Shown piece after piece: positions 1 through 62,449 of a stretch of DNA of 62,449 nt (positions within the stretch are counted from its first letter, which is position 1; every line of letters starts with the position of its first letter). This DNA comes from a virus (Duplodnaviria; Caudoviricetes). A model generated the notes under the pieces. It was not told where the DNA came from, searched no databases, and saw only the letters and a program-made list of their open reading frames with translations. The stretch is from the IMG/VR virus record IMGVR_UViG_3300034166_000053, positions 1 to 62,449 of that record, one strand, 5' to 3'. The translations under genes and the position numbers were made by a program.

Positions 1-190
1 TGCCTAAAGCGGACCCTTTGAACTCACCCTGCTGCGACTTTTGAACAACTTCGATGGCGTCGGCTTTGGCATCAAAATATTTACCCAGCACCGGCCCGAG
101 CGAGGTGACATCATCAACCGTCGCGGCGACCTTTTTTACAAGCTCAACCGCTGACGATATTGCAGCAAGGGCGGTGATCGGATCGATCAT
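1..190 (-). CDS. Lysis-module membrane-associated protein, 3' end outside window
   Basis: Hand translation MIDPITALAAISSAVELVKKVAATVDDVTSLGPVLGKYFDAKADAIEVVQKSQQGEFKGSALG... starts just after the fibre gene stop; not in the ORF track because it is truncated. Confidence 0.6.
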   Translation of the reverse strand, partial: MIDPITALAAISSAVELVKKVAATVDDVTSLGPVLGKYFDAKADAIEVVQKSQQGEFKGSALG

Positions 191-196
191 AGGCAA

Positions 197-1240
197 TCAC
201 GCAGTGCGCTTCCACATATACACCGTGATGTACGGCTGGTAGTTGGCGTTGGTGCCGGAAGAACCAGCCGAGGCCACAGTGGTTGCCACTGTTATGCCCG
301 TTGTAGCAGATAGCGTATTTCTTGTACTGCCCTGCCCGTAATAAATGCCGCCGTTTGCAAACGTTGAATTGGCGAACGGTTGGTCTGCCGTATGCGCGTG
401 ACCTGGGTCTGTAACCGTAGATGTTGCGGTATGCGTGTGGCTTACTGTGATCGCATCTGCGGAGCCGCCAGTTTCTTCTGCGGTGTCAAACAGCGGATTG
501 CTTGCGTTAAAGCCAACCGGCACCCGGCCTGCCCCAAACGCCGTCCAAGTGCCAAACCCAAACAATGTGCCCGGATTGGTTGCATCGGTTGCGTTGATGT
601 AAATGGACCCCACTGGATGCAGCGCCTGAAGAGCAGCCTGAACAAATGCAGTGGTGGCAAGCTGGGTTGTGTTTGTACCGTACGAAGCCGTTGGGGCTGC
701 GGGGGTGCCCGTGAATGTGGGGCTTGCCGACAAAACCGTTGAGCCGGTGCCAGTGGATGTGGTCACCCCAGTACCGCCTTGGGCTACAGCAAGAGGCGTG
801 GTGAGCGTCAGGCTGGAAAGATGGTCGTTCTGCACCCGGAAGTTGGTGCCCTCAGACCAGACCGTCATGGTCTTGCCAGCCGGGATGGCCACCCCAGTGC
901 CCGCAGCCGTTGTGTTGCCAAGCACCGTTGAGTTGTAGATCGTGGCTACGTAGCTGCTGGCGTTATAGATGACGTAGGTCTTTTCTGCCGGGGGTGCATA
1001 CACCGCAAAGTTGGCACCCGTCGAGGTGGTCAGGGCAATTGTCATGTGCCGCGCTTCGTCTGGCGCACCGTTGAGAGCCGTGAACGCTTGATTGGCTGAA
1101 GCCACCGCCACCGAGGTGTACCCGGCAATTGACGACTCGATCAGGGTGCCAAGGTTGGTGTTGGTTGTGTTGCCCCACGTACCGGCCTGATCACCCGTGG
1201 TGATAAGCTCAATGCGCAGGCTGGGGGAGTAGGTGGACAT
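197..1240 (-). CDS. Tail fibre protein with T4 gp10 C-terminal-like domain
   Basis: Thr/Gly/Ala-rich, GGTG shaft motif, C-terminal HPVGSIY...GTWTAFGAGRVPVG...QPYITVYMWKRTA. Confidence 0.8.
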   Translation of the reverse strand: MSTYSPSLRIELITTGDQAGTWGNTTNTNLGTLIESSIAGYTSVAVASANQAFTALNGAPDEARHMTIALTTSTGANFAVYAPPAEKTYVIYNASSYVATIYNSTVLGNTTAAGTGVAIPAGKTMTVWSEGTNFRVQNDHLSSLTLTTPLAVAQGGTGVTTSTGTGSTVLSASPTFTGTPAAPTASYGTNTTQLATTAFVQAALQALHPVGSIYINATDATNPGTLFGFGTWTAFGAGRVPVGFNASNPLFDTAEETGGSADAITVSHTHTATSTVTDPGHAHTADQPFANSTFANGGIYYGQGSTRNTLSATTGITVATTVASAGSSGTNANYQPYITVYMWKRTA

Positions 1241-1249
1241 AACGATTCC

Positions 1250-2221
1250 TCACTGAGGGTTATTGATATTTTGCCAGTTTGGGTTCTGGCTGTCATCTAT
1301 TGAAGACCAACCTGGGGTTTGGTTGCTGGCTATGTCAACCCATCCTGGGTTTTGACTGGCCGTGATGTTGGCCCATCCAGGGGTTTGGCTGCTGGCAATG
1401 TCGGCCCAATCGGCATTCTGTGTGCTGATGATCTTGACCCAGCCACCCACCCCAAAGCTGTCGGCCAGGACTGCGTTCTCAGCAATCGCCACATTGAAGC
1501 CAGCCGCCACGGTGCAGATGTCGTTGGCGTTCAGGTTTTCGGTGATGCTGACCAGCAGGTTTATAACCGCCGCTTCGACAGACGCAGCCCCAAAGTTCTC
1601 GACGATGGAGTCCGTGTAAACGCTAATGATTGTGGCGGCGTCCGCAACCGTCATTCCTTCTGTCACAGCCTGGGCAAACTGCGCGGCAATGGCCCGGAAG
1701 TCGTTCATCGTCACAGCCTCAGAGACCGACTGAGCAAACTGCGCGGTGATTACAGGGGTGTCGTTGAGGGTGCTTGGCTCTGTGATGGACTGGAAGAACG
1801 CCGACTGCTGGGTGCTGAAGTCCGCCACCTCCAAAATGTTCTCTGTGCGAGTCTGGCCAAAGGCAAAGAAAACGTTCTGGGTGTCGGCAAGGTCTGCGTT
1901 CTCAGTGACCGATTGGGCAAACTGAGCAGAGATGGCTATGACATCTGCCGGATTGGAGTTCTCGCTGATGGATTGCAGGAACGTTGACGCTTGGGCGCTG
2001 GCGTCGTTTAGTGTGATGGGTTCGTTGATCGTGGCAATAAACAGCGCGTTGCCGGTGATCTCAATGTCGCTCTCGGTGATCGGTTCCGTGATGGATTGCA
2101 GGAAGGCAGAAACCTGGGTGCTGGCGTCGTCGGAGTTCAGGTTTTCCGACAAGGAAAAGACAAAAGCCTGCCCTGCCAGTGAGGCAAACGGGGTTTGGGC
2201 AAAGCTTGCGATTCCGAACAT
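1250..2221 (-). CDS. Repeat-rich virion (tail-associated) protein
   Basis: About 20-aa repeats (AQFAQSVTEN..LAD) and five 11-aa C-terminal repeats (S-Q-x-P-G-W-x-x-I); lies in the tail module. Confidence 0.6.
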   Translation of the reverse strand: MFGIASFAQTPFASLAGQAFVFSLSENLNSDDASTQVSAFLQSITEPITESDIEITGNALFIATINEPITLNDASAQASTFLQSISENSNPADVIAISAQFAQSVTENADLADTQNVFFAFGQTRTENILEVADFSTQQSAFFQSITEPSTLNDTPVITAQFAQSVSEAVTMNDFRAIAAQFAQAVTEGMTVADAATIISVYTDSIVENFGAASVEAAVINLLVSITENLNANDICTVAAGFNVAIAENAVLADSFGVGGWVKIISTQNADWADIASSQTPGWANITASQNPGWVDIASNQTPGWSSIDDSQNPNWQNINNPQ

Positions 2222-2237
2222 GAGGCAACGCTACCAT

Positions 2238-2744
2238 TCACTCATAAAGGATGTTGATTGTTCCGGCGTCAAAAGTATCTGTGCCATTGACCGTGGTGAT
2301 GCGGACTCGGTCTAAGGTTGCTGAGAGGGTTTTGTTGCCTCCTCCCATAGCCATCGTTCCGGCCCCTTCTTGTTGCACTAATGACGAAAAAGACCATACT
2401 CTTGTAGCAGTATCCACAAGACAAATGGTAGCGTTTCCGCGTAAAAAATAAGAGGCTGACCCCAACCCAGACAATGCTAAACCCGTTGTCTGACTAACCG
2501 TTGTTGTATTACCGGTCCAAGCAGCAGACGTATATCCTGTGTTTTCGATTCCTGATGAGGTTCCAAGTTGAATTAACAAAATTGATGAGCCGTTCGTACT
2601 CACGCCGTTGAACATCACCGTGATCCGACGCACCCACGATGGGATGCCGGTAAAGTCGATGCTGGTTCCGCTGGTCGATGCCTGAGCAGTGCCAGCCGTC
2701 AAAGGCTGGGTATACATCGACGGTGTTACTTGAGTTAATGGCAT
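2238..2744 (-). CDS. Tail fibre tip protein, family B (paralogue of 4636-5136)
   Basis: ASTSGTSIDFTGIPSWVRRIT...LDRVRI...FDAGTINILYE shared with 4636-5136. Confidence 0.7.
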   Translation of the reverse strand: MPLTQVTPSMYTQPLTAGTAQASTSGTSIDFTGIPSWVRRITVMFNGVSTNGSSILLIQLGTSSGIENTGYTSAAWTGNTTTVSQTTGLALSGLGSASYFLRGNATICLVDTATRVWSFSSLVQQEGAGTMAMGGGNKTLSATLDRVRITTVNGTDTFDAGTINILYE

Positions 2745-2752
2745 GGTTGTCC

Positions 2753-3115
2753 TTAACGGTGGATGACAATATTTACTTGCACTGGGTCAAAAGGATTGAA
2801 AGAAGCATTCAAAGTTAAAAATCTTGTAGAACTTGTACTATATACCTCAACTTGTATTGGAGCACCTGATGAAACTCCAGAACTTCTACATAAACCAGCT
2901 ACAACATAATTTGCATCCGACATGGCCGTCGTAAAGTTTGCTGTGTAATCACCAGTCCCATTGTCCGTGATGCTCGTCACGTTGCCAGACGCCCTGATTG
3001 CCACGGTGCCCGTACCGTTGAAGTTAACCCAAGCGCGGGCCATATACCCTGGGGCTGTGCCCACAGGCGTAGACATGATGCTGGCGTTTGCCCCCAATAC
3101 TGCTGCTTGTGTCAT
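2753..3115 (-). CDS. Tail fibre tip protein, family A
   Basis: ARAWVNFNGTGTVAIRASGNVTSITDNGTGDYT core. Confidence 0.7.
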   Translation of the reverse strand: MTQAAVLGANASIMSTPVGTAPGYMARAWVNFNGTGTVAIRASGNVTSITDNGTGDYTANFTTAMSDANYVVAGLCRSSGVSSGAPIQVEVYSTSSTRFLTLNASFNPFDPVQVNIVIHR

Positions 3116-3124
3116 GGTTGGCCT

Positions 3125-3655
3125 TTAGCGGAAAAAAGAAACGCAAACATACGTTAAGTCAACATCACTATTGTTAAACGTAGATGTCGTTACTCGCGCT
3201 GCCGTTGTTGTTGGGGGCACTAATGCGCCAGAACCATTAACCGCATACAAACCTAAAATACCCTCGCCACCACCAGCAACTCTGTCTACACTTCCTACGG
3301 TGACGTAATTCGCATCCGGCATCGCCGTGGTGAAGTTCACCGTGTAGTCGCCCGTCCCGTTGTCCGTGATGCTTGTCACGTTGCCCGACGCACGAATCGC
3401 AACCGTACCTGTACCATTAAAGTTGACCCATGCGCGGCAGCCGTAGGCGATAGCTGTAGAGCCATAGCCCGAGTTGAATTGAAAGTTGCCAGAGGCGTCA
3501 AACTCACCAACCTGAACGCCGCCCTCGGCAAAGCCAATCCGGTCATTGCCGGGGAAGAAGATGCCCGTGTTTGTGTCCGTGCCCCTGATGGCAGGAGTGG
3601 ATGCAGAACCGTCTACATCAGACAGGCCGTTGGTGCCTGACAGGATCAGCGCCAT
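3125..3655 (-). CDS. Tail fibre tip protein, family A
   Basis: Same AWVNFNGTGTVAIRAS core plus DTNTGIFFPGND shaft motif. Confidence 0.7.
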   Translation of the reverse strand: MALILSGTNGLSDVDGSASTPAIRGTDTNTGIFFPGNDRIGFAEGGVQVGEFDASGNFQFNSGYGSTAIAYGCRAWVNFNGTGTVAIRASGNVTSITDNGTGDYTVNFTTAMPDANYVTVGSVDRVAGGGEGILGLYAVNGSGALVPPTTTAARVTTSTFNNSDVDLTYVCVSFFR

Positions 3656-3693
3656 GATTGCTCCAGTGCGTCAAGTTGATTCATGGTTGGCCT

Positions 3694-4632
3694 TTAGCGG
3701 AAGATGGCAACAAAATAAGCTGCTGTGTCAAACGCCGCAACAGTTCCCGTGGTATATAAAGTTACTACCCGAGCGTTGGACGTTGATGTTGGTGTCCACG
3801 GAGTTGACACAATAGCATTGCCTGTATTAGCGGGCGGATTACCGCTTGTGTATGAATTTGATGAAACCACGGAATAGTTAATATCCGGCATCGCCGTGGT
3901 GAAATTGATTGTGTAATCACCAGTGCCGTTGTCCGTAATACTTGTGACATTCCCTGAAGCCCGGATTGCCACAGTACCTGTGCCGTTGAAGTTGACCCAC
4001 GCCCGAGCGGCGTAGATGGGCGCCGAACCAGAGGCGTTTAACGCCGTCATGATGTTTGATGCGTTGGCCGTCAGAGAGAGCTTGTCGTTTGTTACGCTTG
4101 CGTTTGCCAAGAACGTGGTGCCAACAGACCCTGCCGTGCCGGGGATGGCGTTCAGGACCGACGACACATAGAAGCTGATGACCTCAACCAGATCGCCCGC
4201 CGTTGCGCCCGAGGCCAGCACAATCGTTGTGCCCGATGTGGCCGTGTAGTCGGCCGACCCCAGCATCACGCCGTTCCTGTACACATCCACGTAGCCCACC
4301 GTGTATGAGGGCACACTGAACGTGGTCTGGCTGGCGGTGGCCGTAAATTCTGTGACCGTGCGGTACGCCGTGGTTACAACACCACTTGCAGGCAGGCCAA
4401 GGTAGCGCACACTGATATTGTTCGTCCCCGTCGGCGGGGCGGCAGAAAAGGTCAGCGTTGTGCCCGAGACAGAGTACGTCGATGGGTCCTGCAACACACC
4501 CGTGACGGCAACAATGATCGAGGACGAGTTGGCCGGAGCCACCGTCATGGTGAACGCGACAGTCGAGCCGTTACCGCTGAACGTGTCAGTCAGGAAGGCC
4601 GCCGTGAGTGGTTGGTTCCCAATGTAGGCCAT
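3694..4632 (-). CDS. Tail fibre protein, MAYIGN-type N-terminus with family A tip
   Basis: N-terminal domain paralogous to 6319-6768; C-terminal AWVNFNG core. Confidence 0.75.
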   Translation of the reverse strand: MAYIGNQPLTAAFLTDTFSGNGSTVAFTMTVAPANSSSIIVAVTGVLQDPSTYSVSGTTLTFSAAPPTGTNNISVRYLGLPASGVVTTAYRTVTEFTATASQTTFSVPSYTVGYVDVYRNGVMLGSADYTATSGTTIVLASGATAGDLVEVISFYVSSVLNAIPGTAGSVGTTFLANASVTNDKLSLTANASNIMTALNASGSAPIYAARAWVNFNGTGTVAIRASGNVTSITDNGTGDYTINFTTAMPDINYSVVSSNSYTSGNPPANTGNAIVSTPWTPTSTSNARVVTLYTTGTVAAFDTAAYFVAIFR

Positions 4633-4635
4633 GAC

Positions 4636-5136
4636 TTACTCGTACAAGATGTTGATGGTGCCAGCGTCGAAGGCGTTAGCAGATACCTCAATAAGTACCC
4701 TATCCAGAGTCGCCGCTAGGGGAATACCGCCGTTGGTGACAGACACGCCAACGTCGTTTGAGTTGCTGACGCTGCCGCTCATGGCCCAGGTATTTCCGGT
4801 TACGTTCGTAATGACGCAGTTACCATGCCGAGTGGCCGGTGCCCCAAGAGTCGTGCCGTCTACCGGCCAATATGTTGATGCCTGTGTAGTACCGCCAGTA
4901 TTTAGGTAATACGCAGCGCCAAGATACCCAGATGTGGTGGCTCCGCTGGAGGTTCCGAGCCGAATGTAAACGATTGCAGACCCACTTACGCTGACACCGT
5001 TAAACATCAAGGTGATGCGCTTGACCCATGAAGGGATGCCGGTGAAAGAAACCGACGTACCAGACGTTGAAGCCACGGCTGTGCCGGAGGAAATAACCCC
5101 TGTTGTGCTTTTGGACGTAATGGTACTGATTGGCAT
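4636..5136 (-). CDS. Tail fibre tip protein, family B
   Basis: ASTSGTSVSFTGIPSWVKRIT...FDAGTINILYE. Confidence 0.7.
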   Translation of the reverse strand: MPISTITSKSTTGVISSGTAVASTSGTSVSFTGIPSWVKRITLMFNGVSVSGSAIVYIRLGTSSGATTSGYLGAAYYLNTGGTTQASTYWPVDGTTLGAPATRHGNCVITNVTGNTWAMSGSVSNSNDVGVSVTNGGIPLAATLDRVLIEVSANAFDAGTINILYE

Positions 5137-5139
5137 GGC

Positions 5140-5373
5140 TTACCTTTGGGGCATTGCGGCCTTGATCTCATCCACAGTTGCTGCGGCGTCGATGGCGGTT
5201 TGCATCTGGGCGTATTTGTCCCGAATCTTCTGGCGCTCTGCTTCTGCCCCCTGTGCCTGACCGGGGATTTGTTTGGCGATGGCGTCATCAAACGGTTTGA
5301 ACTCTTCAGCCCGTGCTGCACGGCGCACATCATGCGCAATGGTCTTGGCCTTGTTGATGTTGATGGTGATCAT
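5140..5373 (-). CDS. Tail fibre assembly chaperone, part 2
   Basis: Helical ININKAKTIAHDVRRAARAEEFKPFD...RQKIRD, typical of fibre chaperones; abuts the upstream gene. Confidence 0.6.
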   Translation of the reverse strand: MITININKAKTIAHDVRRAARAEEFKPFDDAIAKQIPGQAQGAEAERQKIRDKYAQMQTAIDAAATVDEIKAAMPQR

Positions 5374-5562
5374 TTATGCGTACTCCCATGCTGCGCGAAA
5401 GGTGCGGTCAGACGGAATGTCAGCGACATCCACAATCTTGTACGGCTTGCCTGCCGGTACGTCTTTGGCCGCAATTGCTTGGATGCTCAAGCCACACTCA
5501 GGTGCCGGAACAATAACGGCCACTCCGCCGTCGTCGGTTGGATAGATAATCCTCTGGTTCAT
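5374..5562 (-). CDS. Tail fibre assembly chaperone, part 1
   Basis: IAAKDVPAGKPYKIVDVADIPSDRTFRAAW signature. Confidence 0.65.
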   Translation of the reverse strand: MNQRIIYPTDDGGVAVIVPAPECGLSIQAIAAKDVPAGKPYKIVDVADIPSDRTFRAAWEYA

Positions 5563-5575
5563 GATTTACTCCTTG

Positions 5576-5956
5576 TTAACGAAAGATTGAAGCGGAAACA
5601 ACAGCGACATCTAACGCTGATCCGGTTGTCATGTCTGCCGATAGAATTTTTACCGACGATGTCGCAAACGATTCTGTAGTAACGCCGAAATTTCGTTCAA
5701 CTGTATTGTTATCTACATAGCAACCACCAGTAGAAACTGCATAATTTGCATCGGCCAACGCACTCGTAAAATTAATGGTGTAGTTCCCCGTACCATTGTC
5801 CGTGATGCTGGTGACATTAAAACTTGCCCGGATGGCGACCGTGCCAGTGCCGTTGAAATTAACCCATGCCTTGGCGCTGCCGTTGACAACAGTGTTTACA
5901 GGAACCGTTGCCGTTCCGTCCAGCGTGCTCAGTGTCGTTGTTTTGATGGTTGACAT
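5576..5956 (-). CDS. Tail fibre tip protein, family A
   Basis: MSTIK leader plus AKAWVNFNG core. Confidence 0.7.
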   Translation of the reverse strand: MSTIKTTTLSTLDGTATVPVNTVVNGSAKAWVNFNGTGTVAIRASFNVTSITDNGTGNYTINFTSALADANYAVSTGGCYVDNNTVERNFGVTTESFATSSVKILSADMTTGSALDVAVVSASIFR

Positions 5957-5965
5957 GGCTGGGCC

Positions 5966-6319
5966 TTAACGGAAAAACGCAAGCGTAACTGTTACAAAAT
6001 CAGTGTTAGTTGCCGCCGGAACTCCAGTATAAATTCTGATTAACGATGCAGTTTTGGTTGTAGAGTTAGATTCTGCAAAACCAATTTGCGTCGATGAAGA
6101 GCCGCCAGCAAGCCCACCAGAAAAAGCATAGTTCGCATCCACCATAGCCACAGTAAAATTGACCGTGTAATCGCCGGTTCCATTGTCGGTGATCGAACTC
6201 ACGTTCCCGCTGGCGCGGATGGCCACGGTGCCCGTTCCGTTGAAGTTGACCCACGCCTTGGCGGTGTAGACCTCTACGCCCGCGAGGTTCTGGATGGTCG
6301 TTACTTTGATCGTGCTCAT
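5966..6319 (-). CDS. Tail fibre tip protein, family A
   Basis: MSTIKVTT leader plus AKAWVNFNG core; the ATG overlaps the upstream TAA. Confidence 0.7.
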   Translation of the reverse strand: MSTIKVTTIQNLAGVEVYTAKAWVNFNGTGTVAIRASGNVSSITDNGTGDYTVNFTVAMVDANYAFSGGLAGGSSSTQIGFAESNSTTKTASLIRIYTGVPAATNTDFVTVTLAFFR

Positions 6320-6768
6320 TACACCACCGTCCAATTTGTGCCCGTGGACACCGTCACCGTCACGCCCGTTGCAATCGCCACAGGACCGGCAGACATGGCG
6401 TTATACCCATCTGGCGTGGTGTAGCTGGTCACAATGGTCTGCGGGTTGATGTAGAAACTGATGACCCCAAGGGATGCCTGACTCACTGTGCCCTGGCCCG
6501 GCGCAATCAACTGCACAATCGGGCTGGTGTAGTAGACGTAGATGTTGCCTGTTCCGCTGGGCGGCGCAGATGTAAACGTGATGGTCTGGCCGCTGATGGT
6601 GTAGGCACTGCCTGGGTTCTGCGGCACGTTCTCAATGACAACCTGCACACCAAAGACCGACCCAACCGGGCGCGACAGCGTAAACGCCGTGGTGGTCCCG
6701 TCGCCGTTGAAGTAGTCAACAGCAGGAACGAATCCTTGCGTGGTGTAGGTGTTGCCAATAAAAGCCAT
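6319..6768 (-). CDS. Tail fibre docking or branching protein (MAFIGN-type)
   Basis: FNGDGTTTAFTL...YTISGQTITFTSAPPSGTGNI matches the N-terminus of 3694-4632; C-terminal NAMSAGPV..TGVTVTV..G.NWTVV. Confidence 0.6.
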   Translation of the reverse strand: MAFIGNTYTTQGFVPAVDYFNGDGTTTAFTLSRPVGSVFGVQVVIENVPQNPGSAYTISGQTITFTSAPPSGTGNIYVYYTSPIVQLIAPGQGTVSQASLGVISFYINPQTIVTSYTTPDGYNAMSAGPVAIATGVTVTVSTGTNWTVV

Positions 6769-6769
6769 C

Positions 6770-7093
6770 TCAGACCGCCGTCAAAACCGAAACAACCACA
6801 TCCGCAGAGCTTGCGGCGCTGGTCAATACCTTCAGGGCATCAGAGGCAATCAGCACCACCCGATTGCCACCAATCACCTCCAGCGAACCGCCGACAGGAA
6901 TCGTGGCCGCCTTGACCAAATAATAGTCTGCGGCAGAGCGGGTGAAGTACACATCGGTGGTGATTGGCGATGTTGTCGTGTTGGCCACCACCAAGCTGGT
7001 GATGGCAATGGTTCCGCTGGAGACGGTTGTAAGCGTAGACGCCGATGTGCCGACGTTCCTTGCCACATAAGAAGTGTTTGCGTATGTAGGCAT
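6770..7093 (-). CDS. Small beta-rich tail protein
   Basis: Packed ORF in the tail module, Thr/Val/Ser-rich. Confidence 0.55.
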   Translation of the reverse strand: MPTYANTSYVARNVGTSASTLTTVSSGTIAITSLVVANTTTSPITTDVYFTRSAADYYLVKAATIPVGGSLEVIGGNRVVLIASDALKVLTSAASSADVVVSVLTAV

Positions 7094-7094
7094 A

Positions 7095-8177
7095 TCAACT
7101 CATCATTGTTGCTAAAAAGAGGGCTTCGTCAGTTGTTGCAAATGACGCTGGTGATGATGCCCACCCAGTCCCTGTGGATGTCAGAAGATTACCCGCCGTG
7201 CCGGGTGAAGTCAAACCCGTACCGCCCGCCGCAGCAGGCAAAGTGCCAGCGGTCAATGCCGAGGCGCTGGTTGAGTACAGGGCATAGTTTGCCGCCGTGA
7301 ATGTGGTCAGGCCGGTGCCGCCATACCCAGATTGGATCGTGCCGCCTTGCCAAGTGCCGCCAGAGACGATCGCAGAACCAAGATTGAAAGCATTTGTACC
7401 AAACGTCACGCCCTCTGGCAGATAGGAGTGAAGGTCCCAAGTGCCACCCGTCGTGCTGTTGTCAGTCAAAAACACTGCGCCTGCACCGCCCGAGGGAATG
7501 GTGCCAATCGTGGCAGTGGCGTAGTCCGTGATGGTCAGAGTGCTCGTGGCGAGGTTGTTAAACACAAACGCCACACCCGTCGTCAGAGTGGTGGCGTCAG
7601 GCAGTGCATACGTCTGCCCGCCCGTCCCAACAAGCGTGTGGATGTAACTGGAAGCCGCCGTCAGGGTTGTAGTTCCACCTGCTGCGGTTGTGTTGGTGTT
7701 GGCCTGATTGACCCGGTTGACCGTGATGTTGGAGTTGGCGTCCCGCAGCACCACCGAGTTGGCCCCGGAGGAAGATGTGACTCCCGTACCGCCGTACGCC
7801 ACCCCAATGGTTGAGCCTTGCCATGTGCCAGACGCCACCGTGCCCAGGGCCGAGACGTTGCCGCTTCCATCTAGATTGACCGACTTACCCGACGGGTAGG
7901 TCACAAAGACGTTGACCGTGCCGGAGAAGGTGACGGCGCTGCCTGTGTTGCTGGACGCATAGATCGTCGTGCGCGTCAGCGTGGGTCCCGTGGTCGAATA
8001 CGTGCCAAGGCCCACCTCCCACTGACCCGTCGTATCCGTAGCCGAGTAGTAGGTGGTGTTGGTGTCGCCAATGACAGCGAACGTCTGAAAGCCTAAAACT
8101 GCGCCCGTAAGCGTGAAGCTGACAGTCGTATTCGCCGTGGCCGTTTCTTGGACACGGTTTGCAAGGACCAGAGGCAT
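7095..8177 (-). CDS. Tail fibre (proximal) protein
   Basis: LANRVQET...WEVGLGTY N-terminal domain, repeated GTWQG..I...YGGTG shaft motifs. Confidence 0.7.
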   Translation of the reverse strand: MPLVLANRVQETATANTTVSFTLTGAVLGFQTFAVIGDTNTTYYSATDTTGQWEVGLGTYSTTGPTLTRTTIYASSNTGSAVTFSGTVNVFVTYPSGKSVNLDGSGNVSALGTVASGTWQGSTIGVAYGGTGVTSSSGANSVVLRDANSNITVNRVNQANTNTTAAGGTTTLTAASSYIHTLVGTGGQTYALPDATTLTTGVAFVFNNLATSTLTITDYATATIGTIPSGGAGAVFLTDNSTTGGTWDLHSYLPEGVTFGTNAFNLGSAIVSGGTWQGGTIQSGYGGTGLTTFTAANYALYSTSASALTAGTLPAAAGGTGLTSPGTAGNLLTSTGTGWASSPASFATTDEALFLATMMS

Positions 8178-8189
8178 CTAAACCCCCTA

Positions 8190-8795
8190 TTAACTCGTCG
8201 CAGTGGTCGAGTAGGTAACCGAAACCGTGTCGCCTGCGGTCGTGATCTTGGCCGTACTAAATGCACCTGCGCTGTACAGCGTACCAGAGGTATTGCCTTG
8301 AGTCGAAGACGCGCCAGAGCCGGTCACCAAGAAGCAGCCGCCAACCGTACCGCCGCCACCCGTGATGGTGTAGGTGATTGCCGATGCGGTCTTGGTCGTC
8401 ACGTTGGTGGGCGTGGTGCCAGTCGAGGTGGCAGCACTAAACGATGCAGTACCTCGCACAGCAGAACCTCCAACGGTGTAATTGGTGAACTCCGTCCAGC
8501 CGCCGTGTGATGCCATCGTGTCAGAAGCAGAGAACGTCGGGCTTGCACCAGAGATCAAGCCCAGGAACGGGCCGACCGTGGTGTAAGAGGTGCCAGACAG
8601 CAGAGTGTCGAGCATGAGTTCTTTGCCAACCGCGTTGACCAGATTGGGGAACTGATCTTCCCACTTGATGTTGCCATCGGCATCGCGGCAGACCACATGG
8701 TAGTGGCCCTCAATACCAACAGACTCCGAGCCAGCCACATTCGACCGCATGGTCACTTCAGCGTGGTCACCGAAGTTGGAAAGTTCTTTCTGCAT
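8190..8795 (-). CDS. Tail-associated structural protein
   Basis: GHYHVVCRDADGNIKWED..PNLVNAVGK, Thr/Gly-rich; gene context. Confidence 0.55.
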   Translation of the reverse strand: MQKELSNFGDHAEVTMRSNVAGSESVGIEGHYHVVCRDADGNIKWEDQFPNLVNAVGKELMLDTLLSGTSYTTVGPFLGLISGASPTFSASDTMASHGGWTEFTNYTVGGSAVRGTASFSAATSTGTTPTNVTTKTASAITYTITGGGGTVGGCFLVTGSGASSTQGNTSGTLYSAGAFSTAKITTAGDTVSVTYSTTATS

Positions 8796-8804
8796 GATGC
8801 GTCC

Positions 8805-9227
8805 TTAAACAAGTCTGATTAGGGCAGAGGTGCTCGTGTTGGCGGGCATCTGCACGGTGAAAGTGGTGGTTGAGGTTTTGTCAGACCCAAAGTCCAACAC
8901 GCACACAGCGCCGTTGTCACCCGGCGTGTAGATCAATGCACCACGCGCTGTAATCGCCCCCGTCCATGCTGGAGAGGAGAAGTTGACGTACGTGATGCTG
9001 CCGCTGGCTGTGTCCTGGCTTGCGATGGTAGCGGTCACAATCTGACCCCCGGCGACATAATTGCCACCAGATGCTTCTCCGGTAGTGGTATACACCGTAG
9101 TGGTCTGATCCAGCGTGGCTGAGTTGGTGTACAGGGCCAGATAGAACGTGTCTGAGGCAAAGTTGATCGTGCCGTTGGCAAGCCCCGACCGCAGCGTGTT
9201 GCAGGAGTAGTTGCCGGTAAAAGCCAC
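8805..9227 (-). CDS. Tail-associated structural protein
   Basis: FYLALYTNSATL...ARGALIY...VCVLDFGSDKT; gene context. Confidence 0.6.
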   Translation of the reverse strand: MAFTGNYSCNTLRSGLANGTINFASDTFYLALYTNSATLDQTTTVYTTTGEASGGNYVAGGQIVTATIASQDTASGSITYVNFSSPAWTGAITARGALIYTPGDNGAVCVLDFGSDKTSTTTFTVQMPANTSTSALIRLV

Positions 9228-9722
9228 TCAGATCACCTCGAAACTGTTGGATTTGACTCGATTGGCCTTGAGTGGAGTAATTTGCAAATTCCACGGCACA
9301 TGCAGCCCGCAAACTTTGCGTCCTCTCAAAGGAACAATGTGGTCAACTTCAAACTTTACGCCCAACATTGTAGTGCGCAAACGTGCTATGTCATACGCCT
9401 GTTCAATCATCCAATGATCGTCATCTGTGAGCCACGCGGGGGTGGCCTGCGTCTTACATGCATACCGCCGTGCAGTCCGTGCGTTTACTTTGGCTGGATT
9501 GGCCTTGACCCATTTGGCGCACTTGGCGTTATGGCGCTGCCTGTTTTTATCAACCCATTCAGCAACCTTAGTCTTTATGCGCTTGGCATTTTTCTTGTAG
9601 TGCGCAGACATGTACGCTTTGACGCACACTTTACAGCGGTCACGAAAACCATCCGCCCGCGACCGATCCTTGTGGAACTCGGTCGTAGCTTTAAGCTCAT
9701 GACACTGCGTGCAATTTTTCAC
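9228..9722 (-). CDS. HNH endonuclease (homing-type)
   Basis: N-terminal CxxC...CxxC and C-terminal EVDHIVPL..VCGLHVPWNLQI...NRVKSN. Confidence 0.85.
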   Translation of the reverse strand: MKNCTQCHELKATTEFHKDRSRADGFRDRCKVCVKAYMSAHYKKNAKRIKTKVAEWVDKNRQRHNAKCAKWVKANPAKVNARTARRYACKTQATPAWLTDDDHWMIEQAYDIARLRTTMLGVKFEVDHIVPLRGRKVCGLHVPWNLQITPLKANRVKSNSFEVI

Positions 9723-10411
9723 GTTACGGCCTGTCTGTACTGCCCACTTCTGTAAGCGTCCTGGCGTTCCAATCCGTCGCCCAACCGTTTTGCCAAAGCG
9801 AGGGCTTCCTTGTACTTTGTATCGTACAGCGCCATCAAATCCGTTTCACCTTTCATAAAGGTATACGCCTCTACAAGTGAGCCATACAACAAAACGGAGT
9901 CAAAGTTATCCCCAAGCCACGTTTGCCCGTCTGGCGCAACTGTAATGGATTCTGGGAAGTAATAGTAGTGCAACTCGACATCATAGGCCGCGTCAGGCGT
10001 TGGCCCGAGGATGAAGCTCAACTCGTCAGAGATGACTGCGCCAGAAACTGTCGGCCCAAACAGCGCGTAGTACTTGGGGGTCCCTACATCGTTAGGCGAC
10101 GGATATGCCTGCCGGATGAAGTTCACATCCTTGTTGAGCAGGTACTCGTACGTTCCGGTGTTAAGGTTGCCACCTGTCACGTCCGTGATGATGGCCATCG
10201 AATAGACTGACAGGAAATCATTGGGGCACGACAAGTACTTGTTGCTAGCAGATACAGAGCCGGTGACGTTCTTGCGCAGCGACGGAAACTGGACCGTGTT
10301 GTAGATACGCTGCTCTGTCTGTTGAACGAAGACAGGGATATTCGCCACGAACTCCGTTTCGTAGTTCTGGGTGTAGTCCTGAATTGCAGCAGACAGGGCA
10401 GCGTAGTTCAT
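9719..10411 (-). CDS. Head-tail adaptor or tail tubular protein
   Basis: GTPKYYA...LGPTPDAAYDVELHYY...LLYGSLVEAYTFMKG pattern. Confidence 0.7.
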   Translation of the reverse strand: MNYAALSAAIQDYTQNYETEFVANIPVFVQQTEQRIYNTVQFPSLRKNVTGSVSASNKYLSCPNDFLSVYSMAIITDVTGGNLNTGTYEYLLNKDVNFIRQAYPSPNDVGTPKYYALFGPTVSGAVISDELSFILGPTPDAAYDVELHYYYFPESITVAPDGQTWLGDNFDSVLLYGSLVEAYTFMKGETDLMALYDTKYKEALALAKRLGDGLERQDAYRSGQYRQAVT

Positions 10412-10671
10412 GCCATCGGACCCCGAGACTTGATGCCCTTGGTAGCTGCGCCAGCGCCACGCATAACAATACCGTCAGTCTTGATCGGCTTGTAGTTGCC
10501 TTTGCTGATTGCGCCTACGCCCACGTTCATGTCGTTCATGAGTTTGGCACCGGACACAACCGGAATGGCGTTGGTCACGTCAACTGCCGAACCGGACATC
10601 GTATGCGGCTGAGCATAGACGCTGGCTTGGCCAACTTCCTTGCCCATTCTTTTGTCGCTAAATTTGGCCAT
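10408..10671 (-). CDS. Small basic late protein
   Basis: C-terminal RGAGAATKGIKSRG resembles the motif in 12717-12932 and 12945-13307. Confidence 0.6.
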   Translation of the reverse strand: MAKFSDKRMGKEVGQASVYAQPHTMSGSAVDVTNAIPVVSGAKLMNDMNVGVGAISKGNYKPIKTDGIVMRGAGAATKGIKSRGPMA

Positions 10672-10673
10672 GA

Positions 10674-10829
10674 TTAGCCCCCGCTTTGGTTCTTGGCACG
10701 AGCAAGATTGCGGCCGAACTTGCGCATCGCTTCGCCGGTCACGCCGCCTTTACGCATGGCCTTGGCCTTGTGCATGCGCTTTTCATGCGCCTTCACTTCT
10801 GCCTTAGCGACTTGTTTCATCTTGTCCAT
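10674..10829 (-). CDS. Small basic late protein (51 aa, absent from ORF track)
   Basis: AGGAG RBS; MDKMKQVAKAEVKAHEKRMHKAKAMRKGGVTGEAMRKFGRNLARAKNQSGG; fills the gap exactly. Confidence 0.7.
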   Translation of the reverse strand: MDKMKQVAKAEVKAHEKRMHKAKAMRKGGVTGEAMRKFGRNLARAKNQSGG

Positions 10830-10839
10830 AATTGACTCC

Positions 10840-11268
10840 TTACGTCGTTGCTACCGATATTGTGCCTAAATCGACGGTCAAAACCAAGTTGTTTGGCGTC
10901 AAAACGGCATCGAAAAACTTTGAACCCCCCACAGGTGCCCAACCCCACTGGATGATACGGCTACCGCCTTCTGAGTAACCGTAACCGTCTGGCGTGGTAT
11001 TGCCTGTGAGGTCGAGTTGCAACCCACTTGTCCCAGAGACCTGATAGCTGACATCTGGACGCGGCTCACGCACAGCCTGCGGGTCGTCAACCGGGTACAT
11101 GCCAAGCTGCAACTGCGGCTGATCCGGGTCCCAGCACGTTGGACAAACCTTGATGTTGTACAGCTTCGTCTTAAGGACTTGCTTCTTAAGCTCCTTGAGC
11201 ATGTATCGCCCCGCGCAGCGATCACACTCCGCGATTGCGTACTTACCAGAAGCAAACCGATTCGGCAC
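10840..11268 (-). CDS. Zn-binding morphogenesis-region protein
   Basis: CDRC...CPTC followed by DPQAVREPRPD. Confidence 0.6.
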   Translation of the reverse strand: MPNRFASGKYAIAECDRCAGRYMLKELKKQVLKTKLYNIKVCPTCWDPDQPQLQLGMYPVDDPQAVREPRPDVSYQVSGTSGLQLDLTGNTTPDGYGYSEGGSRIIQWGWAPVGGSKFFDAVLTPNNLVLTVDLGTISVATT

Positions 11269-11276
11269 AAGTCACC

Positions 11277-12200
11277 TCAGTAGAACATCTGCCTAGGCAC
11301 AAACCGCTCAGGAGCCTTCTCCCGGTCTTCCTGTGAAGCAAGCAACCACTGCTGTTCGTACTCTTGCTTGAGCATACCCACACGATCAGGCGGTATTTCT
11401 GGCCGCTTGGATGCGACATAGAACGCCAAACCTGCAACCAGACAGGGGATCAAGCGGAAGGGGATGTCCTGAATCGTTATGCCGCTGCCCGCATCCTGCA
11501 TACGGCGCAGCCGCCAATAGACAAAGATGTACTGGTCACCGGGAGCGTTGGGGGTAGGCCAGACATTGATAGACGGCAGGTTCGTTACGCTGATTGCTGC
11601 GCCACTGGAATGAGAAGCGGCGGTCGTGTAGTTCTGCCCACGGAAGCAATTCAGAAGCTGGTTGCCGTCTACGTTCTGATAGACGATGGTTTCGCTACCG
11701 ATGTTGATGAACCCCGCCGCAGGCAGGTTTGCGGCGTTGCTGACGTTTATGGCCGTGGCAGACGCATTGATGCCTCCAACCAGCGTGACATTCGTTGAGT
11801 ACGACGCGCCAGTCTGGCGGTTGATCCAGACCTGAATTGGACGCCCTTGAGCCAGTTTGTTGGGGATCGTCGAATACGTCGGCTCAGAGATGCGGCTGAT
11901 GTTGATGTCAGTCTGATTTAGTCCGTTAGCCTGAGTACGGATCACTTGGTCAAGCAGGTCAATCGTATCGGTCGGGATGGCATACGTGGCCTGCCCAGTG
12001 TTCATGACGATCTGGCCCTGCTCAACCGTCCACAGGTTGATGCCCCGATTGGCCCACTCGATTGTGAGCATGTTCAGGCTGCGACGTGCGGTACGAAACT
12101 CGTAGCCGGTACGAATCTCTAGCCCCGCCCGCTCGTAGGCTTCCTCCATGATCTCATTGAGATCAAGATTAAACGCTGAGGTACCCGATGTGGTGGCCAT
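11277..12200 (-). CDS. Head-tail connector (adaptor) protein with an inserted surface domain
   Basis: EEAYERAG...ARRSLN...EWANRGINLW and PCLVAGLAFY. Confidence 0.7.
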   Translation of the reverse strand: MATTSGTSAFNLDLNEIMEEAYERAGLEIRTGYEFRTARRSLNMLTIEWANRGINLWTVEQGQIVMNTGQATYAIPTDTIDLLDQVIRTQANGLNQTDINISRISEPTYSTIPNKLAQGRPIQVWINRQTGASYSTNVTLVGGINASATAINVSNAANLPAAGFINIGSETIVYQNVDGNQLLNCFRGQNYTTAASHSSGAAISVTNLPSINVWPTPNAPGDQYIFVYWRLRRMQDAGSGITIQDIPFRLIPCLVAGLAFYVASKRPEIPPDRVGMLKQEYEQQWLLASQEDREKAPERFVPRQMFY

Positions 12201-12433
12201 TACCTATACCTTGCCGTTTTAGCCGCCACCTTGGGTGGTTGCTTAACAAATTGTTTTCCGACCTTCTTGCCTGCCCGCTTGGCACGGGTCGTGGCGGCAT
12301 ACTCAGCAGGAGTCAATGCCTTGATGGCGTTCTCAGGCAGATATCGCTCCCCCGTCTTGGAAGACGGTTTGCCAGACTTGGTACGCCATTTCTGGGCACC
12401 CCAGTCCTTGAGCGATTGCTGCGGGTCTTTCAC
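12200..12433 (-). CDS. Basic protein, C-terminal half of a DUF5872-like family
   Basis: QQSLKDW..QKWRTKSG...ERYLP...GKQFV; GTG start overlaps the upstream TGA. Confidence 0.6.
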   Translation of the reverse strand: MKDPQQSLKDWGAQKWRTKSGKPSSKTGERYLPENAIKALTPAEYAATTRAKRAGKKVGKQFVKQPPKVAAKTARYR

Positions 12434-12714
12434 TTGTATCCACCCCCACGGGCCTTGTATTGCTTAGCCAGAAGCTGTGCCTTGCGCGCCGACCATTGAC
12501 CCGCACCCGTACCCTGCACTGCCCGAGACTTGATCGACTCGAACAGCGACTTGCGCATGCCCGGCTTGGTGTAGTTGCCAGCCTCGTTGACCTTGGACTT
12601 GACCTTGCCGCCCTCGGCATACTGAGTGAAGTCCGTGTCATCCCGACGTGGCTTAGTCACGCCCTTGGGCATTTTAGATGGGCGAATAGCGCCCATGCCA
12701 CGGCTGGCCATCAT
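12430..12714 (-). CDS. Basic protein, N-terminal half of a DUF5872-like family
   Basis: YAEGG, then NYTKP...GQWSARKAQLLAKQYKARGGGY. Confidence 0.6.
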   Translation of the reverse strand: MMASRGMGAIRPSKMPKGVTKPRRDDTDFTQYAEGGKVKSKVNEAGNYTKPGMRKSLFESIKSRAVQGTGAGQWSARKAQLLAKQYKARGGGYK

Positions 12715-12716
12715 GG

Positions 12717-12932
12717 TTACACCATCTTTCCTCGGGTCTTGCCGCGAACAGCGCAACCGTCAGCACGGGAAGACGCGGTCCCACCTTTGGCCATCTTCTT
12801 TGGTTTCTTGGGGGGAGGTGCAGAGCCACCATCAACGTCTTGCGGAGGAGGCAGACCCGAATCTTCGGTATAGATGCCGCCCCGGATACCCCTGGGCTTT
12901 TTCTTTTCTTTCTCAAAAATTTCGTCCATCAT
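12717..12932 (-). CDS. Small late protein with MAKGG motif
   Basis: MAKGGTASSRADGCAVRGKTRG. Confidence 0.6.
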   Translation of the reverse strand: MMDEIFEKEKKKPRGIRGGIYTEDSGLPPPQDVDGGSAPPPKKPKKMAKGGTASSRADGCAVRGKTRGKMV

Positions 12933-12944
12933 GATTGGCTCCTA

Positions 12945-13307
12945 TTAGCACTTGCCGCCACGTTTCATGGCGATATGTTTGCCTTTGGTCTTGCCTTTGG
13001 AGGCAATCCCGTCAGCGGACTTGTGACCAGCAGCCAGACCGCCGCCAGCCATCTTCTTCATGCCAGCTTCTTTCATTTCATGCTTGATCATGGACTTGGG
13101 AGCGCCAGCTTTTTTCATGAAGCCGACTTCCTTCTTCATCATCTCTTTGGACTCTTTCATATCGCCACCTTCTGAAAATTTGCGGCCCTTGTCCGCTTTT
13201 ACGAATTCTTTGCCCACCGAAGTAGGCACCCCTGCTTTCTTGGCAAACGCTGGATTGTTGGCCACCGCTGCCATGAAATTGTGTTGTTTCTTGCTAACCG
13301 AGGGCAC
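12945..13307 (-). CDS. Lys/Met-rich late protein with three xxxGG motifs
   Basis: FSEGG, MAGGG, MKRGG; SADGIASKGKTKG. Confidence 0.65.
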   Translation of the reverse strand: MPSVSKKQHNFMAAVANNPAFAKKAGVPTSVGKEFVKADKGRKFSEGGDMKESKEMMKKEVGFMKKAGAPKSMIKHEMKEAGMKKMAGGGLAAGHKSADGIASKGKTKGKHIAMKRGGKC

Positions 13308-13542
13308 TGCGCTGCTCCTTCATGAAGTCATCAATCTTCTTTTCAAGCCGGTCCAGCCGATCCAAGACGCGATTGATGTCCGTATGCACCTCTGCCTTGG
13401 TGACATACTCTTTCGCAATCTCTTCCCGAGTGCGGTTGAGAAGAATCTGGATGCGCTTCATCTCGTCCGTAGATAACTTGACCCAGAACAGGATCAGGGC
13501 CGAGATAAGGGACAGAGCAGCGTTCCACAGTGTCACGTCCAT
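13294..13542 (-). CDS. Single-TM coiled-coil protein
   Basis: Hydrophobic N-terminus then LLNRTREEIAKEYVTK...LDRLEKKID. Confidence 0.6.
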   Translation of the reverse strand: MDVTLWNAALSLISALILFWVKLSTDEMKRIQILLNRTREEIAKEYVTKAEVHTDINRVLDRLDRLEKKIDDFMKEQRSALG

Positions 13543-13543
13543 T

Positions 13544-13798
13544 TCAACAGTTCCACGCCCGCAGGCTCTTGTTGATGCGACTGTTCGGGTCTTTCTTGGC
13601 CTTCTCGCCGGTCAGCTTGGCTTTCATTCCAGACATCCTGGCACAAAAAGAGTCTCGGCGTGAGCCGCCCTCTGGCTGCGGGGGCTTGAGTCCGGGCTTG
13701 CCCGGATTGGCCTTGTTGTAAGAGGCTCGCCCCTTGGCGTTCAAACCGCCCTTCTCGGACTTGCCTTCCTTGCGTTGCCATGCTGGTGTCTTAGCCAT
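13544..13798 (-). CDS. Basic protein (DUF6321-like)
   Basis: AWQRKEGK..KGGLNAKGRASY...SFCARM...SLRAWNC. Confidence 0.6.
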   Translation of the reverse strand: MAKTPAWQRKEGKSEKGGLNAKGRASYNKANPGKPGLKPPQPEGGSRRDSFCARMSGMKAKLTGEKAKKDPNSRINKSLRAWNC

Positions 13799-14528
13799 TT
13801 ACGACTTTCAGTTTGGCCTTGTGGATGCTTTCGAGCAGCGGCTTGAGCGCCTCTTCGGCAAAGTCGCTGGTGAATTCCATTGAGCCGACATGCGGCAGAC
13901 TGATTTCGGCGTCAAGATAAATCTTGAACCCCATCTCGCGGGCGCGGTCACAGAACAGATAGTCCTCGCCCATGTAGTACTTGTCCTTCAACTCAAAGTC
14001 AAAAAGGGCATACGCTGGCCCTTTCTTGTCTTCGTACTCCCATTCGGGGTGTGCAGCGATCATCTTTTCAATGACATGCCGCTGAATCATCATGAACCCT
14101 GTACCCACACGCTCGACGCGAAGCAGGGAGCCGTCCATCTCAACCCCGCCATCTTCGGTCCAGTACACGTCAGTGAAAAATTTCTTCTCTTTCAGCCGAC
14201 GTGGATACGCCCCAGCAGTGATGTCTTTGCCACCACTTTGCGCCATCAACCGCAGAATGTCGTCAGGTTTGACGACCACGTCCGCATCAATGAAGAGAAG
14301 CTCGGTGGCATCGGTCTTGAGGAACTCCGCCACCAGAGCATTTCGCGCCATAGTGATGATCGAGCAATTGGATAGGTCAGAGAGATACACCCCGACCCCC
14401 AACTGCATCGCCATAGGCATGAGTTGAGCCAACGAAAACGCCGTTTTGATATTGAGCTTCCCGTCATACGCCGGGATACCCACGAACAGCTTGCGCCCAG
14501 TTAGATCAACTCGTTTTTGCTCAGCCAT
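13791..14528 (-). CDS. GT-A fold glycosyltransferase (family 2-like)
   Basis: FVGIPAY, ARNALV, LLFIDAD (DxD), VGTGFMMI, GEDYLFC; start set at MAEQKR, which overlaps the upstream stop. Confidence 0.8.
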   Translation of the reverse strand: MAEQKRVDLTGRKLFVGIPAYDGKLNIKTAFSLAQLMPMAMQLGVGVYLSDLSNCSIITMARNALVAEFLKTDATELLFIDADVVVKPDDILRLMAQSGGKDITAGAYPRRLKEKKFFTDVYWTEDGGVEMDGSLLRVERVGTGFMMIQRHVIEKMIAAHPEWEYEDKKGPAYALFDFELKDKYYMGEDYLFCDRAREMGFKIYLDAEISLPHVGSMEFTSDFAEEALKPLLESIHKAKLKVVNG

Positions 14529-14796
14529 ACACCACCGTTGCTGTTGCGCTCGTGAGAGCGACATAGATATCTGTGTTGCACCTGATCCCGTCACCGGGCA
14601 TGGGAATGTTGGTAGAGCCTGCCGCTGCCGGGGCCGTGAAGGACCAAACGGTTGTGCCGCTTGCCCCTCCGTCCTTGATGACAACGGTGCCGCCGGTGGC
14701 GTAGGAGATTGTGACCCCCTTGACCCGCGCAGGGCCAGCGAACACAGTGCCGCTGGTGGCCCGTTCTAGGCTCTTTACGTCAAATTGGATAGCCAT
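14521..14796 (-). CDS. Small virion protein
   Basis: Beta-rich, downstream of the capsid genes, GGAGG RBS. Confidence 0.55.
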   Translation of the reverse strand: MAIQFDVKSLERATSGTVFAGPARVKGVTISYATGGTVVIKDGGASGTTVWSFTAPAAAGSTNIPMPGDGIRCNTDIYVALTSATATVVYG

Positions 14797-14808
14797 GACG
14801 ACCTCCTA

Positions 14809-15288
14809 TCAGACGTTCTGCTGGCCAACGTATGGATCAGTGACGTAGTACGTGATGTAGCCAGAGCAATTACCTACCCCAGCAGATGCGCCAGTAGCCG
14901 CAGTCAGATAAACCATTTCGGTCGCAGACATGGGGATACCAAACGATGCTTGAGGGATAGAAGCGGTTGCCAGCGTAGTCACAGTACGGGTGGTGGGCTG
15001 CTCATTAGCCAACGCCGTCGGACTCGCGGTGCCCGTGGTATACAGAGTGAAGCCGAAATCCAGAGTGCCGCCAGTCCCGGAAGCAACAGTGGTGCCGATT
15101 TCGACAATCACAGCCCCAGCGGGAAGGATGACATTTTGGCCGTTGGCTTGGTTCTTGACGTTACCAGTCTGGGTAGCAACGTTACCAACATACCATTGAG
15201 CGGTCATCAAGCCGGTACCGCAATAAGCAGTACGAGTCTGATCGCCGCCGCCAGAACGCCAAATACTCTGGGTGGTGGAGACTGCCAT
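14809..15288 (-). CDS. Minor capsid or decoration protein
   Basis: AAGGA RBS before MAVSTTQ; VILPAGAVIV motif; follows the major capsid gene. Confidence 0.55.
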   Translation of the reverse strand: MAVSTTQSIWRSGGGDQTRTAYCGTGLMTAQWYVGNVATQTGNVKNQANGQNVILPAGAVIVEIGTTVASGTGGTLDFGFTLYTTGTASPTALANEQPTTRTVTTLATASIPQASFGIPMSATEMVYLTAATGASAGVGNCSGYITYYVTDPYVGQQNV

Positions 15289-15296
15289 TTCAATTG

Positions 15297-15370
15297 TCCT
15301 TCGTACAAAGATCAGCGTGTCAGTTGTGTACGCATTCGCCGGGTCGATCTGACACACCGGGAACCCCGGT
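15297..15370 (-). ncRNA. Structured RNA downstream of the capsid gene (candidate Mu-gpT-DE motif)
   Basis: Three interleaved helices: CCGGG/CCCGG, GTGTCAG/CTGACAC, CGTACA/TGTACG; location matches what I recall of the motif. Confidence 0.6.
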
Positions 15371-15387
15371 TTTAGTCAATATACACC

Positions 15388-15415
15388 AAAAGAAACGGGG
15401 GCACAAGGCCCCCGT
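15388..15415 (-). terminator. Intrinsic terminator after the major capsid gene
   Basis: ACGGGGGC-CTTGT-GCCCCCGT followed by TTCTTTT; a second hairpin lies at 15420-15440. Confidence 0.8.
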
Positions 15416-15448
15416 CAAATTAATGGCTGTGAGCCATTAACATCCCTG

Positions 15449-16357
15449 TTACGCGCCCTGAGAGCCGTACATGCCCAGCGGGTCAGACCAGCCGAACGAG
15501 TAACGCTCACGAGCCTTATAACGGACGTTGCCGGTATCAAAGTCGCCGTCCATCGACTGGCTCAGCGGCACGCGCACAAAGTGCTTCATACCGTTAGGCA
15601 CGTCAGTGGTCAGGAACCAAGCATTGGTGTCGGTCAAGAAGTGGTTAATGGTGTAACCCTCGGAGACCGAACCATTGCTCTTCAAGGCGTTGATATCGTT
15701 ATCGTTGGTGCCGACGCGCAGTTCAGTTTCCAACAGACGAGTTGCAACGAACTGCAAAGCAGGCGGAACAATCAGCTTCTTGGGCTTGGCTGCAATCAGC
15801 AAGTCACGCTCGTCAGTCCACAGGCTGATCTGAATAACGGCGGCTTCCAGAGAAGTCTCGTTCAAGTCAGCAGGGGTAGATGGAACGTTGCTGTTGGTGC
15901 CGCCAGAAACCAGCGGGTGGTTTGCGGAGAACAGAGGAACGCCGTCGCCACCGTTGTAGCCAACAGTAAAGCCGTTGTTCAGAACAGCGGCAGCCTTGAC
16001 TTGCTTGGTGTACGCCATCGAGCGTGCCAGAGCCTTGGTATAACGAGCGGCGAGGCTGTCATACAGGTTGTCTTCGATGGCCTCTTCGGTCAGCGAGAAA
16101 CCTTGAGCAATGGTCTCGTGGTTGTATCGGGCGGTCCAGGCTTCTTGACCGTTGTCATAGGCAATCGCACTGCCCTCGTTCTTCACCGGAGCGGCGGAGA
16201 AGCCAGACAGCTTGGTTTCCTCTTCAAACGAACGCTCAGAAGTCTCGGTCTCGTAGATTTCCTTGTGCTCTTCTTGATAAGTCGCATAAGAAAGACCGAA
16301 CAGAGCGTTCAAGCCAGGAAGCAGTTCCTTGAGCAGTTGTGCGCGTGAAATAGCCAT
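15449..16357 (-). CDS. Major capsid protein (Mu gpT-like, HK97 fold)
   Basis: MAISRAQLLKELLPGLNALFG, SERSFEEE, GGDGVPLFS..HP, PKKLIVP, RYKARERYSFGWSD. Confidence 0.9.
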   Translation of the reverse strand: MAISRAQLLKELLPGLNALFGLSYATYQEEHKEIYETETSERSFEEETKLSGFSAAPVKNEGSAIAYDNGQEAWTARYNHETIAQGFSLTEEAIEDNLYDSLAARYTKALARSMAYTKQVKAAAVLNNGFTVGYNGGDGVPLFSANHPLVSGGTNSNVPSTPADLNETSLEAAVIQISLWTDERDLLIAAKPKKLIVPPALQFVATRLLETELRVGTNDNDINALKSNGSVSEGYTINHFLTDTNAWFLTTDVPNGMKHFVRVPLSQSMDGDFDTGNVRYKARERYSFGWSDPLGMYGSQGA

Positions 16358-16367
16358 GATTTACTCC

Positions 16368-16976
16368 TTAAACACCAGTGGTGTTGTTGTACTGGTGAAG
16401 GTTGATCTTCACAATAAACTCGTAGTAGTACGTAACACCACCAGAGATATAGGAAGTACCGGGCACAACGTCGATCACACGGATCGGGAAGGCAGCGGTC
16501 GTAGACGAAGCACCGTCGATGCCATAGTAGGAATCGCCAGTAGCAGTCGAGCCGACTTGAGCCACGATAGCCACGTTAGAGCCAACCAGCGCACGGGTGT
16601 AGCCGGAAGGAGTCGTGGTGTTGCCGTTGGTTGCCACAACCTTGAAGGTTGCGTTCGGATCATCGACCACATAGGCATAAGCCGGGTTGGTAGAGGTCGA
16701 AGTGGCGGCGGGGTAGTACTGGCCCTGCACAGGCTGACCGCTAGAGTTGGTGTATGCACAGCCAACCAGCACGCCAACGCTGTCACCAGACGTAGTCGTA
16801 GTCTTCGCCACCAAGAATCCGGTGGTGTCGATTACAACGGTGTCGCCGTTGAGGATAGCGGTGGCATAACCAGCCGCAATCGGGATTTGACGGATCGCTC
16901 CGGCGTAGGGCAGACCATCCAGTCGCTGGATGGGTTGAAAGCCATACGTCTTGCTAACAGAAGGGTAAGCAGACAT
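16368..16976 (-). CDS. Capsid cement or decoration protein
   Basis: YGFQPI...VGVLVGC.YT...YVVDDP; immediately upstream of the capsid gene. Confidence 0.65.
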   Translation of the reverse strand: MSAYPSVSKTYGFQPIQRLDGLPYAGAIRQIPIAAGYATAILNGDTVVIDTTGFLVAKTTTTSGDSVGVLVGCAYTNSSGQPVQGQYYPAATSTSTNPAYAYVVDDPNATFKVVATNGNTTTPSGYTRALVGSNVAIVAQVGSTATGDSYYGIDGASSTTAAFPIRVIDVVPGTSYISGGVTYYYEFIVKINLHQYNNTTGV

Positions 16977-16994
16977 GGTCTATCTCCAAAAGAT

Positions 16995-17444
16995 TTAAGA
17001 ACCTTTGCCAAAGCTTGTCGTGGATTTGCGCTCGTTGAAAAGCGGCATCCTCGGGTCACTCTGACGCATAAGAGTGTTGTCTACAGCCTTTGTCTGGGCG
17101 TCCGATTTAGCCGCGAAAGAAGCATTACGCTGTTCGACGAACTCGGTCGGAGTTTTGCAGAGCAACAACCCGCCAATCTCAATATTTCCGGCGAACCGGC
17201 TGTTGGGATCGACTAGCAGTTTGAACTTGGGTTGCTCTTCAACGGCGACTGGCTCCCAACCTTCACGCAGTTTGCCTGAGAGGTTACGAGGGTCATTGAC
17301 ATTCAAAGTAGCAACACGAATCCAGCGGTACGCGAAACCGGGTTCCTTGTCGGGTTCAGGCAACAGTTCGGCTGGCATCCACTGCTTGGGGCGCTCCGTA
17401 GTTGTCCTTACTTCCATCTCGCGTTTGAGTCTGTTCTCGGCCAT
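16995..17444 (-). CDS. Conserved head-module protein
   Basis: YRWIR...LREGWEPV...IGGLLLCKTP. Confidence 0.65.
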   Translation of the reverse strand: MAENRLKREMEVRTTTERPKQWMPAELLPEPDKEPGFAYRWIRVATLNVNDPRNLSGKLREGWEPVAVEEQPKFKLLVDPNSRFAGNIEIGGLLLCKTPTEFVEQRNASFAAKSDAQTKAVDNTLMRQSDPRMPLFNERKSTTSFGKGS

Positions 17445-17446
17445 TT

Positions 17447-18430
17447 TCAAGCCTCCAATTTCATAAGTTCACGAGCATACTGCTCGGGGGTGAGTCCAAA
17501 TTTCTTTGCCAAGCCAACCTGCGTCTTGGTAAGAACGACCTTTTTGGGAGCCGTACTTCTCTTTGCAGGTGCCACCACCGTGCTTGGTCTAGTACGTTGA
17601 GGTGGTTCATCCTCATCGTTTGATTGGTTCGATCCAAACTCTTCAGGGAAGCGTTTGCGAACCTCTTTGTCGATACTTTCATAGTATTCGTTGGTGCCGA
17701 TGAAGGCTCTTCCGTAGCGTTCTGCCAACTCTTCATGGACACCCTCGGCAAATCGGCGCATTCCGCGCTTATTAGGGTCTACGAACCATTCGTTCTTCGA
17801 CACCCAAGCTGCCACTTTCGGGTCCATCTGCTGCTGGGCAGGCGGCTTTTGTGTGGTTTGTACATCATTTTCTACAGTTTGTACAGTCGGTTTGAAGTTT
17901 TTGGCCTTATCAAGCTTCAACTGCGCCCGCATCATCTCCTGCTGGGCGTCTAGCAGTTTGTCTGCTTCCCCAGAGTCGTAGGCATCTTTGAAGTTCCGTT
18001 TGGCCTGCTCCAACTCCATTTCAGCCGAAGTCTGATACGTGGAGATAAGCTCCTTCTCGCCGCTTTGCAGCATGCTCTTGAGCTTCTTGTTTTCCTCAAG
18101 AATGTTCTGAGCGATCTGTAGCGCCTCTTGCTGCTCTCGATATGCAGCCTCTTTCGCACGCCGCTCGTCGTGCCAAGCCTTCTTATATTGCTTGAACTTC
18201 GTCTTGACGTTGTGCGAGTAGTCTTTCGACTCGTCAACTTTCTCTAGCTCTTCCTTGACTTCGTCAGAAAGAGGGGCGACGTAGCGGTCTTCGGCAGGGG
18301 TGTCGTCCTTGACCTCGACCTTTACTTCGTCTGAATCTTCCTCAAACGAGACATCAATATCGTCTTCGGGTTTACCCTTAGAGTCCTTGACCTCGTCGGG
18401 GAACTTGAAATCGTCATCGTCTTTTGCCAT
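17447..18430 (-). CDS. Scaffolding protein
   Basis: Acidic N-terminus, coiled coil, C-terminal LAKKFGLTPEQYA helix; between portal and capsid. Confidence 0.75.
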   Translation of the reverse strand: MAKDDDDFKFPDEVKDSKGKPEDDIDVSFEEDSDEVKVEVKDDTPAEDRYVAPLSDEVKEELEKVDESKDYSHNVKTKFKQYKKAWHDERRAKEAAYREQQEALQIAQNILEENKKLKSMLQSGEKELISTYQTSAEMELEQAKRNFKDAYDSGEADKLLDAQQEMMRAQLKLDKAKNFKPTVQTVENDVQTTQKPPAQQQMDPKVAAWVSKNEWFVDPNKRGMRRFAEGVHEELAERYGRAFIGTNEYYESIDKEVRKRFPEEFGSNQSNDEDEPPQRTRPSTVVAPAKRSTAPKKVVLTKTQVGLAKKFGLTPEQYARELMKLEA

Positions 18431-18441
18431 CGTGTCGCTCC

Positions 18442-18852
18442 TTATTTGCGTTTGATGCCGCGTGGGTCTTCGACAACACCTTCGACAGTGTCATCGTTGA
18501 TGATGCGGAACTCCCTGCCGTGGATGATCAGGCGGGTACCGCTGTTGGGGCGTACCAGCACAAAGTCACCCTTCTTGCACCAAGGACCCGTAGGGAACTT
18601 GGCCTTGTCCACATAGCAATCTGGACCAAGATCAACCACGAACAGGACTGTGGTCAGTACCTCTTCGTTACGCATGGTGATGTCAGACTTGATAAGTCCG
18701 ACTTCGCTGTCTTCAAACTCTTTCTCTGCCTCGGGAATCGCGCAAAGAATCTTGTAGCCGCTTGGCTTTGGTAGCTGTTTTGCTTTCTCTTCCGCTCTCT
18801 TGTGCAGCACCGCAGACAGGTCTACAGCACTACTTAGATCGAGATCACTCAT
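18442..18852 (-). CDS. GroES-like co-chaperonin
   Basis: LPKPSGYKIL...VVDLGPDCY...PWCKKGDFV...FRIINDDTVEGVV. Confidence 0.75.
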   Translation of the reverse strand: MSDLDLSSAVDLSAVLHKRAEEKAKQLPKPSGYKILCAIPEAEKEFEDSEVGLIKSDITMRNEEVLTTVLFVVDLGPDCYVDKAKFPTGPWCKKGDFVLVRPNSGTRLIIHGREFRIINDDTVEGVVEDPRGIKRK

Positions 18853-19048
18853 CGAGTTGCTCCATGTTTTTTGTAAGGTCTGTGATGAATTTGCGAGCGA
18901 TGAGCAGACCTTTAATTTCCCCACACATCTCGCAGTACTCGTCGTACGATCTGGCACCTTTCGATCCCAAATGTTCTTCGAGTTGTTTGACTTTCTCGTC
19001 AATGTTGTTGACGACCACCGAAGTGGCCTTCAGGATTTCGTACATCAA
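18845..19048 (-). CDS. Small head-module protein
   Basis: YDEY..MCGEIKGL; overlaps both neighbours. Confidence 0.6.
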   Translation of the reverse strand: MMYEILKATSVVVNNIDEKVKQLEEHLGSKGARSYDEYCEMCGEIKGLLIARKFITDLTKNMEQLDE

Positions 19049-21543
19049 TCACCCTTCTTTTTTGGTTGTGATCTCTGTTGTTCGCGGCGCTGCTCAAGTT
19101 CACGCCTGTGCCTATCGACATCTGCCATCACCCGGAAGCCCTCCGATTGCTGACGTGAAGTGATCTGCTGCCGCTCAGACATAGTCTTGGCCATGAGCTT
19201 GGCCCCTTCAGACTGCTGCTGTGCCTCAATACGAGCTTTCTCGACGTTGATCTGCTCTTGTTTGAGTTGAGCATCTGTCTGGTCTTTTGTCGCCTTGCGC
19301 TGGAGGTCTTGCATCTTGAGTTGCAACTCTTGCTGCTGCAACTGGATGAGCGGGTCTTGTGCCATCTGCTGGTTCTTCTGCTGCTGGGCTTCCTGCATGT
19401 TGCGCTGGAGAAGCTGTTGTGCAGCCTGCGCCGCCATTTGAGAGACACGCACCTCCATCTCTGGAGACATCTCGACCTCGTCCTGCTCTTCGCTGTACGG
19501 GGGCAGCATCTGGCCCATCGCCTGCTCAACCTGCTTGCGATACTCCATGCCCAAGTGCTCGACGACGTGCGCCATCATGGCCGCTTGAAGCGCCTGCGCC
19601 ATCTGCGGATTCATACCCACTAGAGCCTGAATCTTGGGGTCCTGCGCCGCTGCCATGTGGACTGCGATGTGCGCCTGATGGTCCTGATAGATGAACGCCT
19701 TGACCGGCTTGTTGCGCAAGATGTTCATGTTCTCCGTGACCGGATCACGAGGCTTCATGTCATCCGACATCGGCACGAGCTTCTGGTAGTTCTTGATGCC
19801 GAGCACATCCAACATCTGACGATGCAATAGCGGAAGGTCATACAACTGAGGCGCTGTTTGAGCTAGCTGAAGAGCCGCCTGATACTGAACAACCTTCTGA
19901 GCCATAGTGGCCGCGTTGGGATCGCTCACCGGGATGACATCAACTTGGTCGTAGTCGCTCTGCTTGATCGACCGGCCACCCTCCTCGGGCATGTACGAGT
20001 ACGCCGGAGGCGTATAGTCCCTGATGATCTCTTTGAGCAGCTTGAACTCTTGCCGCATCGCATAGTGGATGCGAGCCTGCACTGCCGACATCGTCTTAAG
20101 CTGCCGCTCAAGAATGGCCAGAGTCGTGCCCACCGGGGCCTGAGCAGACATGTCAGAGGTCTGCAACTCAACCGCGCCCGCAAACTTGCGGCCTTCCTCG
20201 ATGATCTGGTTAAGAAGCGCCGCTAAGACCTGACTTGGCTCCTTGTAAGGAAGAGGCATGATGTTGTCCCGCATGTTGCCACTAGGAACGTCCATGTCTC
20301 GCCATTCTCCGGGACTGATAGGAGTGTCATCCCCTTTTGCTCGTAGTCCTCGGGTCTTGAATCCCCCTGGAAGATTAGATAGAGTGCCAGCATCGACAAG
20401 CTGACGCAGGATAGAAGTACCAGACTTAGCAAATGCACCGACCAGATGAATGAGGCCGAACGCATAGAACCCAAAGCCCGGAATGTACGGATAGTGGACA
20501 AAGTGCTGCCGCTTCTGGTGCGTCTTGTCATTGGGTCTCCAATTCCTACGGATGGCCAGCACCTCGCCGGTACCCTTCTCAATCGTCACGACATACGGCA
20601 GCGCAATGCCCGTCTCTTTGCCATCGTCGTCCTTGTGCTCGTGGCCTTTGAGGTCGATCTCGACGTGCATCTCTAGCAGCTTGAAGCGGTTGTCCTCAGT
20701 CGCACGAAAGCCCAGCTTCTCAGCGATCTTCTTCTCAACCTCGTCCATGACTTGGACCGGCTCACCCAGGTCCACGTCCCGATAGAACCCCTCGTGCTGG
20801 AGCCTGCGCACATCGTTGGGGGTTTTACGCATGACGTGCGTCACACGCTCTGCCGACTCAAGGCTCGACGCGCCGTATGGCACCACAACGTCCTCAGCCG
20901 GGACATACATCGAGACCTGCCGGTCCAGTTGCAGATCAACGTAGACCTTCTTGAACGCATTACCCGCAAGGCCCAAGCCCCAGAGCATGCGCTCATGCTC
21001 AGGGCGGTACTCGACCATCACCTCGGTCATCTGATAGTTCATGTCCTCTTGGACACGCTCAGCCGCCTTCTTTTTCTCAGGGGTTTCTTTGCCGATGATC
21101 TTGGTCTTGACCGGACCCGCAGCGGGGAAGGTCTCCATCATCGTCTCTGCCTGAAACTTGACGACCGCCTCAGACAGCAGCGGGTGGTACACGCCGCAAG
21201 CGCCCGGCCACGGCTCAGTACGCTCTTCGAGCTTCATGCCAAGCAGTTCTAGGCCATCGACGTACGTCTTGATCCAGTCTTTGCGGGAGTCAATGTCGCT
21301 CTCGTAGTCGCCGATCAGGTTGCCCGCAAGCTCAGTAAGCTCACGCTCGTCCATGTCCTCGGCAAGGTTCTTATCAAACTCGTCCTCAATATCTGCCTTG
21401 GCAATCTCAAGGGTGAACTCGCCCTGACTGATAGATACTGACTCGGGGTCCTCGATCTCAATCTCGATGGGGTCCTCCACCTCGCTGATCTGGTCCAAGC
21501 CTTGAGGGGCCTGATAAAACGCCTTGTCGATATTTGTTGCCAT
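19045..21543 (-). CDS. Portal protein
   Basis: 832 aa following terL; PWPGACGVYHPLL, GNAFKKVY, LVDAGTLSNLPGG, long Gln-rich C-terminal barrel. Confidence 0.9.
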   Translation of the reverse strand: MATNIDKAFYQAPQGLDQISEVEDPIEIEIEDPESVSISQGEFTLEIAKADIEDEFDKNLAEDMDERELTELAGNLIGDYESDIDSRKDWIKTYVDGLELLGMKLEERTEPWPGACGVYHPLLSEAVVKFQAETMMETFPAAGPVKTKIIGKETPEKKKAAERVQEDMNYQMTEVMVEYRPEHERMLWGLGLAGNAFKKVYVDLQLDRQVSMYVPAEDVVVPYGASSLESAERVTHVMRKTPNDVRRLQHEGFYRDVDLGEPVQVMDEVEKKIAEKLGFRATEDNRFKLLEMHVEIDLKGHEHKDDDGKETGIALPYVVTIEKGTGEVLAIRRNWRPNDKTHQKRQHFVHYPYIPGFGFYAFGLIHLVGAFAKSGTSILRQLVDAGTLSNLPGGFKTRGLRAKGDDTPISPGEWRDMDVPSGNMRDNIMPLPYKEPSQVLAALLNQIIEEGRKFAGAVELQTSDMSAQAPVGTTLAILERQLKTMSAVQARIHYAMRQEFKLLKEIIRDYTPPAYSYMPEEGGRSIKQSDYDQVDVIPVSDPNAATMAQKVVQYQAALQLAQTAPQLYDLPLLHRQMLDVLGIKNYQKLVPMSDDMKPRDPVTENMNILRNKPVKAFIYQDHQAHIAVHMAAAQDPKIQALVGMNPQMAQALQAAMMAHVVEHLGMEYRKQVEQAMGQMLPPYSEEQDEVEMSPEMEVRVSQMAAQAAQQLLQRNMQEAQQQKNQQMAQDPLIQLQQQELQLKMQDLQRKATKDQTDAQLKQEQINVEKARIEAQQQSEGAKLMAKTMSERQQITSRQQSEGFRVMADVDRHRRELEQRREQQRSQPKKKGD

Positions 21544-21552
21544 GATGTATCC

Positions 21553-23073
21553 TTAGTAATACGCGGCTTTCTTGCGATACTGTCGCAAGAAATTGTCTTC
21601 CGGCTCGTCAGTCGGAAGGCGGATGAACCCACCCTGCCTAAATCTTAACAGTGCAAGGGTCGTAGAGTCCACCAAGTCGTCGTTGGCTCCAGAGGGAAAG
21701 TCGTTGCACTCCTCCATGACCTCTTTGGCCCACCGCCTGTCGGGTGCAAACACCACGCCACCTTGAAACAGTGACGACACCGCGTTGACCCGAGCGATCT
21801 TGTCCTGGCCTTTGCCCGGCGTGAACTCCGCCACGGGTATGCCCATACGCCGAAACTCTTGATAGAGCACTGAGCCAGATGATTTCTTCTCGACCATGAA
21901 CGAGTCAGGCTCCCACTCCTGATACTCGCGCAGCACCAACGCCTTTAGCTCTGGATACTCCATCCGTTTCTTGATGGCGTTGAGCAAAATGATGGCAAAG
22001 TTGTTCGTTTCCTCGTTATAGAACACACCCCAGACGGTAAGTGCGTTATAGTCAGACCTGTTATTGGCCTCCTGCGCAGCATCCAGACTCATAATGGTGA
22101 ACTCGCACGGCGGAGGGTCATCCTTTTCCCAAATTTGCCACCACTCGCGTTTGATCAGCGCACCTTCTTCTGAAGTGGGCTTTTGCAGGTACTGAGCGTT
22201 CCAATACCGGATGTCCATCGCCGCTTTCTTGCCCAGCAACTCATTGACATCCCAAAAGTCAGGCCACAGAGCCTCGCCGTCGTCCTTGATGGCCGGAAAC
22301 TCGATCACCTCCCACTGATCGACCCCCTGTTCACGCTCCATCTGGTTCACGACCATGCCCGTGAGGTCCAGTTTGGACCACCGAGTCATCACAATAATGA
22401 TCGCACCGCCCGGCATAAGGCGCTGAAGAGGGCCAGACTGGAACCACTCCCAAGCAGGAAGAAAAACATCCGGTCGTCCGGTTTTTGCTTCTTGTTCAGA
22501 GTGAGGATCGTCAATAATGAAAAGATCAGCGCCCCGACCAGCGAGAGCACCTCCAACACCAATAGCGAAGTACTCACCATTAAAGTTTGTTCCCCATCGT
22601 GAGGCCGATTTTGAGTCCGCCTGAAGCTCAACCTGCGGGAAAATGTCCTTGTAGGTGTCCGCACCGACCAGATTTCGTACCCGCCGACCGAAGTTGACCG
22701 CCAAATCAGAGGTGTGGGAGGCCATGATGACCTTCTTCTGAGGATATTTCCCCAGAAACCACGCCGGAGCGAGGTACGAGATCAATTCTGACTTGCCATG
22801 ACGCGGCGCGATGTTCACTATCACGCGCTTTTTCTCACCTTTGGCAATGGCCTCAAAGACCTCGATCAGTTTTAGGTGGTGTGGGCCGACTTTGTAACCC
22901 GGATAGACGTGTTTGACGAAGTCCAAGAAGGAATCTTTGCCGATGACCTGCGTCATCTGGGTCTGATACTCCTTCATTAGCTCCAACACCCGACGTTTTT
23001 GCTTGTCAGGCATCGTCGGCAGAGCCTGCCGGAGCTTAAAAAGCTGGTCTGCGGTCAGTTTAGGCGCGGTCAT
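21553..23073 (-). CDS. terL: Terminase large subunit
   Basis: Walker A APRHGKS, Walker B FIIDDP, coupling motif MTRW, nuclease SLDAA and DDLVDS. Confidence 0.95.
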   Translation of the reverse strand: MTAPKLTADQLFKLRQALPTMPDKQKRRVLELMKEYQTQMTQVIGKDSFLDFVKHVYPGYKVGPHHLKLIEVFEAIAKGEKKRVIVNIAPRHGKSELISYLAPAWFLGKYPQKKVIMASHTSDLAVNFGRRVRNLVGADTYKDIFPQVELQADSKSASRWGTNFNGEYFAIGVGGALAGRGADLFIIDDPHSEQEAKTGRPDVFLPAWEWFQSGPLQRLMPGGAIIIVMTRWSKLDLTGMVVNQMEREQGVDQWEVIEFPAIKDDGEALWPDFWDVNELLGKKAAMDIRYWNAQYLQKPTSEEGALIKREWWQIWEKDDPPPCEFTIMSLDAAQEANNRSDYNALTVWGVFYNEETNNFAIILLNAIKKRMEYPELKALVLREYQEWEPDSFMVEKKSSGSVLYQEFRRMGIPVAEFTPGKGQDKIARVNAVSSLFQGGVVFAPDRRWAKEVMEECNDFPSGANDDLVDSTTLALLRFRQGGFIRLPTDEPEDNFLRQYRKKAAYY

Positions 23074-23632
23074 GCTTGTTTTGATTGACCACCATGCGTG
23101 CTTCCACGTCGATTACCTTGTCTTCAAGGTTTTCCAAGGTCTGGAGCAACTCTTTTTCGACCTCTTCAATCGACATGTGCTTGTGAGTGACCTCACTGCG
23201 CTTCTTAAAGGCATCAACTCCGTCGATTTCCCCCAAGTTTCGCAGTGCCGTGATCCTTGCTTTGGGGTCCTTGGCATTCTCAATCTCGGCAACGAGCTTG
23301 TTGACCACGTACATCTTTAGGTCAGACAACTCTTCCACGATAGAGACGTTCATCTGCGCAACCATGCCCGCCAGCATGGCCAGAGTCTCGTTGGGATACT
23401 TGGAGTAATCAGGCCGGTACTGCGGGTTGGCCATCATTTCCCGCGCTAGAGCCTTGGCCTCGTCAGCATTTTCCTGAGTTGGCAAGAGTGCTTGGCCCGT
23501 CAAGTCTGACATGAGCTTGATGACGTTGGCCCGCATCTGCAATTCTTGCTCAGCAGTGAGGTCAGGAAACGCCTCTTTGGCGTTGTCTGGCAGAGGAATG
23601 TTTTCCTCGATGGGCGGTACCAATGTCGTCAT
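23060..23632 (-). CDS. terS: Terminase small subunit (putative)
   Basis: Directly upstream of terL; RITALRNLGEIDGVDAF helix motif. Confidence 0.65.
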   Translation of the reverse strand: MTTLVPPIEENIPLPDNAKEAFPDLTAEQELQMRANVIKLMSDLTGQALLPTQENADEAKALAREMMANPQYRPDYSKYPNETLAMLAGMVAQMNVSIVEELSDLKMYVVNKLVAEIENAKDPKARITALRNLGEIDGVDAFKKRSEVTHKHMSIEEVEKELLQTLENLEDKVIDVEARMVVNQNKHDRA

Positions 23633-23668
23633 GTCAGAGAAGGAATCTCCGTTGGGTGTTGCATCGGG

Positions 23669-23696
23669 AATGTATCACAGAAATATATTTTTGCAA
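23669..23696 (-). promoter_or_regulatory. Putative sigma70-type promoter of the late operon
   Basis: TTGCAA-16bp-TACATT with TGn extended -10, upstream of terS. Confidence 0.45.
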
Positions 23697-24216
23697 CAAG
23701 GGGAGGTTGGGACTCCTACCGGGGGGTATTTCTGTAGGGGACTGTAAGAGATATGGCTGGGAAAAGTCATGGGGGAGGGGGTACTCTGTTGGAGTTTGGC
23801 GGAGTGTTTTGTCGGAAAACCTAGCATTCATGCGGGTTGCCGGGCGGTTTTTCCCCACATTTATTTTTACTTGGGGCTTGACATATAGAGGGGGAGTTCG
23901 GCAGGGTGTTTTGCCAAAACCGGCAATAACTAATTGGCCATCTAGAGTACCTGATGGGCCGCTAGGCCGCATGAATGCTGGGTTTTTTCTTCGCCGTCTG
24001 AGACTGAATCCGGGTGTAACTAGGCTTATAGAGGGGGAGTTTGGGGATGTGCGGGGTTATTTGTGTGTATCAGGGGGTATGGGGGCGAGGGAGGGACCCG
24101 TTTGGCGGCTTGGGGGGTGGGGGTGGGGGCGCGTCCCCCTCTAGAATTTGCAATACCCGTACCCCTTCAGCTATACATATATCACTGCGATGTCGCAGGG
24201 TTCCACGGAGTACATC

Positions 24217-24378
24217 ATGTACACAGTATCAGTTCAGTGGGAAGACAAGCGGATCACCCACACCGCATGGACCAAGGCGTCAGCCCTCGGATGGCTGGCC
24301 TGCTACCGACACCCCCAGGTGTTCGCTAAGGTGACCGACCTGTTCGGTCGTCGCGTAGCAGTCAAGTACCGCCGCTAA
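24217..24378 (+). CDS. Small early protein
   Basis: GGAG RBS then MYTVSVQWED; followed by a UUCG hairpin. Confidence 0.6.
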   Translation: MYTVSVQWEDKRITHTAWTKASALGWLACYRHPQVFAKVTDLFGRRVAVKYRR

Positions 24379-24623
24379 TCAACCGGGGGCTTCGGCCCCC
24401 ACACTTCTGGAGGATGCTATGACAACAGGACAGATCAACATCTGGCGACGCCATGTGTACGCAGCCATGCTGGACGCGCTGATACAGCGTCGCCCTTTTA
24501 GTAGGATGCCCAATAACCTCAAGGCGATCAAGGAGCAAGTAGCTCGGGCAACGTTCTGCGCCAAGTATGACGGCGACGACTACAGCCGCTACCCACGCCG
24601 CTGATCATCGGGGCTTCGGCCCC
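24370..24623 (+). repeat. Two copies of a stop-codon plus cUUCGg hairpin element (24370-24400, 24596-24623)
   Basis: CGCCGCTAATCAACCGGGGGCTTCGGCCCCC versus CGCCGCTGATCATCGGGGCTTCGGCCCC. Confidence 0.8.
24419..24604 (+). CDS. Small early protein
   Basis: GGAGG RBS; bounded by the repeated hairpins. Confidence 0.6.
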   Translation: MTTGQINIWRRHVYAAMLDALIQRRPFSRMPNNLKAIKEQVARATFCAKYDGDDYSRYPRR

Positions 24624-24798
24624 TTTGATACCAGTTATATGTCCCCGCGCGCGGCGGGCGCGTGCGCGTAGGCGCGGCCCCTATTTAGCGTTCCATCCCC
24701 CCGTGGAACTTTACTTAATCACCCCACGCATGGCATAAAGATATTGTCAGCAAGCAATCACGCCCTGACGTTTCATCAATCGTTCATTTTATGGAGAT

Positions 24799-25419
24799 AT
24801 GAACATGTCCGAAAAAACCTTCAAGTCCCTCAAGGACAGCGCATTTCAACAAGCCGGTGCAGCACAAACCCTTGAGGATGTGGCGCGCTACGTTCTCGGG
24901 CTGGTTCCGGGTTTCCCCAAGGATATCCCAAGCGAAACACGGGATGAGCTTTACGATGGTTATCGTATGAAGTTTGACACCCTCAAGCCAGCGCAGACTT
25001 ATGCGGTCATAAACGATCACATTGTCCTCGCGACTGATGAGCACAAGAAAGCGAAGAACGTCGAGAAAATCGATATCGGTGTGGCTTATGCTTTTTCCTA
25101 TTCAAGTCAGGAATTCGGCAAGCTTGCCAATACCCGGCCCGAGCTTCACAAGCTTTTGAAGGACGTCAGGGATACATGCAACACCTATTGTTCCAACCGA
25201 CTTGGGGACTTGAAGCGCGCAGCGACAAAAATCCTGAACAATGGCAAGGATCGACAGCGCGGCGCAAACAAGGACTTCGCTGAGTTTGTCGAAGCGTGGT
25301 TCAAGGATACCGCGCCCGACCGGCTCAAGTCAGCGTCAGCGCGTGGTGACAGTAGCGCAGACAGCAAGCGATTCAATGAAGCGAAAGTAGCGTTCATGGT
25401 TAAGTGGAACGCTAGCTGA
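24799..25419 (+). CDS. Early hypothetical protein
   Basis: GGAG RBS, 206-aa ORF, followed by a terminator. Confidence 0.75.
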   Translation: MNMSEKTFKSLKDSAFQQAGAAQTLEDVARYVLGLVPGFPKDIPSETRDELYDGYRMKFDTLKPAQTYAVINDHIVLATDEHKKAKNVEKIDIGVAYAFSYSSQEFGKLANTRPELHKLLKDVRDTCNTYCSNRLGDLKRAATKILNNGKDRQRGANKDFAEFVEAWFKDTAPDRLKSASARGDSSADSKRFNEAKVAFMVKWNAS

Positions 25420-25429
25420 TACTGACCCC

Positions 25430-25460
25430 AACCCGACCGGCTTGCCGGTCGGGTTTTTTT
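25430..25460 (+). terminator. Intrinsic terminator
   Basis: AACCCGACCGG-CTTG-CCGGTCGGGTT followed by a T run. Confidence 0.9.
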
Positions 25461-25589
25461 GCGCCTGCTATTTTGATACCAGTGATATGTCTTCGCGCGC
25501 GAGGCGTGTGCGCGTGACGTGGCGAACAAGACTCTTAATTAGCGTTCCACGCCCACGTGGAATCAGTTTGACCCCACATCCTATCGTTA

Positions 25590-25693
25590 AAGTTTATCAG
25601 ATTTTATCTTTTGGCCCTGTCTCCATCGCCTAAGTTTATCAGATTTTATCTCCAAGACCCGTTTCCATCGCCTAAGTTTATCAGATTTTATCT
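25590..25693. repeat. Three 20-bp direct repeats with 42-bp period
   Basis: AAGTTTATCAGATTTTATCT at 25590, 25632 and 25674. Confidence 0.95.
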
Positions 25694-25724
25694 TTTTAAT
25701 ACGATGGTATTCGATTTTGGCCTC

Positions 25725-26075
25725 GTTCTATAGGTAAATTAGAACAAGAACAAAATCGTTGGAAAAAAGCCTTATAAATCAACGAGTTACGGCGTTCTAT
25801 TTGTTCTACTGTTTTTGGGATAGGTCGGCAGCGTGATCGTTTTTGCACGAGCGAGGGCTTCGGGGCCAGTGCATTCCGTTCTACACCACGCAAAACACCG
25901 CAGGGGGGTCCTCTTTTCTTAATTTTCACCAGAACACAGAACATATACATAATAATATTTAATTTATTTATATATATCTATATCAAAACACACCAAAACC
26001 TAAACCTTCGACCTACATTTCAGTCCATTTCTCGGTTCTATATGTAAATTAGAACACGTAGAACATGTAGAACAA
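25725..26075. other. Putative replication origin
   Basis: 22-bp repeat GTTCTATAKGTAAATTAGAACA (25725, 26035), many AGAAC/GTTCT boxes, IHF consensus at 25777-25789, AT-rich core at 25941-25990. Confidence 0.55.
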
Positions 26076-26125
26076 GACTCCCCCCGCCCCCACAGCACCC
26101 CTGCCAAAGAAACCTGCGCAAGTCC

Positions 26126-26154
26126 TTGACTTATAAGTCAAGTTAGGTTACAAT
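26126..26154 (+). promoter_or_regulatory. Sigma70 promoter with palindrome over the -35 box
   Basis: TTGACT-17bp-TACAAT; perfect palindrome CTTGACTTATAAGTCAAG at 26125-26142. Confidence 0.8.
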
Positions 26155-26197
26155 AGAAGCAAGTCGAGAGGCGTCCGCTGCATCGGCTTATCTAGCG

Positions 26198-26215
26198 TTC
26201 CACGACCACGTGGAA
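26198..26215 (+). promoter_or_regulatory. Repeated palindromic leader element (also at 24691, 25545, 27189, 29346, 34665)
   Basis: TTCCACG-N4-CGTGGAA, usually preceded by TAGC. Confidence 0.75.
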
Positions 26216-26254
26216 TTCATCAACCAAGCATCAACACTATCGTTGGAGAATCTC

Positions 26255-26470
26255 ATGAACCAGTATGTTGTTTACATCCTGATGGACGGCGGCACACCCA
26301 TCGAGGCATACGCCGATGAAGAACTCGCACGCCACGACTGCTGGCTGTGCAACGAGGCCGAGAAGTTCTCGCCTGACCCCATGCCGTTCTGGGTCCAGCG
26401 CATGCCGATCAACATGGACACGTATTTCGAACTCAACGAAGGAAGGACCCCTGCCCCCGCTGAAATTTGA
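26255..26470 (+). CDS. Small early protein
   Basis: GGAG RBS before MNQYVVYIL. Confidence 0.6.
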   Translation: MNQYVVYILMDGGTPIEAYADEELARHDCWLCNEAEKFSPDPMPFWVQRMPINMDTYFELNEGRTPAPAEI

Positions 26471-26524
26471 CTTTGACTGATACATAAGACCAAAACATAG
26501 ACCTTAACCTCATTGGAGAATCCC

Positions 26525-26743
26525 ATGACTGATATTGACCACACCCCTGAGTGCCGCGTCTGCGGCGACGAGTTCCCCACCGGCAGGTGGATGCTTGGCT
26601 ACAAGTGGTGCAAAGACTGCGGCGAGACCATCGCCCGTAACGTGGTGCGAACCATCGTCCCGATGCATAAGAGCAATTACTTTCTTTGCACAAACCTCGA
26701 CGACCTCAAGGGCATCAACAACAAGGGAGGGCTGGTGCGATGA
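26525..26743 (+). CDS. C4 zinc-finger protein (DksA/TraR-like finger)
   Basis: CRVCGDEFPTGRWMLGYKWCKDCG. Confidence 0.6.
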   Translation: MTDIDHTPECRVCGDEFPTGRWMLGYKWCKDCGETIARNVVRTIVPMHKSNYFLCTNLDDLKGINNKGGLVR

Positions 26744-26997
26744 AACGGCCATACATCACTGAATACTTCACCGAGTCAGACGCCTCGGGCAAGAAACCCA
26801 TCAGCACAGGCTATGCCGCATCCGTGCGGGGAGCGCGTAGGAACATGGCGGTGCGCATCGTCCTCGGACAGTATGGGCTTGCCATAGTCGCTGAACGCAG
26901 TACCCGAGAAGTCCTGAGCGTCATGCGGCGCACGAAGGCAGGGCTGAGCATCAAGGACACAACCATTGAAGGAGACACCCATGCTGACCAACGCTGA
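26740..26997 (+). CDS. Hypothetical protein
   Basis: ATGA overlap with the upstream stop; MKRPYITEYF. Confidence 0.55.
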   Translation: MKRPYITEYFTESDASGKKPISTGYAASVRGARRNMAVRIVLGQYGLAIVAERSTREVLSVMRRTKAGLSIKDTTIEGDTHADQR

Positions 26998-27073
26998 AAT
27001 CGCCGTGCGCGTGGTGTTGCTGATCGCGCTGATCGTCCTCGGGCTGGACCTTTTCTACTGGAGGGCTGGCTAA
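26981..27073 (+). CDS. 30-aa single-TM peptide (absent from ORF track)
   Basis: GGAG RBS; MLTNAEIAVRVVLLIALIVLGLDLFYWRAG. Confidence 0.6.
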   Translation: MLTNAEIAVRVVLLIALIVLGLDLFYWRAG

Positions 27074-27116
27074 AAAATATTATGAGCGGAGTGAATAAAA
27101 AACTTGAGCGAATCGC

Positions 27117-27145
27117 TTGACTCAAATGTCAAGTAGTGTTATACT
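27117..27145 (+). promoter_or_regulatory. Sigma70 promoter with palindrome over the -35 box
   Basis: TTGACT-17bp-TATACT with extended -10; CTTGACTCAAATGTCAAG. Confidence 0.8.
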
Positions 27146-27229
27146 TATGTCTGGTGGGAAGGCGACCTATCAACAGCCTTAGTTAGCTGTCCACGGTGAC
27201 GTGGAATTTGAAACCAACTGGAGAAGATC

Positions 27230-28159
27230 ATGAACATGGAATTGCAAAAGCCCAAGCACATCATCAGCTTGGCAACCTCGGGTGTCCTCGTGAGCGTGGA
27301 CGTGAATGTGTGGTCTGCAACGAAGCAAGACCGTGGCATCAGCAACGAAATTGCTGGTGCAAAGAACGCCAATCAGAACGCGGGCAAGTACACCAAGAAT
27401 CTGCTGGCTGACCATCCCAAACACAAGGCGCTGGTGAACTACCGGCAGACCATCTACAACTGGGTTAAGCGGTCCACGTATCGGTGGAACAATAGCCAAG
27501 ACTATCTGCCCTCAGTCAACCTTGAGCGGTTCAAGCGTGAGTACAACAGCCACGAGCAGACATTTCAATCCCTGCTGGTCAGCTTCCTCAACGACTACGA
27601 CAACATCGTCAGCGACATGGCGTTCAAAGCTGCTGGTCTCGGGGACATGTTCGACCGCAACGACTACCCTAGCCGTGCGGCACTGGCATCAAAGTTCGGC
27701 CTGCGCCTTTTCGTGAGCGAAGTCCCCATGAACGACTTCCGATGCACCATCGCACAGGACATTGCTGACGACTTGTTCGAGACCTACAAGTCTCAGGCCG
27801 AGGAAATAGTGTCCCACGTGATGATGGAGCAGCAATCAAGGTTCATCGACGTCATGAAGTCCATTAGCCATTGCTGTGGCTACGACGAGCTTGGCATCGA
27901 CGACAACACGGGCGAGACCAAGATCAAGAAGCGCAAGATTTACGACACGACCATCCAGAAAGCCAAAGAGATGTGCGAGTCATTCAAAGAGTTCAACCTG
28001 ACCGACGACCCTGCCCTGGAGGAAGCACGTGCGTCATTGGAGAAAGCCTTGTCTGGCATTGATGCAGAGACGATCCGCGAGTCGGACGCTGTGCGCTCGG
28101 CAGTCAAGGAGGATGTGGACAGTATCCTGTCCAAGTTCGGCGCGTTTCAATGCGTCTGA
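27230..28159 (+). CDS. Helical protein (DUF3150-like) upstream of the AAA-vWA pair
   Basis: WSATKQD...KYTKNLL...FDRNDYP...FNLTDDPALE; family label recalled, not searched. Confidence 0.55.
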   Translation: MNMELQKPKHIISLATSGVLVSVDVNVWSATKQDRGISNEIAGAKNANQNAGKYTKNLLADHPKHKALVNYRQTIYNWVKRSTYRWNNSQDYLPSVNLERFKREYNSHEQTFQSLLVSFLNDYDNIVSDMAFKAAGLGDMFDRNDYPSRAALASKFGLRLFVSEVPMNDFRCTIAQDIADDLFETYKSQAEEIVSHVMMEQQSRFIDVMKSISHCCGYDELGIDDNTGETKIKKRKIYDTTIQKAKEMCESFKEFNLTDDPALEEARASLEKALSGIDAETIRESDAVRSAVKEDVDSILSKFGAFQCV

Positions 28160-28205
28160 AGTTATCAAAATATAAGTTCAACCTCAGTCAAGAAAGTTTT
28201 TTATC

Positions 28206-29339
28206 ATGTCTAAAGTTCAATTCGTCAACACCGTCACCATCAAAGAGTTGCGTACTCTGATTCCACTTATCAGTGGAGAGCTAACTCCGGTCATTCAGTC
28301 CGAGCCGGGCTGTGGCAAGACGTCTCTCTTGGCGATGATCGCTGCTGACAATGGCGACAAGTGGCGCTCCCCTGCTGACGGCACGAGCATCGAGGGTGAC
28401 AAGTACGACTACATCTACGTCGACTGCCCCGTCAAGGACATGTCGGACATCGGTATGACTATTCCCAACCATGCCACCAAGCAGTTGGAGTACTACGTCT
28501 CGACACTGTTCAATCTATCTGACCCCAAGCCCAAGTGCATCCTGCTCGACGAGTTCATGAAGTCACCCAAGCTGCTTCAGGTCATCTTCACCCGACTGAT
28601 GCTTGAGCGTATGGCTGGCGATGTGCCTCTGCCTGTGGGTGCTGACGGCAGGAAGTCTATGGTCTTTGCAACATCTAACAACGCATCGGACGGCGTGGGC
28701 GACAACATGCTGGCTCATGCGGGCAATCGCGTGTGTATCGTGCGCATGGCAAAGCCTACGCCTGATGAGTGGTTGGCATGGGCATCGGAGAACGGTATCT
28801 CTCGTGTCATCCGTGCGTGGGTCTCTATGTTCCCTCGTTGCTTGGCATCGTACATCGAAGGCGATGAGCAGAAGGACAACCCGTACATCTTCAAGCCATC
28901 AATGACGAGTCTCTCGTTTGTCTCTCCCCGCTCGTTGGCGAAGGCAGACGTGATCGTTCGTAACCGTGACACGCTGGGCGAGAACGCTACGAAGGTGGCG
29001 CTGGCTGGCACTATCGGTGCGGCAGCAGCCGGGGACATGGCGGCATTCCTCTCGCTTGAGAAGTCTCTGACTGATGTGAAGGACATCATCAAGACGCCGG
29101 AGTCCATTGAGATTCCCAAGGACGTCAGCGCGCAGTTGATGATTATGTTTCAGGCAGTAGATGTGCTGACGACACAGGACGAGTTGACCAAGTTCATGCT
29201 GTTCGTCGAGCGTATTCCCTCTCACGAGGTTCAGGCTGTGTTCTTCACCATGATGATGCGCAATCCCAAGGCGCTGCGCTTGGCGCGGAACAACCAGAAG
29301 ATTGCTGAGTGGGCCAAGAACAACCACGAGATGTTCTGA
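28206..29339 (+). CDS. MoxR-type AAA+ ATPase
   Basis: Walker A SEPGCGKT, Walker B ILLDEF, sensor ATSN, NR finger, SPRS. Confidence 0.85.
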   Translation: MSKVQFVNTVTIKELRTLIPLISGELTPVIQSEPGCGKTSLLAMIAADNGDKWRSPADGTSIEGDKYDYIYVDCPVKDMSDIGMTIPNHATKQLEYYVSTLFNLSDPKPKCILLDEFMKSPKLLQVIFTRLMLERMAGDVPLPVGADGRKSMVFATSNNASDGVGDNMLAHAGNRVCIVRMAKPTPDEWLAWASENGISRVIRAWVSMFPRCLASYIEGDEQKDNPYIFKPSMTSLSFVSPRSLAKADVIVRNRDTLGENATKVALAGTIGAAAAGDMAAFLSLEKSLTDVKDIIKTPESIEIPKDVSAQLMIMFQAVDVLTTQDELTKFMLFVERIPSHEVQAVFFTMMMRNPKALRLARNNQKIAEWAKNNHEMF

Positions 29340-29390
29340 GTATCGCCCCACGGTCACGTGGGGTCCTAATCAACGAAGGAAGGAAGTGAC

Positions 29391-29576
29391 ATGGAAGTCA
29401 CCATGACAGAGCTTGCCCTTTTCATTTGGGCTATCGCAGCAACGGCAGCGTGGCAGCAGTCCAAGCATGATCTAAGAATGCATAAGTTCATGACTGCTGA
29501 ACTGCTCCATCGCATCGCCAAGGGCAAGATGAAAGTAATCGAGTCGGAAGATTCATTTGAGTTCAAGGAGGTCTGA
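29391..29576 (+). CDS. Small membrane-anchored protein
   Basis: Hydrophobic N-terminus; sits between the AAA and vWA genes. Confidence 0.5.
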   Translation: MEVTMTELALFIWAIAATAAWQQSKHDLRMHKFMTAELLHRIAKGKMKVIESEDSFEFKEV

Positions 29577-29577
29577 T

Positions 29578-30888
29578 ATGCCGAAGCAAGAGACACGAGT
29601 CAAACGCGCACACGTTGCGCTGATGAAGCATCCAGAGACGGCGCTGTACTCAGGCGTGATGCTCATGGGCACGAGCGAGGTGGTCGATGCGGCGTTCACC
29701 GCATACACCGATGGCATAAACAAACGCTACAGCAGGGCGTTCTTGGAGACGATCACCGACGAGGCCAAGTGTCGAGGTCTGATCCTGCACGAGAACCTGC
29801 ACGTAGCGCTCAAGCAAGTTCCCTATGGTCGGGGGATGTTCAAAGAGAACGCGAAGATGGCGAACCTTGCGGCCGACTTTGTTGTCAACGACATCATTGA
29901 GAACATCAAAGGAACAATCGGTGGTTCATCCGAGCCTATCGTGCGCCTGCCTGATGGTGCTGTGCATGACGACATGTTTCACAACTGGTCGATGCGCGAG
30001 GTCTACAACTATCTCAAGCAACACGCCAAGCCGTGCCCCAAGCCACCGAAAGGCCAGAAGGGTCAGAAGGGTCAGAAGGGTGAAGGCGACGACCCAAGTA
30101 GCGATCCACCGGAGGGTGGAGGCCAAGGCAATGGTGACGAGTGGGACACCGTTACAGTCAACGGCAAGACCTATGACATCTCTCAGCAAGACGAGCATGA
30201 CTTTGACAAGATGCTTGACGGCATGAGCCACGAGGAGGTCAAAGAGATCAACGATGCGATAGACAAGGCTCTGCGTGAGGGTGGAATGCTGGCTGGGCGC
30301 ATGGGTGCGAAAGTGCCCCGTGTCATCTCAGAGTTGCTCAAGCCGAAGGTTGATTGGCGCGAGGCCCTGCGTGACTTTGTGTCTTCATCCATGAAGGGCA
30401 AGGACGAGTTCACTTGGCGGCGCCTCAACAAGCGGCAGATGGCTAACGACATTTATCTGCCAAGCGTGGAGAACGAGACTATCGGTGAGGTCATCATCGC
30501 CATCGACACATCAGGCTCGATTGGTTTGCAGCAGCTTGCTGAGTTCGCCTCAGAACTGGTATCTATCTGCGACCTTTGTGCGCCCGAGAAGGTTCGGGTG
30601 TTGTGGTGGGACACGGCTGTGCATGGTGAGCAAGTCTTTGTAGACAACTATCAGAACATCGCGGGTCTGCTCAAGCCGCAAGGCGGCGGTGGTACTCACG
30701 CTGGGTGCGTGGCTGACTACATCAACAAGGAAAAGCTGCAAGCTGAGTGCGTCATCATGTTCACCGATGGCTACGTTGAGAGCGATGTCAAGTGGAACAT
30801 CAGCAGTCCAACCCTGTGGATGGTGACGCAGAACTTTAGCTTCTCACCACCGAGTGGATCGAAAGTTGTCCATGTCAGAGACGACTGA
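29578..30888 (+). CDS. Metallopeptidase-vWA protein (DUF2201-like)
   Basis: TAYTDG, HENLH (HExxH), NLAADFVVN, MIDAS motif IAIDTSGS, GGGGT, FTDGY. Confidence 0.85.
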   Translation: MPKQETRVKRAHVALMKHPETALYSGVMLMGTSEVVDAAFTAYTDGINKRYSRAFLETITDEAKCRGLILHENLHVALKQVPYGRGMFKENAKMANLAADFVVNDIIENIKGTIGGSSEPIVRLPDGAVHDDMFHNWSMREVYNYLKQHAKPCPKPPKGQKGQKGQKGEGDDPSSDPPEGGGQGNGDEWDTVTVNGKTYDISQQDEHDFDKMLDGMSHEEVKEINDAIDKALREGGMLAGRMGAKVPRVISELLKPKVDWREALRDFVSSSMKGKDEFTWRRLNKRQMANDIYLPSVENETIGEVIIAIDTSGSIGLQQLAEFASELVSICDLCAPEKVRVLWWDTAVHGEQVFVDNYQNIAGLLKPQGGGGTHAGCVADYINKEKLQAECVIMFTDGYVESDVKWNISSPTLWMVTQNFSFSPPSGSKVVHVRDD

Positions 30889-31162
30889 CCTCGACGCAAT
30901 CATGACTCAGATGTACAAGTCTCTTGCATACCTGAACGCCATTGATGAAGGCAGAAAGCTCCACATGGATGACCGCAACATCACTGACCCGCGCAGGGCA
31001 CGCATAACGAAACAGATCGCTGAGTTTCTTATCGACACCCACGGTCCCTCTGCGCATTTCCAAGCGCTGAAGGAACTAGAGGCTGAAACCATGTCCAAAG
31101 ACATGTGGCGCGATGTGCTGTCATGGCTGGACGATCTAACGAAAGAAGGAGAGAAGAAATGA
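30872..31162 (+). CDS. Hypothetical protein
   Basis: Packed ORF in the early operon. Confidence 0.55.
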   Translation: MSETTDLDAIMTQMYKSLAYLNAIDEGRKLHMDDRNITDPRRARITKQIAEFLIDTHGPSAHFQALKELEAETMSKDMWRDVLSWLDDLTKEGEKK

Positions 31163-32175
31163 TACTGAGCTATCAACGACTCACAAGGACCACGCTTGGG
31201 ACTCCACCCTATCGTGGATCGACAAACAGGTTCCCGCTCGTGAACAGGCGGCAGAACAGGAAATACTTTCTTGTGCGAGAGGAAGACGGCAAGAAGGTCT
31301 TTGACATCGTGTACGGGCAGAACTGGGACGTGCAGAAGCTGACTGAGGAGCAAGCTGAAGCCCTGAAGAAGGCGAACAAAAATGCGTCGATTGGACAGTC
31401 TGCGGAAGGGTACTACACGTATGTGGCGCGACCGCGCATCGTAGGCACGGTGTATCCGGGCGAGACACCCGAGGGCGAGTTTGAGTTCAACGCCAATGGG
31501 TACGGTCAGGGTGACAGGATGTTCTTCTCAGACATGTTTCGTGGGGGATGGTTCTCTACAAACTCACGCAAGGGTGGAATGATATTTAGAAGCAGGATGG
31601 ATGGCGGGCACAGGACTTATCCGATCTATCGTGGGATGCGCGTCAACGCACAGACCATGCAACCCATCAAGCCGTATGAGATTGTTGTCAGCCAAGTGGA
31701 CCGCAAGAAATCGAAGTTCGCCATAGCCGAGTACGCGCACTTCTTCAAGGTCTCGGAGGTGATGCTCAAGGCGATGAGCATTGCGCAAGTGATAGATATG
31801 GCACAGCAGCTTTTAGAGGAGAAGAAAGTCCCCGACCACTATGGCGACGTCTTTCAGGACTCGTGCTTCCTTGAAGGCGAGAAACTCATAAACGATGCGC
31901 CGCTCGATGCGTTCGTCTGGTTCACGCTTGGCTACGGGGTCGGTCGGATTCTGTACCGCGCTGTTGGGCGTTCGCTTGGGCCAAGGTCTAACGATGAGTA
32001 CTCTGCCTATGACGAACTGTTCATGCCGGTCAAGCGCAGGCTCGTCAAAGACATCTACGTGCAAAACCCAGAAATCTTCAAGGAGATCACTTACCGGATG
32101 GGCGACGACATACCGGGGAGCGATTGGGGTATGAAGGTCATCGTCGATGGCAAAGAAGTGGAGCAGTACACATGA
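31159..32175 (+). CDS. Hypothetical protein
   Basis: GGAG RBS and ATGA coupling, 338 aa. Confidence 0.7.
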   Translation: MILSYQRLTRTTLGTPPYRGSTNRFPLVNRRQNRKYFLVREEDGKKVFDIVYGQNWDVQKLTEEQAEALKKANKNASIGQSAEGYYTYVARPRIVGTVYPGETPEGEFEFNANGYGQGDRMFFSDMFRGGWFSTNSRKGGMIFRSRMDGGHRTYPIYRGMRVNAQTMQPIKPYEIVVSQVDRKKSKFAIAEYAHFFKVSEVMLKAMSIAQVIDMAQQLLEEKKVPDHYGDVFQDSCFLEGEKLINDAPLDAFVWFTLGYGVGRILYRAVGRSLGPRSNDEYSAYDELFMPVKRRLVKDIYVQNPEIFKEITYRMGDDIPGSDWGMKVIVDGKEVEQYT

Positions 32176-32462
32176 GCGGTTTGTTTATTGATGAAGCATG
32201 CTTTGAGAGAGGGTGCGCGTGTTACGACCCACGAGAGGGTGGAAAGGTAATCATAGTGCCCGTGAAAGAAATCACAGTCGAGATTCGGGATGTCTATGGG
32301 CAGACGAAGTTCTATCCGCACTGCGAGGGCGCAAAGGTGTTTGCCAGCATCGCGGGTACGACGACTCTGACTGAGCAGAACATCAGACGAATCATGCAGC
32401 TAGGCTACAAGGTCAAGACCTTGCAGCGTCCCGTTGAGTTTATTGAAGGAGAGATGAAATGA
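32172..32462 (+). CDS. Hypothetical protein
   Basis: VYGQTKFYPHCEGAKVFASIAGTTTLT; ATGA coupling. Confidence 0.6.
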   Translation: MSGLFIDEACFERGCACYDPREGGKVIIVPVKEITVEIRDVYGQTKFYPHCEGAKVFASIAGTTTLTEQNIRRIMQLGYKVKTLQRPVEFIEGEMK

Positions 32463-33373
32463 CAGTAGAAAGATTTTTTCTTGAGCACTTTCGTGATGAG
32501 GCAATGTACCAAGAACTGTACAACTCACCTTTGTTTCCATTGGTGCGTGAACTCCAATTCAAGTTCGGCCTGAAGGTCATTCGCAATGTCGCTGGTGCGT
32601 GGCTGCTCGGTCATAGCAACGGCATCGCTGTCGGCAAAGTGTTTATCAAGACAATCGACGACAAGCCTACGTATTGCTTCCGTTCACCGTTCTACCAAAA
32701 GGAGCGTGGCAGTAGCCGAGAGGACAGAGAGATTATCCGTAGCGGGAAAATCTCATCGCTGATTGCTACGCTGTCCCGGTGCAAGGTCATCCCTGCCGCG
32801 ACTGATATGGAGACAAAGAAGGCCAAGCAAGTAGGCACTGCCCAAGAGATTCTTAAGAAATCATTGGGCGAGAGCAGGAAGACAGGCGAGTTCACCGCTG
32901 ATGAGACACACGCCCTTTTGTTGATGGCTCTAGGTAGAAATCCTAATAGTGAGTGGGTGAAAGTAGACCAAAATAAATGTCAATCAGTTCTTGACAAATA
33001 CGAAGAAGCTGATAGAGTAAGGAAGGTCAAGGTTGAAGAAGGTGAGCGCATGTTCTTCAACCCGTACTGGATGATCGGTGTGGACGAGTTTGGCGACTAC
33101 CTGATCGGCAAGTACAAGTTAACCAAATCAGTTGATGGAGTCTTAAGATGTCACGCAATGCAAAGTTTCAGTCGCTATCGCTCGTATGAGCAAGTACCAG
33201 AACTCATCCCGCTGATGACTATGGTGAAAGTCGCGTACGAGAACCACGGGCGCAATTGCGGTGTCTTGCCCACCACAGATGCCTATGACGCATCGCTCGA
33301 CTCGGTGTTCTTCTACAACACGTCTCCGACCCACTACGACCATGTGTGGATGGTTACCCCATGCTCCACTTGA
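32459..33373 (+). CDS. Hypothetical protein
   Basis: GGAG RBS, ATGA coupling, 304 aa. Confidence 0.7.
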   Translation: MTVERFFLEHFRDEAMYQELYNSPLFPLVRELQFKFGLKVIRNVAGAWLLGHSNGIAVGKVFIKTIDDKPTYCFRSPFYQKERGSSREDREIIRSGKISSLIATLSRCKVIPAATDMETKKAKQVGTAQEILKKSLGESRKTGEFTADETHALLLMALGRNPNSEWVKVDQNKCQSVLDKYEEADRVRKVKVEEGERMFFNPYWMIGVDEFGDYLIGKYKLTKSVDGVLRCHAMQSFSRYRSYEQVPELIPLMTMVKVAYENHGRNCGVLPTTDAYDASLDSVFFYNTSPTHYDHVWMVTPCST

Positions 33374-33759
33374 TTGGACACCTAAGCCCTGTTGTTCACC
33401 CAAGGAAGTGGGACCTCATACGGGTCCCTCTGCGCAGAATCGAGGACCGATACATCGTCTATGTGGCTGATGGCTTGGTGCGGTACTACGACGAGGACAC
33501 ATTGCCTGACTTGCTCAAAACGAAGATGGCGATGATCCTTGCGGCGTCTAACCAATTGCTTGAACACGAGGCGCGACTGCAAAAACTGTCTATCTACGTC
33601 AACCCCATGTCGGCAGACTTTGATGACATTGGCTGGCGCGTGAGTGAGACGTACTTCTGCTTGGTCATGGACAGAGAAACATTGGAATCATTGAAAGGAG
33701 GAACAAGTGGCACAGACACCCGAGGGCAAAGTCAAGGACAAGATCAAGGTGATTCTTAA
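33361..33759 (+). CDS. Hypothetical protein
   Basis: Packed ORF. Confidence 0.6.
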   Translation: MLHLIGHLSPVVHPRKWDLIRVPLRRIEDRYIVYVADGLVRYYDEDTLPDLLKTKMAMILAASNQLLEHEARLQKLSIYVNPMSADFDDIGWRVSETYFCLVMDRETLESLKGGTSGTDTRGQSQGQDQGDS

Positions 33760-34018
33760 GCGATATGGCGTCTATCACGTGATGCCGATTGGCACAGGCT
33801 ACGGCAATGCGGGTGTGCCTGACTTCATATGTTGCGTCCCACCTCGGGGTGGATTCTTAGCTATCGAGGCCAAGGCCAACGGGGGCAAGACGACCGCGCT
33901 CCAAGACAAGAACATTGATGAGATTCTTGTGCGTGGTGGCGAAGCGGTTGTCATCGACGAACACGGATTTGCAACTCTGGAGGAACTACTGAAACAAATG
34001 ACTGGAAAGAAACAATGA
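33707..34018 (+). CDS. VRR-NUC nuclease
   Basis: TPEGKVK, GVPDFI, IEAKA...TALQ. Confidence 0.85.
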   Translation: MAQTPEGKVKDKIKVILKRYGVYHVMPIGTGYGNAGVPDFICCVPPRGGFLAIEAKANGGKTTALQDKNIDEILVRGGEAVVIDEHGFATLEELLKQMTGKKQ

Positions 34019-34218
34019 CTGACGAAGACCGAAGTAACTTGCGAGACCTGCATGCAGGGTTCGCCATGCTTGGATTGATTATGAAAGGAGAAGAGCCGCA
34101 GAACATACCAACGCTGGCGTACATGTACGCCGATGACATGCAATCAGCACGAACTCAGCATGGGGCTGGGATTGTGTCTATCAAACGCCAAACCAAGAAG
34201 GAGAAGGCAAGTGAGTAA
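34015..34218 (+). CDS. Small hypothetical protein
   Basis: LRDLHAGFAM...AYMYADDM, related to 35900-36097. Confidence 0.6.
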   Translation: MTDEDRSNLRDLHAGFAMLGLIMKGEEPQNIPTLAYMYADDMQSARTQHGAGIVSIKRQTKKEKASE

Positions 34219-34645
34219 ACATAGACTTAGTGAAACAGTCAGGATGATGATGAAGGACCGCACTCTCACCGCAGATCAGGTGATGAAGAAGTTCAACGTC
34301 AAGAAGCAGTACGCATACAACTTGATGTCGATGGCTCGGCGGCAGATGCGTGAACTTGGCATAGAAAAAGTGCCAGTCGTACCACCTGCGCCAGTTCAGC
34401 AGATCGAGTTGCCTGTGGTTCTTGTGGACGAGACTCCACGCGAGGATGTCGTCAATCATCCATCGCACTACAAAGTGGGCGGCATTGAGACCATCGACTT
34501 TATTGAGGCGAAGCAACTCAACTACCACTTGGGCAATGTCGTCAAGTACATCACCCGAGCAGACCACTAGGGTTCGCGCCTTGAGAATCTGAAGAAGGCT
34601 GAGTGGTATCTCAAACGAGAAATCGAGAACGCAGCAGCCCACTGA
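34211..34645 (+). pseudogene. HTH plus DUF3310-like protein interrupted by an in-frame TAG (34568-34570)
   Basis: VNHPSHY..GGIETIDFIE...GNVVKYITRADH*GSRLENLKKAEWYL; the domain continues in frame past the stop. Confidence 0.75.
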
Positions 34646-34722
34646 CCCCCGAATCAACCTAGCATTCCATGTCCACGTGGAACGCTAGGTTGATGCCAGT
34701 TCTCTAATTTTGGAGATTAACG

Positions 34723-35154
34723 ATGGAAACAGGAACTGCGATTCTGATTGAACGCATGAAGACAAACCCCGAGGAATTCTTTGATGATGTGTACACCGGC
34801 AAGTGGCACAGAGTGTTGGACATGGCGAATGCCTGTTTGCCCGAAAAAGACAAACGCGCAATCAAAGAAGCCCGAAACCGCATGTACATTGATCAATTTA
34901 ACGAGTTGGTGCTCAGGACTCTAGCGGGTGAGGTAGAGCAAGACGAAGGGACCCTGACAATCAAATCAAAAGGGAGATACGTGACAGGCGGGAACGACCC
35001 ACGGCAAATGCATGCTGCCCAACAGGCTTTGAACAACATCACTCCAGGGTCAGTCATCACCGGAGCAAACGGTACATCAGCCGCTGATATTCTTTTCCAG
35101 CCTAGCGCGTTCGGTGCTGTGCCCGTGTCAACGTATTCATCGGGGGAATCATGA
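34723..35154 (+). CDS. Hypothetical protein
   Basis: GGAG RBS; ILIERMKTNPEEF. Confidence 0.65.
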   Translation: METGTAILIERMKTNPEEFFDDVYTGKWHRVLDMANACLPEKDKRAIKEARNRMYIDQFNELVLRTLAGEVEQDEGTLTIKSKGRYVTGGNDPRQMHAAQQALNNITPGSVITGANGTSAADILFQPSAFGAVPVSTYSSGES

Positions 35155-35627
35155 TCGAGCAGTTGCAACCGTACCGTGACGCATGGCGGCACACCATTGA
35201 GGACGAGGGCGGCTACTGCCCCGTGTGTGCCCGCTGGGGGAAGATTTACGGGCGCTCGCTCAACGAGACAATGGCCCGCTCGCTGATCTGGCTCGTGTCC
35301 ACACCGCTAGAGAATGGCTGGGTCGATGTCCCGCTCAAGGGGCCGCGCTGGCTGGTGCGTTCTAATCAGCTTCCCACGCTCAAGTGGTGGGGTCTCGTAG
35401 AGCGATGCCCTGCTGACGAGAAAGCCAAGATCAAGCACTCGGGGCTGTGGAGGCCAACCGACCTTGGTTACGACTTTGTTAGGTCAGCCGTGCGCGTCCC
35501 GAAGAAAGTGTTCACGTACAACGACCAAGTCGAAGCACAAAGCACCGAGACCGTGTCCATAGATCAATGCTTTAACACCCACTTTGACTATCAAGAAGTC
35601 ATGAACTCACACTTTGCAAAACCATGA
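35151..35627 (+). CDS. Zn-ribbon plus winged-helix-like protein
   Basis: CPVC...LKWWGLVE...GLWRPTDLG. Confidence 0.6.
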   Translation: MIEQLQPYRDAWRHTIEDEGGYCPVCARWGKIYGRSLNETMARSLIWLVSTPLENGWVDVPLKGPRWLVRSNQLPTLKWWGLVERCPADEKAKIKHSGLWRPTDLGYDFVRSAVRVPKKVFTYNDQVEAQSTETVSIDQCFNTHFDYQEVMNSHFAKP

Positions 35628-35803
35628 AGTGCCCCCTCTGCAACGCCCCCACAGAAGTTCAAAGCACACTGAAGGACGAGAATGGATTACCCATCAGAAG
35701 ACGCCATTGCTTCAACGACCACACCTTCCTCACCAAAGAGCAAGCGATCACGCAACCAAAACCCAAACGAAAGCAAAAGGGTTCTGAGCCAAGAGGAACT
35801 TAA
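35624..35803 (+). CDS. NrdR-like Zn-ribbon protein (59 aa, absent from ORF track)
   Basis: MKCPLC...RRRHCFNDHTFLTKE; ATGA coupling. Confidence 0.65.
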   Translation: MKCPLCNAPTEVQSTLKDENGLPIRRRHCFNDHTFLTKEQAITQPKPKRKQKGSEPRGT

Positions 35804-35899
35804 GGCATGGTGGCCCTTCACACGCTTGGACCCTCGTCGCTTTCCGAAGCAGCCCTCTGTCTATGAGACTGCTGAACCAGCACCTTTTTAGGAGAACAC

Positions 35900-36097
35900 A
35901 TGGATAAAGACACAGGCGGGCCAGCGTTTCCAAGTCAGAGGGAACACACAACCAAAGAAGGCATGACCCTGCGCGACTACTTCGCGGCTAAGGCGATGTA
36001 TGGTTTTGTTGCCAACGGCAGCACGAACGTGCAAGAGATTGCTCAGGCTTCGTACATCGTGGCTGATGCCATGCTCAAGGCAAGGGGGCAAGCATGA
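35900..36097 (+). CDS. Small hypothetical protein
   Basis: GGPAFP...GMTLRDYFAAKAM...ADAMLKAR, a common phage family. Confidence 0.75.
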   Translation: MDKDTGGPAFPSQREHTTKEGMTLRDYFAAKAMYGFVANGSTNVQEIAQASYIVADAMLKARGQA

Positions 36098-36267
36098 CCA
36101 AAGATGACGACGACACCCTGTGCTACCGCTCCGAGCTTGAGGCGGCGGTGAAGGCCGAGCGCGAGGCGTGTGCGCAGGTGTGCGATGCGTTTGAAAGTGA
36201 TTCAGACACAGATGCGGGTGCAGTGCTTGCCGCAGCCATCCGAGCAAGGGGGCAAGCATGTACCTGA
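36094..36267 (+). CDS. Small hypothetical protein (absent from ORF track)
   Basis: AEREACAQVCD...AAAIRARGQ. Confidence 0.65.
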   Translation: MTKDDDDTLCYRSELEAAVKAEREACAQVCDAFESDSDTDAGAVLAAAIRARGQACT

Positions 36268-36380
36268 GAACTAATCAGCGCGTGTTCTTTTTGATCCCGA
36301 CCGCAGCAATTGGTTGGGATGTTGATGACTCATGGTTCTTTGAAGTGGCTTGGCTTAACTTTGCTTTGGGGGTTGCATGA
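36258..36380 (+). CDS. 40-aa hydrophobic peptide (absent from ORF track)
   Basis: MYLRTNQRVFFLIPTAAIGWDVDDSWFFEVAWLNFALGVA; fills the gap. Confidence 0.5.
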   Translation: MYLRTNQRVFFLIPTAAIGWDVDDSWFFEVAWLNFALGVA

Positions 36381-36565
36381 AAGAAGACATCATCAAGATG
36401 GCGCGGGAGGCTGGGTTCGCTGACGGCGTAGCAGAGATCGTAGGGCTTGAGGGTTTTGCCCGTTTCGCCGCCCTTGTCGCCAACCGATGCGCTGAGATCG
36501 CATACGAAGCCGAGCCGTTCCATTCTGCGGATTTGATCCGCAAAGCATTCGGGGTAAAAGAATGA
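36377..36565 (+). CDS. Small hypothetical protein
   Basis: DIIKMAREAG...RFAALVA. Confidence 0.65.
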   Translation: MKEDIIKMAREAGFADGVAEIVGLEGFARFAALVANRCAEIAYEAEPFHSADLIRKAFGVKE

Positions 36566-38433
36566 GACTGATAACTCTTGACTTTGAGACGTTCTACGAC
36601 AACAAGATCAAGCTGGGCTTCAAGCACCAGACGACCGAAGAGTACGTGCGTGACTCAAAGTTTGAAGTCATAGGCGTCGTTGTTAAGGTTGACGACGGCG
36701 AATGTACTTGGGTCTCAGGCACACACGATGAAATCAAAAAGTTTTTGCTGTCGCTTGAGCTAGATAGGGCGGCCGTACTTTGTCACAACACGCTGTTCGA
36801 CGGTTGCATTCTTAGCTGGCACTACGGCATCAAGCCCGCATTCTTTCTCGACACGTTAAGCATGGCGCGGGCGCTCCACGGCGTGGATGCTGGTGGTTCG
36901 CTGGCTAAGTTGGCAGAGCGGTACAAGCTGGGCGTCAAAGGCGATGAGGTGGTAGCTGCCGAAGGCAAGCGGCGCGAAGACTTCAGTCCCGAAGAACTGC
37001 GGCGCTATGGTGAATACTGCAAGAACGATGTGGACCTGACGTTTAGGCTCTTCCAAATTCTCGCGAGCGCGACCCCGGACGACGAGTTTGAACTGATCGA
37101 CATGACGCTGCGCATGTTCACTGAGCCGGTCTTTGAAGTTGATGATGCGCTCCTACAAAATCGCCTTGCTGAAGTGCAACAGGAAAAGAGCGACCTGCTC
37201 AGGGGCCTGATGGAAAAACTTGGATGCCCCACAGAAGAAGCTGTGCGCAAGAAGCTGGCAAGCAACAAACAGTTCGCCATGCTGCTTGAAGAAAACAACG
37301 TCACGCCGCCGATGAAGGTAAGCAAGACCACGGGCAAGGACACGTTTGCACTGGCAAAGAACGATGAGGGGTTCTTGGCGCTGACGGAACACGAGGACCC
37401 GTTCATACAGCAACTGTGCGCGATACGTCTGGGCACGAAGTCCACGATTGAAGAGTCTCGCATCAAACGGTTCATCGACGTTGGCAAACGCAACGAGGGC
37501 AAGCTGCCCATCCCCTTGAAGTACTACGGCGCTCACACCGGACGCTGGGCTGGCATGGACAAGGTGAACTTCCAGAACCTGCCGAGCCGCGACAAGAAAA
37601 AGAAGGCGCTCAAGAACGCAGTGTTAGCACCGGACGGGCACATCGTCATCAACTGCGACTCCTCCCAAATCGAGGCGCGTATCCTTGTCTGGCTGGCGGG
37701 ACAGCATGATGTGGTTGAGCAGTTCCGCAAGGGTGAGGACGTGTACTCCATCTTTGCCACGGACATCTACAACCGCCCCATCTCTAAGGCCAACCCTGTG
37801 GAACGCTTCGTGGGCAAGACCTGCATCTTGGGTCTGGGCTACGGGACTGGGGCGTTAAAACTTCAGCACACGCTCAAGACTACGCCGCCGGGCGCCATCG
37901 TCGATGAGGAAGAGGCCAAGCGCATCGTGGGCGTGTACCGGGACAAGAACCATGCGGTGATCGACCTGTGGCGCGAGGGCGATGAGGTCATCAGGACTAT
38001 GGCTGATTGGGGCAACACCAAGCCCTTCTACTACGGGCTGAACAAGTGCCTAGTGGTGGACAAGGAAGGCATCCGTCTTCCTAATGGGCTGTACATCCGA
38101 TACCCCGGCTTGAGGCTTGACACATCGGAAGCCAAGAGCAAGTACGTGTACTCCAGCCGCAAAGGTCCCGTGCCACTGTGGGGTGGATCGCTGGTTGAGA
38201 ACGTGGTGCAAGGCTTGGCGCGGGTCGTCGTTGGGCAGCAGATGCTCCAGATCAAGAAGCGGTATCCGGTCAAGCTGACCGTCCATGACGCCGCCGTCAT
38301 CGTGGCTCCAGAGGCGCAAAAGGACGAGGCGCTTGAGTACATCATCGAGTGCATGTCCGAGCCACCCGAGTGGGCCAAGGGTTTACCCGTAGCCTGCGAA
38401 GCAAAGTTTGCATCCTCCTACGGAGAGTGCTGA
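36562..38433 (+). CDS. polA: Family A DNA polymerase with 3'-5' exonuclease
   Basis: ExoI LDFET, HNTLFD, YCKND; TGRW, NFQNLP, motif A DSSQIEAR, motif B RFVGKTCILGLGYG, motif C VHD. Confidence 0.95.
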   Translation: MRLITLDFETFYDNKIKLGFKHQTTEEYVRDSKFEVIGVVVKVDDGECTWVSGTHDEIKKFLLSLELDRAAVLCHNTLFDGCILSWHYGIKPAFFLDTLSMARALHGVDAGGSLAKLAERYKLGVKGDEVVAAEGKRREDFSPEELRRYGEYCKNDVDLTFRLFQILASATPDDEFELIDMTLRMFTEPVFEVDDALLQNRLAEVQQEKSDLLRGLMEKLGCPTEEAVRKKLASNKQFAMLLEENNVTPPMKVSKTTGKDTFALAKNDEGFLALTEHEDPFIQQLCAIRLGTKSTIEESRIKRFIDVGKRNEGKLPIPLKYYGAHTGRWAGMDKVNFQNLPSRDKKKKALKNAVLAPDGHIVINCDSSQIEARILVWLAGQHDVVEQFRKGEDVYSIFATDIYNRPISKANPVERFVGKTCILGLGYGTGALKLQHTLKTTPPGAIVDEEEAKRIVGVYRDKNHAVIDLWREGDEVIRTMADWGNTKPFYYGLNKCLVVDKEGIRLPNGLYIRYPGLRLDTSEAKSKYVYSSRKGPVPLWGGSLVENVVQGLARVVVGQQMLQIKKRYPVKLTVHDAAVIVAPEAQKDEALEYIIECMSEPPEWAKGLPVACEAKFASSYGEC

Positions 38434-38458
38434 GATTAGTCAAATTGGGATTGACAAT

Positions 38459-38671
38459 ATGCCATTCAAACAAGTAATATTTGGCTGGATCAAAGAGCTT
38501 TTGTCCAAGCCGGACCTGTTGTACCTCATGGAAAAAGAACTGCAAGAAGCAGCAAGGGATTTGTTGCGGGCAGAGTCCACACTAGAGTACGCCCGCTGCA
38601 TGGTCGAGTACAACACTGCCCGCGTTGAGCGACTGAAGAGCCACATCAAACTGTATGAAGGCACACAATGA
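38459..38671 (+). CDS. Small coiled-coil protein
   Basis: ELQEAARDLLRAES..EYA. Confidence 0.55.
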   Translation: MPFKQVIFGWIKELLSKPDLLYLMEKELQEAARDLLRAESTLEYARCMVEYNTARVERLKSHIKLYEGTQ

Positions 38672-39327
38672 ACAACACTTGGTCGTACTCATCCCTGAAG
38701 GAATACATCAACTGCCCACGGCAGTACCACGAGGTCAAGGTTCTCAAGAACTTCACCAAGCGGGTGACTCAGGAGATGACGTTCGGCACTGAGGTTCATA
38801 AGTATTGCGAGGACTACGTTGGCGAGGGTAAACCCTTACCCAAGAACTACGAACACTTCAAGCCCGTGCTGGATGAACTTCTGGCAATCCCCGGCACTCG
38901 ATACCCCGAGTACAAGATGGCTCTTGATGCCGAAGGAAAGCCATGCAGCTTTGGTGCGTCAGACCGCTGGGTGCGCGGGATAGTTGATTTGTTGATTGTC
39001 GATAATGATCAAGGGTACATCGTGGACTACAAGACCGGTAGCAGCAAGTACCCTGACCCAAAACAATTAAAACTGATGGCGTTGATGGCGTTTGCCCACT
39101 TCCCGCAGTTGCAGAAGATCAAGGCCGGGCTGCTATTCATCGTGCATAACAGTTTTGTCGATGAGTCGTACACCCGAGATCAGATTGATGAGCTTTGGGA
39201 TCAATTTCACCCTGACCTTATCAGGCTCGATGCGTCACACGTATCGGGCGTTTGGAATCCGAATCCGACACCGCTTTGCGGCTGGTGTCCTGTCAAAACA
39301 TGCGAGTACTACAAGGAAAGACGATGA
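38668..39327 (+). CDS. Cas4/RecB-like PD-(D/E)xK exonuclease
   Basis: WSYSSL...CPRQY, GIVDL, DYKTG, QL, C-terminal CGWCPVKTC. Confidence 0.9.
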   Translation: MNNTWSYSSLKEYINCPRQYHEVKVLKNFTKRVTQEMTFGTEVHKYCEDYVGEGKPLPKNYEHFKPVLDELLAIPGTRYPEYKMALDAEGKPCSFGASDRWVRGIVDLLIVDNDQGYIVDYKTGSSKYPDPKQLKLMALMAFAHFPQLQKIKAGLLFIVHNSFVDESYTRDQIDELWDQFHPDLIRLDASHVSGVWNPNPTPLCGWCPVKTCEYYKERR

Positions 39328-39536
39328 GCACAGAGGTTGTGATTGATTACGCCTATCCCATGATGATGGCTGAAAAAGCACTGAAGGACGCGCATAATTG
39401 CTTGTTGCGCAAGGATTTTGACGAAGCCATTGAGCAGTTGCTTGTGGCTGCGACAGAGACTAGGATGACTATCACTTCTGTCAAACACATGAAGGAGCAG
39501 CACGATGCCCTACGTAAACAAACCCAGACCGTATGA
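39324..39536 (+). CDS. Hypothetical protein
   Basis: ATGA coupling; IDYAYPMMMAEKALK. Confidence 0.6.
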   Translation: MSTEVVIDYAYPMMMAEKALKDAHNCLLRKDFDEAIEQLLVAATETRMTITSVKHMKEQHDALRKQTQTV

Positions 39537-39816
39537 GAAGGAATACCAGCAGCAGTTGTCCCGCAAGGAGCATGAACGCCGCATGGAGCGCCAACGCGCC
39601 CGCAGGTCGATTGACAAGACCGGTACTGATGCCAACGGCAACGGCAAGGCAGATCGACGCGAAGGCAAGGATGTCGCACACGTCAAGGCGCTGGACAAGG
39701 GCGGCTTGAACAAGGATGGTCTGCGCATCGTGTCGCCATCCAAGAACCGCTCGTTCAAACGCGACTCGAAAAGCAACCTCGTGTCTGAGACAAGCAAACG
39801 AGAACGCAAGAAGTAA
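39505..39816 (+). CDS. HNH-like basic protein
   Basis: GKDVAHVKALDKGG.N...LRIVSPSKNRS. Confidence 0.7.
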   Translation: MPYVNKPRPYEKEYQQQLSRKEHERRMERQRARRSIDKTGTDANGNGKADRREGKDVAHVKALDKGGLNKDGLRIVSPSKNRSFKRDSKSNLVSETSKRERKK

Positions 39817-39823
39817 TTGTTTT

Positions 39824-39957
39824 TGCCGTAAGGCACGAGTGGGCAAGACCGGGACATTTGCAGGAGCCACCCGGATTAACCGTGTCAGTCAAGCGGCGCT
39901 ATGCAATTCCTCCTTTCTGGCGTGACAGGCTTGACCGACTGACCCCCGTAAGGGGTC
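39824..39957 (+). ncRNA. Candidate structured RNA leader of the helicase operon
   Basis: Two GTAA (GNRA) hairpins bracket several complementary segments. Confidence 0.45.
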
Positions 39958-39986
39958 TTCGTTAAAACACAGTGAAGGACAGTTCG

Positions 39987-41543
39987 ATGAACGTAGTAGA
40001 GGACACAGTTGTCCACATGCAAGTGCCATCCACCGACCTGAAGTTTCTTGTCGGACACATTGATCGGGTCGAGGTCATCAAGGATGACGGCAACATGGCA
40101 GATGTCGTCGTGTACTGGGGCCTACAAGAGATGCAACGTCTCGTGCGTCTTTACGGTGACGCACCAAGCCCGATGGACAAAGAGTACGAGTGGCCCGGCC
40201 TGTACGCGCCATTTGCCCACCAAAGGATCACCGCTTCATACTTGGCGCTGCGCAACCGTGCGTTCTGTTTCAACGAGGCAGGCACAGGCAAGACATCGTC
40301 TGTCATCTGGGCGGCAGACTATCTGATGAACCAAGGGCTGGTCAAGCGGGTGCTGGTCATCTGCCCGCTGTCGATCATGTACTCCGCATGGCAGGCCGAC
40401 ATCTTCAAAACAGCCATGCACCGCACAGTTGGCGTGGCGCACGGCGAGACAAGCAAGCGCATCAAGATCATCAAGGGTGGCTACGAGTTCGTCATCATCA
40501 ACTTCGACGGGGTGGGGACTGTAGCCGATGAGATAGGTAAAGCAGGGTTTGACCTAATTGTGGTTGACGAGGCCAATGCATATAAAACGGTTTCGACGAA
40601 ACGCTGGAAGACCTTGGCAAAACTTATCACCCCCTCGACCCGTATTTGGATGCTCACGGGTACGCCCGCATCGCAGTCTCCGCTGGACGCCTATGGCCTT
40701 GCCAAGCTGGTCAACCCCGAGGGTGTGCCCAAGTTCTTCGGTGCGTGGCGCGACAAGGTTATGCACTCCATCTCGCGCTTTCAGTGGGCACCGCGCAAGA
40801 CCGCCAAGTCCACCGTGTTTGAGGCGCTCCAGCCAGCGATTCGCTTTGAGAAGGCCGACTGCCTAGACCTGCCTGAAGTGGTGTATCAGACCCGCGAAGT
40901 GCCGCTGTCTGCACAGGTGGAGAAGTACTACAAGCTGCTCAAGAAGGAGATGCTCATCAGCGCAGCCGGGGAAGAGATCAGTGCGGTCAACGCCGCTGCC
41001 ATGATGTCCAAGTTGTTGCAGTTGTCAGGTGGAGCAATCTATACCGACACCAAAGAGGTGGTGGAGTTCGACGCATCGCCACGGTTCAACGCGCTCATGG
41101 AAGTGCTGGACGAGACAGAACACAAGGTCATCGTCTTCGTGCCCTACACCCACACGATTGAGATCGTGTCCAAGTTTCTCACCGCACAAGGAGTCACCAA
41201 TGAAGTAATCAACGGAGCAGTCTCAGCATCAGCGCGTTCGGACATCATCAACAGGTTCCAGACGCAAGACAGTCCAAGAGTTTTAATCATCCAGCCGCAA
41301 GCTGCATCGCACGGCGTGACGTTGACCGCTGCAAACACCGTTGTGTTCTGGTCGCCGGTCATGTCTGTAGAGACTTATCTGCAATGCATCGCACGTATTG
41401 ATCGCGTCGGGCAGAAGAACAGCATGACCGTTGTGCATCTGCAAGGGTCAGAGGCCGAGCGAAAAATCTACCAGATGCTTCAGAACAAGGTCGATATGCA
41501 CGAGAGTCTGGTCGATCTGTACAAGCAGGAGTTAGGAATATGA
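39987..41543 (+). CDS. SNF2-family SF2 helicase
   Basis: EAGTGKT, DEAN, LTGTP, HGVTLTAA, QCIARIDRVGQ. Confidence 0.92.
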   Translation: MNVVEDTVVHMQVPSTDLKFLVGHIDRVEVIKDDGNMADVVVYWGLQEMQRLVRLYGDAPSPMDKEYEWPGLYAPFAHQRITASYLALRNRAFCFNEAGTGKTSSVIWAADYLMNQGLVKRVLVICPLSIMYSAWQADIFKTAMHRTVGVAHGETSKRIKIIKGGYEFVIINFDGVGTVADEIGKAGFDLIVVDEANAYKTVSTKRWKTLAKLITPSTRIWMLTGTPASQSPLDAYGLAKLVNPEGVPKFFGAWRDKVMHSISRFQWAPRKTAKSTVFEALQPAIRFEKADCLDLPEVVYQTREVPLSAQVEKYYKLLKKEMLISAAGEEISAVNAAAMMSKLLQLSGGAIYTDTKEVVEFDASPRFNALMEVLDETEHKVIVFVPYTHTIEIVSKFLTAQGVTNEVINGAVSASARSDIINRFQTQDSPRVLIIQPQAASHGVTLTAANTVVFWSPVMSVETYLQCIARIDRVGQKNSMTVVHLQGSEAERKIYQMLQNKVDMHESLVDLYKQELGI

Positions 41544-41956
41544 GTGACACCACAGTTGAAACAGTGAATCTTGAAGAATTGGTCAAGACATACTTGACAA
41601 TCAGGAACGAACGAGAGAAGATAGAGGCCGAATGGAAGGTCATCGACAAAGAGCTTCAGACCGACATGCAAGCACTAGAGAGCCAGATGCTCGTCGCATG
41701 CAATGACAACAACGCCAGCAGCATCAGGACAGCAAGCGGCACAGTCATGCGGCGGCTCAATGAGCGATACACAGTTGCTGACGGTGATGCCTTTCGTCGG
41801 TTCGTCATGGAAAACGGAGTACCGGAGTTGTTTGAGCAGCGCATCGCTCAGACCAACTTCAAAGAATTCATCGCTGAGAGGAAAGACGATGGTCTGCCGC
41901 CCGGTGTGAATGTGATGAGGGAATTCAGCATCGTTGTGCGCAAGCCCTCCAATTAA
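41540..41956 (+). CDS. Replication-module protein
   Basis: Coiled coil then SIRTASGT...LPPGVNV; between helicase and SSB. Confidence 0.65.
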   Translation: MSDTTVETVNLEELVKTYLTIRNEREKIEAEWKVIDKELQTDMQALESQMLVACNDNNASSIRTASGTVMRRLNERYTVADGDAFRRFVMENGVPELFEQRIAQTNFKEFIAERKDDGLPPGVNVMREFSIVVRKPSN

Positions 41957-41984
41957 GTAAGTTCAGTCAACCAAGGAAATTTAA

Positions 41985-42842
41985 ATGAGCAATGATCTCG
42001 CAACCCTGTTCAGCGGCGCAGTTATGGCCCCCATCGAAGGGCTTGATGAAGACACCCTTGCAGTCGCAGGTGGTGCGCGTCAAAACAAACGCATCTCTAT
42101 CAAAGGCGGTGTGTTCCGCAAGTACGCTGGCGGGAAAGAAATTGGTGCCATCGAAGACCGGCACATGAACGTCATCTTCGTGAAGATGGCACACAAGGCA
42201 TCCCGTATGTACTACGAGGGCGCGTACCAAGAAGGCCAGAAGGTCAGCCCTGTGTGCTGGTCAACCGACTCTGAAAGGCCCGATGCCGATGTGAAGTCGC
42301 CCTGCGCTGCTTCGTGCGGTGACTGCCCCAAGTCTGTCAAAGGCTCTGGCGCTCAAGGCACGGGCACTGCATGCCGTCTGTCGTGGCGCACTGCGGTGGT
42401 TCTCCCTAACGACCCCGCTGGTGACGTGATGCAGTTGGTGCTGCCTGCAACTTCTTCCTTCGGCAAAGAAGACAACGGTCGTTGGCCCTTCCGTCCGTAC
42501 ATCCAGCATCTGGCGTCCCACAACGTCTCTGCTGGGCGCGTTATCACTCGCATGGCGTTTGACACCAAGTCTCCAACACCCAAGGTGTTGTTCAGCCCTG
42601 CGGGCAAGGTGGCAGATGAAGACCTGCCGATCATCGCTCAACAGGCCAAGAGCGCAGCGGCTGAGAGCGCGATCAAGATGAACGTGTATCAGGCTGATAA
42701 CAGCGAAGCAGAAGTTGCACCGCAGCAAAACGCACGGGAAGAAGTCGGTGACATGCCTGAGCCGATCAAGCGTGAATCCACCAAAGCCGCAGCGGACGAG
42801 AAGAACATCTCTGACGTGGTCAAGAAGTGGTCTAAGAAGTAA
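41985..42842 (+). CDS. Putative ssDNA-binding or annealing protein
   Basis: RISIKGGVF, SRMYYEG.Y, PVCWS, CxxC...C, flexible acidic tail. Confidence 0.65.
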   Translation: MSNDLATLFSGAVMAPIEGLDEDTLAVAGGARQNKRISIKGGVFRKYAGGKEIGAIEDRHMNVIFVKMAHKASRMYYEGAYQEGQKVSPVCWSTDSERPDADVKSPCAASCGDCPKSVKGSGAQGTGTACRLSWRTAVVLPNDPAGDVMQLVLPATSSFGKEDNGRWPFRPYIQHLASHNVSAGRVITRMAFDTKSPTPKVLFSPAGKVADEDLPIIAQQAKSAAAESAIKMNVYQADNSEAEVAPQQNAREEVGDMPEPIKRESTKAAADEKNISDVVKKWSKK

Positions 42843-42851
42843 GGATAGGGA

Positions 42852-43163
42852 ATGTCACGACCATACAGCGAAGCCTTTTTGATTGAGTTGCACAAAGCCA
42901 ATCCCAACAAGGCTGGCATTGCGCTGGCGCTTGCTTGCGTGAAAGCAAACCTTCCGGCAAAGTACGTGGCCGAAGCGCTTGAGGTGACTCGGATGACCGT
43001 CTTCAGTTGGTTTCGTGGCAAACCCATCCGTCACAATAACCTGCTGAAGATCGAAACCTTCACTGATCTGGTGGAAAGCGACACCGCAAAAGGCATCTTG
43101 CCAGCCAAGAACACTGCGGCAGCAAGAGCCTACATAGAGGAGATGATCGGACGCAAAATTTAA
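42852..43163 (+). CDS. HTH DNA-binding protein
   Basis: YVAEALEVTRMTVFSWFRG. Confidence 0.75.
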   Translation: MSRPYSEAFLIELHKANPNKAGIALALACVKANLPAKYVAEALEVTRMTVFSWFRGKPIRHNNLLKIETFTDLVESDTAKGILPAKNTAAARAYIEEMIGRKI

Positions 43164-43194
43164 CCGGGCCAGCGGAGGCTGGTCCCCCTTTTCT

Positions 43195-43218
43195 GAGCGG
43201 GCATCGTCCCGCTCTTTT
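43195..43218 (+). terminator. Terminator-like hairpin upstream of the primase gene
   Basis: GAGCGGG-CATCGT-CCCGCTC-TTTT, preceded by a second hairpin at about 43167-43184. Confidence 0.55.
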
Positions 43219-43233
43219 CAACTCTGACGAGAC

Positions 43234-46077
43234 ATGTTAAAACAATTCTACGAGAAAGCATTACCAAGTCAGGGTGTCTATTGTGTCGGTGAACTTGATC
43301 GAACCAAGCCAAAAGGCGAAGACTGGAGAAATCATTTCGCCCGCACACTTGACGAGGTGTTCGACAAAGTCGATGCCGTCAAAGCAAGACACCATGATGT
43401 GTACGTTGCGATGGGGACATTTAACGGCTTCAGCCGTCAAGCAAAAGAGTGTGTCTATTTCAGTTCGCTGTTCATAGATTTGGACGTAGGAGAGGGCAAG
43501 CCTTACGCCACCAAAGAGCATGCACTCAGCGCGCTGGACAAGTTCGTAACTGAGCAAGAGCTTCCACCACCCAACCGTGTTGACTCCGGTAACGGCATCC
43601 ATGCGTACTGGCTGTTTGGCGAAGACATATCAGCCAAAGAGTTTCTGCCGTATGCCAAGCTGTGGAAGAAGCTGTGCCTGAAAAACTTCACGATTGACCC
43701 GCTGGCTACCCCGGCCAACCTAGCGCAAGTCATGCGCTGGGCAGATTCAAAGAACTACAGATACGAGCCGTCCTCGGACACCAAGTTCTTGGATGACGAG
43801 GTGTATGAGTACGACTTCGGCATGTTCAAAGAGTTCCTTGGGGAACCTGAAGGCGAAGTAGAGGACGTGCTGTCCAGCGTTACGAAGGGCTTGGACGATG
43901 ACACCAAGGCGATGCTCAAGCTGGACAACTTCGCCAAGACATTCGATGTGCTGGCCCAGAAAAGTTTGGACGGGACGGGCTGCAACCAGATCGCCAACAT
44001 CTTGGTCAATGCGGCAACACTTGAGGAACCCCTGTGGTGGGCGGGGCTGTCGATAGCAAAGTTCTGTGACGATGGAGCCACCGCCATCCACAAGATGTCT
44101 GAAGACCACCCCGAGTACAACCATGACGACACAGAAGAAAAAGCAAGTCGCTTTCCTGCTCCGAGGACATGCGAGTGGTTCCTCAGCAACTACCCCAGCC
44201 ACTGTGAGGGATGCCAACACAAGGGAAAGATCACAACCCCCATCGTCCTTGCCAAAGAGTTCAAGCCAGCCGCCTCGACAAATAAAGAGGAATCAATTCG
44301 GGCGCAGGAGGGTTCCCAAGCTATTCCTGATTTCCCGGAGTTTCTTTTCCCCTTCATGAGAGGGCAGAAAGGCGGCATCTACTACCAGCCCCCGACCAAG
44401 TACAACAAGCAAGGCGAGAAGATCGAGCAAGACCCCATCCTTGTGCTGCCGCATGAGTTCTTTCCGGTGCGCAGGATGTTCAGCAAACATGATGGCGAGT
44501 GCCTGCTGATGCGCTTGCAACTGCCGCGAGACCCCGTCCGGGACATCCTCGTTCCCATGAAACACGTGTACGCTCTGGACAGCTTCAAGGCCCTCATGTC
44601 GTCCAATGGCGTATTCGCCTCAGCAGAAAAACTGCCACACCTTATGAACTATGTGATCAAGTGGGGTCAGTACATGCAACTGACCGACAAGGCCGAGATT
44701 ATGCGGATGCAGATGGGTTGGACCGAGGACATCACCGACCCGGAGTGGGACAAGCGCAGCTTCGTGATTGGCAAGAAAGAAGTGCTGCACACAGGAGAGA
44801 TAGTTGATGCACCGGCGTCACCCTTTGTGCGTGGCATCGCCAAGTTCCTCGTCCCCAACGGCACGTACGAAAGATGGCGTGAGTCAGCAGACTACTTGGA
44901 CAAGCCGGGCTTTGAACTCCATGCGTTCGCCATGCTGTGCGGTATGGCCTCTCCGTACATGACCTATACGTCAACTTCCGGGGTCACAGTTTGCTTGCTT
45001 GGCAAGTCAGGCACAGCCAAGACCGGAGCAATGTACGCAGGTTTGAGCGTCTGGGGGCATCCGAAAGACCTGAGCATCCTTGAGTCCACGGACAACGGCA
45101 TGGTGGGTCGCTTCCTCGGGCTGCACAACATCCCGCTGGGCGTCGATGAAATATCGAACAAGGACCCGAAGATTCTGGCCCAACTGATCCACAAAATCTC
45201 CACCGGCAAAGCCAAGATCAAGATGCAAGCATCAGTCAACGCTGAGCGCGAATACGAGATGAGCGCATCCTTGATCGCACTGATGACCACCAACCAGTCC
45301 GCATACGGGAAGCTGGAGATTGTCAAGGCCAACCCAGACGGAGAGGCAGCGCGTTTGATCGAGATGTTGGTCAAGCGCCCCGCGCTGTTGGAGGGAGATG
45401 GCGGCACCGGCCTTGGACGGCACATCTTCGACGCCTTCCGTTTGAACTTCGGACATGCTGGTCCGCGCTTGATTCAGGCAGGGCTGCGCCTTGGTGACAA
45501 CTACATCAGAGAGCGCATCCAGTACTGGGACGAACACTTCGTCAAGGGCTTTGGGGAAGACGTGACCTACCGCTTCTATCAGAACCTGATGAGCGTGGTC
45601 GGCATGGTCGGTGAGATGGCGCACAACGAGAACATCATCAATCTGGATGTGAACCGGGTGTTCAACGAAGCGATGCTGGAGATGATTACCATCCGCGACA
45701 AAGTGGTCAAGGTCAACCGCACCGACTATCCGTCTGTCTTGGGCGACTACGTCAACAAGAACTTGGGCAACATCTTGGTCATCAAGGACAACAAGGTGGC
45801 TATGGAGCCGCGCGGCCAGATCGTAGGGCGCATCGTCAGTGACGAGAACCTCATGCAAATCTCCAAGACCGACTTCAAGAAGTACCTTGCAGAGCGGCAG
45901 ATCAGTTCTCGTGAGTTTGAGTTTGAAATGCGGGAGAAGAACCTGCTGATCGACGACAAGAAGGGTCGTCTGACCACCGGATGGAAGTCAGCCGTACACG
46001 TAGACCCAGCGTATTTGTACTGGTTCAGAACCGAGTTGCCAGATGATTTCTTTGCTAACACCGACTCAAATAACTGA
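43234..46077 (+). CDS. Primase-helicase (AEP/RepB-like primase, Cys-rich domain, DUF927-type helicase)
   Basis: FIDLD, DSGNGIHAYW, PRTC...CEGC, QMGW, Walker A GKSGTAKT, VDE. Confidence 0.88.
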   Translation: MLKQFYEKALPSQGVYCVGELDRTKPKGEDWRNHFARTLDEVFDKVDAVKARHHDVYVAMGTFNGFSRQAKECVYFSSLFIDLDVGEGKPYATKEHALSALDKFVTEQELPPPNRVDSGNGIHAYWLFGEDISAKEFLPYAKLWKKLCLKNFTIDPLATPANLAQVMRWADSKNYRYEPSSDTKFLDDEVYEYDFGMFKEFLGEPEGEVEDVLSSVTKGLDDDTKAMLKLDNFAKTFDVLAQKSLDGTGCNQIANILVNAATLEEPLWWAGLSIAKFCDDGATAIHKMSEDHPEYNHDDTEEKASRFPAPRTCEWFLSNYPSHCEGCQHKGKITTPIVLAKEFKPAASTNKEESIRAQEGSQAIPDFPEFLFPFMRGQKGGIYYQPPTKYNKQGEKIEQDPILVLPHEFFPVRRMFSKHDGECLLMRLQLPRDPVRDILVPMKHVYALDSFKALMSSNGVFASAEKLPHLMNYVIKWGQYMQLTDKAEIMRMQMGWTEDITDPEWDKRSFVIGKKEVLHTGEIVDAPASPFVRGIAKFLVPNGTYERWRESADYLDKPGFELHAFAMLCGMASPYMTYTSTSGVTVCLLGKSGTAKTGAMYAGLSVWGHPKDLSILESTDNGMVGRFLGLHNIPLGVDEISNKDPKILAQLIHKISTGKAKIKMQASVNAEREYEMSASLIALMTTNQSAYGKLEIVKANPDGEAARLIEMLVKRPALLEGDGGTGLGRHIFDAFRLNFGHAGPRLIQAGLRLGDNYIRERIQYWDEHFVKGFGEDVTYRFYQNLMSVVGMVGEMAHNENIINLDVNRVFNEAMLEMITIRDKVVKVNRTDYPSVLGDYVNKNLGNILVIKDNKVAMEPRGQIVGRIVSDENLMQISKTDFKKYLAERQISSREFEFEMREKNLLIDDKKGRLTTGWKSAVHVDPAYLYWFRTELPDDFFANTDSNN

Positions 46078-46261
46078 ACCGGAGTGGGTCTTCCCGTTCA
46101 CAGGCATGGAGGTGGGGGACAGCTTTTTCGTCCCCACACTGCGCCTAGCCGAGATGATCTACGCCATCGACAGTGGAGCCAAACGCGCCAAGATCAAAGT
46201 CAAGTGCTACATCACAACGAAGGATGACCACATTGGCGTAAGAGCTTGGCGTACCGCTTAA
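46043..46261 (+). CDS. Small hypothetical protein
   Basis: FPFTGMEVGDSFFVP...GVRAWR. Confidence 0.65.
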   Translation: MISLLTPTQITEPEWVFPFTGMEVGDSFFVPTLRLAEMIYAIDSGAKRAKIKVKCYITTKDDHIGVRAWRTA

Positions 46262-49200
46262 CGCTCCATGCCCAGGGCTTTGAAGTCCTGAACCATCTGG
46301 TACTTGAGCACGTTCTGCTGCATGGTCGAGATGCGCAGCAGTTCGTCTCGGGTCTTTGGTGAGATATCAGGCATGGTGCGGATTTCCCTTGCCTCTGCCC
46401 GCAGTTTGTTCAGTTCGCCCTGACGGCTGCGGTATGCATCAACCAGCATTCCGTGCAGAGGGTTCTTTGCCTCGTACTCAGCCAGCCGCACGGGGTCACG
46501 CTGGTCCAGAGTGTTCATGCGCTTGTCGATCTCAAGGATGCGCTTTTCTATCTCGCCGTATTCGCGGGAATCCACGTTGGTTTTGGCACCGAAGAAGCTG
46601 CCAATCAGCGGCACATCGGTCTTGATGTTGAACGTCTTTTCGCCTCGGTCGAGATTGACCCACGAGTAGAGAACTTCACCGACTTTTGCCAGACCATCCA
46701 GATAGCTGTTGGCAAAGAAGTAGAGCGAATTTGGAGAAACATCAACCGACCCAAGCGATGCATTGAAGAAGTACTCAGCGGCGTCCTTGTAAATCTCAGG
46801 AATTCGATCCCCACCAGTAAAGGCATCACCCATGCGGCGAGTCGCTGCACTGTTGATGGTTTGTCCAATACCGTTGGTATTCATCATGAACTCCAAGATA
46901 GGGCGAATTGTGGTGGGCGTTACTGTATCAAGCGCCCACTTTCCAGCAGACTCAGGCGACTCAGTCGGCGGAATCTTAGACAACGGCAAAGGCAAGAACG
47001 AGTCTGCAAACGATGTAAACATGTTGCCAAACATTTCTTTTGCCGAAGATGCCCCGACAGTGAACCCAGCGAACTGAGCGCCGATGGCTGCAAACGCACC
47101 AAGACCGAAGCCCCAAGGTATCTGGAACACAACGTCACGCCCGATACCTGCTTTCTCCGACACCTCATTTGGAATATGGAAGCGAGCAAAGCGAGTCCAC
47201 TGCCCCATGTTGTCATTCATGACGGCGTTACGTTTCCAGTCATCATCGGGGGCCATCAGCGCCGACATATAGAAAAGCGCCATACCCATGCCCCCAAGGG
47301 CGGTGACCATAATTCGTGCGTTGCGTTGCTGTTGTGCGTAGTTGGCTTTGAATTCTTCCAAAGCTTTTGGGTCATTCCGTATGACTGCTGGCAGATCGTT
47401 AACCGCCATACTTAGTGGGCGGACAGCAGGCAAGGTAGCTTCAGCCGCACGCATAGCACCCGTCGCAGAAGCACGGATGAACATGTAGAGCGCACCCATC
47501 TCTCGCGCATACTCACCAGCCTTTTCAAAGTTGGCGAGGTTCTTAGTCCACGCAGCAGCCTCAGTCCCTGCGGCTCGGTTTGCCGCCGCTTCTGTCATTC
47601 CTTTGGCGATGTTCTTCTTCACAAGTTCTTCTTTGCGCAGCGCAAAGGCAGCGGTGCGGCTTGTGAATTCAAACATGTCGTTCCATACATCGACGAACTT
47701 ATTGAATTTCTCGACGGTGTCTATGATCCGACGTTTGCCAAGACCGGTGTTGAGGTCATGCAGGCTGGACTTGAGGGAGAAACTTTCCAAGTAAGTGGTC
47801 TTGCCGCCGCGACGCAGATACTCCACCATGTCACGCACAAAGGGGTCTTTGCTGGCAAGATCAGCCAGCATCCGCTGACTGACAGGGTCACCCTTCTCAT
47901 GCAAGATAGCCACTTCCATAGCCTTGCCAAGACCGTTCTTAACCACCATTGCACTGATGGTCTTGATGTACTGCGCGGACTTCATTGGTCCAAGCTCTGC
48001 ACCCATAGTCCATGCGTTGGTCAGCGAGTCACGTACAAAGTTGAGCGGCGCAAAGTTGTAGTTGTACCGCGTGTGCATGGCACCAAAGAAGCCTGTCACG
48101 GAGTTTGCCATGTCAAGCACAGGCGATGCATCGCGAAACGAATAACGCAGCGCGTTAAGAATCTTGGGGTCTTTGATTTGGACAATGTCTATCGACCCGT
48201 CCGGGTTGTAGACAAAGATATTGCTGCCACCCTTAAACTTAGTCAGATCAACAGTGTTGCGTTCCGCAAATTCGATATGACCAATAACTTTAGCGTTTTC
48301 AATAACCCCAGTACCGGTCGGATTAAGTTTGTTTGGCTCTACTGCATTCTTGATTGATTGCATGTAGTTGCGACGGCCAGCCCGACCAGCAGCGCGATAA
48401 GCATCACTCATCATCTGCAACAGAGGGTTGTCAGCCGGACTAAAGCGGCCATCCGCAGCGTACTCAATCTCTTGCAGTTCCTTGCCTGTTGCCTTGGTGT
48501 CAAAGGAAACGAATTCGTCGGCCACAGAATGTTTTGACACCCCTTTGAACGGCAGGTAATGCTGGTAGTTGTACATGCCAACCAGATTGGACACGGGAAA
48601 CGACCAGTAGTTGCCAATCTTATTCAGATCAGCCGTGACCTTGGTGATTTCTCGTGCTTCAGCAAAAATCTTGTCCAGCAACTGTCTTTGCTCATCAGGA
48701 AGCGCTTGGTACTCTTGCATGCGCAAGTTGACTTCGTCTTGGTTAATACCCAACACGTTGTACAGCGGCGAGTCCTTGTTGATGTCCATAACCTTTACAC
48801 GCTTACGCATGCGGTCATCCTTGATGCGCGGACTATCTCCAGCAGGGTCTGCGTGGTTGTTGGCGAGGCTGGTAAGTTCGTCCCAAAGCTGCCGCTGCTG
48901 AGCTTCAGTCAATTCAACGCGATCTTTGATACCCGGCTTGCCAGTGCGGGGGTCGCCAAGAATATCAATACGACGCTGTGCTGCACTGATCTTCTTGCCG
49001 TTGTGCGTCAAGTTTTGGTCTGTGCTCAACGGTACAGAGGTAACCCACTTCACGTTGCGACGCTCAGGCTCGTGAAACATCTCTGAGAACATGTGCAGAT
49101 CAATCAACACGTCATCAAGCTTTTGCTTGGTCATCTTGACGTAATCACTGACTGACTGCTTGATGTTGTCCATCGGCACGCGAAGATAGTGATTGACAAA

Positions 49201-52200
49201 ATTGCGTTGTTCGCCCGTCGCTACATCGCGCTGCTCATCGAAGTTGTTGAACGCGCCGTCCATGTCCCGGTTGATAAGGCCCGCCAAGTCAAGCTTGCGG
49301 TGCAGGCTGCGAGACTGAATGCTCTTGTCTTGGAACCGACGGACGGTCTCCCTCCATCCAGCAGCCGTAGTAAGAGACCGCCAGATTTTTCCGGGGGTTG
49401 ACTCAATCTTTTCTTTGGCGCTGGGCTTGTAGAACTCACGTGTCTTGGGGTCTTGAGTACCGCCCTTGCGCAACTTGTCTTCTGGCGTTTCTGGTGGAGC
49501 GGCGGCAGGGGCAGCAGCCGCACCCTTCTTCGATTTTTTGAATAGCGGGGGCGGCGCGGGCAGCCTTGGTATCTTGGCATAAAGCTCCGCGCCGATGCCT
49601 TCCTTGCCAGCCAACTGCGTGATACCGCCTTCGGGTGCAGCAAGAATGAGTTGAACCATCTCTGAGGCTTCCAGCAGCAGATTGCCTTTGTAGCCGGGTT
49701 CACGCAAGATTTCGCGCTTGAGGTTTGCTACGCCGTTCTGGATAACCATTTCGCTGCGCAAAGGCTCGATCTTGGCCTCCTTCATCTCCTTGTCTGGGTC
49801 ATCAAACAACGACTCAGGCGTAAGAGCTTCGCGCTCTGCCAATGACAGTTCTCGCTCTTCAGCACGCTCATCCGCAGCAATACGCCGAGCTTCAATCTCT
49901 GCTTTGGTCTCAGCAGCTTTTTCTTGTTTGGCTGTCTTGGCTTTAGTGGTCCGCGACTTCTCAGTCGGCATCAACACCTTGGTGTTCTTAGCGCCGGGCG
50001 TAAACAGCTTGTAGAGATACGCTAGCGTGCCGGTGTACGCACCCCACAAGTTGTCCATGAACGAGTCGTAGCGGGACTCGCCTCCTTTTGCTTCGCGCTC
50101 AAGCTGGATATCTTGTGCTTGTTCTTCAGTCTTTGCAGTGGCTTCAGCCAACTTGCCAACTTGCTGCTGCGCCAAGTCATACTGAAAGTCCATGTCCGTC
50201 TGGGAGTAAGCGACGAACTCGTAGAGGTTCTCAAACGCATTCGGGTACTTGCTGCCAAGGCGCGATTTGGCCGCTGCCGCAACCCTGATAAGTTGCTCAA
50301 CTGCTTTGCGAGAACGCTCCGTCAACACAGACGGGTCGATGTAGAACTGATGGATGATCTTGACCGTAGCGGCATGCACCAATTCATGAAGAATGGTGGC
50401 TTCATCCAGCCCGTTCGGGCCGACATACAGTGTGTTGGTGTTGGCATCGTAACGAGCAATCTGGTCATAGACCATGTTCTCGTCGTACACAACGTTGACC
50501 TTGAAGCCCTCGATGTTGTTCAGCGTGCTTGCAAGCCCACGAAAGACCTGCATGGCAACCGAATTACGAATGTTGACCGGACGCCGCGCAAAACGTGGCT
50601 TAAGGCTTCCAGTTTTGCCGCGCTGAACACCAGCCAGAAAGAAGTCGCTTACCTTCTTGAGCTTTAGCCCGTTGCCTTTCTCGCTGATGTAGTTCAGTAC
50701 GGTCTTTATGTCACCTTTGGCAAGCGCCTCGATGATGTTGTCAGGCAGGATGTCTCCCTTGCCTGCGGGCTGAGACTTGCGGGCGCGCTCCGCTGCATCG
50801 AGCATCTGGCGCGTTGCATCCGTTTCGGCTTGGGCCAGCGCCTCTCTTGAAGCTTCGTCAGTCTTTTCTTTCTGAATCTGCGCCTTGACGGCTTGGAAGG
50901 CAGAGTACTGCTCAATCGCACTGTTCGTTTTATTGATTGCAGTAAAGAGCCGCTTGCTCTCGTCCGACAAAGAGTTCCACGCCGGGAACGAATACGACAG
51001 TCCAGTCTTACGCCCAAACGAATCACGCTCGCGGTTGTAGTCCTCTCTGCCTTTCGTCTCTCCTTCGATGGTCTCTTCCCTTTTGCCCAGCCTGTAGTCA
51101 GACAGCCTGCGCGCTACACGGGCGTGTTCTTGGGCGGTGCCAGCACCGGGACGTGCAATGCCCTCTTGGAAGTAGACGCGCCGCTCATCGTTGGTCAGCT
51201 TGTCGTAGGCGGGTAGCTGCTCGGACTCGTCTTCGATGGTCTGGTTGAACTTCTGCCGCTCAGCCTCGTATGCCTCGATCTGAAGATCAGGTGGTACGTA
51301 TGAAGTTTCTTCGCGCAAAGTCTGGCCAGCAAGCTCGGTGGCGGGAATATCAGACATAGGTCTGCCTTCCCGTGCCTTTTCAAAAGCAATGGCTTCTTTG
51401 ATACGCGCACCAAACTGCTGTGCCGACTCATCTGCGCTTCTGCTCAGACCATACCGACGACCAAGCTTGTCCAACTGCTCATCACGAGACATCTCAGCGC
51501 CAGTGCGTCTAGCAGACAGAGATGAGTCTCCGCCAAGAAGATCATTGAGCAAGTCCTCGTCGGTTTGCGCGGCGCTTTTTGCGGTTCCGCGTCTGTTAAT
51601 TTCTGCCTGTATAAGATCAACGGGCAAGAGAGAAACTTCTGAGCCGCCAATCTGAACCATAGCCCGTTGAAGCTCTTCGTCTGTGGCAGCCTTCAGTATT
51701 TCTTGCTGTATTTCTTGCTTTGTTTTTGGCGCGGCAGGAGTAGTGGGAGTTACTGCACCCGGCTTTGCTCCTTTTCCAGCAGCAGTTGTTGTAGTAGCTG
51801 CTCCAGCAACATCCACTCCACCGGGTTTAGCTGCTGTAGTTCCTCCGGCGGTGTCGATTGCACCGGGCTGTCCAGCCACGCCAGCGCCTGCTCCACCTGT
51901 TTGATCGAGAGGTCCTGTAGTTGAGACACTTGGTGCTCCTTGCTGTCCGAGATGGGCACGGATGATGTCAAATTTGGCTTGATTAGAAGTCGCACTAAAC
52001 GGAAACGTGATGCCCAGCCCTGCACCGATACCTTGCAGTTCTTTCCGAGTCATCTTGCCACCACCATCGACCCTGGCGATCAACTCGTTGGCCTTTGTGG
52101 TGGCCTCGTCAAGACTGAGTTTGGCGGCTTGTGCAGCGGCTGCGGCCTCGGTGTCGGCCCTGGTCTTGCCCGCTGTAGTTTCAGGGGCGGCTCCAACCAG

Positions 52201-53460
52201 AGGTTTGCCAGCAGCGTCCGTGGCAGGCACCAGCAGATTCAAATCATCAGAGCCGGGCGCGGGTGGTTTGAACTGTTTGTTCTCGCCCGCTGTTGTAAAG
52301 ACCGTCTCCCTAAGAGCGTCGTCAGCAGCTTTGGTGGTAGGCTGGTCGCGGAAAAACTCACGCTTGCCCGTATAGGCATCGCGCCCACCAGCAATCGCAC
52401 CCATGCCGAAACCAGCAAGACCCTCAAGCGTACCCTGCCCAACCACACCGCGCATGGTGGGCACATCAAAGCCTTCGCGCTGCTGAGCGATGTTCTTAGC
52501 CAACTGCTCTTGGCCACCCTGAATAAATTCAGTGCCGAACTCTTTGCCGCCGGTTATTGCTGCTTGCTTGGTGATGCCGCGCTTAGCCGCTAGTTCAGCA
52601 GCTTCTCTTGATGCGGTCTTTAGCGCCGTTTCAGTTGCAGCCTTCTCTGCGGCTTTGCCAGCAATTTGTTTTGCCAACGTCCGTGCAATGACGGGTTCAG
52701 CACCTGTCCTTGCGCCGACCGCACCGATGATGGAGCCTAGCAGGATAGAGTCGAGGTTCTTGCCACCGTACGCCTGTGCATCAACGGCAATCTTTTCAAT
52801 CTGTTCGGGCGTCAGATTGAGTTCTTTTTGACCAGTAAGAATCTCTTTCGTGGCGTCATAGACCGCGCTCTTAATCGTGCCCGCACCCATAACCGCGCCA
52901 GTACCAAGCATAGCAGCGGTAGTTGCAGCGGCGGGAGCACCAAGGACAAACGCACCAACAGCGGCGAGGATGCTAGGAGCGGCAGTGCCAAGCGCGTTGA
53001 CAAGTAGATCGACAGGGGCAACCTGGGCCGCTTTCGCAGCAGCCACGACTTGGTCAAGGACACCCTTGTCCTCAGCCTCTTGCATGATCTGCGCCATGCG
53101 CTTGCTGTCCTGTTTGGACTGGGCGCTGTAGAGTTCAGCAATCCAATCTTCTGCACCGCGCAGGTTTTTAGACACAGCAGAATCTGCGCCCATAGCATCA
53201 GCGACTATGCGAAAGCCCCTCGTGACGCTCCCCGCCAACATGAGCGGCACATCTGCAACCTGACGGAAAACGCTTTGGTCTTCTGGCTTAGGCGCAGGCG
53301 CTGTAGCGCCCCCCGTGGGGATTTGCTCTACCGCAGATGCGGGCGTAGCAACTAAGTCCTTTTTGGCAAGCCAAGCATCCGGGTCAAACGGCGTTGCGGA
53401 TGCAGCGGGAGGTTGTGCGTCTTTCTTAGCAAGCCAAGCATCGGGATCAAAAGCCCCCAT
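46258..53460 (-). CDS. Giant internal virion (ejection) polyvalent protein with zincin HExxH and LPD38-like C-terminus
   Basis: 2400 aa; N-terminal Ala/Gly hydrophobic helices; ARYD...ILHELVHAAT...EFVAY; C-terminal FQIPWGFGLG. Confidence 0.75.
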   Translation of the reverse strand: MGAFDPDAWLAKKDAQPPAASATPFDPDAWLAKKDLVATPASAVEQIPTGGATAPAPKPEDQSVFRQVADVPLMLAGSVTRGFRIVADAMGADSAVSKNLRGAEDWIAELYSAQSKQDSKRMAQIMQEAEDKGVLDQVVAAAKAAQVAPVDLLVNALGTAAPSILAAVGAFVLGAPAAATTAAMLGTGAVMGAGTIKSAVYDATKEILTGQKELNLTPEQIEKIAVDAQAYGGKNLDSILLGSIIGAVGARTGAEPVIARTLAKQIAGKAAEKAATETALKTASREAAELAAKRGITKQAAITGGKEFGTEFIQGGQEQLAKNIAQQREGFDVPTMRGVVGQGTLEGLAGFGMGAIAGGRDAYTGKREFFRDQPTTKAADDALRETVFTTAGENKQFKPPAPGSDDLNLLVPATDAAGKPLVGAAPETTAGKTRADTEAAAAAQAAKLSLDEATTKANELIARVDGGGKMTRKELQGIGAGLGITFPFSATSNQAKFDIIRAHLGQQGAPSVSTTGPLDQTGGAGAGVAGQPGAIDTAGGTTAAKPGGVDVAGAATTTTAAGKGAKPGAVTPTTPAAPKTKQEIQQEILKAATDEELQRAMVQIGGSEVSLLPVDLIQAEINRRGTAKSAAQTDEDLLNDLLGGDSSLSARRTGAEMSRDEQLDKLGRRYGLSRSADESAQQFGARIKEAIAFEKAREGRPMSDIPATELAGQTLREETSYVPPDLQIEAYEAERQKFNQTIEDESEQLPAYDKLTNDERRVYFQEGIARPGAGTAQEHARVARRLSDYRLGKREETIEGETKGREDYNRERDSFGRKTGLSYSFPAWNSLSDESKRLFTAINKTNSAIEQYSAFQAVKAQIQKEKTDEASREALAQAETDATRQMLDAAERARKSQPAGKGDILPDNIIEALAKGDIKTVLNYISEKGNGLKLKKVSDFFLAGVQRGKTGSLKPRFARRPVNIRNSVAMQVFRGLASTLNNIEGFKVNVVYDENMVYDQIARYDANTNTLYVGPNGLDEATILHELVHAATVKIIHQFYIDPSVLTERSRKAVEQLIRVAAAAKSRLGSKYPNAFENLYEFVAYSQTDMDFQYDLAQQQVGKLAEATAKTEEQAQDIQLEREAKGGESRYDSFMDNLWGAYTGTLAYLYKLFTPGAKNTKVLMPTEKSRTTKAKTAKQEKAAETKAEIEARRIAADERAEERELSLAEREALTPESLFDDPDKEMKEAKIEPLRSEMVIQNGVANLKREILREPGYKGNLLLEASEMVQLILAAPEGGITQLAGKEGIGAELYAKIPRLPAPPPLFKKSKKGAAAAPAAAPPETPEDKLRKGGTQDPKTREFYKPSAKEKIESTPGKIWRSLTTAAGWRETVRRFQDKSIQSRSLHRKLDLAGLINRDMDGAFNNFDEQRDVATGEQRNFVNHYLRVPMDNIKQSVSDYVKMTKQKLDDVLIDLHMFSEMFHEPERRNVKWVTSVPLSTDQNLTHNGKKISAAQRRIDILGDPRTGKPGIKDRVELTEAQQRQLWDELTSLANNHADPAGDSPRIKDDRMRKRVKVMDINKDSPLYNVLGINQDEVNLRMQEYQALPDEQRQLLDKIFAEAREITKVTADLNKIGNYWSFPVSNLVGMYNYQHYLPFKGVSKHSVADEFVSFDTKATGKELQEIEYAADGRFSPADNPLLQMMSDAYRAAGRAGRRNYMQSIKNAVEPNKLNPTGTGVIENAKVIGHIEFAERNTVDLTKFKGGSNIFVYNPDGSIDIVQIKDPKILNALRYSFRDASPVLDMANSVTGFFGAMHTRYNYNFAPLNFVRDSLTNAWTMGAELGPMKSAQYIKTISAMVVKNGLGKAMEVAILHEKGDPVSQRMLADLASKDPFVRDMVEYLRRGGKTTYLESFSLKSSLHDLNTGLGKRRIIDTVEKFNKFVDVWNDMFEFTSRTAAFALRKEELVKKNIAKGMTEAAANRAAGTEAAAWTKNLANFEKAGEYAREMGALYMFIRASATGAMRAAEATLPAVRPLSMAVNDLPAVIRNDPKALEEFKANYAQQQRNARIMVTALGGMGMALFYMSALMAPDDDWKRNAVMNDNMGQWTRFARFHIPNEVSEKAGIGRDVVFQIPWGFGLGAFAAIGAQFAGFTVGASSAKEMFGNMFTSFADSFLPLPLSKIPPTESPESAGKWALDTVTPTTIRPILEFMMNTNGIGQTINSAATRRMGDAFTGGDRIPEIYKDAAEYFFNASLGSVDVSPNSLYFFANSYLDGLAKVGEVLYSWVNLDRGEKTFNIKTDVPLIGSFFGAKTNVDSREYGEIEKRILEIDKRMNTLDQRDPVRLAEYEAKNPLHGMLVDAYRSRQGELNKLRAEAREIRTMPDISPKTRDELLRISTMQQNVLKYQMVQDFKALGMER

Positions 53461-53471
53461 ATCAACCTCCT

Positions 53472-56459
53472 TTACCTGGCGTTAAGCCGCTTCTTGATTT
53501 CCGCTGCCCGTGGGTCGTTGGGGTTTGCATTCGCCCAGTTTAATGCGTCTGTGTCTTCACGAGAACGCGGAGGGGAACCAGAAGTCTGAAGGCCGAGACG
53601 GCCATAGGCCATGTCAGTGTTATTTCTGGCGGCTTCAGCCCTAGCGGTCCACCCTCTTTGGCGCTCGCCAATACGTCTTTGTGCCTCAGCAACTTTTGCC
53701 TCCATGCCCGCTGGTATCTCGCCTTTTTCGTTTCTCATCGCTGCGGTCTTTAGATCGGCCTTGTGTTGGTCGCCATTTTCTTCAAACGCAATACGCTCCA
53801 ACGTACGGCGCTCTTGTTCGCTAGCAGTCTGATACTGGCTAAACTTTTTGGCGTCCGCAATCTCTCCACTACGTTGAGCGCGGTTAGCAGTATCGCCTTG
53901 CTCACGAATTTCCGCAGCGCGTATCTGTGCATTAGCCGAGAACTTAGTGCCCTCCAAACTCCGCTTAGACGCTTCTTCGTTCTGCTGAACCTGCATCAGA
54001 CGTTCTTGCAGTTGCTGAGCGCGGTCGGCGGCCTTTTCTTTGAGGGCGCGTGCCTCTTTCATGTCGCCAAGCTTCTCCAGCCGGATGGAGTTGTCAATGT
54101 CGAATGAAACCTTATCGAGTTCGCGCTTTATTTTCTTCTGCTCTTTTTCGTCAGAAATCAAATCAGGAATGGTCTTCTCAAGCGCGTTCAGACCGGCAGC
54201 GATAGTCGGGCCGGGAGTCGAACCCCACTTGGCGAAGAACTGCGCAAGGCGCATGTGGCGTTGACGCTCAGCTTCATCTTTGGCGTTAGCACGCTCAGCC
54301 ATAATCTGTCTGCGGGACTCTGCGGCAGCAGTGTTCTCAGGCTTGCCAGTTTCAATATCCTCCAAGAAGGCCGACACCGGACGATTCGCCCTTGTACGCG
54401 CCTCGTATTCAGCACGCTGCGCATCAGCCAGTGTGCCTGTGAATGTGGGTGCCGTAACAACAGGAGCGGTGCCAGCCCGTGCTTCGGCTTCACCAGCAAC
54501 CCTCTCAGCCGAAGGAGTAGCTCCCGAAGGGGCTACAGGAGCCGCCGCACGGGGAGGAGCAACGGAAGTAATCCCAGCGCCTTGTGCTTCAGCTTCGCCA
54601 GCCCGGCCTTCAGCCGTAGAAGTGCGCCCCGTAAGAGCCGCCGCAGGAGCGGGTTGAGCCGCCGTAATTGCAGCGGGCGCAGCCGCAGGGACCTCCACAG
54701 GAGCGGGTTGAGCAGCTTCCATAATTCCAGCGGCAGGGGGCGCAAGAGATCGACTCGCAGCGGGAGGAAGCGGATTTGGCTCTGGGATTCGACCGCCACC
54801 CATGCCGCGTGTGTTATATATTGCGCCTGTTTGAATCCAATAAGGAACAGCCTCCGGCCCAAACTCTTTGGCGATTTCATCAATTTTTTCTTTGTTAGCT
54901 GCCCTGGCTTCTGGCGAATTTCTGCGCCGTTCCTCCTGCTCTTGAGCAACTCTAGCTTGAAATTCAGCGTCTCTAGCGGCCGCTTCGGCGGCTCTTTGCT
55001 CTGGAGTCTTCGCCCTTTCTCTAGCTTGTGCGTTTTGTCTACGAAGCTGCGCTTGTTCCTCCATCTGTTGCTCAAACCGATAGTTGGCTTCCGCCCGCGC
55101 ATTTTCTTCGTCTGAAATTGGTCTATTAATCGGCGTGACAGGAAAGTCAGCCCTGCGCCTAGGCACAGACTGTCCAATTCCAACGGGGAACGGCATCTGA
55201 GGAACTGACGCCTCTGATTCTGGGTCTACATCACCACCACGCTGAAACGCGACGATGCCGCCGCCGTACATACGCTGGGCGGCTTTCTCAGCCAAAATTC
55301 CCTTGGCCATTTCTTTGATGCGCTGGCTTGAGGACTCCCTGATGACATTCCTTAGCTGGTCAACACTCATGTCCGTCAGGTCGGAATAGACCTCGCCACC
55401 AACATCGTAGCGGGGGACCGAGGCGATGCCTCCTTCAGCAAATTTGAACTCGCTGGGTAGACCACCCGCTGCGCCCCCTGGGGGCCTCATTGCGTTGTAG
55501 ATGGATGCACCAGCGCCAGCCAGACCGATACCTTGGGTAAGCGGATTCGGAGCCGCAACGTACTGGTTGGTCGTAGCCGCTTGCATGGGCAGACCACGCA
55601 GCATATTGGACATGACGCCCAACTGCATAAGCGGATACTGCTGCATATTTGCATAGTCTTGGATCGCCTGATTGATCTTCTGCTGCTCCAGCGACTGCTG
55701 CTGTGCGCCAACTTGCTGCTGCATACCAAGCGCGGCTTGCCGCTGGCCAAACTCTTGCTGACCTAGAGCACCCATCTGACCTGCGCCCTGAAGCGCGGTC
55801 TGAAGACCCTGCATGCCCAAACCTGCACCATACTGGCGAGACTGCTCACGCATCTGCTGTTCACGGGCAAAGTTCTGCTGCGCCTGATCAAACGCAGTCT
55901 GATACCCACGGGCACGGATATCGCCTTGGAGCATGCCCAGATTACGCTGGCGCTCTGCCTCAACAATTGCCTGACGACCACCACCAAACGCACCGGCACG
56001 GGTGGCTTGCGCCTGATCTATCGTGCGTTGTACCTCAGAAGCCCGCTGTGCCTCACGAAGCTGCGGCTCCATAGCCGTCTCAAGGAACGGATTCATGTAC
56101 TGCGCGGCGCGTTCCGAAGTGAACTGACCCATGCGATAGGGGTCGTAGCCGGTACCCAAAGCACCCATTGTGGCTGCGCCAGCAAGTTGACCGCCAACCT
56201 GACCAAGTTGAGACGGGCCTAGTTGCCCGATGCCTTCAAACGCCTGCTGCTGCATGGGCGAGAAAGGAGCCACGTACGCCGACGGGTCAGTGCTGTAAGG
56301 CTTGTACGGCTTGAAACCAGTGATCTCATTGCCGTCCATATTGAACAACTGTTTCTGGGTCGCGCCCAGCATCGTATGGACATACGGTTCCGCGTATTCG
56401 GGAACGTTTGTGGTGTATGTCGTTCCAGTGCTTTGCGTAGTTCCGCCGCCTTTACCCAT
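53472..56459 (-). CDS. Internal virion (ejection) protein
   Basis: MGKGGG start, Gln/Gly-rich YMNPF...AGAFGGGR segment, clustered xxxGG motifs. Confidence 0.7.
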   Translation of the reverse strand: MGKGGGTTQSTGTTYTTNVPEYAEPYVHTMLGATQKQLFNMDGNEITGFKPYKPYSTDPSAYVAPFSPMQQQAFEGIGQLGPSQLGQVGGQLAGAATMGALGTGYDPYRMGQFTSERAAQYMNPFLETAMEPQLREAQRASEVQRTIDQAQATRAGAFGGGRQAIVEAERQRNLGMLQGDIRARGYQTAFDQAQQNFAREQQMREQSRQYGAGLGMQGLQTALQGAGQMGALGQQEFGQRQAALGMQQQVGAQQQSLEQQKINQAIQDYANMQQYPLMQLGVMSNMLRGLPMQAATTNQYVAAPNPLTQGIGLAGAGASIYNAMRPPGGAAGGLPSEFKFAEGGIASVPRYDVGGEVYSDLTDMSVDQLRNVIRESSSQRIKEMAKGILAEKAAQRMYGGGIVAFQRGGDVDPESEASVPQMPFPVGIGQSVPRRRADFPVTPINRPISDEENARAEANYRFEQQMEEQAQLRRQNAQARERAKTPEQRAAEAAARDAEFQARVAQEQEERRRNSPEARAANKEKIDEIAKEFGPEAVPYWIQTGAIYNTRGMGGGRIPEPNPLPPAASRSLAPPAAGIMEAAQPAPVEVPAAAPAAITAAQPAPAAALTGRTSTAEGRAGEAEAQGAGITSVAPPRAAAPVAPSGATPSAERVAGEAEARAGTAPVVTAPTFTGTLADAQRAEYEARTRANRPVSAFLEDIETGKPENTAAAESRRQIMAERANAKDEAERQRHMRLAQFFAKWGSTPGPTIAAGLNALEKTIPDLISDEKEQKKIKRELDKVSFDIDNSIRLEKLGDMKEARALKEKAADRAQQLQERLMQVQQNEEASKRSLEGTKFSANAQIRAAEIREQGDTANRAQRSGEIADAKKFSQYQTASEQERRTLERIAFEENGDQHKADLKTAAMRNEKGEIPAGMEAKVAEAQRRIGERQRGWTARAEAARNNTDMAYGRLGLQTSGSPPRSREDTDALNWANANPNDPRAAEIKKRLNAR

Positions 56460-56883
56460 GATGCGCTCCTTCAACCGGCAACTCAAAAGTCACCCAGTTA
56501 CTCTTGTACCCGTCATTTTGAAAAACCTTGGCCCATCCACGACGTGCCGTGGCCTCGATGCCATCACAACCCATGTCCCATGCAAAACGCTGCAGCAGCT
56601 TAAGCATCGGGTCTTTCCATTCTTTCAGTCTTTCACCGCCGCAAAACGACATGCAAAGGACTTTGCGTTTTGGGTAAACAACAAAGTTGGTGACTACTGC
56701 ACCCACGATTTTCCCGTCTTCAAACGCAACCCACAAGTGGTAGTCATAGTCTTTGACCGAATCGTAAATGTCGCCTACGGTGTATCGTCCAAACGTGTAG
56801 TCTGCCGCACGGTCCAGATATGGTTCGACCTGTTTCCAACACGTATCGACGTACTGGGAAGGGACCATCGAGACTTGGATCAT
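56452..56883 (-). CDS. GNAT-fold acetyltransferase-like protein
   Basis: LWVAFEDGKIVGAVVT...CGG...GCDGIEATARRGWAKV; lies among ejection genes. Confidence 0.6.
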   Translation of the reverse strand: MIQVSMVPSQYVDTCWKQVEPYLDRAADYTFGRYTVGDIYDSVKDYDYHLWVAFEDGKIVGAVVTNFVVYPKRKVLCMSFCGGERLKEWKDPMLKLLQRFAWDMGCDGIEATARRGWAKVFQNDGYKSNWVTFELPVEGAHHG

Positions 56884-58343
56884 GCTGGCATGTACTTCTT
56901 AGGATTGATCTGCTTGCCTTGCTTCGGGTTGCCAGTGCGCGCCTTGCGCACTTTGTTCATCATCTCATGCAAACGCTTAGCCCCAGCCTCGGTCGAACCA
57001 TTGCCAAGATGCGACACCACATCGGCAGGGATGACAAACTCGCCATCGGCCAGACGGGCGGGCTGCTTTCTACCGATCATGGCAGGGATGTTGTCACTCA
57101 TGCCATCACCGGGGCCTTTGAGCAAACGAGGACTGCCACCAGAAGCATAGCCACCAAGCGATGAATCCGAAGCTTGCATGATGCCGCCCCTTGCTGCTTC
57201 CGTTGCTTCACCCTGATCTTTGGCACCGGGCGGAGTTAGATCGATTTGGCCCATCGGTGTTGGTCTGCGCATGACGCCCTTATTGGGCACACGCAGGTTT
57301 GAGCGTTTATTGAGTTTGGCTTGACGAATCTGCGCGGCAGTCAAAGCGTCTTGGTAGCGAGTGTCAGGGTCAAGGTCGTAGTAAATGCCCACATCTTCGC
57401 CCTTGGGTGCGCTTGCGCCCCGACCACGTTCACCCTCTGCCAAACGAGTGTAGAAATTGAGCATCTCGGACATCGAACCACCTTTGGCGTAGCCGGGTGC
57501 ATCGCCATCTTCCATCCGAGTGGTGGGCATCTGGTCTTCTGGGCCGTCAATCGACATGACACCGCCTTTGGCGGCATACCTGGGGACGTACACATTCGGG
57601 TCGGGGTCCATCGCCTGAAAATTTTCAGACATCCGGTACTGAGGACCGTACGACCTTCTTTGAGGCATCTCTGCGCCTCCTTGGTCAAGCAGCCCCAGGT
57701 TGTACGCGCCTGTATACAGCATTGCGCCAGTCATGAACGGATGCTTATCAGCGAACGCAGTAAATTTATCAAACCCCGTCGGGCCTTGTCCCGCAACTGT
57801 ATAACTGGGTTCAGGCGCAGCACCGGGCGGTAATTGAAGCGGGCTAGTACTAGCAGGGGGAGTAAGCGTAAAGGGTTGGCCGACCTCATTAAGCATTGGC
57901 GATGCTGGAGATTGCGCGCCCATAATCCCGCTATTTGCGACATTGGCTGGACCGGGGCTTGCGGCGGTCTGCATTGCGCCTTCCATCGCTGTTTGAATCT
58001 TCGCACCGCCGGCACCGGGTCCACCTGCGGCAATTGTTTCAAGCCCAGCAGTAGGACCTGCGGCGGCAATTTGAGTCCCTGTACCACTAGTAAGTGCTTG
58101 CAGATTAGCCATTTCAGCAGCGGTAATACCGGCTCCGGCCCCAGCCCCGGCTCCTGCGGCTTGACTAGCGGCGACTTGACTAGCGGCGGCTTCAGCAGCA
58201 GCGGCTTGTGCAGCAGTTTGGGCAGCGGTCGTTCCAGCAGCGGCGGTACTAGCAGCACTAGCGGCAGCGGCAGCTTCAGCAGCAATTAGGGCTTCGGCGG
58301 CAAGAGCGGCTTCAGCCGTGGCAAATGCAGCAATGAACGGCAT
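56880..58343 (-). CDS. Internal virion protein with GPGDGMSD...DGEFVIPA domain
   Basis: Ala-rich N-terminus, four xxxGG motifs, conserved C-terminal domain. Confidence 0.65.
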   Translation of the reverse strand: MPFIAAFATAEAALAAEALIAAEAAAAASAASTAAAGTTAAQTAAQAAAAEAAASQVAASQAAGAGAGAGAGITAAEMANLQALTSGTGTQIAAAGPTAGLETIAAGGPGAGGAKIQTAMEGAMQTAASPGPANVANSGIMGAQSPASPMLNEVGQPFTLTPPASTSPLQLPPGAAPEPSYTVAGQGPTGFDKFTAFADKHPFMTGAMLYTGAYNLGLLDQGGAEMPQRRSYGPQYRMSENFQAMDPDPNVYVPRYAAKGGVMSIDGPEDQMPTTRMEDGDAPGYAKGGSMSEMLNFYTRLAEGERGRGASAPKGEDVGIYYDLDPDTRYQDALTAAQIRQAKLNKRSNLRVPNKGVMRRPTPMGQIDLTPPGAKDQGEATEAARGGIMQASDSSLGGYASGGSPRLLKGPGDGMSDNIPAMIGRKQPARLADGEFVIPADVVSHLGNGSTEAGAKRLHEMMNKVRKARTGNPKQGKQINPKKYMPA

Positions 58344-58344
58344 C

Positions 58345-58695
58345 TTATAACTCCTTGATTTCGGGCGACTCTAGGCCGGTGCCGCGAAGGTTGTGCAGGC
58401 AGCACAACACCACATCATCAGTAACGGCTATGAAAGCGTGCTTTTTACCAGCGGGGATTTTGACGATGGCGGGGGCTTTGTACTCGCCAAGAAGCTCGCC
58501 GTCCTGCCAAGCTTCGACTGTTCCACGTGAAACAAGCGTCATGTGATCGTGCGAGTGGACGTGCTGAACTATGACAGTCTTAGCCTTCTCGATGGAATAG
58601 GCCCGCACCCAGATGTCATCAACTTCAGCAAACTCGATGTAGTTAAGCTGAACTTCTTTATACGCAGGGTTTTCCCTAACGGCTGCAAGCTCCAT
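58345..58695 (-). CDS. Cupin-fold protein
   Basis: QHVHSHDHMTLVSRG...IPAGKKHAF metal-binding pattern. Confidence 0.75.
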   Translation of the reverse strand: MELAAVRENPAYKEVQLNYIEFAEVDDIWVRAYSIEKAKTVIVQHVHSHDHMTLVSRGTVEAWQDGELLGEYKAPAIVKIPAGKKHAFIAVTDDVVLCCLHNLRGTGLESPEIKEL

Positions 58696-58759
58696 GCGTG
58701 CCTCACAGAAAAGGTTTGGTCAAGTCTATCATGGGGGGTTTGTTTGATCAATTACTGCG

Positions 58760-60151
58760 TTAAGTGCCGTTTGTCAAATCCCAGAACGTCAGAGAGCCAA
58801 CTGCGTCACCAGTAGTTGCGCCCGACACGGTGCGAATAGCGATGGTGTAGATGTCGCTGACACCCGCCAACGATTCCCCAAGCTGCAAGTCCCAGTTATA
58901 CCCGGACGGATCAACGAGAGGATTTGTGCCCCCACTACCACTAGACGACACATAGTCTGTCTGAACAATCCTGCTGGCCGCAGGGAACGACATTGCCGTG
59001 GCAGAGACATCGTACTGAACGCTGGATGAAGACGATGTTACCCACGACGCGCCAGTCAGGGTTGCATTTTTTACCAGCGCAACTTCGTAGTTCTGGCTGG
59101 TAGTCGGCAGAACCTGAACCCTTGCTGGCAGAACAACCGCACCGCCGCGACCAGACGCCAGACGAATAGACACCAAAGGCAGAAATGTCGTGCTGATGGT
59201 TGCCAAAGCCGTGGTCCGCCGCGCAATGTGTCCGTAGGAATATTGCTCATAACCGCCTTCAGATATGACGCTTGAGCAGATTTGAGTCAGCGTAGCTGCA
59301 ACTGCCGAGGTTGTGGTGGTGATTTCATACCGCACAGGCAGGATAGCCGTGGTCATGTACACGGTCGTGCCGTACACGTTGGCCGTATCAAAGGTATGGC
59401 AAACAACGTATTGGCCGTTGATGACAAAACCGCAGCGCACCGAGCCAACGCCCAGCCACTCAAAATCCATCCACAAAATCTGCGGATGGGTCAAGTCCAG
59501 GGTTAGGCCAGAAGCCCCCGTGCCGTCCAGCTTGTCACCGTTCCAGTTTGCTTGCGTGACAGCCCTTGAGTTATCCACCGAGCCGCCGGTATAAGACCGC
59601 ACCACAAACGAGTTGATACCAGCATCTCGCTGAAAAAACACACCGTTTTGCGTGTTGAAGTACCCAACCTTTTGGTTGAGATTGGCCGATGTGCCGTTGT
59701 CCATTTGGAACGTGGCCAAGACCAGCAAGCCCTTACCGGGTTGATACGGGAAAGACCGATACGTCTGACGAACCACCGACCCCACGCCGCCAGCAGTCAC
59801 GCTCATGCTCACACTTGACTGGTTGGTGTTAAAGGTGGAAGCGCCGGTGCCGCTGGTTGAGGTATCAAACTGCGTGTCTGCGGCAAAGCGGCTTTGGCTG
59901 TCAAAGAGCGTGTAAGGCTCACTGACCCGCAGCCGTCCAAAAGCATCCGTGTTGGTGCCGCCAATTGATACCGGGATTGTTTCCATAGAAGTCACCAATT
60001 GGCCCAGAATGTTGTCAAGTCGGTTGAAGTACAGACGCAGAACATCAGCAAACTGATCGTGATAGCGCTTCTCGTACTCCGTGGGCGCAGTTGGCAGACG
60101 AGGCGCAACGACTCGGTTGAGTTCAAACTCTGATGTGACAATTAAGGTCAT
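58760..60151 (-). CDS. Tail spike or needle-like protein
   Basis: N-terminal PRLPTAPTEY...LRLYFNRLD anchor fused to a DAFGRLRVSEP lectin-like beta domain. Confidence 0.6.
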   Translation of the reverse strand: MTLIVTSEFELNRVVAPRLPTAPTEYEKRYHDQFADVLRLYFNRLDNILGQLVTSMETIPVSIGGTNTDAFGRLRVSEPYTLFDSQSRFAADTQFDTSTSGTGASTFNTNQSSVSMSVTAGGVGSVVRQTYRSFPYQPGKGLLVLATFQMDNGTSANLNQKVGYFNTQNGVFFQRDAGINSFVVRSYTGGSVDNSRAVTQANWNGDKLDGTGASGLTLDLTHPQILWMDFEWLGVGSVRCGFVINGQYVVCHTFDTANVYGTTVYMTTAILPVRYEITTTTSAVAATLTQICSSVISEGGYEQYSYGHIARRTTALATISTTFLPLVSIRLASGRGGAVVLPARVQVLPTTSQNYEVALVKNATLTGASWVTSSSSSVQYDVSATAMSFPAASRIVQTDYVSSSGSGGTNPLVDPSGYNWDLQLGESLAGVSDIYTIAIRTVSGATTGDAVGSLTFWDLTNGT

Positions 60152-62305
60152 TTACCGCCTGCCGTCAGGACGTATATCAATCGAAGGAACGCCCAACTGC
60201 CAGTTGACCCCGAGGCCATCTGAACTGACCTTGAACGCCATCTGCCGCCCACGGATGCGCGTGTAAACGATCTGGGTGAACTGCTGCACCGTGTAATTGC
60301 GCTGGCCCTGATAGTTCTGCGTGCTGGTGACAGTGGGCGTTTCTGCCGCACTATAGTTTGCGCCAGGGTTGTATCGAGGACGCAGGGTGAAGGTCACTGC
60401 CGGATTGTTGACGTACGACCCATCGAACGTGATGTCGGGGATCATGCGCCATGCAAAGCCATAGTTGTTTCCATCACCGATGTTGAAATCGGCAGACTGA
60501 ATGTAGGACTCAATTGCGCTTGGCGGGTTTGTTGTGCCGTCGTCCACGCCGTTCTCGTGGTAGATCAACTGCCCGTTGTAGCTTGTGGCTGTCGGGTAGT
60601 CTCTCAAAGGCGTATCCAACCACGCTGTGCGCGACAGATTGCCGTACGACCAGATGCGCTCCAAGTGGTTGTAGATGACGTACCTGTCAATCACTGTTGA
60701 ATTGGCCGAGCAGTAGAACCACCAGATTTCGTTGTAGCCCTCATTGGTGCCGCCGTAAATCTGGTACTGCTGCTGGAGGTTGATGTCGCCAAAGATGTAC
60801 TGGCGCAGGGGGCAGTACAGAGTCTCAACCCGACCAGAGTACATGTAGAACTTATCCAGCCCCATCCAGTACGTGATGTTGGCTGCGGTGGCCACGGCGT
60901 TGGGGCCAGCGATGGAGATGTTGTAGCCCAAGACCTGAAAGCCCCAGATGTACGGGGGGCCAAGGTACTGCATGGAGTAAATGGCCGCGTCAGTCCAGAC
61001 CAGAATCTCCTGCCGGGTCTGCTGGTGGGCAACGATGCTCGACCCCGTGGACAGGCGATAGCTGCCAGCCTGATTGGTCGCAGCAGGGGTCCATGTGGCG
61101 TAGTCCTCTTGATCGGACCAACGGATCAGCAGCGGGTCTTGCACCACGGAGCCGTAGTCATTGCACCCAAAGGCAATCACAAACCGCGAGGCGTCAGACA
61201 CCGTCACAGCGTTTGAAACCGTGGGGCAACCAGAGTCTGTCGTGTAGGGCGATGGGCTGGTCGGCGACAGCAGGACTGCGCGGTCATAGATCAACGGGTT
61301 GGCGTTGACCTTCCAAAGATAAAGCGCCCCGCCACGAGGGTTGATGACAAGGTCCTGGCCAAAGTTGGATTGGCTCCATAGGCGCATCTGAGCGCCAATA
61401 CCCGAGGTGGCAGCCTGCCCCCACCCAGATGCATTGCCGTACTGATTGACGGTATCTCCAGAGTTGTGCGCCACAGCGGTACTGCCCACGCCGCGAGTGC
61501 AGCCGGTAAAGGTGGTAGAGGTCTTGCCTGAGTACGTGATGTACTCACCATTGATACCGATGGCACCAGCGGCTGCAAAACCCGTCGTCGATATGACGGT
61601 GATGGTGGTGGCGCTGCTGTTTAAAGCGCCATTGAGTGTGGTGGTTGCAGAAATCACCGTCGTGCCACCAAAGCCACCAGCACCCCAGCCGGTCAAGAAG
61701 GTGAAAGTTTCCTCACCGATTGAAATCTGATACGCAAACGTAGCTGCGCCGGTCGTGCCAGAAGATGTAGCTGGAGACGCAACGGTGATTGAGTACGTGC
61801 TGGAGTCAATGTATGTGATGCGGAACTCTTGATTGAGTGCGGCGGCGGGGATGCCATTGACAGCACCACCAACCCCAGAGATGGTCACAAAGTCCCCGTT
61901 CGCTGCACCATATCCTGGGTCATTGACGATGACTGTTGTAGAGCCGTTGGTTGTCGTAAACGCATTGGCCGCGATGACGTTGGTGTCACGGATGGGCGTG
62001 ATGTCGTAAAACTCACCGCCGCTGGATTGCTGGATGTAGTACTTGAGGTGCGTGCCCAAACCCATCAGGTTGTAACCAGCCAGGGTGATCCAGTTCCACA
62101 GAGACCGGCACGTACCCCAGAACGAACCAGTTGGCGGAGCAAGACCCGTTTCTTGTATGCCCGTGTCCTTTACCCAGCCGCCCAGCTTCTCAGGGTAGCC
62201 CGAGCGAAACCGCACCTTGTCCATCTCAAACCAAGTGCCCTCATTGGCGAGGGTGGTTGACTCTCGATTGACGCCTGGGCGTAGTTGCAGTTTCTGAAGT
62301 GGCAT
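60152..62305 (-). CDS. Tail nozzle or DNA stabilization protein
   Basis: KVRFRSGYPEKLGGW, IRWSDQED, TNQAG, C-terminal IRPDGRR; start set at MPLQKL. Confidence 0.8.
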   Translation of the reverse strand: MPLQKLQLRPGVNRESTTLANEGTWFEMDKVRFRSGYPEKLGGWVKDTGIQETGLAPPTGSFWGTCRSLWNWITLAGYNLMGLGTHLKYYIQQSSGGEFYDITPIRDTNVIAANAFTTTNGSTTVIVNDPGYGAANGDFVTISGVGGAVNGIPAAALNQEFRITYIDSSTYSITVASPATSSGTTGAATFAYQISIGEETFTFLTGWGAGGFGGTTVISATTTLNGALNSSATTITVISTTGFAAAGAIGINGEYITYSGKTSTTFTGCTRGVGSTAVAHNSGDTVNQYGNASGWGQAATSGIGAQMRLWSQSNFGQDLVINPRGGALYLWKVNANPLIYDRAVLLSPTSPSPYTTDSGCPTVSNAVTVSDASRFVIAFGCNDYGSVVQDPLLIRWSDQEDYATWTPAATNQAGSYRLSTGSSIVAHQQTRQEILVWTDAAIYSMQYLGPPYIWGFQVLGYNISIAGPNAVATAANITYWMGLDKFYMYSGRVETLYCPLRQYIFGDINLQQQYQIYGGTNEGYNEIWWFYCSANSTVIDRYVIYNHLERIWSYGNLSRTAWLDTPLRDYPTATSYNGQLIYHENGVDDGTTNPPSAIESYIQSADFNIGDGNNYGFAWRMIPDITFDGSYVNNPAVTFTLRPRYNPGANYSAAETPTVTSTQNYQGQRNYTVQQFTQIVYTRIRGRQMAFKVSSDGLGVNWQLGVPSIDIRPDGRR

Positions 62306-62312
62306 GGTCGTC

Positions 62313-62449
62313 CTACGACAAAAAGAGGGCGCGTTCGTCTTTGCGGCGTTTATCCAGCCCTGGCAGCACTTTACCCCCACCCTTGTTCCAAAGCAAGAAA
62401 GCGTCTGCTGCGCCTTCCCAATCGCCCCGGTTTGCTTTCATGCGGATGC
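62313..62449 (-). CDS. Lysozyme (GH24-like endolysin), C-terminal fragment
   Basis: IRMKANRGDWEGAADAFLLWNKGGGKVLPGLDKRRKDERALFLS-stop. Confidence 0.88.
   Translation of the reverse strand, partial: IRMKANRGDWEGAADAFLLWNKGGGKVLPGLDKRRKDERALFLS

Follow-up and report, generated by a model that had tools for sequence, protein, structure and literature searches.

A short [F/Y/M]-[A/K]-x-G-G motif at module junctions of small basic and ejection-type proteins in a 62-kb phage genome related to the HTVC023P-type pelagiphages

Here we report a short linear motif, [F/Y/M]-[A/K]-x-G-G, which recurs in small basic proteins and ejection-type proteins of a tailed phage. Judged from its coding sequences, the motif is under selection at the protein level, and it lies at the joints between protein modules. 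We put at roughly 40% the probability that internal and ejection proteins share it as a peptide for docking or assembly that stays uncleaved. The window (the whole stretch of DNA analysed, 62,449 nucleotides) comprises an entire phage genome of 62 kb, akin to the HTVC023P-type pelagiphages, with a completeness of 97% (CheckV); a megablast search with positions 53472-58343 returned no near-identical phage record. A 2019 preprint counts HTVC023P-type phages among those most abundant in marine and fresh waters and has almost all structural proteins of this lineage as unannotated. Term searches of that preprint, of PMC9599517 and of PMC10149686 turned up no mention of the motif, of a protease or of virion proteomics; their supplements could hold proteomic tables. 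A literature search with the literal motif strings gave no phage paper among the matches listed.

The motif-bearing genes, together with the gene between the two ejection genes, are the following:

10674-10829, minus strand: 51-aa basic protein; MRKGG (10743-10757) links an N-terminal K/H-rich module to a C-terminal module
12430-12714, minus strand (ATG at 12714): 94-aa basic protein (p94); YAEGG (12607-12621) closes a conserved 36-aa leader
12717-12932, minus strand: 71-aa basic protein; MAKGG (12780-12794) stands directly before a conserved, basic C-terminal module (..ADG-C/I-A-x-RGKT..)
12945-13307, minus strand: 120-aa basic protein (p120); FSEGG (13164-13178), MAGGG (13038-13052) and MKRGG (12954-12968)
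53472-56459, minus strand: 995-aa ejection-type protein, or 1004 aa if begun at the TTG at 56486; matches phrog_4287 'DNA ejection protein' over residues 10-343
56452-56883, minus strand: 143-aa GNAT-like gene separating the two ejection genes that carry the motif; Acetyltransf_1 matches it weakly (E 0.0076)
56880-58343, minus strand: 487-aa ejection-type protein; YAAKGG (57561-57578), YAKGG (57477-57491), AARGG (57183-57197) and YASGG (57135-57149)
56883-57197, minus strand: conserved C-terminal domain of the 487-aa protein (alignments A1 and A5), with an invariant upstream A-x-G-G-[ILM] edge

The original prediction had listed about 14 copies of a looser pattern, [F/Y/M/A]-x-x-G-G, in six of these proteins, and all of them are present at the positions claimed, in minus-strand reading frames; MGKGG and AFGGG in the 1004-aa protein and ARGGG in p94 likewise fit the loose pattern. 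Its first position had to be narrowed: F, Y and M held up, whereas alanine did not, being acceptable at one domain-edge site alone, where A, L, F, M and Y interchange. Chance expectations were derived from composition-preserving shuffles inside each protein. Across the 70 window proteins, the loose pattern [FYMA]xxGG occurs 42 times against 27.2 ± 5.2 expected (4 of 2000 shuffles reach 42), the plain GG dipeptide, which is barely enriched, 153 times against 133.2 (71/2000), and [FY][AS]xGG 8 times against 1.6 (0/2000). The 44 late proteins hold 23 copies of [FYM]xxGG (10.05 expected; 2/2000 shuffles) and the 26 early proteins 3 (3.33 expected). The six named proteins, a set picked post hoc, account for 13 copies against 2.08 expected (0/2000), and the remaining 38 late proteins for 10 against 7.93 (558/2000), so that the signal resides in those six and not in the late class. 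An excess in late over early proteins, the comparison suggested as a check, is found in the window and is slight or missing in two of four relatives; whole-proteome tests gave 10 copies versus 6.8 expected in HTVC027P (78/500) and 6 versus 5.8 in MinM2 (264/500). Single conserved [FYM]xxGG sites also occur in a 142-aa protein, a 140-aa protein (8805-9227) and the large terminase; they resemble ordinary conserved residues of folded proteins and were rejected as members of the motif.

The specificity of the motif is clearest in the family of small proteins, where F, Y or M stands three residues before GG at 183 of 270 GG sites (68%; background 11.6%). Enrichment at this position is 9.5-fold for Y, 7.3-fold for F and 4.7-fold for M, just 1.4-fold for L, and V is unfavoured; position -2 is K (36%) or A (32%), and M in only 6%, at the 270 sites. 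The residue after GG is unrestricted in the small proteins (Pro in 4 of 268 copies), and in the ejection family it is frequently hydrophobic (I enriched 3.6- and 4.8-fold in two counts). The motif is common to proteins of unlike composition, namely the K-rich small proteins and the A/G/Q-rich or acidic ejection proteins. The 195 motif instances derive from 158 distinct 15-mers, with one peptide encoded by as many as 13 DNA versions and Gly codons used in the motif as in the rest of the proteins; this variety of 15-mers points to selection on the protein.

By sequence comparison, the small basic proteins are a hypervariable, module-shuffled family in which the motif forms the joint between modules. 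Their locus spans 2.6-6.7 kb with a median of 9 ORFs and is flanked by highly conserved genes (30 loci). Among 158 distinct small proteins, whose module content is shuffled, 133 carry the motif and 25 do not. Modules standing alone in the window are joined via the motif in relatives, and a few stand-alone proteins end in GG. The 51-aa protein has 31 homologous ORFs across 29 loci, and its N-module precedes a different C-module in fused relatives. The p94 leader is conserved through Y-[A/K]-x-G-G in 37 distinct homologues and then continues into at least three unrelated C-terminal modules; the C-part of p94 itself matches phrog_17747. C-modules of the 71-aa type have a motif at most 14 residues upstream in 51 of 67 cases among relatives. 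For p120, the family search found at least 7,999 relatives (7,999 of 8,000 scored candidates; the search was saturated), and alignment A4 (26 sequences) has invariant G47, G89, G117 and G118 and a nearly invariant C-terminal Cys. Its N-terminal 43-aa module matches phrog_16759, phrog_22033, phrog_25121 and phiKZ165.1, and heads jumbo-phage proteins annotated 'virion structural protein'. Neighbouring copies in the small proteins are often close together (35 of 135 spacings are at most 12 residues; mode 9), 36 copies leave at most 5 residues to the C-terminus, and 12 of 268 end inside the first 16 residues. The expected position at boundaries between low-complexity segments was borne out, the motif being a junction between modules in the window as well as in relatives. 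The small proteins had no Pfam matches. Three kinds of candidate were tried and rejected for them: the KGG stress-protein repeat (PF10685; six-frame search of the genome without a match at E ≤ 10), crAss cargo protein 1 (PF25725; a lead from an Atlas feature search at 0.79, with no match in the genome at E ≤ 10), and, for the small modules, DUF3008 (PF11450), DUF5872 (PF19197) and DUF6496 (PF20106), none of which matched.

In the 995/1004-aa protein, FAEGG, YDVGG, MYGGG and FQRGG (55233-55442) lie directly after the conserved N-terminal domain (residues ~10-335); both full-length homologues have motifs at the same places, and shorter homologues terminate at the boundary of the motif cluster. 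Homologues of the 487-aa protein cover only residues ~377-487 (36 ORFs). A profile of this C-domain matched 19,551 cluster representatives at E ≤ 1e-3, and also matched in four of four complete relatives. In 150 relatives of the domain (50%-identity cluster representatives) the motif was counted 476 times against 113.3 ± 10.6 expected, with a maximum of 143 in 300 shuffles, and 135 of the 150 carry it at least once; here, as in the six window proteins (0/2000), the enrichment survives composition-matched shuffling. The C-domain, which had been singled out beforehand, is linked to the motif by set distances, with 180 copies 31-50 residues upstream of the domain core and 39 copies 50-69 residues downstream; in 100 diverse sequences the upstream G does not vary, nor does its distance from the domain. 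The domains flanking the GNAT-like gene are fused into one protein in many relatives (e.g. a 605-aa ORF in L144). The motif arrangement is also preserved in Caulobacter phage GB2A (40% identity in the capsid protein), which carries the C-domain with its flanking motifs without the expansion of small proteins. Relatives in culture include HTVC023P, HTVC027P, MinM2, Pag-Yong1 and the Caulobacter phages GB2A and RW. Alignments and family counts together attest strong conservation of the motif in homologues.

We infer from this distribution that the motif delimits modules of virion-internal proteins, i.e. the 487-aa and 995-aa ejection-type proteins and the small basic proteins, and would route this cargo into the head. 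The aromatic or methionine side chain may enter a pocket, with the two glycines permitting a tight turn of the backbone, and unrelated cargo modules would be co-assembled by one shared handle. The partner would be a common site of the procapsid: the interior of the capsid shell, the scaffold, the portal or the C-domain of the 487-aa family. The head-module candidates are:

15449-16357, minus strand: major capsid protein, HK97-type (PF25209 Phage_capsid_4 at 3.5e-15; Mu-like_gpT); candidate receptor
17447-18430, minus strand: 327-aa acidic coiled-coil protein, a probable scaffold by composition and position (phrog_28737, no known function)
19045-21543, minus strand: portal protein (phrog_1216 portal at 7.9e-24); candidate receptor

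Among homologues of these proteins, which are related, non-independent sequences, the motif occurs once in the capsid family against 14.4 expected and in none of 60 homologues of the scaffold candidate. The head module also contains a GroES-like gene; a likeness of the motif to the GroES mobile loop was considered and rejected, the small-protein copies having no hydrophobic run after GG.

Several observations support a docking peptide. The F/Y/M signal is position-specific, selection acts on the protein, the same motif serves proteins of different composition at module junctions, and no protease family was detected. The link to the C-domain, its conservation in GB2A and the presence of the p120 N-module in jumbo-phage proteins annotated as structural point the same way. 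Tandem and near-terminal copies fit multivalent terminal handles better than cut sites. AlphaFold2 (AF2) models of the C-terminal region of the 487-aa protein were of moderate quality (mean pLDDT 61.7 and 62.6), with a hairpin and two helices as the sole confident parts; the motifs and the adjoining conserved stretch were disordered in the monomer (pLDDT below 50), as expected for a peptide that orders on its partner. Foldseek found no matching PDB structure at E ≤ 0.001. Against docking stand the 25 of 158 small proteins without the motif, the weak late-versus-early contrast in two of four relatives, and the AF2 model built with a 100-sequence alignment, in which the flanking motifs did not dock onto the C-domain. 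A complex prediction of the capsid protein with the 487-aa C-region and the 120-aa protein scored 0.00 in two runs without controls and neither supports nor opposes binding.

Known loading systems offer partial parallels. Phage T4 has its capsid-targeting sequence as one leader at the N-terminus, which the prohead protease cuts off, whereas the motif here is mostly internal or C-terminal and often in tandem, seldom falls near the N-terminus, and is accompanied by no encoded Peptidase_S77. The highly diverse, small and mostly basic head-internal proteins of T4 share a short signal into the prohead core (PMC3012670); the locus described here is likewise hyperplastic and encodes small basic, putatively head-internal proteins with little in common but the motif. 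Encapsulin targeting peptides, as described in PMC7925596, are short and terminal, with hydrophobic residues flanking a glycine hinge; they bind in a pocket on the inner face of a shell with the HK97 fold, and unrelated cargo can be loaded by them. The capsid protein of the window is also HK97-type. Of the motif copies, 36 are close to a C-terminus and 12 close to an N-terminus, which may make them comparable in kind; their sequence differs from that of the peptides in that source. Encapsulin peptides have a GSL-type core instead of [FYM]-x-x-G-G, and most are single ones at the C-terminus. Over its first 43 residues, p120 is 77% identical to phiKZ165.1; unlike p120, however, phiKZ165.1 and PBECO4 gp454 have the N-module without any [FYM]xxGG. 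Giant phages of the phiKZ/SPN3US type encode a prohead protease with a different site, which processes ejection proteins. Their heads contain many internal ejection proteins (PMC5694885, PMC7411985).

The alternative that survives best, though we regard it as rather doubtful, is structural punctuation without a reader, in which the motif would combine a helix C-cap or turn, made by a hydrophobic residue and the glycines after it, with a flexible hinge and, by separating short modules, allow proteins built like beads on a string to pack in the head or thread the tail. It would agree with the location of the motif at module ends, with upstream segments of the small proteins that are rich in the helix-forming residues K, E, A and M (a reading from composition), and with the failure to find either a receptor or a protease. 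A hydrophobic residue after glycine is expected in a capping box, and isoleucine is enriched there in the ejection family. A generic cap, however, would accept L and V, which the motif does not favour; the AF2 models of the 487-aa protein show no helix before the motifs, one helix beginning just after YAKGG (low confidence); the 9-residue tandem units are too short for capped helices; and a hinge does not explain invariance at a fixed distance from a conserved domain.

We consider a role in proteolytic maturation, the cleavage reading of the original prediction, unlikely; an unrecognised phage protease or a host protease would then cut behind GG, free the modules of small polyprotein-like precursors and trim the ejection proteins. 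Such cleavage would suit a motif that stands exactly at module joints, through which genes that are separate in one phage are fused in another, as well as the few stand-alone proteins that end in GG, and the 12 copies inside the first 16 residues resemble a short removable leader. The adenovirus protease has M/I/L at P4 and cuts after GG, and ASFV pS273R cuts GG-X; both process basic, DNA-associated core proteins, and the sites here share with theirs a Gly-Gly after a hydrophobic residue in small basic proteins. The adenovirus-type analogy drawn in the original prediction nevertheless proved out of register, F/Y/M being at P5 (68%) with K or A at P4, and neither of the clan CE families Peptidase_C5 and C48 was matched in six frames of the genome (E ≤ 10) or in the Pfam scans of ORFs. 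Copies 8-9 residues apart and the 36 near-terminal ones would yield trivial products, an objection softened by the conservation of the residues after near-terminal copies (terminal Cys), and tolerance of any residue after GG, with the few Pro noted above, also argues against a cut site.

The absence of a recognisable prohead protease, already suspected, was confirmed with Pfam, PHROGs, NCBIfam and six-frame protease-model searches. The prohead protease families S78, S77 and Mu-like_Pro matched nowhere in six frames of the 97%-complete genome, and Peptidase_C39 had no six-frame match at E ≤ 10. Pfam, PHROGs and NCBIfam showed nothing protease-like in the head module and no protease in all late ORFs, the early ORFs or eight overlapping pieces of the 2400-aa protein, which by sequence matched nothing in the PDB below E 0.69. 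PHROG 'head maturation protease' matches fell only on the capsid part of fusion families, and alignments of the 151-aa and GroES-like proteins contained no conserved catalytic pair. One putative metallopeptidase domain, DUF2201_N with HENLH, is encoded at 29557-30888 and would favour cleavage; it was set aside as reader of the motif because only one of four motif-bearing relatives encodes a homologue. The 36-aa leader of p94 is comparable to double-glycine/C39 leaders, in which a GG-ending leader precedes a variable small peptide, but the hydrophobic positions of those leaders differ from the motif, neither a C39 peptidase nor a transporter is encoded here, and the genes lie in a phage head module. 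That no protease was recognised is no more than negative evidence, and an enzyme of the host could do the cutting.

A DNA-level linker that promotes module recombination and has no protein function would match the extensive shuffling in the 2.6-6.7 kb region between highly conserved genes, but is largely refuted, and very improbable, given the free synonymous variation of the motif (195 instances in 158 distinct 15-mers) and its ordinary Gly codons. Chance, i.e. Gly-rich low-complexity proteins yielding such pentapeptides unselected, would agree with the marginal excess of GG itself, the merely 1.5-fold enrichment of the loose pattern with Ala and the lack of excess in the other 38 late proteins, and is refuted, leaving it next to no probability, by the shuffles of the six proteins and of the 150 non-redundant relatives and by motif positions conserved in alignments.

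More tentatively, the docking peptide may be a cargo-loading tag in general use across a very large and as yet uncharacterised group of tailed phages from aquatic habitats, in which a procapsid pocket or the C-domain (19,551 clusters) would read [F/Y/M]-x-x-G-G. If so, any module with at least one copy would be packed and later ejected, and a hypervariable arsenal of small basic injected proteins could evolve without a protease, as a protease-free counterpart of the T4 internal proteins and a phage counterpart of encapsulin cargo loading. To our knowledge, the loading of internal and ejection proteins by podoviruses without a prohead protease is poorly understood, and a five-residue handle on ejection proteins and fast-evolving small basic proteins is a direct experimental entry point. 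A loading tag would provide a simple tool to pack foreign proteins into phage heads and would mark out as cargo of virions thousands of metagenomic proteins now called 'hypothetical', with 19,551 representatives in the C-domain family alone. For this abundant lineage of aquatic phages, the recurring tag probably serves as a handle, bound or cut, by which proteins are built into the particle.

The late genes of the 62,449-bp virus genome (completeness 97%, CheckV estimate) occupy the minus strand, descending from 23632 to 1 and, past the record ends, from 62380 to 46258; the plus strand between these late blocks holds the replication genes. In large-terminase similarity, DSL-LC04 (53%) comes closest among named phages, followed by 023Pt_psg01 (50%), the Pelagibacter phages HTVC027P and HTVC023P (47–48%), and MinM2 of Synechococcus and Pag-Yong1 of Planktothrix (both 42%). 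Relatives in IMG/VR are very common, with at least 600 matches to the capsid protein and 85–99% identity in the best 80 loci. The late genes comprise:

First in the head module: small terminase candidate
21553–23073: large terminase
19045–21543: portal
18442–18855 (−): GroES-like protein (weak Cpn10 match, E 0.12; phrog_3188, 6e-6)
After the GroES-like gene: 327-aa acidic coiled-coil protein, probable scaffold
Between the probable scaffold and the capsid gene: 151-aa and 202-aa proteins
15449–16357: capsid protein, HK97-type
10408–13798, after the capsid gene: run of tiny basic ORFs
After the tiny basic ORFs: two SU10-adaptor-like genes, then fibre genes
Across the record ends: virion proteins of 742, 463 and 116 aa
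After the gene of the 116-aa virion protein: run of ejection-type genes of 487, 143, 995 and 2400 aa

Two elements of the GroES-like protein were invariant in a sample of 40 homologues: the Cys of G-P-W-C-K and, near the C-terminus, D-P-R-G. A lysis or membrane role is possible for an 82-aa protein among the basic small proteins (13294–13542, −), which has a coiled coil and, at its N-terminus, a hydrophobic helix, and which matches phrog_462 (labelled 'lipoprotein') and phrog_12220. At least six small fibre-like paralogues (2753–6768, −), with a common phrog_11355 C-terminal domain and phrog_18673 N-terminal parts, look like a cassette of alternative receptor-binding tips. The sole recognisable domain of the 2400-aa protein (46258–53460, −) is LPD38 (large polyvalent protein associated domain; residues 2083–2269); no PHROG matched it, and no homologue was found among 160 fetched loci.

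The original prediction was that six late proteins share a di-glycine motif acting as a capsid-loading or maturation signal, and every copy that it listed was found at its position in the minus-strand frames of these ORFs:

10674–10829 (−): 51-aa motif protein
12430–12714 (−): 94-aa motif protein (p94)
12717–12932 (−): 71-aa motif protein
12945–13307 (−): 120-aa motif protein (p120)
53472–56459 (−): 995-aa motif protein (1004 aa with an upstream TTG start)
56880–58343 (−): 487-aa motif protein

Chance was assessed by shuffling residues inside each protein. Over the 70 window proteins, the loose form [FYMA]xxGG was observed 42 times (27.2 ± 5.2 expected; reached by 4 of 2000 shuffles) and plain GG 153 times (133.2 expected; 71 of 2000). 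The stricter [FYM]xxGG occurred 23 times in the 44 late proteins (10.05 expected; 2 of 2000) and three times in the 26 early proteins (3.33 expected; 1303 of 2000). The six named proteins, a post hoc choice, had 13 copies (2.08 expected; 0 of 2000), and the other 38 late proteins had 10 (7.93 expected; 558 of 2000). Because the six were chosen post hoc, conservation in relatives is the real test.

Whole-proteome counts in four complete relatives gave a mixed answer on late-versus-early enrichment, which was present in DSL-LC04 (late 23, 12.5 expected, reached by 0 of 500 shuffles; early 1, 2.9 expected) and absent in MinM2 (late 6, 5.8 expected, 264 of 500; early 3, 4.8 expected); 023Pt had 20 late copies (13.3 expected, 26 of 500) and 3 early (1.9 expected), and HTVC027P 10 late (6.8 expected, 78 of 500) and 1 early (2.5 expected). 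The signal therefore belongs to certain protein families and does not mark late proteins generally. Outside this system, as it seems, is the only partly conserved Y-S-E-G-G of a 142-aa protein (10840–11268, −), in which a zinc-ribbon-like N-terminal part with four Cys (weak match to Phage_zn_bind_2) precedes a conserved C-terminal 'GGSR..QWGW.PVGG' part.

Homologues of the small basic proteins were gathered from 80 capsid-centred loci (the best 80 of at least 600 matches) with mechanically called ORFs; counts over homologous families are non-independent, the least dependent sample being the 150 representatives of the C-terminal domain of the 487-aa protein. The small proteins form a hypervariable modular family, in which short recognisable modules occur in many different arrangements, joined almost always by [F/Y/M]-x-x-G-G. 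Among these modules are a K/H-rich one, a basic C-terminal '..ADG-I/C-A-x-RGKT..' one and the first 43 residues of p120; the DUF6321 domain is a module in the relatives' small proteins and a separate 84-aa gene in the window. The motif is kept in homologues, as had been expected: the 36-residue leader of p94 is conserved through Y-[A/K]-x-G-G in 37 of 37 distinct homologues, which beyond it either stop or continue into one of at least three unrelated C-terminal modules.

At the GG sites of this family, F, Y or M occupied position −3 in 183 of 270 cases (background 11.6%), with enrichments of 7.3-fold for F, 9.5-fold for Y, 4.7-fold for M and only 1.4-fold for L. Position −2 was K (36%) or A (32%), and the residue after GG was unrestricted (K 63, M 43, S 25, V 20, E 19 etc., P 4). 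The 158 distinct small proteins contained 268 copies (at least one in 133). Successive copies were spaced by 12 residues or fewer in 35 of 135 cases (mode 9), 12 copies ended inside the first 16 residues, 36 left five residues or fewer before the C-terminus, and 51 of the 67 basic C-terminal modules had a copy at most 14 residues upstream. The p120 alignment had invariant motif glycines and a nearly invariant terminal Cys; Cys was the last residue in 49 of the 158 proteins. The terminal Cys often stands in M-x-x-G-G plus 1–3 residues plus Cys, e.g. at 12945–12953 (−); a Lys-rich 42-aa head-module protein of Caulobacter phage GB2A (26270–26398), its sole small basic one, ends in Cys and carries no motif. 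Among 30 loci, the stretch from the capsid gene (85–95% identical) to the adaptor-like gene ranged from 2.6 to 6.7 kb, with medians of 9 ORFs, 5 basic ORFs and 7 motifs. The motif is encoded freely in the small proteins, with 158 different 15-mers for 195 copies, up to 13 DNA versions for one peptide and Gly codon use like that of the remainder of these proteins, all of which speaks against a recombination linker acting at the DNA level.

Very large and entirely without annotation, the p120 family has at least 7,999 members (7,999 of 8,000 scored candidates matched). Residues 1–43 of p120 (13179–13307, −) are 77% identical to the 58-aa phiKZ165.1, and the module also heads jumbo-phage 'virion structural proteins' such as PBECO4 gp454; both have it without the motif. 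It matched 124 phage records, mostly of jumbo phages, and no Pfam family; the DUF3008 model, considered as its identity, did not match. Gene position, the link to ejection proteins and this module, common to annotated jumbo-phage virion structural proteins, suggest a virion location for the small proteins.

Homologues of the 487-aa protein cover only its last ~110 residues (36 ORFs from the best 80 of at least 600 matches). Many of these ORFs join this C-terminal domain directly to the N-terminal domain seen in the 995-aa protein (e.g. a 605-aa ORF in one locus), and in the window the two genes are separated by a 143-aa GNAT-like gene (56452–56883, −). A homologue of the latter was present in only two of the same best 80 loci. 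A profile of the C-terminal domain, searched against 1.84 billion sequences, recovered 19,551 cluster representatives at E ≤ 1e-3 (10,750 at 1e-10; 4,500 at 1e-30) and matched in all four complete relatives; the domain is mostly C-terminal, in proteins of 142–993 aa. It is not the Pfam crAss cargo domain. Motifs lie on both sides of it. The best 150 representatives (clusters at 50% identity) contained 476 copies of [FYM]xxGG versus 113.3 ± 10.6 in composition-matched shuffles (maximum 143 copies in 300 shuffles), bearing out the expected enrichment; 135 had at least one copy and 97 at least three. Relative to the GEFV core, which a simple pattern missed in 21 of the 150, 180 copies lay 31–50 residues before and 39 lay 50–69 residues after. 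Across 100 aligned sequences, the upstream copy had an invariant second glycine, and its Ala at −2 and first glycine were at least 90% conserved. The motif cluster of the 995-aa family comes after the conserved N-terminal domain; two full-length homologues have copies at the same places, and shorter ones end at the domain boundary, one with a terminal copy.

AF2 models of the C-terminal region of the 487-aa protein had mean pLDDT values of 61.7 (30 sequences) and 62.6 (100 sequences). In both, only a beta-hairpin and two helices around the core were confident, and all motif copies and the strongly conserved motif-to-core stretch were below 50; Foldseek found no match in the PDB. Such conserved yet unmodelled sequence would fit an element that becomes ordered only on a partner or in an oligomer.

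We favour, at a probability of roughly 0.4, an uncut docking or assembly peptide, because the motif is specific for F/Y/M, occurs in opposite compositional contexts, has tandem and terminal copies, keeps a fixed register around the conserved domain and is disordered in monomer models, and because no protease was found. Structural punctuation, a cap plus hinge with no reader, is simple and has a distinctly smaller chance of being right, but it leaves unexplained the lack of preference for Leu and Val and the invariance beside the C-terminal domain. A cleavage site, which the junction position and leader-like N-terminal copies would suit, is unlikely given that copies can be near-terminal or tandem, that residues past the last copy are conserved, that the residue following GG is free and that a protease is lacking.

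That no prohead protease is recognisable was upheld: Pfam, PHROGs and NCBIfam gave none for all late ORFs and for segments of the 2400-aa protein, six-frame genome searches gave no Peptidase_C5, C48, C39, S78, S77 or Mu-like_Pro, and conserved residues of the 151-aa and GroES-like proteins suggest no catalytic pair. The proposed adenovirus-type analogy is out of register, with the hydrophobic residue at P5 here and P4 there, and the clan CE protease that it requires is absent from the genome. The only peptidase-like domain is a DUF2201_N putative metallopeptidase in a 443-aa protein (29557–30888, +; HENLH at residue 78), fused to a VWA-like domain and located beside a MoxR-like ATPase (28206–29339, +; phrog_1297) among replication genes; of the four relatives only MinM2 has a homologue (23% identity), which excludes this protein as a general reader.

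The motif is not the Pfam KGG stress repeat, and no prior description was found in the literature searched, a scope that excluded subscription journals and supplements. The closest functional parallel is T4, in which a capsid targeting sequence goes with diverse internal proteins (PMC3012670). A possible likeness is that to encapsulin targeting peptides, whose hydrophobic residues around a glycine hinge bind the interior of an HK97-fold shell (PMC7925596); the window capsid protein is HK97-type.

Caulobacter phage GB2A, a distant member of the lineage (capsid protein 40%, portal 31% identical), has no motif-rich small proteins, but its gp065c still ends in 'motif – domain – motif'. The association with ejection proteins is thus the broader of the two, and the expansion of small proteins is lineage-specific.
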